Origin: Hydrolagus colliei
Taxonomy: Eukaryota
DNA: 64,000 nucleotides
Direction of reading: 5' to 3'
NCBI GenBank assembly: GCA_035084275.1
Contig: CM068755.1
Location: 7,750,001-7,814,000 of the forward strand
Shown here: in pieces, positions 1 to 64,000 of the stretch
Numbering within the stretch: position 1 is the first letter of the stretch
Layout of the letters: the number at the start of each line of letters is the position of its first letter
The notes under the pieces: model-generated
Database searches by the model: none
What the model saw: the letters and a program-made list of their open reading frames with translations, nothing else
Told to the model about the DNA's origin: nothing
Position numbers and translations under genes: made by a program

Positions 1-461
1 CTTATTGTGTCAAGTTTCAGCCTCCACAAACAGCAATCTAACTGTGCATTCATGTCACACTTGGAAAAGCACAACAATGAAACCAATATGGTTCAAACAG
101 CTTATCGTAAATTAATCTTGACATTCTGAGTATTTTCCTGTACAGAACTGCTCTCAATACACCGTTAACTTGACAAATTATGGTTCTGATAGTAGGAATC
201 ACAAACGTGTATTAATCAGTCTTTATTTGGATCCGAATATAAACAATTGCAATCTGAAAAAAATAATGTTTTAATGGTCTTGGGACGTGGTCAACAATGA
301 CTCTCTGGGAACACAAAATATTCTTTAAGCTTCATGTTAGATTGTAAATTCAGATATTATTATTGGAACTAGATTCACCCACTTTTGCGATAGAATAGAG
401 AAAGACACGGCTGACTGTGCATACAATTCTACACATTACATTTCATAGCACAACCCAGTAC

Positions 462-590
462 CTGTTGGTGTACATTCACAGTATACTGCTCAATAAATTC
501 TGTGAAACAAATGTAGTCAGTTCCTAATTTGCACAGGCGGTTTAAAACACTGGTCTCGCTGGGGTGAAGGAATGGCAGGTCCTGCGATAC
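462..590 (-). CDS. TUBGCP4: Gamma-tubulin complex component 4, coding exon 2 (gene continues beyond window start)
   Basis: Minus strand reads ttttgtgccag|GTATCG...CAACAG|gtactg. It is 129 nt, phase 0/0, and translates VSQDLPFLHPSETSVLNRLCKLGTDYICFTEFIEQYTVNVHQQ, matching recalled vertebrate GCP4 (VSQDFPFLHPSETSVLNRLCRLGTDY). Absent from the ORF track. Confidence 0.95.
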
Positions 591-1069
591 CTGGCACAAA
601 AGGAAAATAAATTATTACAATCGCATCAATTCATTGACATCAATGCCCAGGGGACACTTCACCATACACGATGTTAAATTAAACCGAGATCCCATCCCAT
701 TGTTCAAATGAGCAAAAATATTCTGTGTGCTTTTTGGAAGAAGAATAGGCTATCCTGGCAGATATTTGCCCTCATCCCAAATTAATTTATTCGTCATTCA
801 TTTCATTGCAGGAGTTGAAACGTTGCACACGGGTACTCTCTCCTCCATGAGGGCTCTATATAAATGCAAGTTGTTGCTGTTGTTGTTACATTGAGGTAAC
901 ACAGTAGTTGCCATGTTCACCCACAGTGCAGTTACTATCGTTTTTCAGATTTCACTTCTCGGATGTCAATGTGCCCATTTTTATTCAACGAGATCTTAAA
1001 AAGATTTAACTGTGGATCCTAAAGACTTGAACACTTCCAGCTCCCCCAACACAGCGTAACACTAGATCC

Positions 1070-1405
1070 CTGCTCAAGTGCCAATACGAGGCTCCCTCTG
1101 CTCATCGGGCTCCAGTCTGCTTCACGTCCCACGTCTCAACCGCCTCACCATTGGCGGGCGGGCTGGCTTTCTGCCTCTCCACTCCCATCCTCTGGAAAGC
1201 CATCCCGCAGACCCTCTGCCTCGCCTCCCTTGCCTCCTTTAAGATCCATCTCAAGACCTTCCTCTTCAACCGTGCCTTTGGTCACCCACCTACTCTTAAC
1301 CCTCCCCGCCCTCCACCCCTCCCCCCAACCTGATCCCAACCACCAGCTCGGATGCGGATGGATCCCTGACCGTCCAGTGCCTTGAGACATTCTCCTGATG
1401 TGAGA
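1070..1405 (+). mobile_element. L2 (LINE2) 3' fragment
   Basis: Translates GGLAFCLSTPILWKAIPQTLCLASLASFKIHLKTFLFNRAF, the typical L2 ORF2 C-terminus, followed by a C-rich 3' UTR and tail stem-loop. Related copies at about 13140-13330(+), 19180-19400(+), 22050-22255(+), 27130-27330(+), 40590-40815(-) and 47890-48270(+). Confidence 0.8.
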
Positions 1406-1602
1406 CTGTGTAATAATAATAATAATTCTTGCATATGATACAGCACTTTTCACATCTTCTAGACGTATCAAAGCGCTTCACGGAATATACTGTAAAGTGA
1501 AGTGACTGTATATTTGTGGGCGAAAATGCCTATGTTGTTTTTGAACCCACAACCGTTTTGAGCCAGAGCTGAGAGAGCTTATCAAGTGGGACAGAGCCTG
1601 CA

Positions 1603-1610
1603 CTGTGTGT

Positions 1611-1641
<31 letters not shown>

Positions 1642-1703
1642 TTGCCAGGCCAGGATACGGAGCCTGTGAGTGTGTGGGGGTGGCGGGGGGTTGGTAGGCC
1701 GGG
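1603..1703. repeat. (GT)n microsatellite plus poly-G/G-rich tract in TUBGCP4 intron 1
   Basis: A (tg)n run followed by about 16 G and further G-runs. Confidence 0.9.
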
Positions 1704-1772
1704 AGCAGTAGAAGGAGGCGGTGGCTCTCTGAATACCGGGCCCAGTTGCCATGACTCCGGATCCGCTCTCAC

Positions 1773-1850
1773 CTGAAGGCCGCTGCGTTTGTTCCAGTTG
1801 AAGACGCTGCCCGGGTAGCCGCTCAAGGCCAGGAGCAGCTCGTGTATCAT
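1773..1850 (-). CDS. TUBGCP4: Gamma-tubulin complex component 4, coding exon 1
   Basis: ATG at 1850, MIHELLLALSGYPGSVFNWNKRSGLQ (GCP4 N-terminus), donor CAG|gtgaga at 1772. Lies in a CpG-rich region. Confidence 0.96.
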
Positions 1851-1980
1851 GTCGGGAGCGGTTCAGGCCGGTGACAGGGTCGGGGCCGGTGCTGAGACCT
1901 CCCCGGAGGCACTCAAACAAACCACCCGAAAAAAATTAGGCGGGTCCGAGAACCGCCGCCGCCAGCCGCCGCTCGGCATC

Positions 1981-2008
1981 GTGGGAAATGTAGTCCGGCG
2001 CCATGTTT
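1981..2008 (-). promoter_or_regulatory. TUBGCP4 CpG-island promoter with ZNF143/THAP11-type ACTACA motif and YY1 motif
   Basis: Minus strand GGACTACATTTCCCAC (1981-1996) fits ACTACAnnTCCCA. The adjacent CGCCATGTTT fits YY1 GCCATnTT. Both lie 130-160 bp upstream of the ATG, in CpG-dense sequence at about 1650-2010. Confidence 0.7.
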
Positions 2009-2619
2009 GATGCTGGCAGATACTCCCAGCCCTGCTCCCAGTGGGGAGGAAACCTTGTGTGTGGGGCAGGGCAATAACTTGGATGGATTATTTTGGTCAC
2101 ACTTTTATCATTTGGAAAGCTTTTTCTCGTACCGCACTGTACAGTCCCACCATACTGTAGTAATCCTGGGAGTTGTTGGTTGTGTTTGCGATGGTGAAGA
2201 ATACATTGTTGGAGATCATTTGAATGACACATCCATTCTTCAACCATGTTGTAATAATAATAATAATTCTTGCATTTGATATAGAGCCTTATATCATCTA
2301 GACATCTTAAAGCGCTTCAAAAAACCAACCATGACTTGGAACTACTTACTGCGAACAAAAAGATAAAATCCAAAATGGGAAAGCTTTTTCATCAAAGTCA
2401 GGATTGTGAAGCTCCTTGGGTTGTCCTCCCAAAGTTAAAAGTGCTGTGTAACTATAAATTAGTATTGTATCTCAAAGGTTTGAACTCTAATTTGGATGAA
2501 TTCAAAAAACTAGAATATATACCAATAAGCATCAGTGAGAATTGAATGAATTGAATAACATTCTTTATAAAGATTGTGACCATAATATATTTTCCAACAA
2601 GAATTCTGTGTTTGATGCC

Positions 2620-2625
2620 TTTATT
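2620..2625 (-). terminator. Probable polyadenylation signal of calicin
   Basis: AATAAA on the minus strand about 67 nt downstream of the CCIN stop codon. Confidence 0.55.
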
Positions 2626-2691
2626 GTTATTATAGGATACAAAACATTTGCCATTAATATTGAATAGGTAGATTTTTTTAAATATAGTATC

Positions 2692-4479
2692 TTAATTCTC
2701 TGACTTTTGTTTAGTTGGAATTTTTTCGGGTCTTTGGATGAATTTGCACTGCAGTTTGGTCCAACAGCAAGCTGAACTCTCCAGGGCTTCAATTGGTTTG
2801 GCCACCTCTTTCCATATCCCAGCATTTTCGTCTAAAATGAAAGCATTTTTGTTCACAGAATATTCTTTTACATCACCATCATCCATAGCAGATGTTCCAC
2901 CACAGACGAACACCATATCTCTGATGAGACACATCGCATGGCATACCTCCAGTTTGGTGGAATTTGGTAGCAACGGCACTCTCTTGGCAGTTTTAGTTGC
3001 TTTGAATTTCTGCAAATTTACATCAATATTGTGCTTATGGCTTTGCACGCTGAGGTTGTGCTCCCCGTGGAATGCTACGACTGGCCTGTGCTTAAACTCA
3101 ATGGGGAAAGTCAAGCTTTGTTTCACCTCGCCGGTCATAGTGTCAAAACAATCCACCACTCCTACTCTGGAGATCCGTTCATTTATCATACACCTCCCCG
3201 TTGCTATGTAGATATACCTCTCCCCTTTGGTCACAATCTCAGCACAGTCCATAGGAACACTCATTCTTCCAATAGTTGTCCACTTTTCCTTCTTCTCTTC
3301 ATATTTATAAATGGTCGAGATATATTTTCTGGGTGCCACACTTCCACCCACTGTATACACTAATCCATTGCAAACTATCATGGAGTGGAAGACCAATCCC
3401 ATTGGTAGGTCTGGTAGCTTGCTCCAAGTAGACTTGTCGAGATCATATCTCCAGGCTGATCTTAAGCTGGCATTTTGCTCATTTGTCCCTCCTGTCACAT
3501 ACAAGTATTTCTGGGTGGAGACGGCACCCAAAGCTGCTGCTCTGTAAGGCATGTGAGTAACCTTGATCCACTTATTGTCATCAATGACGTATGCATAGAT
3601 TCCATTACGAAAATTGCCGTCGCTACTTTGACCCCCTAGAACAAGTACCACATCCATCAGAGTTCCCTTCCGCTGAAAATTCAAGAGGCTAGTTGGGTTT
3701 TCCTGCTTACGACGGCTCAACACATCGACTATGGCGACTACAGCATTAGCATTATTCTTAACCAGCGGCTCTTCACTACTGACTTCTGAAAGCATTTCAT
3801 CCGAGACTCCATTCAAGTGAATGTTGGAAAAAAGTTTTGAAAACTGTACCTTCCTATCTTCTAAATTATGTTTTGTCCACTGTATGACAGTGTGCAGCAC
3901 CTGGTCCTCACTGTCACCATGTAGGTCTTCATCCTTAATAAGTTTTAGTAAGATATGATATGGACATTCCAAAAATTCATCGGTGGAACATAGGTCCGAA
4001 AATTTATCTCTGATATATGTATATACTGTGGGTGATAAATCCAATAAATCATAGTTCTCAGCTAGCATCAGAGTGTACATGTAGTTCTGTCTGTCCAGAA
4101 TGAGTTCCAGGTACTCTACACAGTGTGACTTAAGTCGTTTTATCATAAAGTACTTTGCCCCCTTCAACAGGTCCTCCACATTTTTATCAGCGATGATGAT
4201 CTTCCCTGTGTAAAAATAATCCAGCAGTTGTTCCACTGACAGTGGGCTCATGTAATCTATATCGATGGTGACTGATAGCTCATCTGAAGGCTGGATGTTG
4301 CAGCTGTAGATTAAATCTTTCACGTAGGGGCTGACTGCAGTCAGGATGTTCTGATGAGCTGCAAATGAATGGGACCCAACATTGATCACCACATCACAAC
4401 ATTCCTTCTTCTGCCTCTGAATATTAAGAGCTTGTAAGATATAAGTACTGTGTTTATGATCATCAAATTCTAATTTCAT
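2692..4479 (-). CDS. CCIN: Calicin (BTB-BACK-Kelch sperm cytoskeletal protein), intronless, 595 aa
   Basis: Single ORF with BTB (F.AHQNILTAVSPY, LLDYFYTGKI), BACK and Kelch repeats. Contains calicin-diagnostic strings recalled from mammalian CCIN: MKLEF, QRKG, MPYRAAAL, KLPDLP.GLVFH, VGGS.APR.Y, ISRVGVVDCFDT.TG, TFPIEF.HRP. Confidence 0.93.
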   Translation of the reverse strand: MKLEFDDHKHSTYILQALNIQRQKKECCDVVINVGSHSFAAHQNILTAVSPYVKDLIYSCNIQPSDELSVTIDIDYMSPLSVEQLLDYFYTGKIIIADKNVEDLLKGAKYFMIKRLKSHCVEYLELILDRQNYMYTLMLAENYDLLDLSPTVYTYIRDKFSDLCSTDEFLECPYHILLKLIKDEDLHGDSEDQVLHTVIQWTKHNLEDRKVQFSKLFSNIHLNGVSDEMLSEVSSEEPLVKNNANAVVAIVDVLSRRKQENPTSLLNFQRKGTLMDVVLVLGGQSSDGNFRNGIYAYVIDDNKWIKVTHMPYRAAALGAVSTQKYLYVTGGTNEQNASLRSAWRYDLDKSTWSKLPDLPMGLVFHSMIVCNGLVYTVGGSVAPRKYISTIYKYEEKKEKWTTIGRMSVPMDCAEIVTKGERYIYIATGRCMINERISRVGVVDCFDTMTGEVKQSLTFPIEFKHRPVVAFHGEHNLSVQSHKHNIDVNLQKFKATKTAKRVPLLPNSTKLEVCHAMCLIRDMVFVCGGTSAMDDGDVKEYSVNKNAFILDENAGIWKEVAKPIEALESSACCWTKLQCKFIQRPEKIPTKQKSEN

Positions 4480-7044
4480 TTTTTAAGGTGGACAACAGTA
4501 CTCCAGGCTCTTGAGAAGATGTGAGTCTCAACTTTTAGATGTTGTGTGTTTGTTGTATCCAGGTAGTGATGCAAACATAAAGTGTGACCTCACAAAGCAC
4601 ATGCTGCCCTTACAATATATCATTGTTATTTAGTTTATAGTTATATACTAAAGTGCTCTGAGACTCCGTCCGGTGTGGAGGGCGCTATATATAAATCAAA
4701 GTTGTTGTTGTTGTTGTTTTGTGATGAATGCACCAACTTTCCTTCAAGTACAGTGACTAAGAGTCTGCTTCCACCCACACAGTGAGTTTATCCAGTGAGT
4801 AAGCTGAGGCTTAATTACTAGGAAGCTCCTAGACCTGACTGATGTCCCATGCTGAAGTAACCAACTTCAATATCCTGGGTTAGGAAGGTTTAAATCAACC
4901 AGGGACCCTGCTTCTTTTCACTATCCAATAATGCCCCGATCGAGATGTATTTTTGACTACCTATTGGGCAGAATAGATCAGGCCCCTGTATTATGCCTCC
5001 TGTAATCAAAAAGCCTTTCCACATGTATCATAGACCTTTGTATCATACAAAGAGGCTATTCAGGCTCACCATGCCGGTACAGCAGACTATCTATTTTGGA
5101 TTAGAACTGTGCCACAGAAAATGGAAAAGGAGTCAAGCACCTAACAGGAGGGGGAGGGTGAAAAAAGTTAACATTTATTTTTTAGAAAAATCTAAATTAC
5201 TCCAAGCATTGTTGAAAATCCATGTGTGATTTGCATTACAAGCAAGCCCTTAAAAGGCTGTCATCTTATGTATTATGTGTAAATGCCATTCATTCAATCA
5301 ATCTACTGTATTCCTTGTGCCTCCAACCAAAATTAGTATTCAGAATCATTTGGACACTATCTTAGAAAAACTTCAAAAGCGCTTTGATCTGATATCTGGG
5401 ACAGGAATGTTCAGCCCTGATGCAAAATAGTTTTCTTGACTTTTTTCCTGTTTTATCGAGATTGTCTCACACATGGCCTCACTTTAAATGGCCATATTTG
5501 CTTTCCAATTTCAATCACTTGTTGACAACAATTTTAAACTACATCATACAAATTTTTTACAATTAAATTTCCTTGTTGAATGCTCAGAAATGTTTATTGG
5601 CAGCTGTAAACTTTGTTAGTGAATAATGATAATCATAATACAAATTATAATTCTTGTATTTAATATTGCACCTATTTAATATTGCATCAAGCCATCTTCA
5701 AACGCTCTACAGAGAATTTCTGTGAACTTTTATAGAATTGTTTTTGAAATGTCAGTAAATGACTTTTTATCTGTCAAACATGTAGCTGATCTTGATGGCA
5801 TTTTGTGCATTTGGCAAATTACAAGAAGAAATCTAAGATACAAGTGTAGCTCCGTCGGGAATTTGTGAGTCATGCCATTTAAAAACTCTGATGACCTGTG
5901 CAGATAGATTCCCCAACTTGTGTCTTTTCTCCTTAATAAAGAGAGACATCAAATGTCTTATTTCACAATGATGACATTTACGGGGTCATCAGAGCAAAAA
6001 GAGCTCCTGGAGCTCTGACAACAAAACAGGCTTTCAATCAATCAATGTACAGATAGCGTGTGGACCAAAATATTTGTTAACATTGTGACTTCTAACTTTT
6101 ATACATTGTTGCTTGGTCACCATAAGAACCAAGACTCATTTGTATGGCAGCCACAGCAACCACTTGCACTTATATAGCACCCTCATACAGGATAGCTTCC
6201 GAAAGCATTTAACAATGGCAGAGCTTGACTGGCAGATGTTTTCATCCAAAAACATTGTTTGTTCAAGGTGAAGGGATAAACATTGTTTATCCCTTATTCT
6301 TGAGGAAGAATTATGTACCAGAGCTCTCTACTGACCAACAGACAAATAAAGGTGGTGTTATTACATGAACGCTAATCAAGGAGAGGGTGTTAGTGTTCCT
6401 CTGGCAGTGCATGGCGAATCATGCTCTTGAAATCACCTCTTCCAGGTGGTGCGAGAAGCAGTACCCCAATGCAATTCATATGGCCTCGTTCCCCCATTTA
6501 TAATGCATGTTGGGGAGCAGATGTTTTGTGGTATCAGTGCGCATTGAAGTAAAGAGCCAGCGGTCAATTAATCTGATCAGATGTTGTGAAGATGTTGTGA
6601 TGTTCAGAAACCACAAATGGCAATGGCATTCTTATTTCTCCATTTGATCAATGGGAAGGTTTGGACTGCCCAATAAATCAGCAATAGAGATATTAATCTT
6701 TGACAACTTAAGAATCTAATCAACCTCGTGTTGAAATGGAATTGGTGCAAAAGGGAGGATCTATTGAATTTTTATCACAAATAGACAGCTACTGATTTTC
6801 CCAGAGGCACAAGTGAATTTCACAGAAATAAATATCTTAAGTAAGTCACACGTTATGGCAAGATTAATGGATAAGAATAACAAAAGAATTCATGGCGCAA
6901 TTTGTTTTAAGAATTCGCAATAATCCCTTGAGTGTGAGAGCCAATCTCGCCTGGGTGGATTGCTTATGGTTTGATGGTTCTGTTGGACAAGAAAGCAGAT
7001 AATGACTTTTATCTGATTTCTCGTCCAGTTTTTAATGACATGCT

Positions 7045-7172
7045 CCAGTTCTGACAAAGGGTTGTGGACCGAAATGTTGACTCACATTCCTTTCTCCATA
7101 GATAGTGAGTGTTTGGGCAACTTCTGTTTTTCTTTCAGATTTCCGGTATCTGCAGTAGTTTGCATTTTGTTT
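7045..7172 (+). mobile_element. Short interspersed repeat, probably a Penelope-like terminal fragment with degenerate hammerhead core
   Basis: ctgacaaagggttgtggaccgaaatgttgactc...tttcagatttccggtatctgcagtagtttgc is homologous to the arms of the inverted repeat at 48452-48614. Confidence 0.55.
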
Positions 7173-8390
7173 AATGACTTTTGTCTGTTTTGTCTGAGGA
7201 AATGCAATTCACAAGGGATTAGGTGGGCATCATTGTGGTTTCTCTCCTCAGACTGAAATGGGTTATTTCTGTGTGGGAACGTTATATAGATGAGGAATGG
7301 TAATATTCCAAACAATTAAACAAATCTACAATGCAATATGAAGTTATTTGACCAATTGCATTAGTGCTGCTGATGCATTTGCACACCTAAGGTAGACAAT
7401 TTTCACAGATAGCTCAGATTGGGACTTAACCAAAAATATTTTTGATGGAAAATATTCACCATTGTCTTGACGCCGCTGAACTTTGAGCCTATTCTCAGAA
7501 CATTTTCAATCCAACCGATGGCTAGGTATAAAGAGGTACACAGGTGTATCCTGGGAAAATTTTCAATTTAATTATCCTCCCCAGCACACTAACACAAGTG
7601 GACACCTTGATCTGATATCTTTTCTTGGGTTAGGATACAAGTAAGGGAGGTGAGTGGACAGAGATTCAAAGCTCCATCCAGGAAAGTCCCACCGAGGTGA
7701 CCTTGTGTACCTCCTGATGTCTTTTCAACAATAGTTCTACCAAGGGTCTTGCCATACCCTGGTTTTGTAGCTGTTTCATTTTTTCTGGCTTTGATTTTGC
7801 TATTTTTTCCAGCAGTGGTTCATTATTATGCAGCCTCCTTCGATAAGAAGGCTGAGATTGCTGGGACTGAAGCCATCTTTATGTCTGTTGTCACTGCCTG
7901 CCTGAACAAGCAATTAAAAGCTCTGTACAAATGTAATTTTGTTGTTGTTATTATTGTGGTAGTTGTGGGAGGGCAGATATAATATGTGGCTTCCAACTGT
8001 TACCAGGTGTCTAGCTGCAAAATGTTATATTCAAAGAGGATCGGGTGTACTTGGGGTTCAAGGTAAAGATTATTTTATTTTGAATGGGCATTGTAGCTCT
8101 TGTACTGCTGGACCACCACTAAGACAACAGTGAAATCTAGAGACCAGACAGACTGCTTTACAAAACAGGATAACATATTTAATATAGGTTGATTGTTTCT
8201 AAGAAACAACAAAACACAGGCAGAACAAACCAATGTACAGGAGCGATTCTAAAGTACAGTACTATGACAGAATATGAAGCACTAACAATCTTTTGTATTT
8301 ATAATATGTCCACATAATGCTTCCTTCCAACTCCAACTCCGTGGCCATCTCCTTGAAAATAGAGCTAGGGGGCCAAATCTTTTGGATCCT

Positions 8391-8498
8391 CTACAAACAT
8401 TTGAGCAGGAAGAAATTGCAGCCAGTGCTTCTGGGACAGTCACAGAGTTTTCCAATCCTTGCTCCCTTCCTCACGGCACATTGTTCTCCGATGTCACA
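8391..8498 (-). CDS. CARTPT: CART prepropeptide paralog A, exon 3 (cysteine-rich domain)
   Basis: ttcccag|TGTGAC...TTG TAG translates [35 protein letters not shown], with the six CART cysteines. Confidence 0.96.
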
Positions 8499-9107
8499 CT
8501 GGGAATACACAAAAAAAGAGCATTGCTGGGGAGAGGTTTATGTGGTAAGGTGATGTTTTGATCTCCAATCTCCAGGGTATAAATTTACAGCAATGGCTAA
8601 TTAATTTGTAAATACACTGCAGACAATGGAATTGAAACACAGACAACTTTGATGCAAGTTACCTGCTCTTCGGTCATGAAAAGTAAGTCTCAGGGGTGGA
8701 ATTTCTAGAATTAGATAAAATGCTAAAGAAAGTAAACCCCGAACAATAGTTTGAGCTACACCAGGGTAGGGATACAGGAGACTCTAGATTCCGGATTTTG
8801 AAGTGAAAATTTAGCACAGGCGCCAGGAAGTACTTCTTTAAACAGAGTGTAATTAACAACTTGAATGGGTTACATGAAAGGGCTGTAGAGGTCAGGGCAC
8901 TGGATAGTTTATGGTGTAATGGCAAGAGGCTAAGATGAATATTCTGAAGGATAAGATAAAAAATACTGAAGCGCCTTCTTCATCCAAACCTCTTCTGAAC
9001 TTTACACATCTCATTCTCATGTATAATTCTCTTTGGGGACACAGTAGATTTCAATTAGTTAGCACTGTTCTGTAGATCATCATTGTACTCTAGCAAGCAT
9101 CAGTATA

Positions 9108-9435
9108 TAATAATAGTCCTTGCATTTGGTATAGTGCCCTATCATGTATTAAAGACATCTCAAAGAGCTTTCCAGGATATACTGTAAAGTGGTTTGACTG
9201 TATATTTTGTGGGCAAAAAGTGGCAGCCAACCAGGCACAGCAGTATCCCACAAACAGTCGTGAATTGAAGTGACCAATTTATTTTTGGATTTTTTTTTGA
9301 AGGAACTATTATGCCCCGAAAAGCAATCCACCAATTGACTAACAATTGACTACTTACTGCTGGGAAAACAGAGACTTGTGGCGTAAAGAAACTTGTCCAG
9401 AAATCGAACCCACCTCACTGGCGAGGCACTGAGGA
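9108..9435 (-). mobile_element. tRNA-derived SINE with Deu-like core and L2-type tail
   Basis: Same family as the copy at 34151; body gggatactgctgtgcctggttggctgcc and (TTA)n tail. Confidence 0.75.
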
Positions 9436-11082
9436 CTCCACATAAAAATATAAGTGTGAAAGGAGTGAAGTACACTCTAGAGAGGTTATACTGCACCACT
9501 CTGTCTCTTGTTGGGAACAAAAGTAGCTTATTACTATTGTAAATGTCGATTCCTATCTATCAGAATTACTCTAGATAACTGGGGAAATATTAAAATAAGT
9601 TAGTTCACATAGAATAACACGTGGGACCTTTTAATTTCCATTTCTGGTGAGTAATTGGAACATTTGTCTTCCTTCTGGAAACAACTCACTTTTACAGCAC
9701 CTCAATGTTGAACGATCTCAAAAGAGTTTGACTTTGACGCACTGTCAAGTGGAGAGACAGCTTTTTTTTTCCCCCAGGAAAAAGAGTCACAGCCTGTTTT
9801 GAGCAAAATAAAGTCCCGCAAACAGCCATGGATAAGTCAGAATCTCATCCCCACCCCCCGCCACCCTGTAAATAAAACATGTTGATATCTGTCCAGTCAG
9901 TCACAGGCATCAACCAAAAAAACTACAGAGAGAGCAAACGTATCCTTATCCAGGAGTGAGGTTAGTAACAGGTTGTAATGTACACGAGGGGATGATGCAT
10001 AGATTCCTAATACATGCAAACCACAGTCCCCATACACCAACTCACATAACGCCGGTCAACACGTAACATTTCCTGTACAGTATACACCGCAGGTCTTGGA
10101 ATGGACCATCCCCTCATCAATCCAAGTGTTTTAAGGATCAGTGATGTGGCGATCAGCAGGTGAGATCTCTTTCCCCAAACGTGTAACGTGCAGGTCGTAA
10201 AAAGACACGAATGATTTGCACCCCGGCCGGTTTTATTCTGTTAAAATCTTTGCTTCGTTCAGCAGAATAAATTCTAAGTCAGTGTCATTCAAAACCTGGA
10301 CTCGTTTTCTAAGTGTTAATACAAGATATCCGACTGTTCATTTACGCTCCGACCCTCGTGACCGAAAGATATTATTGCTCCTTTGATTTGATTAAATCTT
10401 AGAAACGTAGACATGTCTGCACGAAAAGGAAGGAGGACGCGTCCAGCCCGTGGTATGTGTGTGTGTGTGTGTGTGTGGTGTGTGTGTATGTGACCAGGAA
10501 TAGCGCCCATTGAGCATTGCATTTAAACACTGTGCGACTCTAATAGGAAGTGTGCAATCTAGTTTAACACTGAACTCACATTTGGAGCAGATAGAAATTG
10601 GACGAGGATAAGTTGGAAGTAGGTGCACCTGTCTGAGGTGATCTCCTGCTGAGATCTAAACATGGACTTGTTACAACTCGGGTGACATTGACGAGGGTAG
10701 GACCTACACTTTCACCAAACTCCAGTGTCCCCCAGATGGACGCAGTTTTATTTTGAAAATGTATTCCCATCGTATTGCCCTTCGAAGGTTTCTCCTGCAT
10801 TGCGAGATGGAGTGAGAAGGCTGTGTGAATGAAACTGAAGTTCGACTTGACTAGGATTATTTTCCTTCCCGGAGTCCTTCCCGATCAAGCCTCTGGGCAA
10901 CTCGCCGCACTCGCCGTGTTTCTGCCGCTTGGGACGTAACTCGTTTACTGCGTTAAACGCCCGAATTTGCGGTCACATCTCTAAATGAAGTTATTTGGGT
11001 TTGGTTCAAGAATGCGGGAAAAGGCCGACCAAAGCAGTGTCCGCCTCTGCACCTGTCACATTGCTGCAATTCACGAGATTCC

Positions 11083-11140
11083 CAGAGAGAGAGAGAGGGA
11101 GGGAGGGAGAGAGAGGGAGAGAGAGGGAGGGAGGGAGGGA
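11083..11140. repeat. (GA)n/(GGGA)n purine microsatellite in CART-A intron 2
   Basis: Directly visible. Confidence 0.9.
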
Positions 11141-11180
11141 AGAAAAAATGAATGAAAATATAATGAAAGGTTGTCATTAC

Positions 11181-11264
11181 CAGTGGGAGTTGTCCAAACT
11201 TCTTCTCCCAGGTAGGAAGCCTTTTACTCTGCAGTTTTTCGAGCACTTCTTGAAGAGCTCCCAG
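11181..11264 (-). CDS. CARTPT: CART prepropeptide paralog A, exon 2
   Basis: taacag|CTGGGA...CCACTG|gtaatg, 84 nt, translates LGALQEVLEKLQSKRLPTWEKKFGQLPL with both KR and KK sites. Confidence 0.96.
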
Positions 11265-11755
11265 CTGTTAACAAGAGAGGGAAATGGTTAGAATCCACTC
11301 TGCCCCCCACCCCCCACCCCCTCCAAACACTTAGACAAGACTTATCGTTTCGTGAACGACTCTCTAACAAAAAAGTCTGTCATTTTTGTCTGTCTATAAA
11401 CCGTATAAAAAAAACTTGTTTTGGAGTACTGCGCGTTTGTTTACCTGCGAAATTCTAAAGCAACACAAGTTCTCAACTAATCTAAGAGTATTTTCACCGA
11501 TACTGAGATTTGATCCGGGCGGGACATATCCTCTAAAGTGCCTCTGAATCTCTCACTTTCTGTGGTTTGCAAATCAACTGAAACCTTCAGAGAGAAGCAA
11601 ACTGGGTTAAATAAGACTCATTAAAAACGGCGACTCTAACCTCCCAACCAGCCTTTCAAATTGACTTTCTGTCAAGCAAAATCAACCCAAGACAGAGAGC
11701 TATATAGTAACGCGAGTTGATAGACAGGCAGCGACTGCAACATATATATACAGTA

Positions 11756-12367
11756 NNNNNNNNNNNNNNNNNNNNNNNNNNNNNNNNNNNNNNNNNNNNN
11801 NNNNNNNNNNNNNNNNNNNNNNNNNNNNNNNNNNNNNNNNNNNNNNNNNNNNNNNNNNNNNNNNNNNNNNNNNNNNNNNNNNNNNNNNNNNNNNNNNNNN
11901 NNNNNNNNNNNNNNNNNNNNNNNNNNNNNNNNNNNNNNNNNNNNNNNNNNNNNNNNNNNNNNNNNNNNNNNNNNNNNNNNNNNNNNNNNNNNNNNNNNNN
12001 NNNNNNNNNNNNNNNNNNNNNNNNNNNNNNNNNNNNNNNNNNNNNNNNNNNNNNNNNNNNNNNNNNNNNNNNNNNNNNNNNNNNNNNNNNNNNNNNNNNN
12101 NNNNNNNNNNNNNNNNNNNNNNNNNNNNNNNNNNNNNNNNNNNNNNNNNNNNNNNNNNNNNNNNNNNNNNNNNNNNNNNNNNNNNNNNNNNNNNNNNNNN
12201 NNNNNNNNNNNNNNNNNNNNNNNNNNNNNNNNNNNNNNNNNNNNNNNNNNNNNNNNNNNNNNNNNNNNNNNNNNNNNNNNNNNNNNNNNNNNNNNNNNNN
12301 NNNNNNNNNNNNNNNNNNNNNNNNNNNNNNNNNNNNNNNNNNNNNNNNNNNNNNNNNNNNNNNNNNN
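11756..12367. other. Assembly gap (612 N) within CART-A intron 1
   Basis: Run of N. Confidence 1.
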
Positions 12368-12390
12368 GAGAGGTGAAGGAAGAGACTGAC

Positions 12391-12534
12391 CAGTTCCTTT
12401 TCGCTGGAAAGAAACGTATCTTTAGGGTAAAAGTTTCTCAGAGATCTGGACTCGAGTTCAGAGACTTCAGCCCCGCAGGTCAGGGCCATGAGGCTGCACA
12501 CACTGATCAGCAGGAGTAGCCGAGTGCTGTCCAT
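12391..12534 (-). CDS. CARTPT: CART prepropeptide paralog A, exon 1 (signal peptide); full precursor 111 aa
   Basis: accATGg at 12534, MDSTRLLLLISVCSLMALTCGAEVSELESRSLRNFYPKDTFLSSEKEL|gtcagt. The symbol denotes the family; one-to-one orthology to mammalian CARTPT is not established. Confidence 0.94.
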
Positions 12535-12543
12535 GGTGCTGAG
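12523..12543 (-). promoter_or_regulatory. RE1/NRSE (REST site) overlapping the CART-A start codon
   Basis: CTCAGCACCATGGACAGCACT matches the consensus TTCAGCACCATGGACAGCGCC at 18/21, with both half-sites intact. Confidence 0.85.
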
Positions 12544-12632
12544 GATACAGAAACCACTTTCAATCTGTAAAGGAAAGGCAGAGTCGACTCCTCTCAACCC
12601 GAGTAACTCACGGATACCGACGATCCACCAGC

Positions 12633-12639
12633 TTTTATA
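12633..12639 (-). promoter_or_regulatory. TATA box of CART-A
   Basis: TATAAAA about 100 bp upstream of the ATG. Confidence 0.75.
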
Positions 12640-15600
12640 CATATATCACCGTGCGCCTGGTGTATCAATATTGACTCGCTCCTCCCATGTGGCATGTGTG
12701 TGTGTGTGGACTGGTTTGCAGAGCGTGGGCGGTTATTTTCCCTTTGAAATGAAATGTGCATCAAGAATGCCTCTTTTCCCATTCAGCAAATAATGAAACC
12801 TCTCAGCTCAGGAGCTGGAGGCGAAGTTCGTCATCTGCATTACTAATAATGGGACTTGATGGATGGCGTGTAGAACATGCTGCAACCTCTGCTATTATAT
12901 ATATATAAAGAAAAACTGTGACACAAAGACTTGATTTGCATCGAATGCCATTCTGGCAAGTTCAGTTTGGTACTGTTGCATTTTCATTATGAGGTTAACA
13001 CCTAAAATGTTCATTTAGTTTTTTTCTAAGCAAATATTTTTTAACAATAATAAGTTTTCAAAGCAGAGGAACACACACACACAGATCAAGTACTGAATGT
13101 TTCCTTTCTTCTGGTTACCGATTACATTCTAGGCTCTACTCAAGGCTTCTGACTTGAGGTTCCTCCTGTTCGACCACGTTTTTGGTCACCACACTAACCC
13201 CCCACCACCCTCCCATCTGCCCTCCACCCCACCTGACCCAATGCCCCAGCTCAGGTCCAAACTCCTTGTCCAGCGCCTTAATGACTCCTGGCGCAAAAGG
13301 TACTATACACATGCCGTGTGTTATTGTTCTGATGTGATTATTTGCTGAGAGAAAGAGCAGAATCTACAGAGAAATGGGCGACTGTGTGAGCGAGCACTGC
13401 AAATTTATCACGAGGACACTCCATTTGATATTTTGCGAGTAATTCTCAGTTTAGGTCTGATTTGTTTTCACCTTTCCACAGTTCCCTGTTAATTTAGTTA
13501 AATTTGATGCTAATCCAGATTTACACGAACATTCTCAAATGAAGTGGCTGGTTATTGAGTAAACAATTATACAGATAGCTACTAGTTTGTTTATATAACA
13601 TATCCTTTATTTCTAATCCAATGTTTTGTGAAGCACTATGATGTATGTTTTTACATGTTGTATAGGTGTGACACAAACGTTAGCTATGACTATTCTTATA
13701 TGGCAAAGCTTATTAATGAGTTTAGGGTTGAGCATGTTTCCTAGATAACATATTTTATCAGTTCATTCGCGGTTTATATACTCGTCCAGTTTTTATGGTT
13801 TGTGCATTGATTACTTCAGACTGTCCTCCAATGTGCACTTAGTGTTACAATTGCTAGAAGAAAAACCAGGGAATAGATTAAAAGGATTTTTTGTGTGTGT
13901 TTAGAGGATTGTAAGTGTTTGGAATTGATTGCAATGGGTAGTTATTAAGGCTGGATCAATGGAAGCATTTCAAAGACAACTGCCGGATAAACATCTAAAC
14001 AGTAAACATGGGAGAGTTGGAAAGTGGGATTAATAAAGGAAATGGATGATTTGGCATTGTAGAGAGCAATGGAACGGACTCTTATTATCCCTCTGCGCTT
14101 AAAACATCTGTGTTTTTATATTAGTAATATCTTTATTGGAAGGAATGCATAATCCTGGACACGTAGTTGGTTGTTAACCCCAGGCTGTTTAGCTTGCTGA
14201 TGAAATAGGGAAATAATTATGTTGAGGAAATCACAATCTGAAACCATCACTTATTCAGTAATTCCCACCTTGTATAGCGAAACACTGAGGAATGTAATTG
14301 GTGCCAATTGAGGGAAGAGAGAAGAAAATGATTTTAGATTTAGATGGACCTGAGGAACAGAGAATGCAACATTCTGCATGTTTTGTCAAAGAATCTAACT
14401 TGTGTGAAACAGCCTAAGAGGCTGGTTGCTGGGATACAGTCAAGGAACTGCTTAGATCCCTTGTAGGTAATTATAGTCTTTTTGATCTCCTGGTTAAGCA
14501 TCAAGTTTCTGAGCATCCAGATTTAAGTATTCGCTGCATGGAACAAATATTGCTAAGCCTAGCAACGTTGTCAGTGTTAAATAAGATTGAGCCACAATCC
14601 TTTTGAAATCCATTTCTTGAGGTTCTTAGGATGGAAAACTCAATTTCATTCAATCTGTAAGCCATGAAGGCTTTGAGGACCATTCAAATATCATATTTTA
14701 CATTTACATCAAATTTCGGTCTTGCTAACAAACAAAGTCACATTTGGGCTCTGACTGAAATCTATATCAGCAAGACATGAGTATCAAAATAAGTCCTAAA
14801 TTTAGCAGAAAAGTATGAACTAAAGCTTAGTGGTCTATCCACTTGAGAAGTGTAAATTGAATGAAACCAAAATATATTGTGGAGTGACAGTAAAAATGTA
14901 CCCCATTTGCCAAGAGAGTTATTTCTTTTGCACGAGACAAGGGGTTTACAGCTCATGAACAGCATGAATCAAGGGAGAAGAAAGCAGAGGTTTTAATGGA
15001 GAGACAGAGAGGACGTGATACTCCAAATTCCTCTGGTCTTAGCCTAACAACCAGTATCCTAACATATACCATTGTTCAAAATGTTGGTAAATTCTCCAAA
15101 TTGTATAATTTAGAAGCCAGTTTTCTACTGTTCTTAAAAGAAAACAGGTTTCCATAATAAAGCTCAATTTAAGGATTTTCCAAAATATTGCTGAATCTTA
15201 AAGTTTGAGACTTAATTTGGTTAGATGGGTTGTACCATTCTTTAGACTCACCAAACCAAGCTGCTGAGAATTCCAATGATGTTGGTTTAATCTGTTTGGT
15301 ATGGAGTGCACCACACTTCTGACAGACACAACCCCATTTACCTAATCTTGGAGGTTCAGGCACAGGTTGGGGAACCCAAGCTGTCCAATGAGGGATGACT
15401 GGAATTTTTACCAGCTACACCCATGCAAATTATTGTTGCCAATTATTGTGGCAATATTCTTGCTCTTAATCCATCTAGACCAATTTCCAAACAAATCAAA
15501 GAAAGAAAGCCTTTTTGCTGCAGAAATCAAGTATATACTTTTTAAGAATTGCATGTTTTCCAAAGTACAATGGGGTTAAGTGCTCTGAGATGCTGCTTCA

Positions 15601-18600
15601 TGCAAAGAACACTATGTAAATTCAAATTGTTGTTATCCCTGTTGAGGCTTTGACTTGCAGGAAAACAGGGCCAAGCATGAAAAAACCCAGCCTCTGTGAC
15701 TGATCTGCCCATATAAGCTTGTTAATAAGTTAGGCTGGCTAGGTCATCAACAGTCCTTTGGAGTACTGCATACCTGCCATGCTCATTACAAGACTTTCAA
15801 AACCATCACTAAGCCATTACGATATTCCATTGCTGGACATGTCATCTCGGAGGTGCTCCAATGTACTGTAATCTATTATACCAGTGATGGTCTCTTGAGA
15901 CAAATTGCTTCCAGATACCGGAAACATCCATTTCTTAATTTGGAAATCTGTTGAGAAATATTACAAAACTAATCCCATTGTACTTTGGAAAACATACGAA
16001 TCTTAAAAATGTGCTTGATTTCTTTAGTAAAAAGTATTTCTTTCATTCTTTCTTCTTTCTTTCTTCCTTGATTTGTTTGACAAGTGCAATGAAAGTAAAA
16101 TATAGATGTGATAAGACAGTGTCTTTTTATAGTGCATACTGAAGGAGAGAGATCTCAACTCTTATTGTTAAGTGTAACCCCCCAACCACTGATTTTAGCT
16201 CCACGGGTGGTCATTCACTTTGCAAACAAAATATTTTTAACCAGAATTAATTACAAACTGCTATGAGTGCTCCCAAATAATTGCTAGGTGTATACATTTC
16301 TTCCCACAATGATGCATTTTTGAAACGACAAAATAATGCAAATTTATTCATCATCACCCACAGTTCCTAAAAACTTTGTGCGCGTCATGGATTGGTTAAA
16401 AATGGCTAAAGAAAATATTTCAGTGGGGTCTAAAATGTGATAATGCTATGGGATTCCTTAATAAGAAAATGTGAAGTATGTCAATATAATCTGTGGAAAC
16501 TCTGCTCTAAAACAATTGACATGTATTTTCAGTTACTGGAATGATGGACTGCCAATTATCATAACAATTTCACACTCAGATTTATTTCTAAGATCACCAG
16601 TTGGCTTCTCCTGAGTTGCCTCCAAGGCAACATGTATAGTAATGGAATATCAGAATTCAGTTTAATCCTTTTGGTGTTCTTGTTAGTCCTGTTCCTGAGC
16701 TAGGTAATCAATAGTACTCTATGGCACTGTTGGGAGCAAACTAGCCAGTTTAGCTTCTTAGTGGGACTTGAAGAATTCTTTCTACTTGGCTCTTGTTAAT
16801 CCTGCAAGCCAGAATCGTAATGGATAGGGGTGGTCCCAACTTGATGAGCAGAAAAAAGAGTGTCAATGTTTGTAATCATCTGTGTGATTTTAGCTGGTGA
16901 ACTCCAGCAGTACCCCAATGGACACTCTGGGGTCATAAAGCCTTAGCTTTTCACAACTTCTGCCATCCTCTTGAACAAAATGAGTGCACATTCCACACCT
17001 GACGAACATAAGTATGGTGAAGAGTGATTTGTCAGATAGCTTGTGATTAAGAGAAAACATCATCATGTCTAGGAATGGAAAATAACATTATGAAAACACA
17101 ACAAGGCAATTGCTAAATGCATTTAGTTATTTTTAGCAAAATAATATATCTCTTAATGTACAATGAATCATTGGATCAAATTTCATACAGCCCACCCAAT
17201 ATCTACTTTATGTACCCATAGAGAATTTTTCTTATTGGATGGATTATTCGCATATTACTGCATAAAAGATAATGCTTTGACATTCTACTTCTGTCATGTT
17301 TAATAAAAGTCTTTAAAGGTTAAACTTCTGTATGCATTACATATTGAGAGGAAGTACAGCTTTGTCCTGATGCTTTTTAATGTGCTAAACTCCAGGTAAA
17401 TGCGCATATACGTAGCACATGGAGGGCTTATGACACACAGTATTGTGAGTTTCAATGTCACTTTAACTCTATGGTAAATTATGTCAATATTCTGCTTTTG
17501 ATGACTACACTAATAAACGGCCTAAAAAATTGGGGTCAGAGTATTAACAGCAATTCCAATAATTAATTCAGTCACTCAATAATTTAAGATCTTTGAGCGC
17601 AATGTTAAAAATGGAACTGACTTTTAGATTTAATACAATTCATGCAACATCATGTTGTAAAGTGGACAGTCTTCATTTACAACAACTATAATAAGTTGCA
17701 CTTGTACAGTGCCTTTCACATAGAATTAATTTCTTGAAGTTCTTTGCAGAGACATTAGGGAGCACTTTACCCCCTGTAAAGTGCTCCAATGTCTCTGCAG
17801 AGAATTGCACAGAAAGAAGCAATTAACAGAGGTTTTTAAGAGAGATTTGAAGTCTGCGAGAAAAGAAGCAAGGGAAGCAGATTGTACGAGCAAAGTGGCT
17901 GAAGATTGATCCTGTAGTTTCACAACAAGGGAATCAGATGAATAATGTCCTTTGGACTAATTCTTCCATAATCCCTACCCTCCTATTACAACTTGCATTT
18001 ATATAGCAGCCTTCATGCGAATAGCACATAACAGTGTGGTTTTGACCCTGAGGTGAAAAGAGAGAGGTGTCCAAAGGAATGGTCAAAGAGGAAAGTATTT
18101 TCCTCATTACAGTATCAATCTGTTTCTTAACTGAGTCTAACATCTTAAGAAACTTTCCTCATTATAGTATCAATCTGTTTCTTAAATTAGTCCAACTTCC
18201 TGCCTCAATCACCCTTTCTGATAACACATTCTTGTCATTATTTACCCTCTGTGTAAACAAGTATTTCTCATGTCTGCCTTGAAATTGCAACCCTAATCAT
18301 GTAACTTCCTGTTCTTCTCCCTTAATACTCCCACTTAAAGTATTATTCTGGGTTTACTTTCTTGAACCCATTTAGAACCTATTGCCATCAGGGCAGCAAA
18401 GATATTATTAATGTTCAGAGCCTCGACTCTAATTTCAGCAAGACACAACTACACAATTCATTATGATGTCTGGTCACTTTCCCAAAACCTTTCCTCCATC
18501 AGAGAAACAGGGTCATGTTTTTGAAACAAGTTAGGTTGTCTAGTTGGAGCACTGCAAAAGCTCAGTACTGCTGTTGATTTGCGTTGAATGTGCCTCGAAG

Positions 18601-21600
18601 CTTTCAGCAAATGAAAAGTTGAATAAATTCTTTTTGCAAGCATTATATAAGGGAAAAAATAATGTAAATATATACATAAAAAGAATTAAGTTAAGAAGCT
18701 TTTGCTGACGGAGAACATTTCAGCGAGGATTATGGAAATCCAGTCAGTGTATATGAATAACGTAATCAATGTTACTTGGTGTGTACATGGATCATTGGTA
18801 ATTTGATGGAAAATGATGAAGCTGGTTTCATAACACAATTGGTGTTCAGTTTGTTTGAATGGTTCAAAAGGGAAACAAACAACACCAATTATGAAATTAT
18901 TTTTTATCCATTGTAACACGTTTCTGAATGTTCAGTAAGAAATACTTAATGTTCTGCCTCATTGGTGTGAATCATTATATCAAAATGCCCAGCTTAGAAT
19001 TGGCTTGAATGTAGGTCATAACGTGTATTATTCCAGAAAATAAGAAGCATGGAATTAAATAAAAGTGACTTGGAACATAGTGTATTGTCAGAGGTGCTGT
19101 ACTTGGCATATGATGTTAAATAATGGCTCCATCTGTTTATTTCCCTTGTATCAGCCTGACAGGCTTCATTCTATCAGCCTGTCTGCTCCCTTTGCTCGGT
19201 GGACATCAGCCTGCTTCAGGTACCCTGCACTTCCCACTCCACCATTGGCAGTCAGGCAATTTCAGTATCTCTGCCCCCTCACTCTGGAATTCTATCTCAC
19301 AATCCATCTGCCTCACCCCCTCTCTTGCCTGGCTCTTCAGTCTGTTGGCTATTCTAAGCTGCACTCTGTCCTATGGTCTCTCTCACATCTCCTCCATTAC
19401 TAAAGCTGTCCCGTATTTCTTTTTATCACAAGTCACCTATTTCCACTTAAAAACTCGGTACTCTACATTAACTCCCAGTTACTTTAGGATTTGAGGACCA
19501 TTCCCACACCTGAAGAGGATCTTTCAACCCTTCTCTCATACTCCTCAACTGGGTACAAAGAATGGCTCATCATCTGACAGTTGATCCCTCGCTTGCCTCC
19601 AGCTTTCTATCTCTATTTCCATTACTGTCTTTATTTTTACGACACTGTAATACAGTATTATTTTATTGGTGGTTCCGTCATTAAGGTTGTGTCCTGTGGA
19701 AGGTGACCCACAGGTGACACATTAAGAATTAATGATTCAAACTAATTGTTTCAATATTTTCCTTGGTATTGAATGTGATATTTCAGAGACATGCCTTTTC
19801 ATTTTACAAAGCGCTCCGGGATGCTGTCCCATGTGAAGGGCACTATATAAAGTTGTTGTTCTTGTTGTTGTGCAAAGGTTGAAGTTTAAACAAAATCTTA
19901 AGTGCCAGGTTTTGTCTCTCATTACCAGTAAAAGACTTGGAAATACTCAGAATATTTTGAAATACAAAATCTTTATTTTGCAAGGAAGATTTGAGATTTT
20001 AGAACGTTTGTCCACACTTTAGTAGCTTATATTCTCTCTGTATCTCGGCAACTGATTCTGAATACAGTATGTTTAGTTTTTAATAGCTTAAGGAAATATA
20101 TTCAATATCACAATAGATGGGTGGGGGTGGTTACCAATAAAACAGTTATTGATCTAAATGTTAACTCTGAAGATAGATCAATGGGAAGTTTATTTCCCTC
20201 ATACGTACTGTATTCAAAGGAAAGATTTCCAGTGACATTTCAGAATCACAACATGCACCTCTGTTCAATGAATGAACCTGCTGAGCGTGGTGGAACATTA
20301 TGCAAAACAAACACAAGGTAAGCCCATGTACAATTAACCCATTTAAGTCTTATATCAGCTGCTATATGTCGCTATAAACTAACCCAAATCATAGAATGTT
20401 ACAGCACAAAAGCAGACTATTTAGTCAATCACGCCTAAACTTGTGTTCTCCTACACATAGGCATCCAGTCCCATTTGCCTGCAATATTCCCTGACTCTTC
20501 AATATTCCACTATTTCAAGTATCTATCTGACTACCATTTAAAAGAATTGGTAGAATCTGCTTCAGCAATGGATAAACAACTGAGAATTTAGCACCAATTT
20601 CTCCAAACCTTCCTCATAAATGAATGAAGTTGGGAAGGTCAAGAACATGAAGGAATTTAAAGATTAGGATGAGCATCTTAAAGTCAGCCCTCTGGTGTAC
20701 TGGGTCTATTGGTACCCGAACTTGGTAAAGTTGAATTTATATACATTATGTGTTTCTATGCATTGGGCATTTCACATGATGACCACCAGCCCATCATCCC
20801 GCTCTACACAGGCTGTTAAACCCCAAGCTTTGTGTCACCAGCCATCTTGACCCATTTGATCTTTCCCTTCTTCAGCCTCCATGGTATCCTGCACTGTGAA
20901 CCATGAGCCTTAATTTGAATTCCTTTCATTTGATAAAATATCATTCCATACATTGTCACTTCCCAAAAATCTTTGGCATTACTGAGCTGACGGCCCCACT
21001 GGCAATAGAACCTTTTAACCATAGAATAAAAACCAAAGACATTGCAGGAAATGCATCATAGATCAATCAGCATCTAAAAGAGAACACAATGTTGAAGTCT
21101 CACATTCTGACCCTCTGCTTTCACGACAGAATGTACTCCTGCACAATGAAATTAATTGTGACACAAGGAAGGAGCTAGTCAGATCTGACCAATTTGATTT
21201 CTCATTTAGTTACTAGATATATATAGACTGCACAAAACTATAACTATGTAGAGAAAATATATTAATCACCAGCTGTTGAACTACTTGTCAGTGTCATCTT
21301 TCTTTGGATTATTGTCTTGCCATTGCTGGACTGAGTATCAGATTAGTGCCAGTCTAATGGTGCACATTCAACAAGCTCCTATAATTACACCAGGACGGCA
21401 ATTTTGTATCTCCGTTTGCAAAGTATAACTTTAGTACAATAGTTTGTGAAGTGCTGTTCCTGCAAATGTTGAGTAACAAAATAACAGCCTTGTGTATTGT
21501 GAAGTGCATTGAATATTAAATACTCTGTGGGCTTGCAAACGGCTCCAGGCCCCTGTTCATCAAATAATTTCTCAAGAGGTTTAACTCGTTCATTGCACAT

Positions 21601-24600
21601 GGAAGTTATCATGTCACAGGCAATTACATTGTATTATCTGAGTCTTCAGACATCATAAAGATTTAACAGAGTGTAAGAGGTGCATTTGAATCATCCAGAG
21701 AGCTCCTTCCATAGTAATCCCACCATATCATGGACCTCAACTCTAGCCATTAGGGGGAAAACCCTGAACAGATACACCTTGAACCCCAAAGGTCTTCAAG
21801 CACAGGCTCCAAAATATTCATCTATTCCCACACCGTCACTATTGACCTTCAATTATTATTCTTCACAGAGGAGGTACCCACCATTACTAACTCCAAAACA
21901 CATTCTGCCATGTTACCTGCCATAATCGGTCTGTACCTAGACACTGTGACAGTCAGTGTGTACCTAGCCATTGAGACAAAGGTTTTGACATATATAGTGC
22001 TCTGGTTGAACACTCCTTGACCGTAGCCTGATATTGCCTTCATATTGCAGTCACCCACCTCACCCCATCCCTTGTCTCCTTCAAGACCCAAAGCCCTCCT
22101 CTTTGATCGTACTTTCAATCTACCTCTTTCACCCTCCAGATCTTCACCTCCCCCTACCCCAGCTCGGGTGCGAAATACTGTCTGTGCAACACCTTGGGAC
22201 ATTCTCCCTATGTGAAAGGCACTACACAAATGTAATTTTGTTGTTGTTGTTGTCTCGGCTCCAAAGCAATCAAGTGGATGTTCATGCTGCAGCAAAGCTT
22301 CCCAATGAGCTGAGAGGTGCCAGCCTAGTACAGTACATTCTTGACGCAGAATGTGTCATGTTTCCATGGCAATCTTCAGGCAGCATTATTTTCTATCGAA
22401 TTCCAGACTGGGGAATATTATTCACAGTCCTGTTATTTCTTTTTATTGGGCTCTACTAATAAGCATTGTAAAACTGGAACTTCAATTGCTTGTTCAACAC
22501 AAAGCTTTATTTATGGGGAAAAGTAAGCTTTCAAATGAGATCAATTCATGAAAACATAGAACACGGTGTCAACTATTCATCCCCCTTTTCGCTCCTGCAT
22601 TCTTCTCCTCTCCTGGATGAAGTGACTTTTGCTGTAGTTCCATTGGGTGCTGGATACCCTGAGTCCCTCAACAAAGTGGCTGCTTTTCATTGTGTGAATG
22701 CGGAGATTAAATGCTGCCAGAGCTTGTGTGTGAAATAGAAAATCTCATTCTGGGTGGTTGGAGCCACTCACTGAGGTTGGGGATCAAGCCAGGTGTTGGG
22801 CTAGGATCTTATCATATTGTTCTTTCAGATATCCTGTACCACTTTATCTTGTGCCATTTGCTACCTCAATTCTGTAATGAAGAGGATTATAGTTTTGCAA
22901 ATTATCATCATGTGAAAAATAAAGAGCAGTTTATTGTTCATAAACAAAACAATCACATTTAATGTCGATGATTTAAGTATCCGATTAATTAAATGTTGCC
23001 ATTAGCAAAGGGAAGATGGGGATGAAGTGGACTTTTTGCACGCTCTTTATTCCAATATCAGATCAAAGACCGGAGATCAAATTCAGAGATTTACATTTGA
23101 AAGGAAGTTCAACAGTAGCTTGTGAAAATTAATGGGCTATGCTGATCTTTAGCTTAGTAGTGAATTGCATTGCCTTATAATTGCATTGAACCTACGTCAG
23201 GAATTCCCCTTTTAATCAATATTTAATCTAGAGCCCTCTGGACAGTTTATACCCTATATACGAAGGACAGGAGAGTTTAAAAAATACTTGCAAAAAGATA
23301 ATTGCTCAGTAGTCACTTTCTGAGTTGCAGAAATACAGCTGCAATATTTTCTTTGGCACTCTAACTGTGCAGTCCAAGACATTCAACCTCTGGATTGAAT
23401 CATCAGAACAGCGATTTTTTTTCCTCCTTTCCTCCCCTTCACCTGTTTTGTGTTCAAATCTTTTTTATTCTAATGCCTTGTTAGATCATACTCATACTCA
23501 AACATTATTATGATGATGATTATTATAACTATTACTGCTACTATTATTCTGCAAACATGTTCTTGAAATAAAAATCACTTTTTAAACAGAAAATATTCCC
23601 CTCTTCCTTCCCAATTTTCTTTTCCCTTTTCCTCAAAATGCTGAATCAACCTGGTATACAGTTCCCACCTCATTCTGTGCTGTAGCATTCTAGGATACTA
23701 TTAAATATTAGCAAATGACTTTTTTTTGCCCGTACAGATAGAGACAATAATCTAATCTCAGGTCATAAAAAGCTGGTTCATTATCAATTGCTTATATGAG
23801 TGTCTGCCAGAGTGAGCCCCACTTTACTGCTGTGGGGGTACTGTTGCATGAGCACCTACGGTACCTCACCTAAGTGCTCACTAACAGTGAGTATCAATGG
23901 GGTGTTTGAGCATGGAGAGGCATCACAGCTATGTCTGATCTTGTCCTGGTCTGGCAATTTACAGAGGGGTTCTCTGGATAGAGCTCACAAGTGGGAAGTC
24001 TGGTTGACTTCTCTAATTCAATGATGCCAGTTGTAGCCTTGACTGTGATCAGCTAAGTCAGTACAATGGAGACTATGATCTTGGTCTGTATGGACTTGCT
24101 ATTGAGATTCCTTGACTACTGGAAGAGCCATAGTCAGCAACGTTCTTTTCAGAAGTATGCATTGCTGTGTTCTGATTCTCATTTAATTGTTTCCCACTCA
24201 ATTAGACTCCATTAGTTAATATTCTTGTTTTCTACATGAAAGAAGAAAGATACAACATTTTTGTAGCACCTGATCCATTTGAAACATGTTGGAATGCTTC
24301 ACAAATTAATTCCTGTCAAGTATGGAAATTTATTTGGGGGCTGAAGGGGCGGACATTTACATAATGTAAGGTTCCACAAACAGTCATAAAATAAATGGCC
24401 AATTGATCTTCTGGAGGCTTGTTAACTAAGCCATTGGGAGAAATCCCCTTCCCTCTTGAATTATTGTAGATTTTTTACAATCACCCGAACAGGGGCCTTG
24501 GTATAACAACTCATTTGAACAACAGCATCCCTGACAATCTTAGTTCTGCACTGGGAGTGTCAGCCTTTAAGGCTTGAGAAAAGAGTGCTACCAACTGAAC

Positions 24601-27600
24601 CAGAATGACACATATGTTGATGGATTTCTAATAACATCCCATAAAGCCTGTCAAAGCCATATCACTGGGAAATACTGTATTGTGTGTTTCATTTAAGGTT
24701 TGAAATGCTGATATCTTGCCAGAAACATTAGAGCTCGCTATTACAGCTAAGATCAGATTTTCATATCTATTCATTCAGCTTTCCTCTTTTCAAAAATGAG
24801 AGGATCTACTTTTAGCATTCTATGGTTTGGACTGTAAAATTGTCTATTGAATACAAATGTCATGCTCAGATTCTCCACAGTACAATATAAGAAAGCCATA
24901 GTGTTTGTATTATGAAATCCAATTGGGGATGCAATGCTACTATTTAATATATACTGCCACTTTTCATATTGACCTTATAGAGCTCAGAATTCTTCTTACA
25001 GGTTAAACAATCCGCTTTCCCAACCAACAATACATAATATTACATAGAGAGCAATGGTTTGTATTGTTATAAATAGATCTTGTTTCTTTCCTTGTATCAC
25101 TTTGCTTCTCTCTGTCAACTTGTCTCAATCAGTAGCACTTATGGTCTGGGTCGAAAAGTCCAATTTCTGCAACTGGACCTGAGCTCACAGTAGATGCTGA
25201 CACTTCAGAGAAGTAATGGTACATCATTGAGGTGAAATATCAGACGAGGCTCCTTCTACTGGTTCATGAAATTGATTGGAAGAGAAGGGTGTATCTCCCA
25301 TTATCATGGTCCCCATCCTCCAGATTAATTCCAGCCGCTTTAACACAAAATATTTTGTAATAATAACATGATGTCATAAGGTGCTATAAAAATATAATTT
25401 CATCTTAGAGGCTCAACATTTGTCCTGAAAAAGTAGTTGTATTGAAAACCAAGGAAAGGTTGGAATAAAATCAAATTAATTTGTGCAGCTGAAGGTGAAG
25501 ATCGTATCTTCCTCTTAAAGATCACCGATATTGGATCTGAAACTCAGTAAATACGCATATATATCTCACAAGGCTTGGTTTTAAATTGGAAATGTGGCTT
25601 GATAGCTGATTTATTAATGCAAGAAGGTAACTGATTTGTTATTAGGTTTGCAGTTACCCTGAGGCCCACTATCACTGATGGATGATCATAGACCTTGGTA
25701 GAGCTTGCTTTAATTAACACAGAGAGCAAAATGTGGCTCACCAAACCCCAACCACTATCTCACAGAATTTACGCTGAAAGTGTCAAACATGAATGAATCA
25801 ATTACAATACATTCACAACATTTGAAATACACTCACCCACAACAAATGTATCGGTTGGTAACCCTCTCAACAACAACTTAGAACTTAAGTTTAGAAGATT
25901 ATGGGTGCAGGCCCTAAATTGGGACTTGAGTTCATAATACAGACTGGCACTCCAGTGCAACACTGGGGGAAATATTGTTTTGTATCAGGCATTCTGGCCA
26001 ACAATCCTACAGATAAATTGTTTGTTTGTTTGGCTTTTTGTGGGACTGGCTGTGTATACATTTTATTTGCTCTGGAGACTTGCAAGACTATATTTATTAG
26101 GAAATACCAATGAAGAGTTTTATGACGTTGCAGTATTATAGTCAGCATGTCAAATGCAAAGATTATCATTACATTTGTATTCCATACTCTGCAACACCAC
26201 CAGTGTCTGGAATGGTGTTACAGGATAAAAGTTAGGTGGAATGGTAGCTACTTCAATTTGTAACTGGCAACCCGTTAGTGCTTGATACTGCACTTCGAGC
26301 CCAGAATGGTGAAGCAGTTTCTTTCGCCACATTACCAGCAATCAAAACTCATAAAAACCTGAAAAAATCAAAGCAGGAAAGTGTGGCGGTTGGAAAGCTG
26401 TAGTTTTAATGAATGAAGTTCCATAACTGCAGCATTTTGAGTGCTGCACTCTGCTGTAGAATCATGTGTGGGAAGGAAAGTCATGCGTGCTTTTCCCCTG
26501 AGGCCTGAATGTTATTTGAAATTTTGAATCTCTGCTTTAGGCATTTTACTCTAATCACATTACGCAGTGTCTAATGAGTATGATGTTGTTCGCAATTTGA
26601 TGGAGGGTCTGACTACCAGAACAATCATTGTACTTCCAAATAATTTAACACCTCAGCTGTCAGTGATATGAGCTTACATGGAGAATGCTGGCTATGAAAC
26701 AGTGTAAATGTTGTTTATGTCTTTTAGATTTCACGAATAATATATACATAAGCCATTGCTGATTTCATCTGTGAGAGTTATCAGCTGGGATATCAGAAGA
26801 ACCTACAGCCCTCCTTTCAAATAGCATGAATTGCTTTGATCTTCACAACAATAACAAATTGCATTTATATGATCACCTTTCACATTAAGAGGGCATCCCA
26901 AAGCACTGAAACATTTGTCTGAACCTATAAACAAGCAAACAAGTGATTGGTTTGATTTCACATTCAAAGGGTGGCTGGCATTGCTGGCGATCGGGTATGC
27001 TCTCACCACTGGAGTGTCAACCTAGATTTGAGCTCAAATCCTAGGGTTGGACCAATAATCTTTGGATCCAAATTAGCCAAACTAATATGTAAACAAACGG
27101 TTCACTGCCAACATTTCTGGGGTAAAAGGTTAAATGCTCTCTCTCTCATGCTCTCTCAGCTTCTCCTCTTCAATGGAGCCATCGGTCAACCCCCTCCCCT
27201 CCCCTCCCTTCCCTCCGCACTCCCCGATCCTAACCCAGCATAGGTCTGAAACATTGACTGTCCAGCGCCTTGGGACGTCCTCCCAACGTGAAAAGTGCTA
27301 TACAAATGTAATTTTGTTGTTGTTGTTCTCTTGTACTGAGCTTGTCAATCACATTAGCAAACAAGTGGGACTGAGCAGTGTTGACCATCTGAAATGGTGA
27401 ACGAATTAACATTTCTGGGTCAGTTTAGCTGTCAAGAACAAGCAGTCTTAATGTCACACCGAATCCTCCTTGCTAAAAGTTAGATTGATGCTATTTGACA
27501 TGTATGAGAAAAACATGAATAACCCAGAAGAAAATATGATTTAAACAAAATTATCCGACTCCATGGTTAAACACCCGAGGAGAAGTTTGTCCAGAAGTAA

Positions 27601-30097
27601 TTCGATGATTTTGTCAAAGAGGCACTGGAGGCGATCCTGAACCAGAAATGATTACAACAACAACAACTTGCATTTATATAAAGCCCTTCACATGGGGCAG
27701 GATCTTGGATTGATTAGGAGTCAATTTGTGCCTGTCACTTAACAGATTCCCTGGTCTTGCCAAATGGTTGAATGGAAATTGAGTTGAAGGGCCTTCAAAT
27801 GCTAGGATTAATTATTCATGGACTGTGCTATTGAGGCGCAGTCCCTCTGCCTCTGTAAATATTTTGAATGCTAATTATCAATTATCTTACTGAACAGATC
27901 AGTGAACACCTTCACTGAATTCTAATTTGTGACAAAATACTTTAGAACACATAAATTCGTGTCGGAGACTTTATCACTGGAACTCCTCTTGGATCTGATC
28001 TCATCTCTGACCTCCAAGAGAGACTCCCACAAACTGTCAGGAGTTCAGTATCAATCGACATTCAAGCAGAATATTAACAAGTGAGCCCCAACACAGTAGT
28101 AACAGAAGAATTTTGCATGTTACAAGTCATGGTGCAATCTTTTAGACCCCAATTCTCTCTTGACTTTCCGCAAAGGCAAAATAGTAGGACAAGCCTCATT
28201 AGGGGATAACTTTGCTGCAGATACTTTCATCATATTGTTTCAGGAAATGTTACCGCGTGAGTGACTGATGATATTTAGAAATTAAAAATCTAAAAATAAG
28301 CAGCAATAAAGGTGCATTTTCACTGTATGTAGACTGACTGACAGGATTAACCTTTACTTTTAATCTTGAATCTTCCAGATTTTTGTTTATCAGTTGACAA
28401 TATTTTAGATACAGAAGCCAATTCCTGCCAATCCTAATACAGCCCAAGGAAAGGGAGAGCATGGGGTCACTTGAAACTCATTCTATTGACTCTCAGTAGA
28501 CTCTCTGAACAATTAATTTTTGGAGCTCAATTTTGTGGCTTGTCCACATAAGACTGTCCATATTAGTGTCATAGTTCCAGGGCTAAGTCTCAAAATTGAC
28601 AACTGATCACCCCAAAAAATACAGGTTGTTTTTCAGTCTCTGGAGCAAACACAGGGGTGGGTTGTCAAGTAAACTTTGCTGAGAGAGCAGTGATTGTCCT
28701 TGGGATATTGAGCCATAATGGGAACATGCTATGACAGGGAGACAGCCAATGCCCATGACAGCTCTGCCTCCGCCATTGTCTAACTATTCAATCATCACTG
28801 TCTAGATTTCTGATTGACTGGGGACTTTTTGACATGAGAAGATCCTATAAAGTGTCAGTCTTTGTTTCTTTAATGTGTTTGAGCTGATAAACACCTAGCC
28901 AATGAGATAGTCATTTTGCTGTTCCAAGTGGCAATGTAACAGTTGAATTAAAAGGCAACTGCAGTATATTTTCCATATGTTCCCATCTTTTTTATTACAG
29001 CACAGAAGGAAGCAATTGAGCCTGTGTTAATCCTAGTTTATCCGCTGGAACTTCACCCAGAACTCCTCACCCTCTTTTGCATTGTTTCTCTTCAGCTCAT
29101 TTCCCAATTGGTGTTTAAACAAATGAATTAATTTAAACACTACTGTTTCCAAATGAATCCAAACCCTCCTTTAAACCAGTTGGAAATAAGTCATACAAAA
29201 TTTGGATCAAATGCATACTTTTCAAGGAGAAATTGGATCAAAATGTCTCACATATTTCACAATAATTCCTGTCAAGGAACTGTTTCTGCTGATTCATATG
29301 GAAGCTGTTTGCAGATACAAGTCCCATGAACAGCCATGAGATGAACAACCAATTTATTTATAGGATTGCTAAGCAAGACAACAGGAGAAATTTCCTTCTC
29401 ATTTCCATTAATGTCGTGATGATATTTCAGTCTGCCTAAAACAGCAGGCAAAACATTTGTTCAACATCTCATCTGATGCACAGCACCTCTGACAATTCAG
29501 TGTTCTCAAGACTTAGAGTTCCAAATCCCCAAATGACATCTGAATCCACCACCATCTTACCCAAAGATGAAAGTCCTAGTGTCTGAGCTCAAGATGATTC
29601 ATATAGGAAAACCAAGATGTTGAGCAGAAACTGATATAATCTTTTACCAATTCCACTGCCACTGTGAGATACATTGATAATCAAAGTGGATATGTAATAT
29701 CGTAGGGAAAAATAGATGGAAAAAAGATTGCCTTCATCACTATGTATGACCATCATTAAAAGCAGCAAATCAGCTCAACCAATGGGTATGGCTCAACCCT
29801 TTGAAGGAAGTCCTTTGATATATTGGCCTTTGATCTGCAAGCTGAATTTTTTAAATTAAAAGTGTCCATTGATCAGTTTAAACAGACTTTGTAACTTGCT
29901 GGGGAAACAAGGCTTCTGAGTGTAAGAAAGGGCTTGAAACCTCATTGCACTTTATCACGTTGAAATGTGGTTCACAGTATTTATTGTAAATTATTGGTTA
30001 CTGTTTTAATTGTAGAGAAATGTGCCAGCCAATTTGCACACAGGAATGTGTACCTAGTACACTAGGAAAAACTCCCTCTTTTCCAATAGTTCTTCTG

Positions 30098-30440
30098 GAG
30101 CCCTGTAGTTCAGTGGTTAGAGCACTCACCTCACAAGCAAGAGACCTGGCAAGGTGAAACGTTGGGCAAGATTCCTTACTCCACACGCCTCTGTTTACTT
30201 AGCTGTAAATAAAAACCCAGTTGTTAGTCAGTTGGCAGATTGCTTTTCTGGGGAAACTAATAATAATAATTTGATCACTCAATGCATGACTATTGTGGGA
30301 CACTGCTTTGTGCAATTGTCTCCCACATTTTGGCCACAAATATATAGTCAATTTACTTACAGTATACTTCTGCGAAGCACTTTGAGATGTCTAGAAAATG
30401 CGAAAAGCGCTATATCAAATGCAAGGATTATTATAATTAC
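30098..30440 (+). mobile_element. tRNA-derived SINE
   Basis: Head cctgtagttcagtggttagagcactc, conserved body, tail aagcactttgagatgtc...aaaagcgctatatcaaatgcaaggattatt. Confidence 0.8.
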
Positions 30441-33400
30441 CATCTGAAAATTTGACAGGTGAGGTCTTAACAGAATGCACCAGTTTAAATTTTTTTATGA
30501 TTCAAAATTAATCAATTTATATTTTAAAAAATCAATTGTTGCACAGGGAATTAGATTCTATATTTAAATCTGGCAATGTCGATGCATGGACAAAGCTCCT
30601 GAGATGAACTCTTAGTATTTATAAATTCCTCTAAATCCTTGGATTAAATAATAGCCTTGTAACACTTCTGGTGCTTTCCATCATTTCACTAGTCAAATGC
30701 CCAAAGAGTTTTTTCTTGGAGTGCATCATTTCTGCTCACTGGACTAAAAGATATTTATACTGCAAAACAGAAAACATTTCTACTTTGTCCACCAAGTGTC
30801 AGCATTGAACAGTTCCAGGCATAATACAGTCAGGTGCAAAATAAAGCTCCCTTTATTTTACCCCAACAATGTGCTATTGTCCAACCTTAAAAGAGCACCC
30901 CTTGGTGCATCAGTGCGACAACTTCTATTTTATATTTCTCATTACAGCCATTGCCCAAACTATTCTATGAGAGATTATCAATATACAGGCAAATTATGGG
31001 CAGTTTTGTGCTGTGAAACCCAGGCCCCAAACTCATTTCATTTCAGCTGGAGCCCATCAGTCCAACGGAATGATGAACCTTTCATGCCACAAAACTAGAC
31101 TGAATTCAATCTCATTTGTGAATGGCATTTGTGAGGTGTCTCTCTCACTGAAGTGTCATGTTGGGGTTGTGGTGGGGGGGTGATACGGTCTAGTGCCCTA
31201 GTTACTTGAGATTCCCCCATTTTGTCTTCATCCCCATCAAAGACTAAATTTATGATGTACTCAATCATCTCCATAACTAAATATGTTATAAACTTTAGTC
31301 TTTGCAATCTTACAACCAACCAATTACATAGCTCACTGAGCATAATTATGTTGAAAGGCCACCATTGACTTGAAATGGAACAAGCCATTTAAATCAGAGC
31401 AAGAAACCTCCAAGCTATTTCTGCAATCAAATGACATATCGATTTCCAACTGCATTTGCTGGGCATATCATTCATGTAAACTGCACATTAATTATGGAAA
31501 CATAGTCAGGAGGGAAGTAACAATTCAATAAATAAGTGTGAATGTTGTTTTCAAGCTTTCTCTGAACTGTATTGTTTTATTTAATAAAGTCCCACTTAAC
31601 CACGTAAAGTTAATATTACAAGGTTACATCCAAATTAATGCGACTCAGAGCAACCAAGGCCATGTCCCAAGCAATGACGATCCTGTTTGGCTTCGTGAGG
31701 TGTAAACATGCTTTCAGTCTAAAATCCCTTGTGGTTAGTGTGGCCATAGCTGGACGAGTGCCATTCAATTTATAAATGTATTTCATTACTTTAATGAAAA
31801 TGATCAATTATGTAAAAATGGCTTGGAGTTATTATTTCCTGGTGTAAAGTAATTATTTGGAACATAACTTTATCACTAGTGTCCACTGAATAAAGTGGGA
31901 AAATTCTACTTGCGTTTATCCATAGCCCTTTGGCAATTGGAATTCAATTGTTGTCTCTCATCATGAAAACCAGCTCCGAGACCAAATGAATGTCACTGTC
32001 TGAACTAATTCTAATTCAAGAATCAGCCTTGTCCCGCAGCAATCCAGCAGTAATCTTCTGTGGTCCTACTCCTCAGCCTGGGTGTCCCATTCCATCTCTG
32101 TGAAACATTTTGAGATTTTTTCTCAAGTAAGGTGCTACAGTATATAAGTAAAAATGTTGTTGCACGGTTCTTGAAAATGGGTAAGATTTTGTAAAAATAC
32201 GCCATGTGACCTGTTCACTAGACAAACATCTCTGGCTTTGCCCTAAAGATAAAAGAGAATATTAAATATGACTAGAAAATGATGACGTTATTTGAGTTCT
32301 TTATGTCGGAGAGAGATTATCCGTCAGGAAATATGCAGGATGTGCAATTGATGAGCAGACTGAGTAGAACCTTCACAGCTTTGATTTCAACAGGTTAGTA
32401 AATATGGCACAAGTGTTATTGAATGATTCCCAACTAAATGTTATAAAAGAGTTATAAAAGAGAGGGTTATTTTGTATGAATATTACTGTGCAGACTAACT
32501 GCTGTGATAATTGAAATGTGATAGTTTTGAACACAGAGTTTGATAGTTACTGGATAAATATCTCACATTGAATTTTTAATATATCAGATATATAATATCC
32601 TAATATCCTCCTAATATCCTCTCCCATGGATGGAATTTAATAACCAACACTGAATTGTAGCCACTTTGAAAACTGTGAACTATGATTATTAATCCACAAA
32701 CAAAAAACTTGATTAATAAAAACATTTACCTAAAGAGGAACTCCTTGTTCTGTGATCCGATGAACCAAATAGCCTCCTTCTACACTGTAGATTTTTATGT
32801 TTCAACAACACTGCTGAGGGGATTTAGCTTTGATTGACATATCATCTTGTAGCTCCTCCCTGTTAGATTCACAGGAATGCTGCAATCACCAGGATTTAAT
32901 TGCTATCGGATTGCTCCACATTTCCAACAGACCACCAAGGCTATGCTTTCTCCATGTTTTCCTCTATCCCTTGGAGGATGTCATGCCTCTTCATGTTGAA
33001 AGTTAACCTGTCAGTATTTTGCCTAACTTTTTTCGAGTGAGTACCAGGAGCTGAGATGTGCTGCACTTGTCAAAGCTTGTGTGTTGTTTTCTGTATTATT
33101 CAGTGTCAGTATTGCAAAGCTTTCCCTTGCAATTCACTCCCCATTCTTTTCTCAAGTCGCTTACTCATACTGGGATACAATCCCACAGGCACCAACCACC
33201 CTCCCATTCCTCACCCAAAGTGGCCATTCTTCATGTGAGGGTCAGCAGCTGAAGCTTTGCTAACAGTCAAAGTTTAAATGTTGATTAGATTAACCTTTGT
33301 TTTGTCAGAATAAAAAGAAAAGGGCACAAAATAATAACCCAAATCAATAGCTTCGTTAATGTAAATTCACAAGTGTTATCTGTGAGCGAAATAAATAGCT

Positions 33401-34150
33401 TCATGTTTACCAGCAATGTTGCAATCTCTGGTGCACTTTAAATTGGAAAGTTCTGGAACTTTCTGTGAGTGTTTTCAGTTGTATAAAACAAATTGGTTTC
33501 AAGGAGCAGAGGCTTATGATTGATATCTTTAATTGCAATCACCTTTAATAAACTAACTAGTCAGACTTGGCATCATTAACATTTTTGAAATATGTGGAAT
33601 AACTCCTATATTTCTTCCAAGAAATTCTGAACTACCAGGGATCACTCGGTTGAAGGCATGTTGGCTTGGCATATGTTTACACCATTCATACCACAAATTG
33701 TATCTTGTATTTTCAACCTTCCTTTTGCACAACATTCATAACTTCTCCTTATTGTTGTCTTTGAATTAGTCATTTGAGGTATAAGTGCAATTAGTTGAGA
33801 AATTAGCTGAAGTTTTGAAAAATCCTTTCAGAACGAATAAAAAATTAATTTTAATCGCATTTTTGGCATTGGCCTTATTAGCATCAAAATAACATCTAGC
33901 CAAAACAAGCTGCTAGCCTAATTTATTATTGATGCCATTTATTAGGAGCGGCTATTAAACTGTCAGTTTGTTGACTGAGAATATATTAACTTTCATGGCC
34001 ATATTAAAATGTAAAATAGATGAACTAATGTCAAACCTGTGGTGGCTTTCCCTTCTTGCTGGTTTCAAATATATTTAAAGATGCTTCCGGGCTATTTTCT
34101 CCATATACTATCATTGTGTAATTTTAGATTTAAATGAATGATTTAAAATC

Positions 34151-34818
34151 GTTCCTGTAGCTCAGTGGTTAGAGCACTCGCTTCGCGAGCAAGAAACTTG
34201 GGTTCGATTCCCAGTAGGGTGAAATGTTCAGCAAATTTCCTTACTCCACGCACATGTTTACCAAACAGAAAATAGGAACCCGATTGTCAGTCGATTGTCA
34301 GATTGTTTTTCCGGGGGCAAAATTTCATTAAAATAATGAATTGGTCCTTCCAATCCACGACTGTTTGTGGGACACTGCTGTGCGCAATTGGCTGCCACAT
34401 TTCACCCACAAAACATAGTCAATTCACTTTACAGTATATTCTGTGAAGTGTTTTGAGAGGTCCCAAAAGGCAATGGATGGTTTCCAGCCTATGTCTCAGC
34501 TTTCTTAGGCTCTTGTTCGCTCTTTGTGACTGTATTGTTATTCCACACTCCTCTGTTTACATAACAGTAAGTAGGAACCCGGTGGTTAGTTGTTTGGGGG
34601 TTTGCTTTCCGGGAAATAATAATCCCCACAAAAGAAATTTGAGTATTCAAACCCTGACTATTTGTCTGACACCACAATGTGCAATTGACTGCCGCATTTC
34701 GCCGACAAAATATACAGTCAATCCACTTCACGGGATTTTCTATGAAGCTCTTAGAGATGTCTCAATGACATGATAAAGCACTATATCAAATGCAATGATT
34801 ATTATTATCATTTATTAT
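34151..34818 (+). mobile_element. Two tandem tRNA-derived SINE copies (first with intact Pol III A/B boxes, second headless)
   Basis: A box TAGCTCAGTGG (34158) and B box GGTTCGATTCC (34201), body ctgtttgtgggacactgctgtgcgcaattggctgcc. The second copy at about 34545-34818 ends in (TTA)n. Confidence 0.85.
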
Positions 34819-36543
34819 TAGCCTGAGGTAATCTATTTGAATTTTGCCTAACTTCTTCCAAGTTAGCACGAAGAGCGAGATGTGTTGTATTTGTTACAGC
34901 TTTATTCATCTTGTGTTTTGTTTTCTATATTATTCAGTGCCAGTAAAATCTGCAGTCTATTGCAATCCTTTCTGCCTCCAATTCACTTCCCTTCTCTTGC
35001 CAAGTTCACTTTCCTGAATACCAATCAGGAATCAGGAATTGCTCACTGCAGCCTAAAGGACTTGTGGAACAGGAGCTGAACAATGATTCTTTCCAATGTT
35101 AAATGAAAATTACAAAGGAAAATAGTTAAAAGTTTGGATAAAATATCAGTTTGCAATTTCTATTCAATTCTTCCATCCAGCCAAGTGGTAAACCCTCTAA
35201 ATAAGAAACAAGAACCAGGAATTTTAGAACTTCTTATCACATCAAAACATCTGTAAAGGCTGCACCAGTATTTATAGTCAACTATAGAAACATTTTTTAT
35301 TGGAGAGTATGGCACCTATTTACACCACTGAGTTCCATATCTACATAGGAGACTACTGGTCAATTAATGTGGAGGAACATCAGAAGAAACAGACTTCACT
35401 TTTAAAAGAGCATCATGTGATCTTTAACAGGCAGGTGGTACCTTGGTTTATGGACTGGTCCAAATGATGATACCGTGCAGTTTCATGTGCAGCCAGTAAC
35501 TGTGCAGCCCTCTGCAGTACCTACTGTACATGGTTCAGCTGAGGCTGCAACGGGCTTGAACCCACAATTTCTGGAATCAGAAGTAGAAGTGCTACCAACA
35601 CATCCAAACTGACGTTAAAGCAGGTGCATATGTTAACTTGATAACATCATCAAATAATGATAATGAACTTCATGTAAAACTCTATCTGAGTCATTGTCCA
35701 TGCCAGACAATGTTGCAGCTTCATAAATCCTGTGCAAACGTTACAGGGTTACATTTGCTAATATTTCCCTTCCTGTAAAATCTCAAACAAATGTGACGGC
35801 AATAGAGTATCTCCTGTTTAAATTTAACTCCCTGATGCTAAAGTTTCTTGATGCTTGTAAAAATGTGACTGATTTCCATCATTTCTGAAAAATGTAATTT
35901 ATCAAAATACTTCTTGCATTTGATATTGCTTCTATCATATTGAAATGGCTTAAAGCATTTCGGTAATTACTGCTACTGGTAGTGCCTGTGGTTTTTGAAA
36001 ACAAACGTGGCAGCTAATTTGTGTGCAGCAATGTCCCACAAATAGCCAGGAGCTGATGATCAGTTTAGCTGGAACACCTTTATCTTTTCATATAGTATCA
36101 TGGATTCTTTAATGTACACCTGAAAAGACGGATGGGACTTCAGTTTAATGTCTCAGAATAAAGACAGCACCTATGACAATGTGCCAGTAACAGGGTGTGG
36201 TTGTATACCACGCTTGGGCAAACTATAAATTCCAATTTTAGGTATTTGGGTAGCATTTTTGCCTCGGTTAAATGGTTGCGGTTGAAAGCCTATATCTGAG
36301 AGTTCTTAATCCAGGTTGATATTCAATGGAGAGCGAACTATTATTGTTATTAACTATTATTAACTATAACTATTGTTAGAGATACCATTCTTTAATGAAA
36401 ATATTACAAATCCAATTGCACAACTTTGAAAAAGAGCAGGGAGCTCTCCCTCTATCGTAGCCCAAATTCCATCCGCACCCAAATCATAAAATAAAATGTA
36501 GTTGTTCATCTCTTTACGGTTTGTGGGGTGTTGCTGGCGCATA

Positions 36544-36638
36544 CTTGCACACATTGCATTATGTGCAATGTGTGCAAGGGCACACATTGCACATAATGAG
36601 ATAGTGCAATGTGTGCCCTTGCACTATCTCATTATGTG
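36544..36638. repeat. Four overlapping perfect inverted repeats
   Basis: Arms of 15, 19, 21 and 20 bp, checked base by base (see findings). Confidence 0.9.
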
Positions 36639-37954
36639 AATTGCTTTCGAAATGTATGAATGTGTTGAGATGCTCTCTCAAATGCAAGTGTTGTATTATC
36701 TATAATCTGTTGTTAATTTAAACTGTAATGATTTGAATTACACTTTTCAACAAATCTGCACAGAGGCAATTTTTTTCGCAATAAATTTTAATGGAACTTC
36801 AATTATTCCTTAATTATTCAGCGCCTTGGGACATCCTCCTGACGTGAAAGGTGCTCTACAAATGTAATTTTGTTTGTTGTTGTTATAATTGGTACTGCAG
36901 TGAGTTTATTAGAAAAATCCATAGCTTTCCACGGTTGGGTGCATGTCTGTCCAAAGATCAGCAAAAGTTCATAAATGTGTAAAGCAATGGGTTATTTACT
37001 GATTATTGGTGTATCACAGTTACGGTTTGTGCTCAAGAAAATGTTTGGAAAATCTATTTTAAAACATGTTTGTCTTTAGTACTATAGTTAATTTGGTTCA
37101 ATGATTGTATTACAATTATATGGGAAAGATCAGTTGCCATTTCTTACTCATAATTTGAACAAATTATTTTCCTTATATAACCTGAGACCCAATATTTCTC
37201 ATGATCTTCGCATAACAATGTAAAAATTCTCATATTTGGTCTTAATTTGGAAGCTATTTGTCCCCAATCCTTAAAGAGAATTTAAGTCTTTTCCAATATT
37301 CCATAATATCTTTCATTTTAAGAAAATGGTCTTGAGGGTAAAATCATGCAAATTTCAGATTTCTGATGTTTCATGTTTAATGCTCAGGGACCTTGCTTAA
37401 CTTAGGTCTCTAGAATAATGAAATGCTGCACTTCCAGAGAGAATGCTGTCGCAAATGTCTTATTCACTGTAATGTGCACAATTGCAATATCCAACATTCA
37501 TAATTAATGATGTGGCTAATAATTTATTGAGTAGTTCTTAATTCATTACTCATCTATCAGTCAAACTAGTTACAGCTAAATGAAACAGAGTTCTAAATCT
37601 CTGAACCTGATCTGTATTACAGCACGTTCAAGGCTGTGAATGCTTACAATAGAGTCGGGAGGAATAATAATCCATGATAGAACAACAGTTAAGGACAATT
37701 TTAGTACAGATACCAGAAAGTATTTATTTTCACAGACCTTCATCAAATATAATGTAAAACCTAACCCTACTTAATACTTAGGGTAGCTTCCCCGGAAAGG
37801 TGTTGTGGATTGGACCTAGAACTCATTTAATTGCTTGAAGCTGAAATGGTGAGTTGCATTTTCTGTAAATATGAGATCAAATAGATTAAAGCGCTTTCAT
37901 CTTCCAAACTTCTTTTTATCATCTAATGAGAACTCCATGTACTTTGATAACAAT

Positions 37955-38295
37955 GATGTAATAATACTCCTTGCACTTGGTATAGCACTTTAATATGTCT
38001 TCCAAACGTCTCAAAGACCTTCATCAAATATAATTTGATAAACCCTGTATATTTTGTGGGTGAAACGCAGAAGCGAATTGCACACAACAGTGTCCCACAA
38101 ACAGTCATGATGATCAATTTTTTTTAAAAGGAATTTTTAACCCCAGAATAGCGATCTACCTATCCTACTAACAACCCAGATTCCCACTTAATTCTAGGTA
38201 AAAAGAGTGTGGAGTAAGGAAACTTACCCAATGTTTTGCCCTGCCGTGAATTGAATCCAGGTCTTGCGAGGCAAGTGCTCTAACCACTGACCTAC
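37955..38295 (-). mobile_element. tRNA-derived SINE
   Basis: Reverse complement of the 34151 family; head near 38290. Confidence 0.8.
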
Positions 38296-38891
38296 AACAC
38301 TCTGCAATGCTGAATATGCATTTTTCATATTAACAGCATGTTCTAGACATGGTCGTGATTCGCTAGGGGAGCTCATTACCCTCCCATGACTCCCTTCAAG
38401 ACCCCATAGGCAATTAATGGCTAATTGTAACCTCAGAAAGAGTACAGCTCGCAATGATCAAAAGTGGATTCCAAATCAATGAGAAATGCGATACAGTAGC
38501 TACTGCAAACATCAACCTCTGAGGGATTTGAAGGGTATTTTAGATATAGTATTCAAACAAAATAAATTATGTCTCATGCAAATTTTTCCGAAGCAGATCC
38601 TGACCCACATTCCGGGTAACATTCAATCTAAATAATGCAAGACAGGCACATTTAGCACTTTATTAGGCATGAAATAGTTACATTTGTTTTAATGGTAAAA
38701 TCAAATATGTTTCTCTCCAGGAAAGTAGCATAAGTCACATCAGCACAATAATACTTACACAAGAATGGATGGCACATTGTCAGTCTCAAATGTACATTAG
38801 TTTCATATTAAATATGTGGACTAATTGTATCGTCTATCTTGAAGGTCTTCTCTTGGATTTTCAAAGGTTGTCTTTTCTTTCATCTGTTTCA

Positions 38892-38999
38892 TCAGATGCA
38901 TTGGAGGAGGAAGGAGTTACAGATAGTGCCTCTGGCACAATCGCACAGCTTGCCAATTCTTGGACCTTGCTTAATCGCACATCTGTCCCCAATATCACA
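38892..38999 (-). CDS. CART prepropeptide paralog B, exon 3
   Basis: atttttag|TGTGAT...ATC TGA translates [35 protein letters not shown], with six CART cysteines. Absent from the ORF track. Confidence 0.95.
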   Translation of the reverse strand, partial: CDIGDRCAIKQGPRIGKLCDCARGTICNSFLLQCI

Positions 39000-39402
39000 C
39001 TAAAAATCAATATAATCAAATATTATTCATTTGTAATAAGAGGAAAAGTAATATTCAGTCAGATGCCCCCTTTTAGTACGATTTTGTTTAAAAGCGCTAT
39101 TTGAGGGACAATATTAAATATAAATTTTCATTTATTCATATTTACTCATTTTACTAACTGACTTGAATGAGGGACCAAGGCTCATAGTGTCAGACACCAT
39201 CAAGGTTAGAAGGTATTGGAGAGAAGGTGAAACAGGTGCTAAGCTAGAAAATGCAGCGTGTAGACATTGTTTGAGAATAGGAGAATTGAGTTCTCCTATG
39301 AAACTCTTCATAGTTGAGTAGCCCACTTGCATTCTGTCCAGGCTGTCTAGGCACTCATGGAAACATACTCCCCCAACACGTTTAATTTAGCCTGGAACTG
39401 AC

Positions 39403-39480
39403 CTTAGGGATCTGCCCAGCTTTCTTCTCATAAGATATGGCATTGTGGAGTTTGCCCAGTATTTCTTCCACTGCTTCAAA
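39403..39480 (-). CDS. CART prepropeptide paralog B, exon 2
   Basis: tcgacag|TTTGAA...CCTAAG|gtcagt, 78 nt, translates FEAVEEILGKLHNAISYEKKAGQIPK. Confidence 0.94.
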
Positions 39481-40236
39481 CTGTCGAGAAATAAGTTTAA
39501 AAATAGATATATATATTTAAAAAATAACACTTGTAATTTCCAAACGGTTACATCCCATTATCAATGAGTAAAAAAAAACACGTTTCTCTCCATAACAGTA
39601 CTCAGTAATATGCTTAATATCCATTTTGAAAACATGTCAATCGTTTACATTGTATTTCTTATATGAATGAGGTGTCTCAGTGTTTGAGTTTCCTGGTCTC
39701 AATACACTCTTTTTGTATCAAAAGTTGCAGTCTATCCAAGTAAAATAATTTGTTCCTTCAAAGACCAAACTAATTCACACTACAGTATTATTTTAAATGT
39801 ATAAACAAAATGTTTCAATCGACGTCGGACTCCAAATGTCTATTATTTCCCAAACGTTATGTTCATGTCATCATAACTAAAGTTTCTACAATACGATCCA
39901 ATTGATGGAGTAGTTTACTGAACTGTAGTGAAATAAATACTAGTTTTTATATATATCTTTTAAAAGTTGGGAAAAGAACTTGTCATGAATACAACCTCCG
40001 AAACTCTTTGGATTGTTGTCCTCATTCGGACAAAACTTTCACACAGAAGGTAAAGCCAATTGAAATGGAATTACTTGGAAGAATTGTGTTGGGCAAAGAC
40101 ATTGGAAGAGAGGCAACCTAGAGAAAACTCCATACTATAATATGCATTAAAGGTAGACAGGCAATCGCCCTGTATTAGAATTTTTTTAAATAAAAAAAAA
40201 ACGAATGGAAGGAGGTAAACATGAAATTGAACTGAC

Positions 40237-40377
40237 CAGTTCCTTCTCAGCAGAAGCGTTGGGAGTTTGGGCCGGATAGTCTTCAGCTGGGCTAAGCTCT
40301 CTGGACGATTGCCCCTGGCAGAGGAACAAGAGCAAACTCACACAGAGGAGGCGCCCGAGCAAGCTGCAGCTATCCAT
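40237..40377 (-). CDS. CART prepropeptide paralog B, exon 1 (signal peptide); full precursor 108 aa
   Basis: accATGg, MDSCSLLGRLLCVSLLLFLCQGQSSRELSPAEDYPAQTPNASAEKEL|gtcagt. Same EKEL|gtcagt junction as paralog A. Confidence 0.93.
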
Positions 40378-40386
40378 GGTGCTGAA
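40366..40386 (-). promoter_or_regulatory. RE1/NRSE (REST site) overlapping the CART-B start codon
   Basis: TTCAGCACCATGGATAGCTGC, 18/21 to consensus, with one mismatch in the GGACAG half-site. Confidence 0.7.
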
Positions 40387-40439
40387 CCTACACCCTCTCG
40401 AAGGAGAATCTTGTGATCTGCAAAGGGAAGAAAGGTGTC

Positions 40440-40512
40440 CTTATATAGGCACATTAGACCTGCCTGGCCAACAGCTCCGGGAGCTAATGAATATGGACTG
40501 CAGTGTGATTGG
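40440..40512 (-). promoter_or_regulatory. CART-B core promoter: TATA box and CCAAT box
   Basis: TATATAAG at 40440-40447 and CCAAT at 40508-40512, both on the minus strand. Confidence 0.7.
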
Positions 40513-40591
40513 TTCTGCAGCAGGAAAAAGTCAAGAGATTTCTGCACTTTTCTTTGTGTTAGATGTCAGCAAGAATCTCCAGAGGACCTGA

Positions 40592-40815
40592 ATAACAACA
40601 ACAACAACAATTTACATTTATAGAGCGCCTTTCACGTCGGGAGGACGTCCCAAGGCGCTGAACAGGAGGCGTGTGACCCGAGCTGGGAGGGGAGTGTTTG
40701 GGAAGGGGTGAAACACGAAGGGGAGGTAAAAGAGTTCGGGGTGGAACAAAAGGCACGATCGAAGAGGAAAGTCTTCAAACCGGCCTTGAAAGAGGAAGGG
40801 GAAGAGACGAAATGG
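40592..40815 (-). mobile_element. Well-preserved L2 3' fragment just upstream of the CART-B promoter
   Basis: SSFKAGLKTFLFDRAF, tail stem-loop cagcgccttgggacgtcctcccgacgtgaaaggcgct and (TTG)n; CpGs retained. Confidence 0.85.
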
Positions 40816-43800
40816 AGGGATAGACTGTGGTCAATGAACATTCTGTCAAGTTGTCTTTGCCTGGAAGCTGGATTTCTCCTACAGACCAATTAAGCATATG
40901 CTTATGAAGTTACCTTAGGAAAATTGACACAATGCTTAATTTCCAAGATCAAAAACAGCATCAACCTCTGTACTTTTTACATTTATTTTACAATCATCAT
41001 ATTTTCTGATGTGCTTTGAGTCAACTTTTGCAAATCCAAGTTATTACAACAACAACAACAACTTCGATTTATATAGCGCCCTCCATGCCAGGTGGCGTCT
41101 CAGAGCGCTTCACAGTAGCGGATCCCGGGACCGAGCCAGGGGCAGGGGCAGGAAGGTGACCAAAAACTTGGTTTATTATTAAACCAAATCTTATTGTTGG
41201 AAATGTAACTGGATTAATCCCAAAGAGCGCTGTTCTTCTTGAGTCAAATTGCTAAATCTTTCAACAATATTGAAATGGAAAACACAGCTCCCTAATTTCT
41301 ACAATGTTGTTGGTCATTCCATTTCATCTGAGTGATTTAATTCAATGTATTTCATATGTTAATGACTAAGTTATCTTGGGTGGTATCCTAGATCAATTTG
41401 TTTTTAATTATCTCACTTTTTAATTCTAATATCCTAATATTTTAATTTGTTTTGAAAATCTCATTAACTCCCATTGACAAGATGAATTACTTGTTTTTTT
41501 GGTTAAAAATCACAGTGTGACTAATTGGTGCTATTGCTTCATGGTAATGCTTCTTAGTAAGGTCTGCCATGGGAATTCCACTCTGGAAGTAGATTGTATG
41601 AAAACTCAGATTTCTGCATAATCTACTGTACTTCTAGTTACTGGTTGGAGCCTTGACATATGTGATATGGATTCCTTATTAAGGAGTCTCATTAGGAAAT
41701 AGTGCAAATTAGAACCCAACCATTCTATTGCACAATTTTTTCTTGCTGTGCAATATTAAAATGAAATAGTTTCTGAATACAGTCTGCAGTGAAGAATATA
41801 GTGACAAATAAGTTTTGAGTACTGAATAGTGTAGGGAAGGAGTCAGACTCAATAGGGCATGTTCTCAATGAAGTCACAAGGTAAATGTAACATTGTATTA
41901 AATAATAATCGTCATATTTCTATCAATTTCTAGCAAGTGCCTTCACATTGAGAGAATGTCTCAAAGCACTTCACAGGATTTAATATAAATTGTAGTGACT
42001 AAGTATTTTGCAGATGAATGACTTGTGAAAAACTATGAAACTATGGCACCCATGTCTGAGTATGTGGAGTGCTGTGTGCAGTTTTGGTCTTCCTATGTAT
42101 AAAACACAAGATATTCAGTTAAGAAGATGCACAGCAGGGGGAGACCAGATTAATTCTAGAACTTGGGACTGAGCTATGAAGAAAGATTAACACCTATCAC
42201 TTCCAGAGATTCTCAACAGCCTTATTTCAAATCATGAAAGGTTTGAACATTTTCCTTCTGTACAAAAAAGGTTTGAATCTTTTTCTCTGTGTACAAGATT
42301 CAAAAACATAAGGTCTTACATTCAATAGCCATTCAGCCTCCTCCTTTCAGAATACTCCTATTGCCATCTTCCCATTCCTCCGTTAATTCATTTCTTAAAT
42401 AAAACAAGCTGTTTCTTAAATAAATGATTGACATACATTACCCTCTATACTTTTCCAGGGTAATTATATACATTATAGGAACCATTGTCAGTGTTATTTT
42501 GCTCGTAATTAAACACATGCCTTAGTCCAATAAAATAGTCAAACACAGTTCACTTACCAAATACCCCCTACCATCTATAGGTTCCTACAGCTCAAAGCAA
42601 TATTTTAAACAGTACAAAGTTATCTTTATAATTGTAGCTGTAGCTGTAGCTGTTTGTCACGTCAAATGAGTTCACCATTTTTCATACAGTAAAGTCCTGC
42701 AAATAGCCATGAAGTAAATAACCAATTCATCTGGAAGATTGGTGGCTAGGTTTTTTAAGTATCCTGAAGTGATTCTCATCTGATTTAATCTTCTAGAACA
42801 TCCACCCTACATCCTATCACAGGATCAAGCTGCTTTTTAAATGAGACAGTGTCCTTGTCTCAGCCACTCTTCCTGGCAACCTGAAAGGATTATTATTATT
42901 ATTAACCTGTTCCAAACTTTAATTACCCACTGTGTGAAGAGAAGCTTCCTCGTATCTGTCTTGAAATTACCCTTTGCAACTCTAAGCCTATGTCCTCTTG
43001 TTCTACTGGCTTTGTACAGCGTAAAGTATTGTTCTGGGTTTACTTTTTCAATTCCATTTAAATTATTTCTCTCCCAAGCCTAAATTCAGAGCTCCATGGA
43101 ACTAACATAAAGAGATCTCATTATGTATCAAGAAGAATGAAATCCAGGACCCTGGTCTCTATTACATGGTTCTTTACCAGCAAAGCCACTGCAATAATAT
43201 TGCTTAAAAATTATGCCTCTTCTTATCGGATCTGAATGGAAAGGAAATTACTTCACAATATAATTCATCTAGTAGTAGATTCAACTTATTGCTCTCTTGT
43301 TTTTGTCGGTTGTTGTCAATTAAAATACTTCAGGACACTTAAAAAAATCTAACTATCATGTCCTTGTCTATTGGCTTCATATTTTCAGGCGCAGGAGAAG
43401 GCCCTGCAGCATACATTTTCCTTGTTTCAGGCAGCAGAAAAGCATCTGATAACTGCTTCTTGTAGCATTAATAAGGTCCTTTGGGTGGCCCATTATTTAG
43501 AATGTGTTTTGAACGATTTGCAGCAATAATAATATCAAGCATTTAGCTTGACTGTACTTAGCAGCAAATGAAGTGAAGTACTTGAAAATGTCATTGTGAT
43601 TAATAAGAATTATTTCTGTATTTCCCATGCTCACCTTTCGCTCTCTTTGCGTGAGGAAAGGCATCACAGATAGTTACACAGTCAAGTATTGATGGAGCTT
43701 GAAAATCATTTAAACCAAAGATAATTAGCTTAACAAGAGTTGTTGCCATACATTTGTTTGAAATAATGATTGCCAAATATAACTTATATGTGTGTATGCA

Positions 43801-45064
43801 CGCTGCAAGTTATAGTGAAATAGAGAACCTGTGTTTAGATTGGGATGATTCAAGGATGGAAATGAACTGTAAAGAAATGTCACATGAAATGGCCTTTAAC
43901 TGGGGATACATCAAGAAATAAGAGCACATATATATAAAAGAAGAAAATAACTTATTCCACATCAACCCCCAACTTTTTCTACAAGCCAAATGCAAAATAA
44001 TTGCCCTACCCTCACTCCACTCATTCTGTTTTGTTGGGAATAGTATTTATAATTACTCCCTGGTCTTCAAAAGTAATTGCGTATGGTTTAAGAGGAATCA
44101 AACAGAAATCATTCAATGCTGGCCTGCCATCCTCCTAGCTATTCATTGCCATCCCAGATAAATCGGGTCACTGAGTACTGGGGAGCAGGAGGTTCTGGAT
44201 TTGAATTCCAGAGCTATCCATTCAGCCCTTAAAAAATTATATATGAATATAGTTCCTCAGAAGGAGAGATAAGCAATTTCTCCACCCGCTTTTCTGTGAA
44301 GTTGTTCAGTTCCATTGTTTGTCACGGTGTAAAAGGCAATTTGTTATCATTGTGTGTAACATTCTACACCTAAATTAAACTTTCTCTTTATTTCTTGCTT
44401 GACAAAGAGCATTCCAAGGTGCAGAGAGATGTTGCATATTGTGGCTTGATATATTTTACTTGAGTTAGATGGCTGCAGGTTCAAAACCTTAGGCTACTGT
44501 CTGCTAGAGGCAGGACTGAATCGTTTCCAGAAAAACTTATCCAAAGCTAAATAATTGTTTTAAAAAAAAGTAAATGTTTGGATCAACAGGCCACTTAATG
44601 TAATGTCTGGTTAATCCAAAGACTCCAGCATTCAAATCAATGTGGATGGGATTTACTTAGATTCTCAGAAAGTGTTTGAGTTTGGTGTAGAATTTGCTGC
44701 ACTGTTGATGTCGTACTGACATACCTAATAAATGATACAGTACAGAAAATTAAGACACGTGTTTTCTTACTGTTGGCAAGCTCTCTTCATTAAATGTCAT
44801 CCATCAGTGTACAACCACCGCTGAACCAATTATTTAGAAATCAAAAGTAGCTGAAGGGTAAAAGTGGGAAGGAGGGATTTTACTGGCTGTGATTAATTAA
44901 CACTCCACATGCTTCAGTTTACATAAACTGTTGTCTCTTTCTGACAGCTCAGTGGTAATAGAACCTCAAACAAGTTTCCAGGCTCTGGACTATTAGCTAC
45001 CAGTCAGGCTATTATCATCTCTGATGCTGTTTACAATTAATTTCTCAATGACCACTGCACCGTG

Positions 45065-45358
45065 TACTAATAATCCTTGTATTTGATATAATGTATAGCT
45101 TTTCACATCGTTTGGACGTCTCAAGGAGCTTCATAGAATATCCTGTAAAGTGAAAGTGTATATTTGTAGATGAAATACGGCAACCAATTGCATACAGCAG
45201 TGTCCCACAAACAGTCGTGAAAAGGTACCAATTCATTATTATTTTTTGAGGAATCATTATTAGGAGTGTGGAGTAAAGAAACTTACCCAAGGTTTCGCCC
45301 TGTCAGGAATCAAATTCACTTGTAAGGCGAGTGCTCTAACCATTAAGCTACAGGACTC
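45065..45358 (-). mobile_element. tRNA-derived SINE
   Basis: Head at about 45355, body and (TTA) tail as in the 34151 family. Confidence 0.8.
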
Positions 45359-45639
45359 CACAAGTACGATTGTTTCCTTTATACTACCAACTTTACTTTT
45401 GATCTCTTGCAAATTGTTTCAAATATTGCTGTTAGGGGTAATTTCTTTCAAGTATCTTCTTATTTACCATCTGAGTGCTAAAACATAATTTTTTACTGGA
45501 CAAATTATTTTTATTTATGTAATATGTGTGAAAATAATTTTCAGTGTAGCTCTGCAAGCATATAGATATAAATTAAGGAAAATATAAAGAAATTAATGAG
45601 ATTTACTTTTGTTTTGACAGCAATTGTCTCTGGTGCAGT

Positions 45640-46100
45640 TCATAGATAGATTCATAGAATTTTACGGCACAAAAGGAGGCCATTCGGCTCATCTAGTCTG
45701 TGCCGGCTCTTTGAAAAGAGCGATTCAATCCCACTGCCCTGCCCGCTCCCCATAGCCTAATAGACCTGTTCTCCCTAAATAAAGATCTAATTCCCTTTTA
45801 AAAGTTGTTATCGAATCAGCCTCCACCACCTTTTCAGGCAATGCATTCCAGATTCGAACAACTCGCTGAGTGAAAAAATTTCTCCTCAGCTCCCCTCTAC
45901 TTCGCCTTGAAACTATTTTAAATCTGTGACCACGAGTCACAGATTCGCCCACGAGTGGAAATAGTTTTTCTCTATTTACCCTGTCGAAACCCCTCATGAT
46001 CTTATAAACCTCTATTAGGTCTCCCCTCAATCTTCTCTGCTCCAGAGAGAATAACCCTAGCCTATCTAGCCTCTCCTCATAGCTGAAGTCCCTCAATCCT
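45640..46100 (-). mobile_element. CR1 LINE 3' end (ORF2 C-terminus plus 3' UTR), 5'-truncated, frame intact
   Basis: SYEERLDRLGLFSLEQRRLRGDLIEVYKIM...TRGH...RRNFFTQRVVRIWNALP...FKRELD, followed by a 3' UTR ending in ATTCTATG-like repeats. Older CR1 pieces at about 8720-9030, 13870-14110, 18060-18370, 20390-20570, 32430-32800, 42060-42320, 42890-43060, 55360-55535 and 63380-63800. Confidence 0.93.
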
Positions 46101-46317
46101 GTTGGAGATGTATCGATGTGAAAAGTGATATAGAATTGCAAGTTCTTTCTATCTTCATAATATCCATTAGATCATACATTGCGACTTCCATTCTGTGTGT
46201 ATTGATGCAAAAGAATAAATCTTACGTTTGATATAATGCCTTAGCACATCATTGAGACATCTCAAAAAGGTTCAAAGTATATACTGTAAAGTGAATATAC
46301 CTTGCACTGTATCTTAG

Positions 46318-46648
46318 AATAATAATAAAATAATAATACTACTTGCTTTTGATATAGCGCATTTCACATTTTATCGACATCTCAAAGCGCTTCACAGAAT
46401 ATACTGTAAAGTGAATTGACTGTATATTTGTGGGTGAAATGCACAGCCAATTGTGTCCCACAGTGTCCCACAAACAGTTGTGGGTTGAAATGACCGATTT
46501 TATTATTGTGGTGTTTTTTTTTTGAGGGATTATTATTCGGAGTGTGGAGTCAGGAAACTTGCCCAAGGTTTCGCCCTGACCTGCCTGGATTCAAAACACA
46601 GGTCTCACGCTTGTAAGGCGAGTGCTCTAACTACTGAGCCACAGGAGC
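46318..46648 (-). mobile_element. tRNA-derived SINE, near full length
   Basis: Minus-strand head gctcctgtggctcagtagttagagcactcgcc, body and (TTA)n tail. Confidence 0.85.
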
Positions 46649-47349
46649 TTTTGTGGATGAAACGCAATAGAACAGTCTGCACAAGGCAATGCGCAACGAA
46701 ATACAATATGCATTTGATAGAACATTTAGAATTCATTTTTAAGTGGATTGTCATATGGTTTCCAAATTGAAATATGCACAAATAAAATGGAAGAGGTTTA
46801 TATTTAGTGAGAATGCTCTAGACATTCCCTCGAATTAATCTGGCTGGGCAAACAAGTATTCGTGTAGTTTAACATGCACCAAGCAGCTAAATTAACCATT
46901 GTGTAGGTGAATAAAGTCCTAGAAAATGAAATGTAATATTTCCCTTTGTATTCACTGCTGACAGCAGGTGATTCTGTAATCCCTGTCATGATTGATAAAT
47001 TAGACAATTTGGATTCTTCCGTAGGCATGAGATTGCACATGATTAATCCAACTTGCAAATATTAACTTCCCAATATCAGATATCTGAGTAAATTGTACTA
47101 TTCTCAAGAATTATTCTCAGCAGCCTATAAAATGTGGCTTGTTCAAGGCAGTGCATTTGAAATCAGAACACTCGTCTCAATTAAAAAGCAGCTTGATGCT
47201 GTGATTGGAAGCAAATAGGGTGATTATTCTGCGATAAACTCAGGTGAGTTGAAGGATCTTCCTCATTCTAACTTGTGATTTTGTGAAATGAAGACAATCT
47301 AAAGTTTCTTTGATTAATGTTGATGCACTGCACAAAAGAAAGTATCCTA

Positions 47350-47850
47350 ATAATAATAATAATACATTCTTGCATTTAGTTCAGCGCCTTTCACATCGGG
47401 AGGATATCCCCAAATGCTTCAAAGGAATTGTGAAATGGAGTGACTGTGTATTTCTGAGCAACTGTAGAAGGCAATTTTCGCATTGCAGTGACCCACAAAC
47501 AACCATGAAATGAACGACCAATTTTATTTGGGGGGGATTAATGGCCATAACACAGGGAGAAACTCCCTTCTCTTTTTGAACAGTATCGTGGGATCTTGAA
47601 CGTCCACCTGAACAGGCAGAAGGGACCTTGATTTTAACGTGTATTTGAAAAGAGAACGGAGTTTCTCCTGCTGTCCTGGTCAACAATCTCCCAAATAAAA
47701 TTGGTCATTCACATAATGGTTGGGACATTGCTGTGTGCAAATTGGCAGCCGCATTCACTCACGCAATAATCATTCCGCTTTACAGTGTATCCTGTAAAGC
47801 TCTTTGAGACGGCTTGACTACATGAAAGGTGCTGTATCAAATGTAAGGAA
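47350..47850. mobile_element. Head-to-head pair of Deu-domain SINE fragments
   Basis: Minus copy at about 47350-47645 (aggtggacgttcaagatcccacgatactgttcaaaaagagaagggagtttctccc) and plus copy at about 47645-47850. A similar arrangement occurs at about 55535-55850. Confidence 0.7.
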
Positions 47851-48451
47851 TTTTATGTTTAATTCTTCCTTATTAATATCCTTATTATTAGCATTAAAGC
47901 CCTCCATGTCCTCGCCCCACCCTACTTCTGCAACCTCTTCACCCCTTACCAACCTGCCCACCCCCTCCGCTCAGCAGGCTCTGGCCTGCTCCATGATCCC
48001 CTGCCCCACCATTGGCGGTCGAGCCTTCAGCAAACCGCTCCCAACCTCTGGAATTCCATTCCCGCAGTCCCTCCACCTCGCCCCCTCCCTAGCCGCCTTC
48101 AAGTCCCGCCTCAAGACCCTCTTTGATGGTACCATCGGTCACCCCTCACTCCCCTTGTTTCTTTCTCCCCTCCCCGATCCCGACCCCAGCTCGGGACTGA
48201 AACACTGACTGGCCAGCGCCGTGGCACATCATCCCGATGTAAAAGGCACTAAACAAGTGTAATTTTGTGGCTGTGGTCAGAGACAGCTTAATTGGAACAT
48301 TAATTTCATTAATTAGTGTCACAAGACACTACATCAAATACAAACAGTTAATGCAGCTCAACAGGTCCCCTGTTTCCGATTGCCGTAGTAACAGTGCCAC
48401 CACGTGGCTATGGAGAAGCACTGCAAGCAAACTGAACATTAGGATTACTGA

Positions 48452-48614
48452 AACAAAAACAGACGTTGCTGGGGAAACTCAGCAGGTCAGGCAGCATCCA
48501 TGGAGAAAGGAAAGCGAGTCAACGTTTCGGGTCTACAACCCTTCGACCCGAAACGTTGACTCTTTTTCCTTTCTCCATGGATGCTGAGTTTCCCCAGCAA
48601 CTTCTGTTTTTGTT
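48452..48614. repeat. About 160-bp imperfect palindrome (Penelope-like/MITE-like)
   Basis: Left arm aacaaaaacaga...gagtcaacgtttcgggtc and right arm gacccgaaacgttgactc...tctgtttttgtt. Confidence 0.85.
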
Positions 48615-48616
48615 AA

Positions 48617-49100
48617 TGATTGACAGGGAGTAGGGCGGAGTACAGACAGTAATTGACAGGGGGTGGGGCGGAGCCAGACAGTGATTGACAGGGAGTGGGG
48701 CGGAGCCAGACAGTGATTGACAGGGAGTGGGGCGGAGGCCAGACAGTGATTGACAGGGAGTGGGGCGGAGGCCAGACAGTGATTGACAGGGAGTGGGGCG
48801 GAGGCCAGACAGTGATTGACAGGGAGTGGGGCGGAGGCCAGACAGTGATTGACAGGGAGTGGGGCGGAGGCCGGGCTGTGATTGACAGGGAGTGAGGCGG
48901 AGGCCAGACAGTGATTGACAGGGAGTGGGGCGGAGGCCAGACAGTGATTGACAGGGAGTGGGGCGGAGGCCGGGCTGTGATTGACAGGGAGTGGGGCGGA
49001 GGCCGGGCTGTGATTGACAGGGAGTGGGGCGGAGGCCAAATATTGATTGACAGTGAGTGGGGCGGAGTACAGACAATGATTGCTAGGGAGTGGGCGGGGT
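48617..49100 (+). repeat. 33-bp minisatellite, about 15 copies, in the TTC23 promoter
   Basis: Unit GTGATTGACAGGGAGTGGGGCGGAGGCCAGACA, with variants ending GCCGGGCT. Confidence 0.97.
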
Positions 49101-49108
49101 TTGTGGCG

Positions 49109-49140
49109 GTTGCCAGGGGAGCGGCTCGGGCGCCATGTTG
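49109..49140 (+). promoter_or_regulatory. RFX X-box-like site and YY1 motif at the TTC23 promoter
   Basis: GTTGCCAGGGGAGC (49109-49122) has a perfect GTTGCC half-site; CGCCATGTTG at 49131-49140. Confidence 0.55.
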
Positions 49141-49186
49141 TCGCTCACTGGACCGGCTGAGCCGTTAGAGGGTCAGGTTTAAAAAT

Positions 49187-49275
49187 ATGAGTAGCCCCGT
49201 GTTTAGCGGCCCCCCGCAGGAGGTTTGTTCTGAAGGGTCTCAGAGACTCTTGTCGCCAGGAGCAGACGAGAGGGG
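49187..49275 (+). CDS. TTC23: Tetratricopeptide repeat protein 23, probable coding exon 1
   Basis: ATG 49187, MSSPVFSGPPQEVCSEGSQRLLSPGADER, strong donor GG|gtgagt. Phase 2 matches the next exon. The N-terminus itself is not recognisably conserved. Confidence 0.6.
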
Positions 49276-49726
49276 GTGAGTTCCTCCCTGACGCTGATTC
49301 CTTGTTTAAGTCTCACTCCTCCCTCGAAGAAATGGCTTTTTAATTGTCGAGAGAGAGAGAGAGAGAGAGAGAGGCACAATAAACAAAACCCCCTCCACCA
49401 TCAGCCAGGACTCAGGCAGCAGCCAGGCCTGCAAATGGCCTCAGCTTCCCTGGGAGGTGGCGGGGGGGGGGAACAGAGAGAATAACAGTGTGTGTGTCCC
49501 CAGTGTGTAAGTAACACAGATGTGATGTGAGGGCAATGTTAGGGTGGGCTGTGGTAGCCACGATCATTTACTGCTGACACTCACTTTCTGGGCTTCACAC
49601 ACGAATAATGCCTTCATAATACAGTACAGTTTATACAGTGCATTTTGTTTAATGCGGGGAGGACATGATTTCCCAGCACGGAAGTGCTTCCTTCACACCT
49701 GGCTAGACACCCAAACTGGGACAAGC

Positions 49727-50020
49727 TTAATAATAATCCTTGCATTTGATACAGCGCTTTTCATGTCTTCTAGACATCTCAAAGCACGTCAAGGAATATA
49801 CTATAAAGTGAATTGACTGTGTATTTGTGTGTGAAACGCAGTAGCCAATTGCACACAGCTGTAACCCACAAACAGTCATGGATTGAAATGGCCTTTTTTT
49901 TCTTGACGGATTATTATTATCAGTAAGTAAGGAAACTTGCCCAAGGTTTCGTTCCTGCCTGGAATCGAACCCAGGTCTTTTGCTTGTAAGGTGGATGCTG
50001 TAACCACTGAACTGCAGGTC
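49727..50020 (-). mobile_element. tRNA-derived SINE in TTC23 intron 1
   Basis: B box GGTTCGATTCC on the minus strand; family body and tail. Confidence 0.82.
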
Positions 50021-50298
50021 TCCACATACACATGACAAAGGAAATGTTCTTTGCCCAATGGAGGCAAGGTCAATGCCAGTCTACTTTTTATTGATGATAC
50101 GTTAAGGGTGCAAGAGAGTCCATTTCATAACTTGCTGAGCACAAGCAGTCATTGTTGTAGTCATCATGAAGGTAGAGAGACCTGTGCTATATGGATTGTA
50201 ATCCATCACGTTGCTGTGATACTTGCTTGTGAAAAAACATATTTAGTTGTGTGATTCACACAACATTTCAACGGTGTGTCTTTATTCCCACCATCCAG

Positions 50299-50473
50299 AT
50301 TTGGCAGCAATAGCAGCAGATTCAGTTTAGGAGGATCTTGCACTCCCAACAGAAATGCTCAATCCAGGCGGAAACTCAGGCATGGCTTGGAGGAAGCAGC
50401 AATAATGGTGCTGCCCGAGGATAAGCTTGAACAAGCTGAACAGAGAGCCAAAATGCACAAAGCCAATCAAGAG
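50299..50473 (+). CDS. TTC23: TTC23 exon 2
   Basis: catccag|A...GAG|gtaagc; ends MVLPEDKLEQAEQRAKMHKANQE. Confidence 0.8.
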
Positions 50474-50809
50474 GTAAGCGCTAGTGGATGAACGTATCAC
50501 AAGATATAACTGCTGATTGGTTTTAGGGAATGGCAAAGTTTGTGACATATTGTTATTCTCCTATCTGAAGAATCCTGAATTTAAATTCCAACGGTTTTTG
50601 CTCTATAATTTATTTTATTGAGTTGTTGGCTGTTCATATTGGACGAAATATATAATAATATATAAATATAATATATAAATATAATATATATAATAATAAT
50701 AAATTGGGATCACAAATCCCTCAATCTCCTCTTGCTTAGCCTGGCCATTGTACCTGGCTTTGAATCTGCTTGTGGCAAACACATCCATAATTGTATTCCT
50801 TTGCTTCAG

Positions 50810-50933
50810 GGAGCGATTGCTATACAAGAACTGGTGCGTTGTGTATCTCTGGCCAGGATTACCTATGGTGATTTTCATTGGAAGATGGCACAAGCGCATG
50901 CTAACCTAGCAGAAGGCTACCTGGAACTCAAAG
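50810..50933 (+). CDS. TTC23: TTC23 exon 3
   Basis: [42 protein letters not shown], compare recalled human [35 protein letters not shown]; ag/gtaagt flanks. Confidence 0.93.
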
Positions 50934-51424
50934 GTAAGTAAAAAGAGGATAGAATAAAAATGGAATTGTACGATTCCATATCCAAGCCTTCAAAGCATCA
51001 ATTATTTGTAACTTTTAGTTAATAAAAAAAGAATTTTCTCCCAGACAGTATGTCACTACTGCAGATGCTAAACCCACAGGTTATAATTTGATGCCTGTGT
51101 CCCACGCACATTTATCTGACATGGTTAGAACAAACCTGAGTCACTTTTGATTGCTTTACTAAATGGAGCTCTTCACAGTGGTATAGATGAAGAAAGCCTG
51201 CAATTAATTATTAGGGGAAATTGTGCCACGATCTAATTGAGCAAATGTGACTGAGACAATGGTGTAGGATATACAAGTCATTTTTTTAAAATAAAAAGAT
51301 GCAGTGTGAAATATTAAATGTCCTTTTCCGTAAACATATTTCTTGAAGAAAAACATTAGTGGAGGCATGTTTGGTCAAATAGGCTTTTTCTGAACTATAA
51401 TATTCCTTCCTTCTGTGTTTCTAG

Positions 51425-51581
51425 GAATGGTATTGCAGGCGAAACAGCACGGAGAGAAGGCTAAAGACATCATGTATACCAATACTGAACTCCCAATGTC
51501 AGAGGAAGAGAGAGAGGACATCCTAAGATGTTTAATCAACATATTTCACACACTTGGTAGAGCACTAATGGGCCTTCAGAA
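51425..51581 (+). CDS. TTC23: TTC23 exon 4
   Basis: MVLQAKQHGEKAKDIM...IFHTLGRALMGLQ; ends at the U12 donor ATATCCTTT. Confidence 0.92.
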
Positions 51582-52083
51582 ATATCCTTTTATTTGTATT
51601 TCTAAATTTATCTTTAGAATGTGAGAAACAACCTTGCTGGAGTTCTACAGATCAATTTACTGATTTACTGTTCTTTTCCAGGCTGCAATGTTGTGCGTCC
51701 CATACAAGTGTAATTTTGTGGTTGTTAGCATTGATGGTCTGCTCTTGTTCAGTTCATCGCAGTGAGGATGGAGCCTGATGCATGTGCAAACCACTCATGT
51801 TTAAGAGTATCCTGTTCCAGCTACTATGTTCGCATGAAGCCAATTTTTGTTCTGAAAAATGCAGTATCTTTCCCCAGTCAAGATGGTCAGGAAACATATT
51901 GTCCACTTGCTTATTCCCAGAGAACACAGTGAAAAGGCATTGTGGACCACAAAGTATTCATTTGAATATAATACAAAATGCAATACAAAACTACATTTGT
52001 ATAGAGCCTTTGGACCCAAGCGGGGTCCAAATCCCTTTCATTCTTTCTTCCTGTGTTATTTTATTCCTTAACGTTTTTTTCAC
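51582..52083 (+). other. U12-type (minor spliceosome) AT-AC intron
   Basis: 5' ATATCCTTT, branch site TTCCTTAAC at 52064-52072, 3' CAC. Splicing keeps the frame (AA|T = Asn, giving GLQ-N-LKEAEQNL). Confidence 0.93.
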
Positions 52084-52209
52084 TCTGAAAGAGGCTGAAC
52101 AAAACTTACGAAAGTCAGAAAAGATTGCAAATAAGCTTCGACACGAGGCAGGAGTGACCCAAGAAGAGATGAATGAGGTGGATGCCAAAATTTCTTTGTC
52201 TTTTGGAAG
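52084..52209 (+). CDS. TTC23: TTC23 exon 5
   Basis: LKEAEQNLRKSEKIANKL...EVDAKISLSFG, donor AG|gtaaat. Confidence 0.9.
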
Positions 52210-54973
52210 GTAAATTTTCACTTTTTTTAAAAAAAAGTCTTTGTTTAAATGAGCCAGGAGTCAGCCATAAATCTTTAACAGATTTTCTAAAATAAGACAT
52301 TTTTAAATATTTAACTTTGAGAAGGGGACATCCTTAATTCTGTTGTATTGAAACTTTCCTAAAGTTAATGAATATCCCTGAGGGTTTTGCATCATTCGGT
52401 TACTGTGGTGGGTGCTTGCCGCAGGATGTCAATTGTAATTATAGGTGATACTTGCTCATGAACAGCCAGAGGGTGCCGTTACCCAGCTTCAGGTGGTTGG
52501 TTACTTGTTTCCACAAGGGAGCGATGCAGCTCAGTGTTTTGTATCCCGGCAACCAGAGCTGCAAACGTTTCGCCAGATGGTAATGACATTTACTGCAAAC
52601 TGTGATGTTAGGAAAGCCAGTGATAGAGGAAAGGAATGCTTTGCTTTCTACTGCATCACTGGCAATAGTTAAATACATCCGATCTGAAATATCCAAGAGA
52701 CAAGTCCCCTTTCACGTCAGATTAAATTACATATGATTGCAGGGGAATTTGTAAAATTACCTCATAGCTTCAATGGAAACTCACTGTAGCAGTCTAAAAT
52801 TTACACTAAAAGGTACCCATCAGGAGTTAAGCAATAGATAATTCCTCAAATAACTTCTAAAGATTCAAACCAACAGTGTCACAGCTTCAAGAGCTATTCA
52901 TAGTCACAGCGTGAAAAGCCTTGCTTGGCCTGTGTGGGTGGTAAGAAGTCTTGGTCCTTTTGTAAACTTTCACTCATGTTGTGTGAGAACAGTCTATAAG
53001 TATTCACTGGGCCTTTCAGTGCAGATAAATTCCTTTATTATGTGCTAATGGAAAATGAGATAGTTAAAAAATGCAGATTAAAAACCTATAAAAAAAACTA
53101 GGGAAGATAAGAGCACTGCTTGTAGATCTGTTTAGTAAGAACATCAATCTCGTGACATGTTTTAACCCATCCCTTTACTACAGAGTTTCAGAAAACAAGT
53201 CCCCATTTGTAATGATAAAATTACCAGACAAAGCTGGTGAGTATATCTAGGAAACAGCCTAAATACTGATAGGTGTGTCGGTAAATGTACTGAGCAGTAT
53301 GGATCAGGAAAATGATGCAGTATAGACAAGAACACTATTTAATCTCTTTGCAGTTTATAAACAACCATTACAGATAGTATTAATATACAGTATCTGGTTA
53401 TATATGCAAGTAAGAAGTGTGAGCAAAAATGTTGGAATGTAATACTCGGTAGGGTGGGACCTTTATGCTATTGACCTAGGTTAATCCACTCCCCAGTCCT
53501 CAAGGTGGCACTCGGAGTGGCTTCATTCTGATGCATTAGGGGGAGAAAAAATCACCCAGGTTCCCAATATCCAGTGACCTGCTGAGATGCGGATGTATAG
53601 ATATCTGAATACACAAATGTGATGGCCCAGCTGTTAAATATTTTGTTGACACTTACTTTGAAGGCACACAAATTAAGAATGTTCATGGAACAATATCCTA
53701 GTAGAAGGAATCAGTAGAGAGGTGAGAGTACTTATTTATCAATGTAATAAGTCATCTGCTATCCTGCTGGATAGCCTGCATATGGTTATTTTGACTTGGC
53801 CCTTTTCAAACCGATGATCACATACAAGGAAAGGATGATGTCATCCAGTTTGTACTGCTCATTAACCATTGACATTCACTGAAGCAAAACAGAAGCTCCA
53901 TTCATTGCATCCAAGTTCTGGAGGCACCTCCCTCACACTCGCAAGCAAAACCCTCAATATAGAACCAGCATTCTCTTCCCCCGACTCTATTCTTTGGAGA
54001 TTTCATTATTTTCTGAGACGGAAAAATCAGGAACAACTGTGGGTGGAAGGAGAAAAGGAAGGAAAGTATGACGATTCTGCTGCTGGACAAAAGGTCTCTT
54101 GTTCTGCTAGAAACGGTGAAGTTCTGAATTTCAGGAGGGACAAGGGAGCCTAACAACATAAGCATCAGGATGTTCCTTATCCAAACAATAATTACTTTTC
54201 ACCCAACCACGTTATTTTAACATTATGTTATTTTTGAGTCTTTAATTTCCTGTTTCCATTCTTCTCTGCATATTTTTTTCCATGTATTTTGATATTTATG
54301 AATTTGGCTCTGCACCCAAATGCAATTTATTTTCCACTTGGACAAAAGTACATTCTGTAATCAGTTCCTGTCAAGTTCAAGCTCCTGTTGTAATTCTCTT
54401 TCAGTCAGTACGTGTGTGTGGTGGGTATACATTTGTACGTACACACACATGACTTGGCATGTTTTCATCATTGTGATTGTCTACTTCTTTCGTACTCATG
54501 CCTTACCTTTTGAGGAAATCTCTTTGCATCGAGTTGAATAGTACTACTTTTGATAGTAAGCGAAAGTTATCAAACTTCCAGACGTTTATCAAGAAAGGCT
54601 CTTTTGCCTAGCTCTTCTGATGTTGTAGTTGGATGAGGTCCCAGATTGAGTTATCTGATTTCAGATAGGACAGCCTTTGGGGTGTTGCGATTGGTCTTGG
54701 CACCTCTGGGTTAGAATGGAGTAATTTGATTTGAATTCCGCTCCTTAATTGCTTTGCACGGAGATCATCCAAACTCTTGCTGGAAACAACTGCAAACATC
54801 TGTTGAGGACATGATTGGAGCTTAACTGTGACACTTCCTTGAGATTGAATAACCTAACACTCAAAAAAAGCACTGTCAGAATTTTGTTTCTCTATAAACA
54901 ATAAGAATTTGCAAAGGGATCGGATTGATATTATATGTGACAGTGCAATATGATTTTTGCTGTGAATTTCCAG

Positions 54974-55151
54974 GTTGTACATGAAGTTAAAAAAGCCAGC
55001 CCAAGCTGTGGAGTGGTACAAGAAATTGCTTCAACTGGTGAAATTCAGCAAGGGTGAAAACGGCATGGAGTGTGTGAGTGTCTATGAGGACCTGGCAGCT
55101 GCAGAGCAAGCCAGAGAGGCGCAGGACATGAACTTCCACTACTTACGACTG
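54974..55151 (+). CDS. TTC23: TTC23 exon 6
   Basis: ttccag|G TTG TAC...CTG|gtaaga; includes SKGENGMECVSVYEDLAAAEQA. Confidence 0.9.
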
Positions 55152-56920
55152 GTAAGAGCCTCGAATAAAGAGAGAGTCACCTGTAGGTGCAAAGAGCTGG
55201 GGGAAAATCTTATACAAGTTTGCCTATGTACTATACGTGTACATGTATATGCACAAACACATTGTAACAGGTGCTCTGAGACGCCGGCATGGAGGGTGCT
55301 ATATAAATGCAAGTTGTTGTAACTGAAATAAGATTATGTTAAGATTAAGGGTTTAGACTAATAGAACATAGAAATTCACAGTAAAAAAGGTGTTCCTTTT
55401 AGTGTTCCATTGTGTTTGTGATGGATTTTTAAAGAGCAAAACATTCACTCCCTTAACTTATCTTTCCCCTATAATTGTCGCCTTTTTAGGTATTTATCTA
55501 GTTCCCCGTTGAAAGCTAATATTGATTCTGCCTCAACTACAACAACAAACTTACACTTGTATAGCGCCTTTCATGTCAGAAGGATGTCCCAAGGTGCTGG
55601 GAAGGAGCAATCCTGCTCCAGGCAGTTCATCCGATCTTTCAGATGAGACGTTTAAACCATCTCCCTGTTCAGGTGGAAATTGGAGATCCCATGGCACTGT
55701 TCAAAAAGAGAAGGGAGTTTCTCCTGGTGTCTTGACCAATAAATCCCTGGGTATTTTGTGGGCGCAAACTGACTGCTGCCTTTCACCCACAAAATACTCA
55801 GTCAATCCACTTTATAGTATGTCCCCTGAAGTTCTTTGAAATGTCTCGACAACGAGGCAGGAAAAGGGACTTCCACAATCACTCCTTCATTCAAATAGTC
55901 TGTGTAGGTTCACACTTCGAGAATTCCTCCCACTCCTTGAATGAACACCCTTGCTGCAGTGCAGTGGTAGTTAAAAGAGCAGAAGGTATTTTAAAGCTAC
56001 ACTGAAGTAGATGTTGCACTGATTTAACTGAGAGTGGGCATTTAACTAGTATTCTTTGTTCTCAGTGTGACTTATTTTATGCAAAGATTAATCTTGTGCT
56101 TTAATCTAGCTATTGTCTTTCTGTAAAATCTACGTTGTTTCCAGCCACATTTTTTTAAAAGTCATTTGACCTTTTTAAAACATTTCCAGAAATGCCCAGC
56201 TATTTCTTCCTTACATGGGCAAGTTAGCAGAATACAGAAATCAATCGTAAATCCTTCACCCTCAAAGTGTTGTGGGTTGTGGTCTCAATATAAACTTGAG
56301 GAACTAAGTACTTGAAAATCCCAAGTAAGTTTCCCATGATGCCTCTGAAAGCATATTTAAACAAAAAAAACTGCTCTTATGTTGCAAGACTAAATAAAAT
56401 GAATGCTGCTGCCTTTCTTTCCAGTCCCCCCTCCCCCCCAACAGATCATCCACTGAAATGCATTAAAGTGCATTAAATATTTTGATTCAATTATTGTAAT
56501 AAATAAACCTAAGCAATCACTGAAATGTTGAATATATGGAACTCCGCATTTTTTAAACAATACATTCCCAAACCATGTATAGTTGGCAGGTGAGAGCAGG
56601 ATTTGCCTGCGATGCCTCTGGCATGTGCTCTCACAAAGAACGTTTGATGTTGGTGGTGTGAGGTAATGTGTTTTCACAATGTTTTAGTGTTTGTTATTCT
56701 TTATTCAGCCATTGTGCTTTTCCATTCGCATTGTGTAAAAAAAAATAAAGCCCTTATATCATTGCCTGTTGCTCTAACTTCTGGGGCTTTCTATCAGACC
56801 TCCTGTTGCAAAACTGTCCTAAAATAACCTTGCCTGTTTCCTGCCGAGTATCCTGCCTTGAAGAGTTGCCAGTCTTGGTCTAATACTTGTGATATTGATC
56901 TGATTCGCCTTGTTTCACAG

Positions 56921-57026
56921 GCTCATTCCACAGTACTGAGCAATGCTCCCTCTGGACAGGAGGTGGGACAAATAGCTCATACTCTGGCAGAGGCCTATGC
57001 TGCGTCCAGTAGGCCTGAGCACCACG
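56921..57026 (+). CDS. TTC23: TTC23 exon 7
   Basis: ttcacag|AHSTVLSNAPSGQEVGQIAHTLAEAYAASSRPEHH, donor G|gtatgt. Confidence 0.9.
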
Positions 57027-57140
57027 GTATGTCTACTGAACCTTTCCAACATTGTTTTCATTTGTCTGATTACAGAGTATTAAAAAGACTGCCTACCATG
57101 ACTTCTCTTTTTAACAGTGAAGCAAAAAAAAAAGCATGTG

Positions 57141-57486
57141 CAGTAAAAGCTTTTGTTATCCGGCACCCTCGGGACCCGATCGGTGCCGGTTAATCAAATA
57201 TGCCAGCTATTCGAGCAGCAAGTTGCCAAAAATCCCACACTAAAAATTTAACTTATTTCAAAACATACCATATTAATAATAGACTAAATAATAACAGAAT
57301 ATTGTATGGATACTTGCCAATAAAGCATTCCAGCACACTTGGTAAAATCGCGTTCGGTAAGTTTAATAAGTGCACATGCATGGCTCCAGAATGAGTTCCA
57401 GGTGCTGGAATGGTGAATTGTATTGGGAGATACGGGTTGGTTGAGTGTTCCGGTTGGTTGGGTGCCAGATAACCAAGCTTTTACTG
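57141..57486. mobile_element. Non-autonomous DNA transposon (Tc1/mariner-pogo-type MITE)
   Basis: About 27-bp terminal inverted repeats CAGTAAAAGCTTTTGTTATCCGGCACCC / GGGTGCCAGATAACCAAGCTTTTACTG. TA on the right flank, TG on the left. Confidence 0.8.
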
Positions 57487-57784
57487 TAATTGTTTTTCAC
57501 CTAAAAAATGCAGATTTAAAAGAGTAACTCTGGTGTATGTTCTACGGTTTAATGTTCAGTGGACACATTTCTTAGACACCATGTATTACACAGCACACAA
57601 TGGCCTCAACACATATGAACACTAAATAGATAGCTTCACTGAGATCATTAGGATGTTACTTGGTGTTACACTGCTCTACAATAACCTATGAATGCCTGAT
57701 ATGAGAGCACGAGCAGTATGCAATGTTCTAAATGTGGAGGAAAACACATTCCCTTGGTTGGGGTATCCGCGCTACTATTTTTTT

Positions 57785-58050
57785 ATGTGACTGATATCAG
57801 CTGAGGTGGTTGTAAGAATGCTTCAATTGTCCTCAACACCCTGGACTAGAAAAAATCAGCCAAGATTTCTGTTCCTGGTAACTATCCACTGTCCTCTCCT
57901 GGAAAATGCATTTTGGACATTGCATGTCAACGAAATTGGACTTGTCTGCGATGCCTCCCATGGTTGAATAATCTTCTAACACTCAGTTGTTGAATTCATC
58001 CAAGAACAACCTCTTGAGCGAGGCACTGGAGGGGTGGTCAGTTCCTGTGG
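57785..58050 (+). mobile_element. Old unclassified interspersed repeat (SINE-like)
   Basis: Shares motifs (aaatcagccaagat...ctatcca...gatgcctcc...gttgaata) with about 4790-5000(+), 53480-53700(+) and 23780-24130(-). Confidence 0.55.
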
Positions 58051-58117
58051 AATGTATTTTCTTAAAACCAGAAGGACTTATCACAAAGAATGTCTGTGTT
58101 GATTGTAAATCCCTTAG

Positions 58118-58245
58118 ATTTGGCTGAGAGGTACTACAAGGAGAGTCTGCAATCTTATCAAACAACAGTGGGAGCAGATCACTCAATGTATCTTTCAGTC
58201 CAGGATAATTACTGTCGCTTCCTGGTCTTGCACAAGAAGTATCCG
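58118..58245 (+). CDS. TTC23: TTC23 exon 8
   Basis: cccttag|(D)LAERYYKESLQ...YLSVQDNYCRFLVLHKKYP|gtaaga. Confidence 0.9.
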
Positions 58246-59020
58246 GTAAGAGCTCTTAGTCTGATCATGGAAATCAATTAAAGTTTGTATTGAGTTATTC
58301 ATCATAGGAAGAGACAACAGGTCTAGATAATTTCTATATTTGAATTTGTTGATAGTATGAGCATGGTTTAGTTCATATCCAATGTATGACTGATCTCTCC
58401 TTTCGAAGAGAAACCTATTTTTCATCTTTCTTTGTCAGGGAGAAAGAAAGCTTCACTTACAAACTTCATTCTGTGGAGCACTTTATGAGGAATGCCTATT
58501 AAGACAACCCAAATTAAAGAATGATCTTATCCAGCCCATCCAAGCAAAGACTTAATTACACTGACCTCATAAGGATGAAAGGACAGCATTCCACCCAACT
58601 ATTTACAGAGAAATTATTTTCAATCTTTCTGTGTACTGTTAAACAGTACAGTAGCACAAAAATTCAAGTAAATCCCTATAACAACAACAAAATTACATTT
58701 ATGAAGCGTTTTTCACGTTGGAAGGACAACCCCAGGTGCTGAACAGTCAGGGGTCTGTAATGGTAGAACACCAACAAAATTACATTTGTAGAGCATTTGT
58801 ATATGTATTTGCAAGAGTATATTTATGTGCATCTGACTGTGTATGCATGTACACATTCCTATAAGTGAATGTACATATACATAGATACATATAAAACAGT
58901 ATATATGATATATTAGAGCACAGAACTGCAGGATTTTTCACTCCCAGCATGAAAGGCTCTATAAGAATGTTATTTGTTGTTATTAATGCTGACAGAAGAA
59001 ATGACCTGTGTTTCTTGCAG

Positions 59021-59170
59021 GATGCTTTAAAAATGCTGCAGGAATCTCTCCCGGCCAAGCTGTCTGCCTTTGGAGATTTCAGTTCTGAGGTGGCAGACAC
59101 ATACGAACTGTTAGGAGGAATGGAATTAGCAGAAGGGCATCAAAGAACAGCATACAACCAGTTTAAAACT
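59021..59170 (+). CDS. TTC23: TTC23 exon 9
   Basis: DALKMLQESLPAKLSAFGDFSSEVADTYELLGGMELAEG...KT|gtgagt, compare recalled human AFGDFSPEVAETYRLLGG. Confidence 0.93.
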
Positions 59171-61628
59171 GTGAGTGGTCAAGGCTTAGAAAATGTTTAC
59201 ATTTATTGATGTCAATGAAACAGCCCTGAGCAAATCTTAATCCTAATTGTATTCCTTGCATTTGATAAAGTGCCTTTCATATCAGGAGGGCACCTCAAAG
59301 CGCTTTACTGCGTGTTTTGTGTATATGAGGCAAGTGAGCAAAAATTAGCTCTATTTTTCTTCTTCATACTTTCTCTGGAAAAGGTTGTGGTTTGTGTAAG
59401 TGTTATCATTTGGATAATATTTATCAAACTCAATGAACAAGATATTTATGGTGCTAGTCCTTAATATACTGGGCAGTGAGTCATTGTAAATCTGGTATAA
59501 TAATCTGGGTAATATCCTAGTCCTTTCAAAAGCAGTTTTCCATCGCTCACTTTTCCAGTTTGCTTTCGGTCCAGCAATTCTACCACTGTCTTCAATCTAC
59601 CACATGTTGCTTTGAGGTTAAGTGAATTCTTTGATAATTTTAAGTGATTACGAATAAAGGGCAATCCTTTTTCCGTACTAGTTTGCTAAACATGTACCGT
59701 GGAAGATGAGACTTGGGATCAGTCACTGGCACGTAACCCAGTGTGATCTGATATCCTGTTCTGTTTATGAAGATGCCACTCCCAAGACAGCAGCTGCAGT
59801 GAGAGTAATATTTACCTTCTGGTAACCTGAGTAGGTCCTACAGATGAATGATCCAAAGTTTGATTACAATTGTGTTCAATAATAACCCCTTATTCCTAAA
59901 ATGGCCTCATGTAAATGATATCCCGTGGGTGACTATGGCTTTATGGCAGTTTCTTCCACAGGTGTCCAAGATCCATAACTCATGAGATGCAGTGGGTGAG
60001 TCATGGTCCAAGTCTCTATTGGAGCAGTCAATGTAATTATGTGATTGCTCAACACTTGAGGCAAATGTCAGTGGGAGGAAAGGCAGCCAATATTTATCTC
60101 TTTTTGTTGCTAAGCTTCATATCACTCCATCCAGTCACTCCATCCATCAGCTAGCCAAGAACCATCTGAAACATGACCAAATGACTGAAAGTTGGTGGTC
60201 TACTTGTGCTACTGATCATCTTTAATCTCACTTTCTCTTTATTTTATTTACATAGAATGTAGAACAAGTTACTATCAAAATATGAATGTTGACCCTAAAA
60301 ATCCAAAGTATGATTTACTCTTTGGAATTGAAAGGGATAAACATGTATTGGAGCAAATTTTCAAATTACAATATCTTCCTCTGCTATTTTGTATTCTATA
60401 AAAGCTGCCGAAGAACCTGCCAAATCCTATATATAGAACCTTTGGCAGAGCAAAGTGCAATCTACAGTTTCTCAGTTCCCGATTGGAGTGAGTAATGGCA
60501 ATGTCCTAGACATTAGAGAGACTGTTGGGTATCCATTTTTTTGGTTAAATTTGAGCATTAATATCATTATATTGCAGGAAGCAAAATAATACATAAGAAT
60601 GAAGAAGGCAACAAAATAATAATCCTTGCATTTGATATAGCACTTTATAATGCCGTTGAGTGGTCTCAAAGTGCTTCACAGGTGTTGCTTTGAGGTGTAG
60701 TGACCTTGTACTTGTAATCCAACTCAGCAACCAATTTGCGCACTGCAATGTCCTATTAACAGCCATGAAATGAATGACCAATTTGTATCATTCCTATTTC
60801 TGCTAAATGTGATAATTCTCTCTATTGTTGAAATCAGTTAAACTCTGAACTGTTTCTTCCCATCATTTGGTCTGTGGCATCCATCTCTGTACGAGCTCCA
60901 TCTTTGCACTAGTTTCACTTCTATCTCAGTACTAGCTCCACCTCCAGTATGCAGAAATGTTCTACATTTTCAGTGTCCAAATTGCTGTCCTTATCGTCCA
61001 ACTAAATCCATCTCTATGTCTGAGTCAGGATTTTCTTTTATGAAACCTCTCGAATGAATACCTCACCACTGAGCAATGTTAAACCAAACAACTCCCTGAG
61101 AACAAGTTATGGCTATGTCATCTGTCTACAATAAGCAGCAAACACAATTTGGATGATGCAGATTTTCTGTTTTTATTTTGTTGTGCTTGTGCACTGAAAA
61201 AAGACTGCATTTACTCAGCCCATTGCATGATACAAAATAGCACTGCCACAAAGTACTGCAGTCTGAACAGATAAAACACTAAATGAGGAGATTGCATCCT
61301 CCAAAGTGTCTTAACTCCCCCAAAGCCTATCTGTCTGCAGCCGGGATCCCAACTGTCCAATTACATTTTTTTTATATTGCCAAAATATAACATTTAATTA
61401 AAATACAATGATTTTAATTGTTGGCGAGTTTCTCTTCAACCTCCCATTCACCCTGCCCCCTACCCCACCCCACCCCCCACCCCCATCTGGAATCCCATTG
61501 CATTGGTCTGTCGCCATTGAATTTCAATGGCAACATTTAAAAACAATGCATTCTGTTTTTATTCAAAGATGAAAACACGAGCAACAATGCTGGAATCTAA
61601 CGGGATGTTTTATCTCTTTGTTTGGCAG

Positions 61629-61711
61629 TGCCTGGACATTCAGACACTTCTCTATGGTTCAATGCACAAAAAGACCAGAGAGACCCAACAGATGGTTCAA
61701 CTCTTATCCAA
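61629..61711 (+). CDS. TTC23: TTC23 exon 10
   Basis: tggcag|CLDIQTLLYGSMHKKTRETQQMVQLLS, donor AA|gtaagt. Confidence 0.92.
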
Positions 61712-62481
61712 GTAAGTAATGCCTCAGTGACCAAAAGATCAATGCTTTGAGCTGGCTAAAGCTCTCTGAAACAGACCAGGCTGCTGCTTAACTCTATCAG
61801 TACCATTTACTTTTATTCTTATACTGAAATAAAACTTGGAAAAGGATGTGAAAATGGCAGTACGAAGATTGAGCACTACTAATTTTCTAGCATTGATTAT
61901 CATGAATTATACTGTTGTGTTGTATGTACATCCCTCTTTTTTCCATTTTTTCCAACAGACAATTCTAGTCAGCTAATCCACTGTTAAATTCTTGCTTCTC
62001 CTTCCCTGGCCCCATTCAGATTCATGCAATGAAATGTTAGGAATATGTGACCAAACAAGAAGCATTCCAAACTTGTGACAAAAACAGGCTTGCTACAGAA
62101 TCGGAGAAGATGACATGGACATAAAAAATAGTTGGACAAACCAAATTTGTAAGACTCTGTCAATTGTGGACAGTTGATTATATTTATATACTGAATTAAA
62201 TTCATCCCATTCCCCCTGTTCATTTCTGTATGGTCTGAAACTTCATTTTCATTCCTAAAGTCACATACCATGGTTGAATGTAGATATTTGTTGATCTTAC
62301 CTTTTCAAGCTTGATTACATTCTAATTAGCTTTGCTGGTAACAAAACCTCTTCACTGTTGCTGACTGGGCTCTTGTAATAAATATAAATCTTATGTTTTT
62401 AACAAACATTAGACTCTGAACCTCATATCTCACCTTTTAATGAATGTAATTCATTAAAAAATATTATTTGTTTTCAACTAG

Positions 62482-62596
62482 GTCTCCAGAAATAACTGTG
62501 AGAAGTGGGAGAGTGGCAGCCAATCATTTAAAGCCGAGACGTCCATTTTGTTCAGTGTTCGGAGGAATCACAAATAATTTCAATTACACATCTTGA
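62482..62596 (+). CDS. TTC23: TTC23 terminal exon 11 (reconstructed CDS 1431 nt, 476 aa)
   Basis: caactag|G then SPEITVRSGRVAANHLKPRRPFCSVFGGITNNFNYTS*. Phase matches exon 10; AATAAA at 62835-62840. Confidence 0.75.
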
Positions 62597-64000
62597 TTAT
62601 AGTTACAATCTTGGTTGTGCCATTCCAAACAGCCAGTAAGTGCGTATTAGGCATTGTCTATGTGAGCAATGGTATATGAAGCTGTCTAGTCTGTTTTCAC
62701 ACAATTGGAATCAGTAATATTTGCCTGGAAGTTACTTTATTTTTCAAGTATCAAGCAGGACATATGAGAGATTTATATTATTATTATTGTTAAAGAAATG
62801 TAATAATGATGATTTGTATTATATGTCACTTTTAAATAAATAGAACTGTGTGGGCAGTACATGTTATTTATGTGATGCCTCCAGTATTGAATTTTTTTTT
62901 AAAATGGTGACTGCATCGTGCTTGTTCAACTAATACTTTGGATTTTGTCTTCCTGGTCACAAGGTCCATGGGCAATGGGGGTGAGGCTGAAGCTAACCAT
63001 TACAATACACCAACATATATTTAAAAAAAACAATTCTTGAAGTTGCAAAATAGTGTTTTACTGTTAAATGCAAATATTTTGCAAAAGAATACAGAGAACA
63101 AAACTGCAACATGATTAAATTGTTTTCACATAGTTAGCCAGAGAAGTAAGTGTAAAATGTGTGCAGAAATATCAGATTTAGCAACTCCAGGTTTATTCGT
63201 TTTGAAAGCCCATATTACGATCTGCTAAGATTTTATTAACTTTATCAGTAGAAAGAGAAAGAATCCCATCTAAATCGCACTGAGCAGTCTGCAGAAAATC
63301 CTCTCAGATATTAATAGATCTGAGTTACTAATTTTCTCATGTTCTTAGCAACTTGTGAATATTAAATTGGCTTTTGAGCAAAAAAAAACTCAGTTTGGGG
63401 AGAATCTGCTTCTATTTTCCATCAATCTCATCCTTGCATACCCTGCTATCCCCACATTTTCCCAAAGCATATCCAGTGTAATTTCAACCCATTTGCTTCA
63501 GCATGATCACAAGTAACTAATTCTACCATTTTTATGAAATATTTGTCCTTGACTTTCTGAGTTACTTTGAAATTATATTTCCTAATTCTGAAATCTTTAA
63601 ACAATTTGTCTGAATCAACTCTACCAACCCTTTCCATGATCCCCAAAAAAAATTATTTGGTCACCTTGGCCTCATCTTTTACAATCAGCACTTTTAGCAA
63701 CACTTTTAGCTTTAACGTTTTTCAACTTGGATTCCCAGGGCCAGAAATACGGAGTTAGTGCTTCCTCAACACAAGTGTCACTGGTGGCAACAAGAAGCTT
63801 TTGTGGCCTCACAAAATGGAAGGGATTGAGGGAAACCAATCATTGAACATGTGAAACAAAATTCTCAAACCTCTCATCTAGAAAATTGATAGTTCATGTG
63901 TGAACTATCTGTTATGTTAAAGAAGGTTTGCGTTGTAAATATCTTAAGCTTACACATTCATAATATCGTTTATTCTGATTGCATATATAGAAACAGCTAC

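Follow-up and report, generated by a model that had tools for sequence, protein, structure and literature searches.

Linked CART3 and CART4 neuropeptide genes of a chimaera, a probable ancient tandem pair with RE1-like sites predicted at the start codons

The window analyzed here, a 64,000-nucleotide stretch of the Hydrolagus colliei genome, holds two intact minus-strand CART genes 26 kb apart, referred to below as A and B, with TUBGCP4 and an intronless kelch open reading frame on their left and a TPR gene on their right (Table 1). Gene A (12534-8391, its stop codon ending at 8391) has three coding exons encoding 111 aa, and gene B (40377-38892, with its ATG at 40377) has three encoding 108 aa. 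Each of the four introns is of the GT-AG class and in phase 0, exon 1 of both genes ends in EKEL followed by gtcagt, and exon 3 of both starts at Cys I and carries six conserved cysteines. The initial annotation, which had described two complete same-strand three-exon CART genes with identical intron phases and this junction, is thus confirmed, and its coordinates are exact. The three-exon layout is common to all vertebrate CART genes (PMC13364575), so the shared structure is nothing special to this pair; an exon that starts at Cys I of six cysteines belongs to the definition of the family in PMC13364575.

Table 1. Features of the window, in order of position.
Feature	Position	Strand	Remarks
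TUBGCP4 coding exons 1 (1850-1773) and 2 (590-462)	462..1850	-	gene runs past left end of window
Intronless BTB-BACK-Kelch ORF, 595 aa, calicin-like	2692..4479	-	Pfam and Atlas cluster match
CART3 (gene A) exon 3	8391..8498 (108 nt)	-	six-cysteine core and stop
CART3 (gene A) exon 2	11181..11264 (84 nt)	-	dibasic KR (62-63) and KK (69-70)
612-N assembly gap, CART3 intron 1	11756..12367	.	run of N
CART3 (gene A) coding exon 1	12391..12534 (144 nt)	-	predicted signal peptide and pro-region
RE1/NRSE-like site across CART3 ATG	12523..12543	-	17/21 to canonical NRSE, predicted
TATA-like box ~105 nt upstream of CART3 ATG	12633..12639	-	motif scan, without chance control
CART4 (gene B) exon 3	38892..38999 (108 nt)	-	six-cysteine core, ends QCI (codon CAA)
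CART4 (gene B) exon 2	39403..39480 (78 nt)	-	single KK (66-67), without KR
CART4 (gene B) coding exon 1	40237..40377 (141 nt)	-	predicted signal peptide and pro-region; matches C. milii P0259
RE1/NRSE-like site across CART4 ATG	40366..40386	-	17/21 to canonical NRSE, predicted
TATA-like box ~70 nt upstream of CART4 ATG (CCAAT ~-135)	40441..40447	-	motif scan, without chance control
TTC23-family TPR gene, ten coding exons	50405..62595	+	start codon uncertain; family name putative

Exon 3 of each gene matches the Pfam CART family PF06373 far above its gathering score of 27 (gene A, E 1.9e-19, 70.1 bits; gene B, E 1.3e-18, 67.4 bits), and exon 3 of B also matches mammalian CART in PDB 1HY9 (E 3e-14). 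Exon 2 of A is likewise above the Pfam cut-off at 35 bits, whereas exon 2 of B is below it (20.2 vs 27 bits), and a search with exon 1 of B alone returned 17 candidates, none at E<=10. Both open reading frames are complete, with dibasic sites, six cysteines and a hydropathy peak at the N-terminus; in A the hydrophobic stretch covers approximately residues 4-20, with the cleavage site placed by eye. If processing follows the pattern of mammalian proCART, cleavage by prohormone convertases at KR and KK would release peptides of 48 and 41 residues from A, and B, cut at KK alone, would yield a single peptide of 41 residues. The two predicted 41-residue peptides have 26/41 residues in common.

The sequences of A and B are otherwise well separated. 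Identity is 19/42 aligned residues in exon 1, 11/26 in exon 2 and 23/35 in exon 3, bearing out the divergence of signal and pro-regions noted previously, and 53/103 over the whole protein (48% for B to A); at 15 of the 23 identical exon-3 residues the codons differ. When the window was compared with itself by blastn, the neighborhoods of A and B had nothing but repeats in common, tblastn found no third CART copy, and a Pfam search of the long stop-to-stop frames from 4.6 to 50.2 kb, 144 in number, returned only exon 2 of A and one sub-threshold DUF, with no other Pfam gene found between the flanking genes.

Of the two flanking names proposed in the initial annotation, TUBGCP4 is secured by matches of its exons 1 and 2 to GCP4 in the PDB (E 7e-11 and 3e-17); the human gene lies at 15q15. 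The gene on the right is confirmed as a TPR gene, open over 411 codons with no internal stops and with one U12-type AT-AC intron (51582-52083), and it is putatively named TTC23 rather than TTC23L; the searches showed TPR features only, with sub-threshold Pfam TPR matches, and the Atlas search with one exon returned TPR clusters only (recognition 2295, below the mark of 2300). The kelch frame between TUBGCP4 and gene A has the cluster "calicin" as its top Atlas match (score 0.99, 591 aa), and calicin (CCIN) is likewise an intronless BTB-BACK-Kelch gene. Since other kelch clusters score 0.97-0.98, the frame is described as calicin-like and not as an established CCIN ortholog. Human CCIN is on chromosome 9, and the literature searched held nothing usable on calicin in sharks. 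Neither this intronless gene nor the RE1-like sites described below appeared in the initial annotation.

Gene A is 94% identical (104/111) to CART3 of Callorhinchus (C. milii P0002), with an identical exon 3 protein, and 72% identical to coelacanth CART3 versus 55-62% to CART1; the KR and KK sites and the CART3-type C-terminal end are all present. An isoform of this C. milii protein, P0001, is named "transcript 3" in UniRef. Gene B is 88% identical (97/108 aligned) to Callorhinchus CART4 (C. milii P0259). In S1 Fig of PMC4436185, P0015 corresponds to the coelacanth CART3 row and P0259 to the elephant-shark CART4 row, from which P0259 differs at one residue. Accessions exist already for the C. 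milii orthologs (XP_042198955 and XP_007906583), and the same species has a separate CART gene of mammalian type, XP_007897981. The C-terminal signature of CART4 is given as KCI (PMC4436185), which is not universal (104/112 CART4-type matches), or as a terminal Ile (PMC13364575); gene B has the terminal Ile but ends in QCI (Q codon at 38901-38903), and its exon 2 is two residues shorter than that of C. milii CART4. Glutamine at that position occurs in 0/120 related matches, and the K to Q replacement is a one-base change that may be either a variant or a sequencing error.

An unrooted tree of 59 rows and 110 columns, with cyclostome and proto-CART sequences left out and with all CART2 and CART6 rows being unnamed proteins labelled by eye, places A as sister to C. 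milii CART3 (99/94) and B with C. milii CART4 (100/99) and then with shark CART4 (99/95). CART4 joins CART5 (99/99) and CART3 joins CART6 (91/96, unstarred). CART peptides are short, which limits resolution: monophyly of CART4 is weak (89/39), and CART3 is not monophyletic with respect to CART6. The tree and the identities support the assignment of A to CART3 and of B to CART4, neither being orthologous to mammalian CARTPT, and placing A with CART1 is rejected (p-AU 0.011). The concern that a CARTPT label would hide non-orthology was therefore well placed, and a plain CARTPT label for either gene would mislead. CARTPT, a single gene near MAP1B in mammals, has family, gene structure and cysteine core in common with A and B and is reported to be under REST control; it is nevertheless a paralog.

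The same strand, the 26 kb spacing and the identical junction hexamer and start context could suggest a recent local duplication, specific to holocephalans or chondrichthyans, after which B diverged rapidly. This explanation is exceedingly improbable: A and B as sisters are rejected with p-AU 1.2e-8, A and B with the C. milii pair as one clade with p-AU 1.3e-41, and the identity of B to the CART4 proteins from sharks, coelacanth, gar and frog is 60-73%, compared with 48% to A.

The pair itself is known. In PMC4436185 (Cai et al. 2015), CART3 and CART4 form a syntenic pair that chicken and human have lost; the paper also described a second pair, CART5/CART6, named MAP1A/1B/1S as paralogous neighbors, and proposed local duplication plus 2R. 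The idea in the initial annotation that the pair is a product of whole-genome duplication (WGD) lost in mammals is thus supported, but this paralog history is not new. The known pair, which corresponds to cart1b/cart3b of PMC13364575 and to zebrafish cart3 and cartl on chromosome 7, agrees with the pair in the window in paralog types, linkage, three exons, six cysteines and dibasic sites (KR and KK for CART3, KK alone for CART4). TUBGCP4 and TTC23, which flank the pair in the window, are not mentioned in the text of PMC4436185, and the literature searched held nothing usable on the two together with CART or MAP1A. The window therefore adds a second holocephalan example of the CART3/CART4 pair, with named flanking genes. 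MAP1A/CRTC3-type paralogon genes, the flanks expected of a CART3/CART4 locus, would lie outside the window. Among 21 same-named species with usable values, 18 have the same longest-contig size for CART3-type and CART4-type matches (exceptions are Anguilla, Atractosteus and Anarrhichthys), although a common chromosome does not equal adjacency; in Albula the locus tags are consecutive (AGOR_G00166140 and AGOR_G00166150). The CART5/CART6 pair (cart3a/cart1a) is a second tandem of a B-type and an A-type gene at a separate locus, with CART5 ending in RCY; the coelacanth copies, cart5 and cart6, are separated by ~56 kb on a single strand, and there, as in the window, the B-type gene is the upstream one. 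CART5 and CART6 are absent from the three genes that PMC13364575 lists for C. milii.

The grouping of B with CART5, the rejection, if modest, of a CART3+CART4 clade (p-AU 0.023), and the same-order pair in coelacanth support the earlier suggestion that the A/B tandem is older than the WGD that made the block. Tandems that instead arose after 2R, separately at 3/4 and 5/6, with the likeness of CART4 to CART5 due to convergence or long-branch attraction, are very unlikely. The tree program does flag the CART4+CART5 join as a meeting point of long branches, and the AU rejection of CART3+CART4 is only p 0.023. However, in a tree of exons 2-3 from which seven long or odd rows were removed (52 rows) the groupings are unchanged and the CART4+CART5 branch has 100/98, the gene order is equal at both loci, and the clades 3a/3b and 1a/1b were named independently in PMC13364575. 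The CART4/5-type matches also share loss of KR, the dibasic long-form site being present in 0/120 of them versus 107/112 named CART1/3-type matches.

Our reading is that the tandem duplication is older than 2R and probably younger than 1R. As the tree is unrooted, tandems before and after 1R give identical topologies, and an origin before 1R, followed by loss of the B-type copy next to CART1/CART2 and from cyclostomes, is an unlikely alternative that nonetheless deserves weight. CART4+CART5 is the longest internal branch and carries the midpoint root, the hagfish core has a B-like GPR motif (by eye), and Fig 8 of PMC4436185 leaves the timing open. Midpoint rooting, however, is sensitive to rate, and such an origin costs at least one extra gnathostome loss in addition to loss in lampreys and hagfish, whose one or two CART genes look A-type: all those shown have KR and end in CL (read by eye). 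At 1R, the proposed pairing of 15-like and 1q-like blocks draws on lectican subfamilies and on chromosome positions. In a passage of PMC7269912, chicken 28 is a CLGC descendant whose partner is not named, and a literal reading could pair the blocks differently; on the pairing of chicken Z/10/25/28, the literature searched held nothing usable.

Comparison of the start regions with the canonical NRSE sequence (taken from PMC3529185) indicates an RE1-like site across each ATG, with both half-sites matched and a 2-bp spacer in A and B. These are the two best positions in the window, where the scan gives 2 matches versus 0.02 expected and 0/100 shuffles reach 2; a looser pattern gives 8 matches versus 3.8 expected. 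From -8 to +9, A and B are identical at 16/17 positions, compared with 12/52 upstream and 18/51 downstream. In the introns, of which 612 bases are missing from intron 1 of A, the scan showed no further strong RE1 for either gene. In the searched literature we found no earlier report of a start-codon RE1 in CART genes, and no start-region DNA was found in the supplements of PMC13364575.

The interpretation we favor, to which we assign a probability of roughly 0.8, is that A and B are orthologs of CART3 and CART4 from a tandem older than 2R, that they encode predicted secreted three-disulfide peptides, and that their expression is likely REST-restricted at the start codon. A single ancestral CART gene would have undergone tandem duplication, an event most parsimoniously placed on one of the copies left by 1R; 2R would have doubled the pair to give CART4-CART3 and CART5-CART6, and the other 1R copy would have given the single genes CART1 and CART2, with only CART1 kept in mammals. 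The RE1-like element would have been duplicated along with the gene and kept in both copies, where it is predicted to silence both genes outside neural and neuroendocrine cells and to constrain codons 2-3. A and B, which have 26/41 residues in common and of which only A has the long-form KR site, would form a natural ligand pair; the CART receptor is still disputed (PMC13364575).

Such sites may also account for the conserved start M[DE]S, found in 52/63 and 77/99 normal-length CART precursors. We tentatively propose, at somewhat less than even odds, that a REST-binding RE1 at the ATG was present in ancestral vertebrate CARTs as a dual-coding element, that it predates the tandem (1R-2R), and that it imposes the M[DE]S start on signal peptides that otherwise change rapidly. 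It would have been kept in the two chimaera paralogs as well as in CART4 over the range from frog to percomorphs, and its loss in percomorph CART3a and chicken CART2 would mark released expression. In 13 of 15 N-extended CART4 models, mostly of related teleosts, [S/R]-T directly precedes the true Met, as expected from the RE1 left half; the same holds for only 1/6 extended CART3 models, all of the percomorph MQSS type. Chicken primers show CART2 without the motif and CART1 keeping the right half. That the start-codon motif is instead Kozak context plus constraint on the protein (N-terminal processing), with no REST site, appears doubtful. ACCATGG is a strong Kozak context, and the motif is degenerate in the percomorph CART3 models and in chicken CART2, as this explanation would have it. 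Yet the conservation reaches TCAGC (-8..-4) and AGC (+7..+9), beyond the Kozak core, the other nine of the 11 Kozak-like RCCATGG sites in the window have RE1 scores of <=10/21, and PMC10605157 cites control of mammalian CART by REST. A start-codon RE1 would tie an ancient cis-element to the signal-peptide sequence of the different paralogs in a way that is cheap to test.

Three Rfam tRNA matches in the window (at 34154, 45295 and 46580) coincide with the ends of repeats that form a ~300-bp family, and we interpret them as SINE heads.

The two CART genes proposed by the initial annotation, gene A (CART3-type) and gene B (CART4-type), are real and complete. All introns of both are GT-AG and phase 0, and exon 1 ends at EKEL/gtcagt in each. 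Exon 3 of either gene satisfies Pfam CART, and that of gene B matches the human CART core structure 1HY9. The two proteins are identical at 53 of 103 aligned residues, the gene B stop lies 26,357 nt from the gene A ATG, and no third CART copy was found in the window.

Gene A is identical to the Callorhinchus milii CART3 model P0002 at 104/111 positions (exons 2-3 protein-identical), and gene B to the C. milii CART4 model P0259 at 97/108 and to shark CART4 at 71-73%. These identities point to a probable holocephalan source that is not C. milii. In P0001, an alternative C. milii CART3 model from UniRef, exon 2 is aberrant and carries neither KR nor KK, which probably reflects faulty gene prediction. 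These types are labelled CART3 and CART4 in S1 Fig of Cai et al. (2015; PMC4436185). PMC13364575 lists three C. milii genes (1b, 3b and mammal-type M) and equates Cai's cart3/cart6 with clades 1b/1a and cart4/cart5 with 3b/3a.

The tree spans 110 columns and 59 rows, of which two are the window proteins, 37 are named hits and 20 are unnamed representatives; these last, including every CART2 and CART6 row, were labelled by eye against published alignments. Subject to the few columns and a long-branch warning, gene A pairs with C. milii CART3 as its sister (99/94), gene B likewise with C. milii CART4 (100/99), CART4+CART5 split from all others at 99/99, and CART3+CART6 is supported at 91/96; weak points are CART4 monophyly (89/39) and CART3, which is unseparated from CART6. 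An exon 2-3 tree without 7 long or odd rows still gives CART4+CART5 at 100/98. Four AU tests were run post hoc to the tree, on groupings that the initial annotation had itself named as counting against its reading. Rejected were genes A and B as sisters (1.2e-8), A, B and the C. milii pair as one group (1.3e-41), CART3+CART4 (0.023) and gene A with CART1 (0.011), the last supporting the warning that a simple CARTPT label may hide non-orthology.

The proposal of a whole-genome-duplication paralog pair whose tandem duplication is older than that event holds through the CART4+CART5 split and the rejection of CART3+CART4; observation and inference stand but repeat a 2015 result. The simplest reading is a single tandem duplication before 2R, copied by 2R into two pairs. 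According to PMC8302630, 1R (the first early vertebrate genome duplication) is shared by gnathostomes and cyclostomes and 2R (the second) is gnathostome-specific; cyclostome CARTs in the alignment of PMC13364575 look A-type, with the KR site and a CL end. The unrooted tree fits a pre-1R and a post-1R tandem alike, a question that Cai et al. mark as open (PMC4436185); on the simplest reading, and provided that 2R separated the CART3/4 block from the CART5/6 block, a post-1R tandem needs zero gnathostome losses.

Linkage elsewhere was judged by a proxy, the same length of the longest assembled sequence for both CART-type hits of one species. CART3-type and CART4-type hits share this length in 18 of 21 hand-picked same-named species and not in 3, the set excluding Protopterus (capped value), six species missing one value, and Sebastes (names differ). 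In controls, values differ between Pelodytes CART1 and CART4 and between CART4 and CART5 in 3/3 species (Amia, Polypterus, Ascaphus). The result denotes a common chromosome, short of adjacency. Albula's two CART genes have consecutive locus tags, and in coelacanth ~56 kb separates cart5 from cart6, both on one strand, the B-type (CART4/5-like) gene being the upstream one, the same order as genes B and A.

Judging from mammalian and chicken proCART, both precursors would lose a signal peptide and then undergo convertase cleavage. Gene A has dibasic sites at KR 62-63 and KK 69-70, gene B at KK 66-67 only; cleavage would yield 48- and 41-mers from the former and a single 41-mer from the latter, the predicted 41-mers having 26 residues in common. 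This contrast in KR holds across the lineages: 107/112 named CART1/3-type hits have a dibasic site at this position versus 0/120 CART4/5-type hits. Because KR-bearing forms are suggested, in PMC13364575, to be more tied to fasting responses, gene A would be the likelier appetite signal of the two. The gene B C-terminus reads QCI, found in 0/120 related hits versus KCI in 104/120, and may reflect either genuine variation or a miscalled base; the exon 2 of gene B carries a 6-nt deletion relative to C. milii.

RE1/NRSE-like 21-mers span both start codons. Scored against the canonical NRSE given in PMC3529185, they are the top two positions on either strand (next best 15/21); the RE1 core pattern has 2 matches versus 0.02 expected, and a looser pattern 8 versus 3.8. 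Between genes A and B, identity is 16/17 at -8..+9 but falls to 12/52 on the upstream side and 18/51 on the downstream side, and nine other Kozak-like RCCATGG sites score <=10/21. Protein proxies agree with RE1 for CART4: M[DE]S starts occur in 77/99 normal-length CART4/5 hits (52/63 for CART1/3), [S/R]-T precedes the true Met in 13/15 CART4 models with an N-terminal extension (14 from teleosts and one from a frog), and S/R stands at -2 in 14/15 versus 24% background, the rows being related and hence given no p-value. Against RE1, the [S/R]-T pattern occurs in 1/6 extended percomorph CART3 models, and the chicken CART2 primer lacks the motif while that of CART1 retains the right half. Percomorph CART3 models read GT/MQS, both RE1 halves apparently having been lost together. 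Mammalian CART is reported to be under REST control (PMC10605157). No mention of NRSE was found in the accessible text of PMC4436185 and PMC13364575, and of 8 papers returned by a literature search that covered few subscription papers, none concerned non-mammalian CART, judging by title or abstract. The sites would be a modest, unpublished-looking regulatory detail.

Coordinates of features in the window
Feature	Position	Strand	Remarks
Gene A exons	12534-12391, 11264-11181, 8498-8391	minus	111 aa, complete
Gene B exons	40377-40237, 39480-39403, 38999-38892	minus	108 aa, complete
Gene B Gln codon replacing KCI Lys	38901-38903	minus	
RE1/NRSE-like 21-mer across CART3 start codon	12523-12543	minus	17/21 to canonical
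RE1/NRSE-like 21-mer across CART4 start codon	40366-40386	minus	17/21 to canonical
BTB-BACK-Kelch ORF	2692-4479	minus	intact, intronless, 595 aa; between TUBGCP4 and CART3
U12-type AT-AC intron, TTC23-family gene	51582-52083	plus	donor ATATCCTTT; branch point TTCCTTAAC at 52064
33-bp minisatellite	48617-49094		14.5 copies, 92% matches
RFX X-box pattern matches	48379-48392, 48465-48478, 48588-48601		
Dispersed ~300-bp repeat family	9105-9399, 30104-30437, 34154-34812, 37952-38302, 45065-45358, 46330-46645, 49728-49979		
Open frame	45725-46171	minus	148 aa

From left to right, the window holds the TUBGCP4 5' end (backed by PDB matches), the BTB-BACK-Kelch ORF, gene A, gene B and a plus-strand TPR gene of ten exons, which we take to be TTC23. 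The top and nearest Atlas cluster to the ORF is calicin, a cytoskeletal protein of the sperm head that is known mainly from mammals; a literature search turned up no paper on shark calicin. The synteny in Fig 3 of PMC4436185 may name the same flanking genes.

Use of the U12-type intron opens the whole 411-codon frame of the TTC23-family gene. The minisatellite, with a GC-box-like GGGGCGG motif in every copy, directly precedes what is likely the CpG-rich promoter of TTC23. An RFX X-box pattern has 3 matches versus 0.26 expected, all upstream of this gene; since two of them form the arms of a small inverted repeat element, they may have arisen incidentally.

The 148-aa frame, which drew no Pfam hit, resembles the C-terminus of ORF2 in CR1-type LINEs. 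Copies of the ~300-bp family show 67-80% similarity to one another and have tRNA-like ends, where Rfam hits fall at 34154, 45295 and 46580; they likely represent a tRNA-derived SINE.

Follow-up and report, generated by a model that had tools for sequence, protein, structure and literature searches.

Two CART-type genes, here termed gene A and gene B, are present in the 64,000-nucleotide stretch of Hydrolagus colliei DNA that was analysed (the window), and the start codon of each lies inside a 21-mer of the RE1/NRSE type, with the match in the same register on the ATG and retained in both paralogues (Table 1). We consider it reasonably probable that these 21-mers are REST sites that silence both genes outside neural cells and at the same time constrain codons 2 and 3. 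That the gene A site is a working RE1 at all appears highly probable.

Table 1. Coordinates of the two CART-type genes and of their candidate regulatory elements in the window
Feature	Position	Strand	Remark
Gene A RE1/NRSE-type 21-mer	12523..12543	-	-9..+12 around ATG; perfect match to published 17-mer
Gene A start codon	12532..12534	-	RE1 positions 10-12; A at -3, G at +4
Gene A coding exon 1	12391..12534	-	signal peptide and pro-region
Gene A coding exon 2	11181..11264	-	
Gene A coding exon 3	8391..8498	-	six-cysteine CART peptide and stop
Gene A TATA-like box	12634..12639	-	105 nt before ATG
Gene A CRE-like half site TGACG	12829..12833	-	299 nt before ATG; 5-mer, could be chance
Gene A intron 1 N run	11756..12367	.	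612 N; any second, intronic NRSE there is hidden
Gene B RE1/NRSE-type 21-mer	40366..40386	-	same register on ATG (40377); one core mismatch, position 15
Gene B coding exon 1	40237..40377	-	
Gene B coding exon 2	39403..39480	-	
Gene B coding exon 3	38892..38999	-	Pfam CART domain and stop
Gene B TATA-like box	40442..40447	-	70 nt before ATG

Both genes consist of three coding exons and lie on the same strand, with gene B 28 kb upstream of gene A; the introns of gene A are of the GT-AG type, and the products have 111 and 108 residues, respectively. Exon 3 of gene B matches the Pfam CART domain (PF06373) with an e-value of 1.3e-18, and exon 3 of gene A is 66% identical to it and has all six cysteines. 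The known traits of CART prepropeptides, namely a C-terminal six-cysteine domain, three coding exons, an N-terminal signal peptide (recognized by eye) and a dibasic cleavage site, are all present. By-eye matching to published alignments (PMC4436185), taken together with the tubgcp4 neighbour, suggests that gene A is of the CART3 type, being nearest to the coelacanth and frog CART3, and that gene B is of the CART4 type, being very near the elephant shark CART4. The two genes share three coding exons and probably one syntenic region with the vertebrate CART3/CART4 tandem pair, whereas the K-C-I signature of published CART4 is replaced by a terminal Q-C-I in gene B (38892-38900, minus strand). 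In frog, coelacanth and tilapia, CART3 and CART4 are found together in the same syntenic region (PMC4436185), and the pair is therefore likely to be older than the split between cartilaginous and bony fishes. Downstream of gene A there is a TUBGCP4-like first exon, just as tubgcp4 neighbours the CART3/4 slot of the frog. This probable first coding exon (1770-1850, minus strand) lies in a GC-richer stretch and has a weak Pfam match to the gamma-tubulin complex; it is provisionally named TUBGCP4-like.

Several other features were observed in the window. A single-exon ORF of 596 codons with a BTB-BACK-Kelch architecture (Pfam) is located about 4 kb downstream of gene A (2692-4482, minus strand), and presumably resembles calicin. 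Upstream of gene B and on the opposite strand, exon-like frames with weak TPR matches (51779-57193, plus strand) belong to what we take to be a TTC23-like gene. At 48606-49158 a GC-rich sequence with a period of 33 bases is repeated in tandem, in about 12 copies that overlap, and a frame at 45725-46171 (minus strand) presumably resembles the end of the reverse transcriptase of a CR1/L2-type retroelement. SINE-like dispersed short repeats with AAC-rich tails occur at 40592-40667, 41043-41095 and many other places; one of them, located 245 bases ahead of the gene B start codon, contributes a TATA-like word at that point.

The initial annotation had placed the start codon of gene A within a near-consensus RE1. 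The minus-strand sequence from 12543 to 12523, CTCAGCACC-ATG-GACAGCACT, is in fact a perfect match to the published degenerate 17-mer NTYAGMRCCNNRGMSAG (PMC4430910) that we used as the RE1 model, with the ATG at positions 10-12. The quality of the sites was judged both with this 17-mer and by comparing them by eye with 33 of the 38 validated human sites given in the supplement of PMC1794552, the core being defined as the 14 positions 2-9 and 12-17 (PMC1794552). As had been proposed, the Kozak context, the initiator methionine and the Asp-Ser codons together form the element: the left half TCAGCACC (positions 2-9) is exact in both genes, the right half GGACAG (positions 12-17) is exact in gene A and has one change, at position 15, in gene B, and the two-nucleotide spacer is AT in both. 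It is the length of this spacer that matters and not its identity (PMC4430910). Gene A has the majority base of the 33 validated human sites compared at 14 of the 14 core positions, and departs from the commonest 21-mer at only four positions (1, 11, 19 and 21), all outside the core; at positions 2-17 it is identical to the human NPPA site (PMC1794552). In gene B the T at core position 15, which falls on the synonymous site of codon 2, is seen in one of these 33 human sites, and the core as a whole is that of a validated human SNAP25 site (PMC1794552). Both genes have in common with the canonical RE1/NRSE, as described in PMC1794552 and PMC4430910, the two half sites and the two-nucleotide spacer. 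They differ in location, with most RE1s being intronic or distal (29.4% intronic in the figures of PMC1557810), whereas the CART sites overlap the start codon and coding sequence. Published orthologues of gene A begin at the same methionine, and there is no other ATG between its TATA-like box and its start codon.

Across both strands of the window the 17-mer matched perfectly once, at the ATG of gene A (0.012 matches expected), and with one mismatch once, at the ATG of gene B (40386-40370; 0.43 expected at up to one mismatch). Nine further matches had two mismatches, about 7 being expected at up to two, and these nine, two of which lie inside introns of gene A, were taken as chance occurrences. 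Of the 2491 ATGs in the window, the starts of genes A and B alone have two or fewer mismatches to the RE1, and the same two stand alone among the 291 ATGs with a purine at -3 and G at +4. The gene A site is absent from the 20 largest of the at least 60 repeat families listed. The RE1 and a good start context coincide over eight consecutive positions (-4..+4). With this Kozak core granted, the other eight informative bases would give a perfect match by chance with a probability of about 1e-4, and one with at most one mismatch with about 2e-3; with M-D-S granted as well, the remaining TYAG at -8..-5 has a chance probability of 0.006-0.009, and the TCAG found there departs from the Kozak consensus at three of the four positions. 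RE1s of the ATG type are themselves frequent, making up 4 of the 33 validated human sites, and the motif CCATGGA is seen in 269 rows of a frog RE1 table of more than 1640 rows, where rows are gene-site pairs rather than sites. Given this frequency and the natural overlap of RE1 and start context, the overlap itself is no surprise. The earlier proposal of a triple-use sequence stands insofar as an RE1-quality site spans the ATG, but is less coincidental than it looks, because an AT spacer suffices to give any RE1 a strong start context, and RE1s of this type are frequent; the mu-opioid receptor, moreover, provides a precedent.

Gene B served as the main control, as it is a paralogue that was not picked for its RE1 match. 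Around the ATG the two genes are identical at 8 of 9 positions from -9 to -1 and at 8 of 9 from +1 to +9 (together 16/18), and this peak of identity coincides with the 17-mer. In ungapped comparison, the flanks are at background, with 12 of 51 positions identical from -60 to -10 and 22 of 60 from +10 to +69. In exon 3, two of 8 four-fold and five of 13 two-fold sites are identical, and on these small counts (8 and 13 sites) the neutral sites look saturated. Gene B thus retains 13 of the 14 core bases against flanks and synonymous sites that are at background. Conservation of the 21-mer beyond what the Kozak context and the amino acids impose is seen in the TCAG at -8..-5, which is kept in gene B, and in the perfect sites of the frog CART1 and CART4 slots discussed below. 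Synonymous conservation at codons 2 and 3 is divided: the serine codon is AGC in both genes, but the third base of codon 2, the single core mismatch of gene B, differs, although a silencer should require C or G at this site. Four of the eleven listed runs of DNA from close relatives were compared, of which X6 and X7 span the whole 21-mer, X11 part of it and X10 none; among the changes listed, the 21-mer has one, at non-core position 19 in X6, which changes Thr4 to Ser. At the observed divergence (7 differences in 281 bases) the core would be expected to stay unchanged 70% of the time, and the close relatives are therefore uninformative on constraint. A pyrimidine tract ending in CAG is also seen 30-40 bases before both ATGs (12563-12577 and 40416-40430, minus strand; 13/15 identical), perhaps representing an initiator or else a splice acceptor within the 5' UTR; 19% of shuffles of the 5' flanks reach the same score, and the similarity is not significant.

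Read in frame, the RE1 17-mer permits only M-(D/E/A)-(S/R), and the initial annotation had suggested that this could explain why CART precursors tend to begin with M-D/E-S. Supplements 1 and 2 of PMC4436185 together give 38 rows, and after removal of two that lack the N-terminus, 36 precursors were left. An M-D/E-S start is found in 21 of these and is missing from 15; since the precursors are related and many are genome predictions, this count is to be read as a trend and not as 36 independent tests. By group, the start is present in 2/2 CART1, 5/12 CART3, 6/9 CART4, 8/11 CART5 and 0/2 CART6 (one of which begins M-E-R), and by lineage in 9 of 12 non-teleost and 12 of 24 teleost precursors; those without it include all four full CART3b of non-zebrafish teleosts and both CART6. 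It thus spans four old paralogue groups, while the remainder of the signal peptide varies, and a crude expectation from uniform codon usage is 0.6%. Not all features of these N-termini follow the RE1. A or G at RE1 position 18, which would give arginine at residue 3, occurs in 11 of the 33 validated human sites, but arginine is found in only 1 of the 22 CART starts with M-D/E-S/R; its rarity where the RE1 permits it indicates that descent or protein constraint also acts. Likewise, Ser3 is kept after a change of residue 2 in three published precursors (M-Q-S twice and M-T-S once). In sum, the RE1 is a likely cause of the M-D/E-S N-terminus, with the 21 of 36 precursors favoring it, and with the remaining 15, the off-consensus base in codon 2 of gene B and the lack of a perfect site at the probable frog CART3 counting against it.

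Evidence from the frog was drawn from the RE1 table in supplement 1 of PMC4430910, which lists perfect sites, so that sites with one mismatch would not appear. A name search of this table found no row named for CART or the mu-opioid receptor, and since CART genes are unnamed there, two ATG-type sites can be tied to CART by position only. XtropNRSE509 is a perfect ATG-type site reading M-E-S/R (PMC4430910, supplement 1). It is on the same strand as mccc2 and a Futsch (MAP1B-like) gene, 4.1 kb beyond the former and 72 kb ahead of the latter. We take the human gene order to place CART1 between mccc2 and MAP1B, and by position, with its MAP1 neighbours, XtropNRSE509 is where CART1 would be expected. 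XtropNRSE675 is likewise a perfect ATG-type site, reading M-D-S/R (PMC4430910, supplement 1). It is on the same strand as tubgcp4 and the 3-kb gene LOC780026, and is upstream of them by 82 kb and 75 kb, respectively. LOC780026 is the probable frog CART3 by its position, its size and a presumed pairing of its protein accession with a CART3 mRNA accession. From its position we infer that XtropNRSE675 marks the frog CART4, which begins M-D-S. None of the 18 rows for this scaffold, all of which were inspected, places a perfect site at the probable frog CART3, which would be the direct orthologue of gene A. In chicken, a CART1 cDNA primer spans RE1 positions 7-17 with zero mismatches, and the serine codon is AGC, as in genes A and B, while chicken CART2 begins M-G-T and does not fit the RE1. 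CART is absent from the supplement of validated sites of PMC1794552. The RE1 on the start codon is likely to be older than the split of CART1, CART3 and CART4.

In the mechanism that we favor, REST would likely bind the RE1 as a DNA duplex just downstream of the predicted transcription start of the CART genes. Transcription of gene A is predicted to start about 75 nt before the ATG, with the RE1 just inside the transcript, and the spacing of the TATA-like boxes from the two ATGs similarly suggests that each RE1 lies a few tens of bases inside its transcript. REST recruits mSin3/HDAC and CoREST (PMC1702488), and recruitment of Sin3/HDAC and CoREST to the CART RE1 would likely keep CART off in non-neural cells. 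With REST low, as in neurons and neuroendocrine cells, repression would be lifted, and these bases, now part of the mRNA, would provide both a strong start context and codons, the RE1 likely holding codons 2-3 at Asp/Glu-Ser. Such an overlap is cheap, because in an RE1 with an AT spacer position -3 is a purine, -2/-1 are CC and +4 is G. The five-base CRE-like half site of gene A would fit the REST-versus-CREB antagonism of mammalian CART. No second RE1, perfect or with one mismatch, was found in the readable introns, 612 bases of intron 1 of gene A being N.

The conserved N-terminus need not be the work of the silencer. The RE1 could be functional and yet ride along on an M-D/E-S start that has been retained through mere descent, or because the protein or its translation requires it, for instance for the G at +4, for N-terminal acetylation or for the behaviour of the signal peptide. 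The three precursors in which Ser3 survives a change of residue 2, the near absence of arginine at residue 3 although the RE1 permits it, and the tolerance in gene B of a non-consensus synonymous base in codon 2 are all in keeping with this. We nevertheless regard it as unlikely, as the two genes have little in common in the remainder of the signal peptide (22 of 60 bases), serine is encoded by AGC in genes A and B and in chicken CART1, and the same site together with an M-D-S start (read from a primer) is found in the mu-opioid receptor, an unrelated protein that has no signal peptide. It is quite improbable, in our estimate, that there is no silencer at all, and that a Kozak context followed by M-D-S codons resembles an RE1 by chance and is shared by the paralogues through descent or a short gene conversion. 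The eight-position coincidence of the RE1 with the start context and the commonness of ATG-type variants speak for such a resemblance, as do the estimate that about 41% of the consensus matches in the human genome are due to chance (PMC1794552) and the missing perfect site at the probable frog CART3. These points are countered by the small probabilities that remain once the Kozak core, or the Kozak core and M-D-S, are granted, by the confinement of the A-B identity to the 17-mer, which would be too short for ordinary conversion, and by the two additional perfect ATG-type sites in frog CART slots.

A third alternative, which we hold to be very improbable, is that REST mainly or also acts on the NRSE in the mRNA near the start codon and thereby tunes translation. 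A mode of this kind has been proposed for the mu-opioid receptor, as the title 'Novel function of NRSF for posttranscriptional regulation' conveys, and both CART sites would sit in the transcript on the sense strand. However, the in-transcript position is explained equally well by promoter-proximal binding to DNA, and DNA binding is the mode tested for the mu-opioid receptor site (PMC1702488).

Beyond the REST-site reading of the two present genes, we tentatively consider a family-wide scenario, which we rate as possible though rather doubtful, in which the RE1 over the ATG was already present in the single ancestral vertebrate CART gene and was inherited by CART1, 3, 4 and 5 through tandem and whole-genome duplications, dictating M-D/E-S. 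CART2, CART6 and most teleost CART3b would then have lost both this start and REST control, and been freed for non-neural expression. Were this so, REST silencing would be flagged at the protein level by the first three residues, and the mu-opioid receptor, and perhaps other neuronal genes, would have reached this flag independently. If the silencer reading of genes A and B is true, a transcriptional silencer would have fixed the first codons of a neuropeptide family since before the split of cartilaginous and bony fishes, and a simple sequence rule would be at hand for recognizing REST-restricted members among the 4-7 CART paralogues of non-mammals. In practical terms, transgenes and reporters that replace the CART ATG region would also remove the silencer; a similar near-ATG effect has been suggested for opioid-receptor promoter vectors (PMC10499891).

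Our search of the literature, which covered few subscription papers, found no publication that describes a CART start codon covered by an RE1, or the conservation of such a site among the paralogues, and the paper describing vertebrate CART3 and CART4 (PMC4436185) nowhere mentions NRSE, NRSF, a promoter or a silencer. The initial annotation had stated that mammalian CART is reported to be REST-regulated, and statements in reviews agree, describing it as controlled by REST, which antagonises CREB (PMC10605157, PMC4596026, PMC5094146). The repressor and the gene family are common to both systems, with mammals having CART1 only and the present genes being of the CART3 and CART4 types. Zhang et al. 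2012 (JBC) reportedly described control of mammalian CARTPT by REST/NRSF through a 'dual NRSE mechanism', and the promoter-proximal NRSE said to have been found there may well be the CART start-codon site. A single stretch acting as a transcription factor site, start context and codons is also familiar from 'duons' and from the YY1 motif over start codons, in which the factor is different from the REST of the CART genes.

The closest parallel is the NRSE of the mu-opioid receptor gene (OPRM1/Oprm1), which starts at -9 and has the ATG at positions 10-12, as in the CART genes, and which by primer reads M-D-S, like gene A (PMC1702488). It is conserved in mouse, rat and human, where the NRSE and the GC box/Sp3 site that follows it occupy the interval from -9 to +20, and when the NRSE is mutated a reporter rises 6-fold in REST-positive but not in REST-negative cells (PMC1702488). 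The receptor is a GPCR while CART is a secreted neuropeptide, and repression has been demonstrated for the receptor and is proposed for CART. With this precedent, the use of one sequence as silencer, start context and code is a known design. The kind of element described here is accordingly already known, and the family-wide reading, with an ancestral site that would shape the N-terminus and a predictable loss in certain paralogues, forms the modest new part.

Follow-up and report, generated by a model that had tools for sequence, protein, structure and literature searches.

A tandem array of PBX-PREP decamer and GC-box modules in the likely proximal promoter of TTC23 in Hydrolagus colliei

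Introduction

Shortly before the start of a protein-coding gene in the genome of Hydrolagus colliei, a 33-bp unit with a PBX-PREP decamer and a GC box is repeated head-to-tail about 14 times. The locus raises the question whether a promoter module has been amplified here, whether the number of its copies matters for the gene, or whether a G-rich repeat contains the two motifs incidentally. The window, i.e., the whole stretch of DNA which was analyzed, comprises 64 kb (GCA_035084275.1, contig CM068755.1, positions 7,750,001 to 7,814,000, forward strand), and all coordinates refer to it.

Promoter VNTRs reportedly exist at XRCC5 and TPMT. Promoter repeats which alter the number of Sp1 sites are described in the literature, among them a 61-bp repeat of the reduced folate carrier and a TCC repeat of EGFR; human repeats of this type are reported to change expression, and tandem repeats can exclude nucleosomes (PMC3899988). 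Common minisatellite VNTRs are reported to be enriched at start sites (PMC8096271), and regulatory modules are described as arising by local sequence duplication (PMC3188502). Among the papers listed by a literature search of mainly open journals, there was neither a decamer-bearing tandem array nor a study of this locus.

Structure of the Tandem Array

At 48617-49094, Tandem Repeats Finder identified a repeat with a period of 33, 14.5 copies, 92% matches and a score of 774, which is the sole long-period multi-copy array among its 12 rows for the 64-kb window. With these values it is a minisatellite in the sense of head-to-tail units longer than 10 bp, a definition taken from PMC3899988. Splitting on the decamer gave the following features:

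48617..49076, plus strand: tandem array with 14 full units of 32-33 bp (Tandem Repeats Finder and splitting on the decamer)
49077..49100, plus strand: degenerate 15th unit, its decamer broken by two changes and its GC-box core kept

The full units have a length of 33 bp in 12 of 14 cases and of 32 bp in the other two, and they consist of the decamer (10 bp), a spacer (5 bp), the GC box (9 bp) and a linker (8-9 bp). The original prediction of a tandem array of decamer and GC box is confirmed by this layout, although the gap between the two motifs, which it had put at 6 bp, measures 5 bp. By exact word search, the decamer TGATTGACAG was found in 13 and the GC box GGGGCGGAG in 12 of the 15 units, and neither word occurs outside the array in the whole window. 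The composite pattern with up to three mismatches has 14 matches in the 64 kb, every one inside the array, against a chance expectation of 0.09. No other copy of the 33-bp unit was found in the window, the top similarity being 21/33 in low-complexity purine runs. The mean pairwise identity of the units is 91%, and the G-skew of the array is 0.54.

Location Upstream of TTC23

The gene downstream of the array had been predicted to be TTC23, and the alignments bear this out. The exon at 50810-50935, which is exon 3, matched two proteins, both TTC23 models of Callorhinchus milii, with 95% identity, and 11 exons align with the C. milii protein, the main tblastn matches having 51-100% identity including intron overhang. 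A search with the C. milii protein gave 24 matches, of which 20 carry the name TTC23, three are called TTC23-like and one is unnamed; shark and ray TTC23 orthologues are 48-66% identical to this protein. TTC23L was considered as identity instead and rejected, as the closest named relatives favor TTC23, a judgment based on names. The features which define the 5′ end, together with that of a second gene used for comparison, are:

49187..62590, plus strand: TTC23 coding span with 11 exons, from tblastn of C. milii TTC23
49187..49275, plus strand: first coding exon of TTC23, with the donor GTGAGT at 49276 and in frame with exon 2 (50299-50473)
49131..49139, plus strand: YY1-like motif CGCCATNTT, containing an upstream ATG at 49135
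1600-2010, minus strand: CpG-rich 5′ end of TUBGCP4, whose first exon (1850-1773) matches gamma-tubulin complex component 4

The N-terminus encoded by the first exon lines up with other chondrichthyan TTC23 starts. Pyrimidine-tract scores do not exceed 0.6 for any of the 70 AGs in 48600-49187, compared to 0.6-0.87 at the internal acceptors of TTC23, and since there is no strong splice acceptor upstream of 49187, the exon 49187-49275 is probably the first one. The first exon predicted after the array was in this way found as the first coding exon at 49187.

The array spans the region from 570 to 87 bp before the TTC23 ATG at 49187. The CpG observed/expected ratio amounts to 0.58 in the region 48617-49290, which has a GC content of 62%, to 0.54 in the array alone, to 0.76 at the TUBGCP4 5′ end and to 0.35 in the window; the array lies below 0.6, the usual threshold for a CpG island. 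No TATA-like word was found in 48290-49200. Upstream, repeats seen elsewhere in the window cover 831 of the 1115 bp of 47500-48614, and therefore the array and the approximately 90 bp after it make up most of the unique proximal sequence. Based on the distance of 87 bp to a conserved ATG, the lack of a strong upstream acceptor, the CpG enrichment and the YY1-like motif, the array likely occupies the proximal promoter of TTC23, as far as this can be read from sequence, and the predicted promoter location is supported at this strength.

The sequence CGCCATNTT occurs only twice in the window, at 49131 and 1999, each time at a CpG-rich gene 5′ end. We take it to be a YY1 motif, and with this label the YY1 motif predicted downstream of the array is present. 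An upstream open frame of 15 codons (49135-49182) starts within it and stops 5 bp before the TTC23 ATG, and a second one of 30 codons (49076-49168) also ends before this ATG; both could damp translation if transcripts start upstream of them. The array as a coding or RNA gene was rejected, as the open frames across it are plain repeat translations and Rfam gave nine matches at E up to 1 over 47000-50500, none of which lies in the array or reaches the gathering score.

The Decamer and GC-Box Module

The decamer TGATTGACAG corresponds to the DECA motif of Pbx-Prep dimers, described as the main Prep/Pbx motif (PMC6023610), in agreement with the predicted PBX-PREP identity. Sp/KLF and CCAAT motifs are reported near Prep peaks or DECA (PMC6023610; 10.1101/720102), and PREP binding is described as located mainly at promoters (10.64898/2026.02.16.706105). 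In 300,000 shuffled units the exact decamer arose three times (1e-5) and a GC-box-like word in 7.5%, figures which have to be read with the array being one amplification event, not 14 independent observations, and with the motif having been picked after looking. The decamer is the informative part of the unit.

These frequencies bear on the explanation that the array is a generic G-rich minisatellite, or belongs to a dispersed family of satellite or element origin, with incidental motif matches, the true promoter being formed by the approximately 90 bp from the array to the ATG and by upstream unique sequence. The rarity of the exact 10-bp decamer by chance argues against it, while the GC-box-like word, arising in 7.5% of shuffled units, and the G-skew of 0.54 are what such a repeat could offer. 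The G-rich part presumably resembles the classical vertebrate minisatellite core. Moreover, unit 1 lies 2 bp from the end of a dispersed palindromic element, and linker variants which differ by three bases without intermediates are as import from related arrays would give; but the second copy of the palindrome has no array, the unit has no other copy in 64 kb, with 21/33 as the best outside similarity, and the array is placed at a gene 5′ end. A generic satellite is held to be rather unlikely.

The well-studied composite of this decamer consists of DECA and a CCAAT box 11 bp away, which are bridged by Sp2 (10.64898/2026.02.16.706105), and natural promoters such as that of mouse Sp2 are reported to hold more than one of these composites (10.64898/2026.02.16.706105; PMC6023610; 10.1101/720102). 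The TTC23 array has the identical decamer and the promoter setting in common with the composite of PBX-PREP, NF-Y and Sp2, but it contains no CCAAT on either strand. The spacing rule places CCAAT at a distance of 10-12 bp from the decamer; 11 bp beyond the decamer's GAC, this slot reads CGGAG and is occupied by the GC box. The array was consequently not assigned to the DECA-CCAAT (TALE/NF-Y/Sp2) class, and bridging by NF-Y and Sp2 as described cannot apply, since CCAAT is absent.

Cooperation of KLF4 with TALE factors (KLF4-MEIS2-PBX1) is said to occur. In AlphaFold models, Sp1 keeps an SP-box contact with the TALE dimer (10.64898/2026.02.16.706105), and this modeled contact is a plausible way for the two sites of a unit to cooperate. 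A more far-reaching reading builds on it: the units would be NF-Y-independent DECA-GC composites, in which zinc fingers of the Sp1/Sp3 type would sit on the GC box, in the slot normally held by CCAAT, with the SP-box touching PBX-PREP; 14 such modules would form a selected, length-polymorphic dosage promoter of TTC23, and promoter-directed recombination in chimaeras may amplify modules genome-wide. As a joint statement, this reading is distinctly improbable.

Variation Among the Units

Compared to the consensus drawn from the 14 full units, the array contains 15 distinct variants, with one in the decamer (10 columns), two in the spacer (5 columns), two in the GC box (9 columns) and ten in the linker (9 columns). 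The decamer is hence the least variable part and the linker the least conserved one. The predicted concentration of variation in the linker holds for distinct variants (10 of 15 in the linker, p = 0.0017; 12 of 15 outside both motifs, p = 0.0035), but it loses significance if each variant haplotype is counted once as an event (5 of 10, p = 0.11, and 7 of 10, p = 0.075, respectively), because the outcome depends on how the bases of a multi-base linker change were altered, one by one or at once. A single template switch could account for several linker changes lying close together.

The sole decamer variant among the full units retains the TGACAG half-site. Scored against what we take to be the Sp consensus, the GC boxes of all 14 full units reach 9-10 of 10, both variants having 9. 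The CpG of the GC box is intact in 14 of 14 full units; in the dispersed repeats of the window, transitions affect 52% of aligned CpG sites compared to 29% of GpC sites, and the probability of zero CpG losses across the array ranges from 0.66 to below 0.01, varying with the assumed rate, so that the CpG retention is only suggestive as a hint of hypomethylation. In the linker, CAGAC is found in ten units, AG(A/C)CAGACA in two and GGCCG in three variant units, all of which we assume to be SMAD-type words. Words of this type arise in 8% of linker shuffles, or in 16% including GC-type SMAD words, and with the linker being the least conserved part, a SMAD site was set aside as a weak lead.

Units 4-7 and 10 equal the consensus, with units 4-7 being identical over 132 bp; one three-base variant of the linker recurs in units 8, 11 and 12, and units 1 and 14, at the two ends, begin their linkers alike. 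From the identical interior units and the variant common to units 8, 11 and 12 we infer an expansion from the inside, of which this is the usual pattern. In the claim that a core-promoter module had been amplified, it is the amplification of one module which the sequence fits.

The stretch of identical units 4-7 also leads to the consideration that assembly may have collapsed or expanded identical units and thereby contributed to the copy number. The window does include a scaffold gap of 612 Ns (11756-12367), but it lies 36 kb from the array, which itself has several distinct variants in irregular order, diverged ends and unique flanks. An assembly error could shift the unit count by a few, not create the array, and a substantial assembly contribution is hardly probable at all.

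Helical Phase and DNA Structure

A period of 33 bp corresponds to 3.14 turns at 10.5 bp per turn, leaving a drift of 51 degrees per unit, with the opposite face reached after 3.5 units, and for 10.5-10.2 bp per turn the drift amounts to 51-85 degrees. The 14 decamers are spread round the helix (resultant length 0.17, calculated for 10.5 bp per turn) and would be in phase only at 11 bp per turn. These values contradict the expectation that the sites lie on roughly one face of the DNA.

A potential for G-quadruplexes had also been predicted, but the array contains no match to the canonical motif of four G3 tracts with loops of 1-7. Non-canonical motifs are present, namely 11 two-tetrad motifs and three three-tetrad motifs with loops up to 12, the latter at variant units. 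G4Hunter gave a mean of 0.95 and a maximum of 1.64 (25-nt window), with 30% of the windows in the array at 1.2 or above, against 1.5% in the whole 64 kb, and a consensus stretch of three units was folded by ViennaRNA without a quadruplex.

If the array mattered mainly as a structure, by G-quadruplexes, R-loops or nucleosome exclusion, its factor sites would be of little importance. The G4Hunter values and the non-canonical motifs are compatible with this, and nucleosome exclusion is described as possible for tandem repeats (PMC3899988), but neither the canonical motif search nor the fold yields a quadruplex, and the least variation, one variant in 10 columns, is seen in the decamer, a sequence that is not rich in G. 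We consider a mainly structural role very improbable.

Flanking Elements

The array is flanked by the following elements:

48452..48614, no strand assigned: palindromic dispersed element of 163 bp (DNA fold -76 kcal/mol, z -21)
48379..48406, plus strand: X-box-like site with one mismatch, accompanied by a CACGTG E-box; both lie in 48290-48450, a short piece of unique sequence preceding the palindrome
49109..49122, plus strand: X-box-like site by consensus match, with one perfect half and two mismatches overall

The palindrome, a feature absent from the original prediction, ends 2 bp before the first decamer, and seven of the nine sub-gathering Rfam matches fall on it. It presumably resembles the Penelope-derived hairpin elements of cartilaginous fishes. 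A partial second copy is located at 7057-7138 without an adjoining array, and on this basis the array as cargo of the element was set aside. Each arm of the palindrome at 48452 has an X-box-like word with one mismatch.

With the RFX X-box consensus GTNRCC-N0-3-RGYAAC (PMC5752003), sites with one mismatch occur 24 times and sites with two mismatches 222 times in the window, which places the site at 49109, predicted as an RFX-like box after the array, at chance level when taken by itself. The upstream X-box-like site and the E-box are possibly an older distal part of the promoter, and the palindrome, by separating them from the array, may have split this older promoter. The adjacent palindrome and promoter-directed recombination are possible drivers of array instability. 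In C. milii, PRDM9 is described as lacking the SSXRD domain and as undetected in testis RNA, and recombination near start sites is reported for species in which PRDM9 does not work (PMC5519329).

Neighboring Genes

The minus-strand gene transcribed divergently from TTC23 is a CART gene:

38900..40447 (lower bound approximate), minus strand: CART gene (CART-B), with TATA at 40447 and ATG at 40377
39480-39403, minus strand: exon 2 of CART-B; its cysteine-rich exon starts from 38999

The divergent CART-B which had been placed about 8 kb away does exist, its start lying 8,240 bp from the array, but a link between the two is not supported, as CART-B has its own TATA box. Dispersed repeats make up at least 28% of the sequence in between. 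In bidirectional promoters, head-to-head starts lie within approximately 1 kb. A promoter common to TTC23 and CART-B was rejected on account of the distance and of the TATA box at 40447.

A second CART gene (8400-12534, minus strand) has the same orientation at about 28 kb from CART-B, with a cysteine-rich exon from 8498, and the 612-N gap sits in its first intron. The TUBGCP4 promoter, being ordinary, compact and without a decamer array, is a useful contrast to that of TTC23 within the same window; we take the sequences at 1982 and 1999 to be a ZNF143-like site and a YY1-like motif, respectively. Further observations on the minus strand are an intronless open frame of 596 codons with BTB-BACK-Kelch structure (2692-4482), which we take to resemble calicin, and an open frame of 148 codons without a Pfam match (45725-46171), presumably the terminal part of a LINE protein of the CR1 type. 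Short repeats dispersed over the window form several families with AAT or CAA tails and 3-11 copies each, some of them at 47500-48290 and in TTC23 intron 1.

Discussion

The array is probably a promoter minisatellite which arose by local duplication of a decamer plus GC-box module and whose copies probably serve as redundant factor sites, a reading that rests on sequence analysis. A single 33-bp segment of the proximal TTC23 promoter would already have held the PBX-PREP decamer and the GC box, and slippage or unequal exchange would have multiplied it into about 14 head-to-tail copies, with the interior units presumably still turning over. Some of the copies would be bound, at the decamer by PBX-PREP dimers and at the GC box by Sp/KLF factors, probably as redundant sites, and these factors would hold the TATA-less, CpG-rich promoter open, while transcription would start near the 3′ end of the array, around the YY1-like motif. 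Weak purifying selection may keep the motifs cleaner than the linker, and extra copies would most likely be tolerated and saturating rather than form a selected dial.

Multimerised activator sites often saturate. This counts against the explanation that the unit number varies between individuals or species under selection and sets the TTC23 dosage and thereby the ciliary Hedgehog output. In mouse cells, on which the Hedgehog link of TTC23 rests, the protein is described as a component of the EvC zone which takes part in Hedgehog signaling, but in the same report the Ttc23 knockout leads only to a moderate reduction of a Hedgehog reporter and to no defect in cilium assembly (10.1101/156059), making the gene a poor candidate for selection on fine differences in dosage. 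The purity of the interior units suggests instability, and the expression effects of human promoter repeats with Sp1 sites (PMC3899988) would fit a dial, whereas the array was read from one haplotype and the helical phasing argument fails. A selected copy-number dial is unlikely in our estimation.

Seen as a promoter minisatellite, the array combines features by which a functional promoter VNTR is recognized in sequence, namely a putative proximal promoter position and a transcription factor motif in the unit. Like the known promoter VNTRs with Sp1 sites, including the VNTR upstream of CSTB, it consists of GC-rich tandem repeats immediately before a gene, each with an Sp-type site, but its units add the exact TALE decamer at a constant distance, and the proximal 480 bp or so are made up entirely of about 14 copies. 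Polymorphism and expression effects are established for those VNTRs, whereas the TTC23 array is known here from the sequence of one haplotype. The class of promoter minisatellites is known; the composite unit of decamer and GC box is unusual.

Synthetic reporter promoters are likewise multimerised, with many head-to-tail modules for two factors ahead of the start site. The TTC23 array shares the head-to-tail order with them, but it is natural and, judged by its period, out of helical phase. Modules formed by local duplication are described with a common origin of neighboring sites on a scale below 50 bp, as in the array, but they diverge towards new sites (PMC3188502), whereas the array units stay 91% identical.

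The TTC23 locus is a clean natural case of about 14-fold amplification of a promoter module for two factors, in a vertebrate lineage that has seldom been studied. The array is a ready allelic series for the question whether decamer and GC box cooperate at 5 bp without NF-Y and for the output as a function of module number. If neither a dial nor recurrence holds, it would be an ordinary promoter minisatellite. If it is length-polymorphic and functional, it would represent a heritable dial on a ciliary Hedgehog component, and if such arrays recur at many chimaera promoters, the birth of promoter minisatellites would be tied to promoter-directed recombination.
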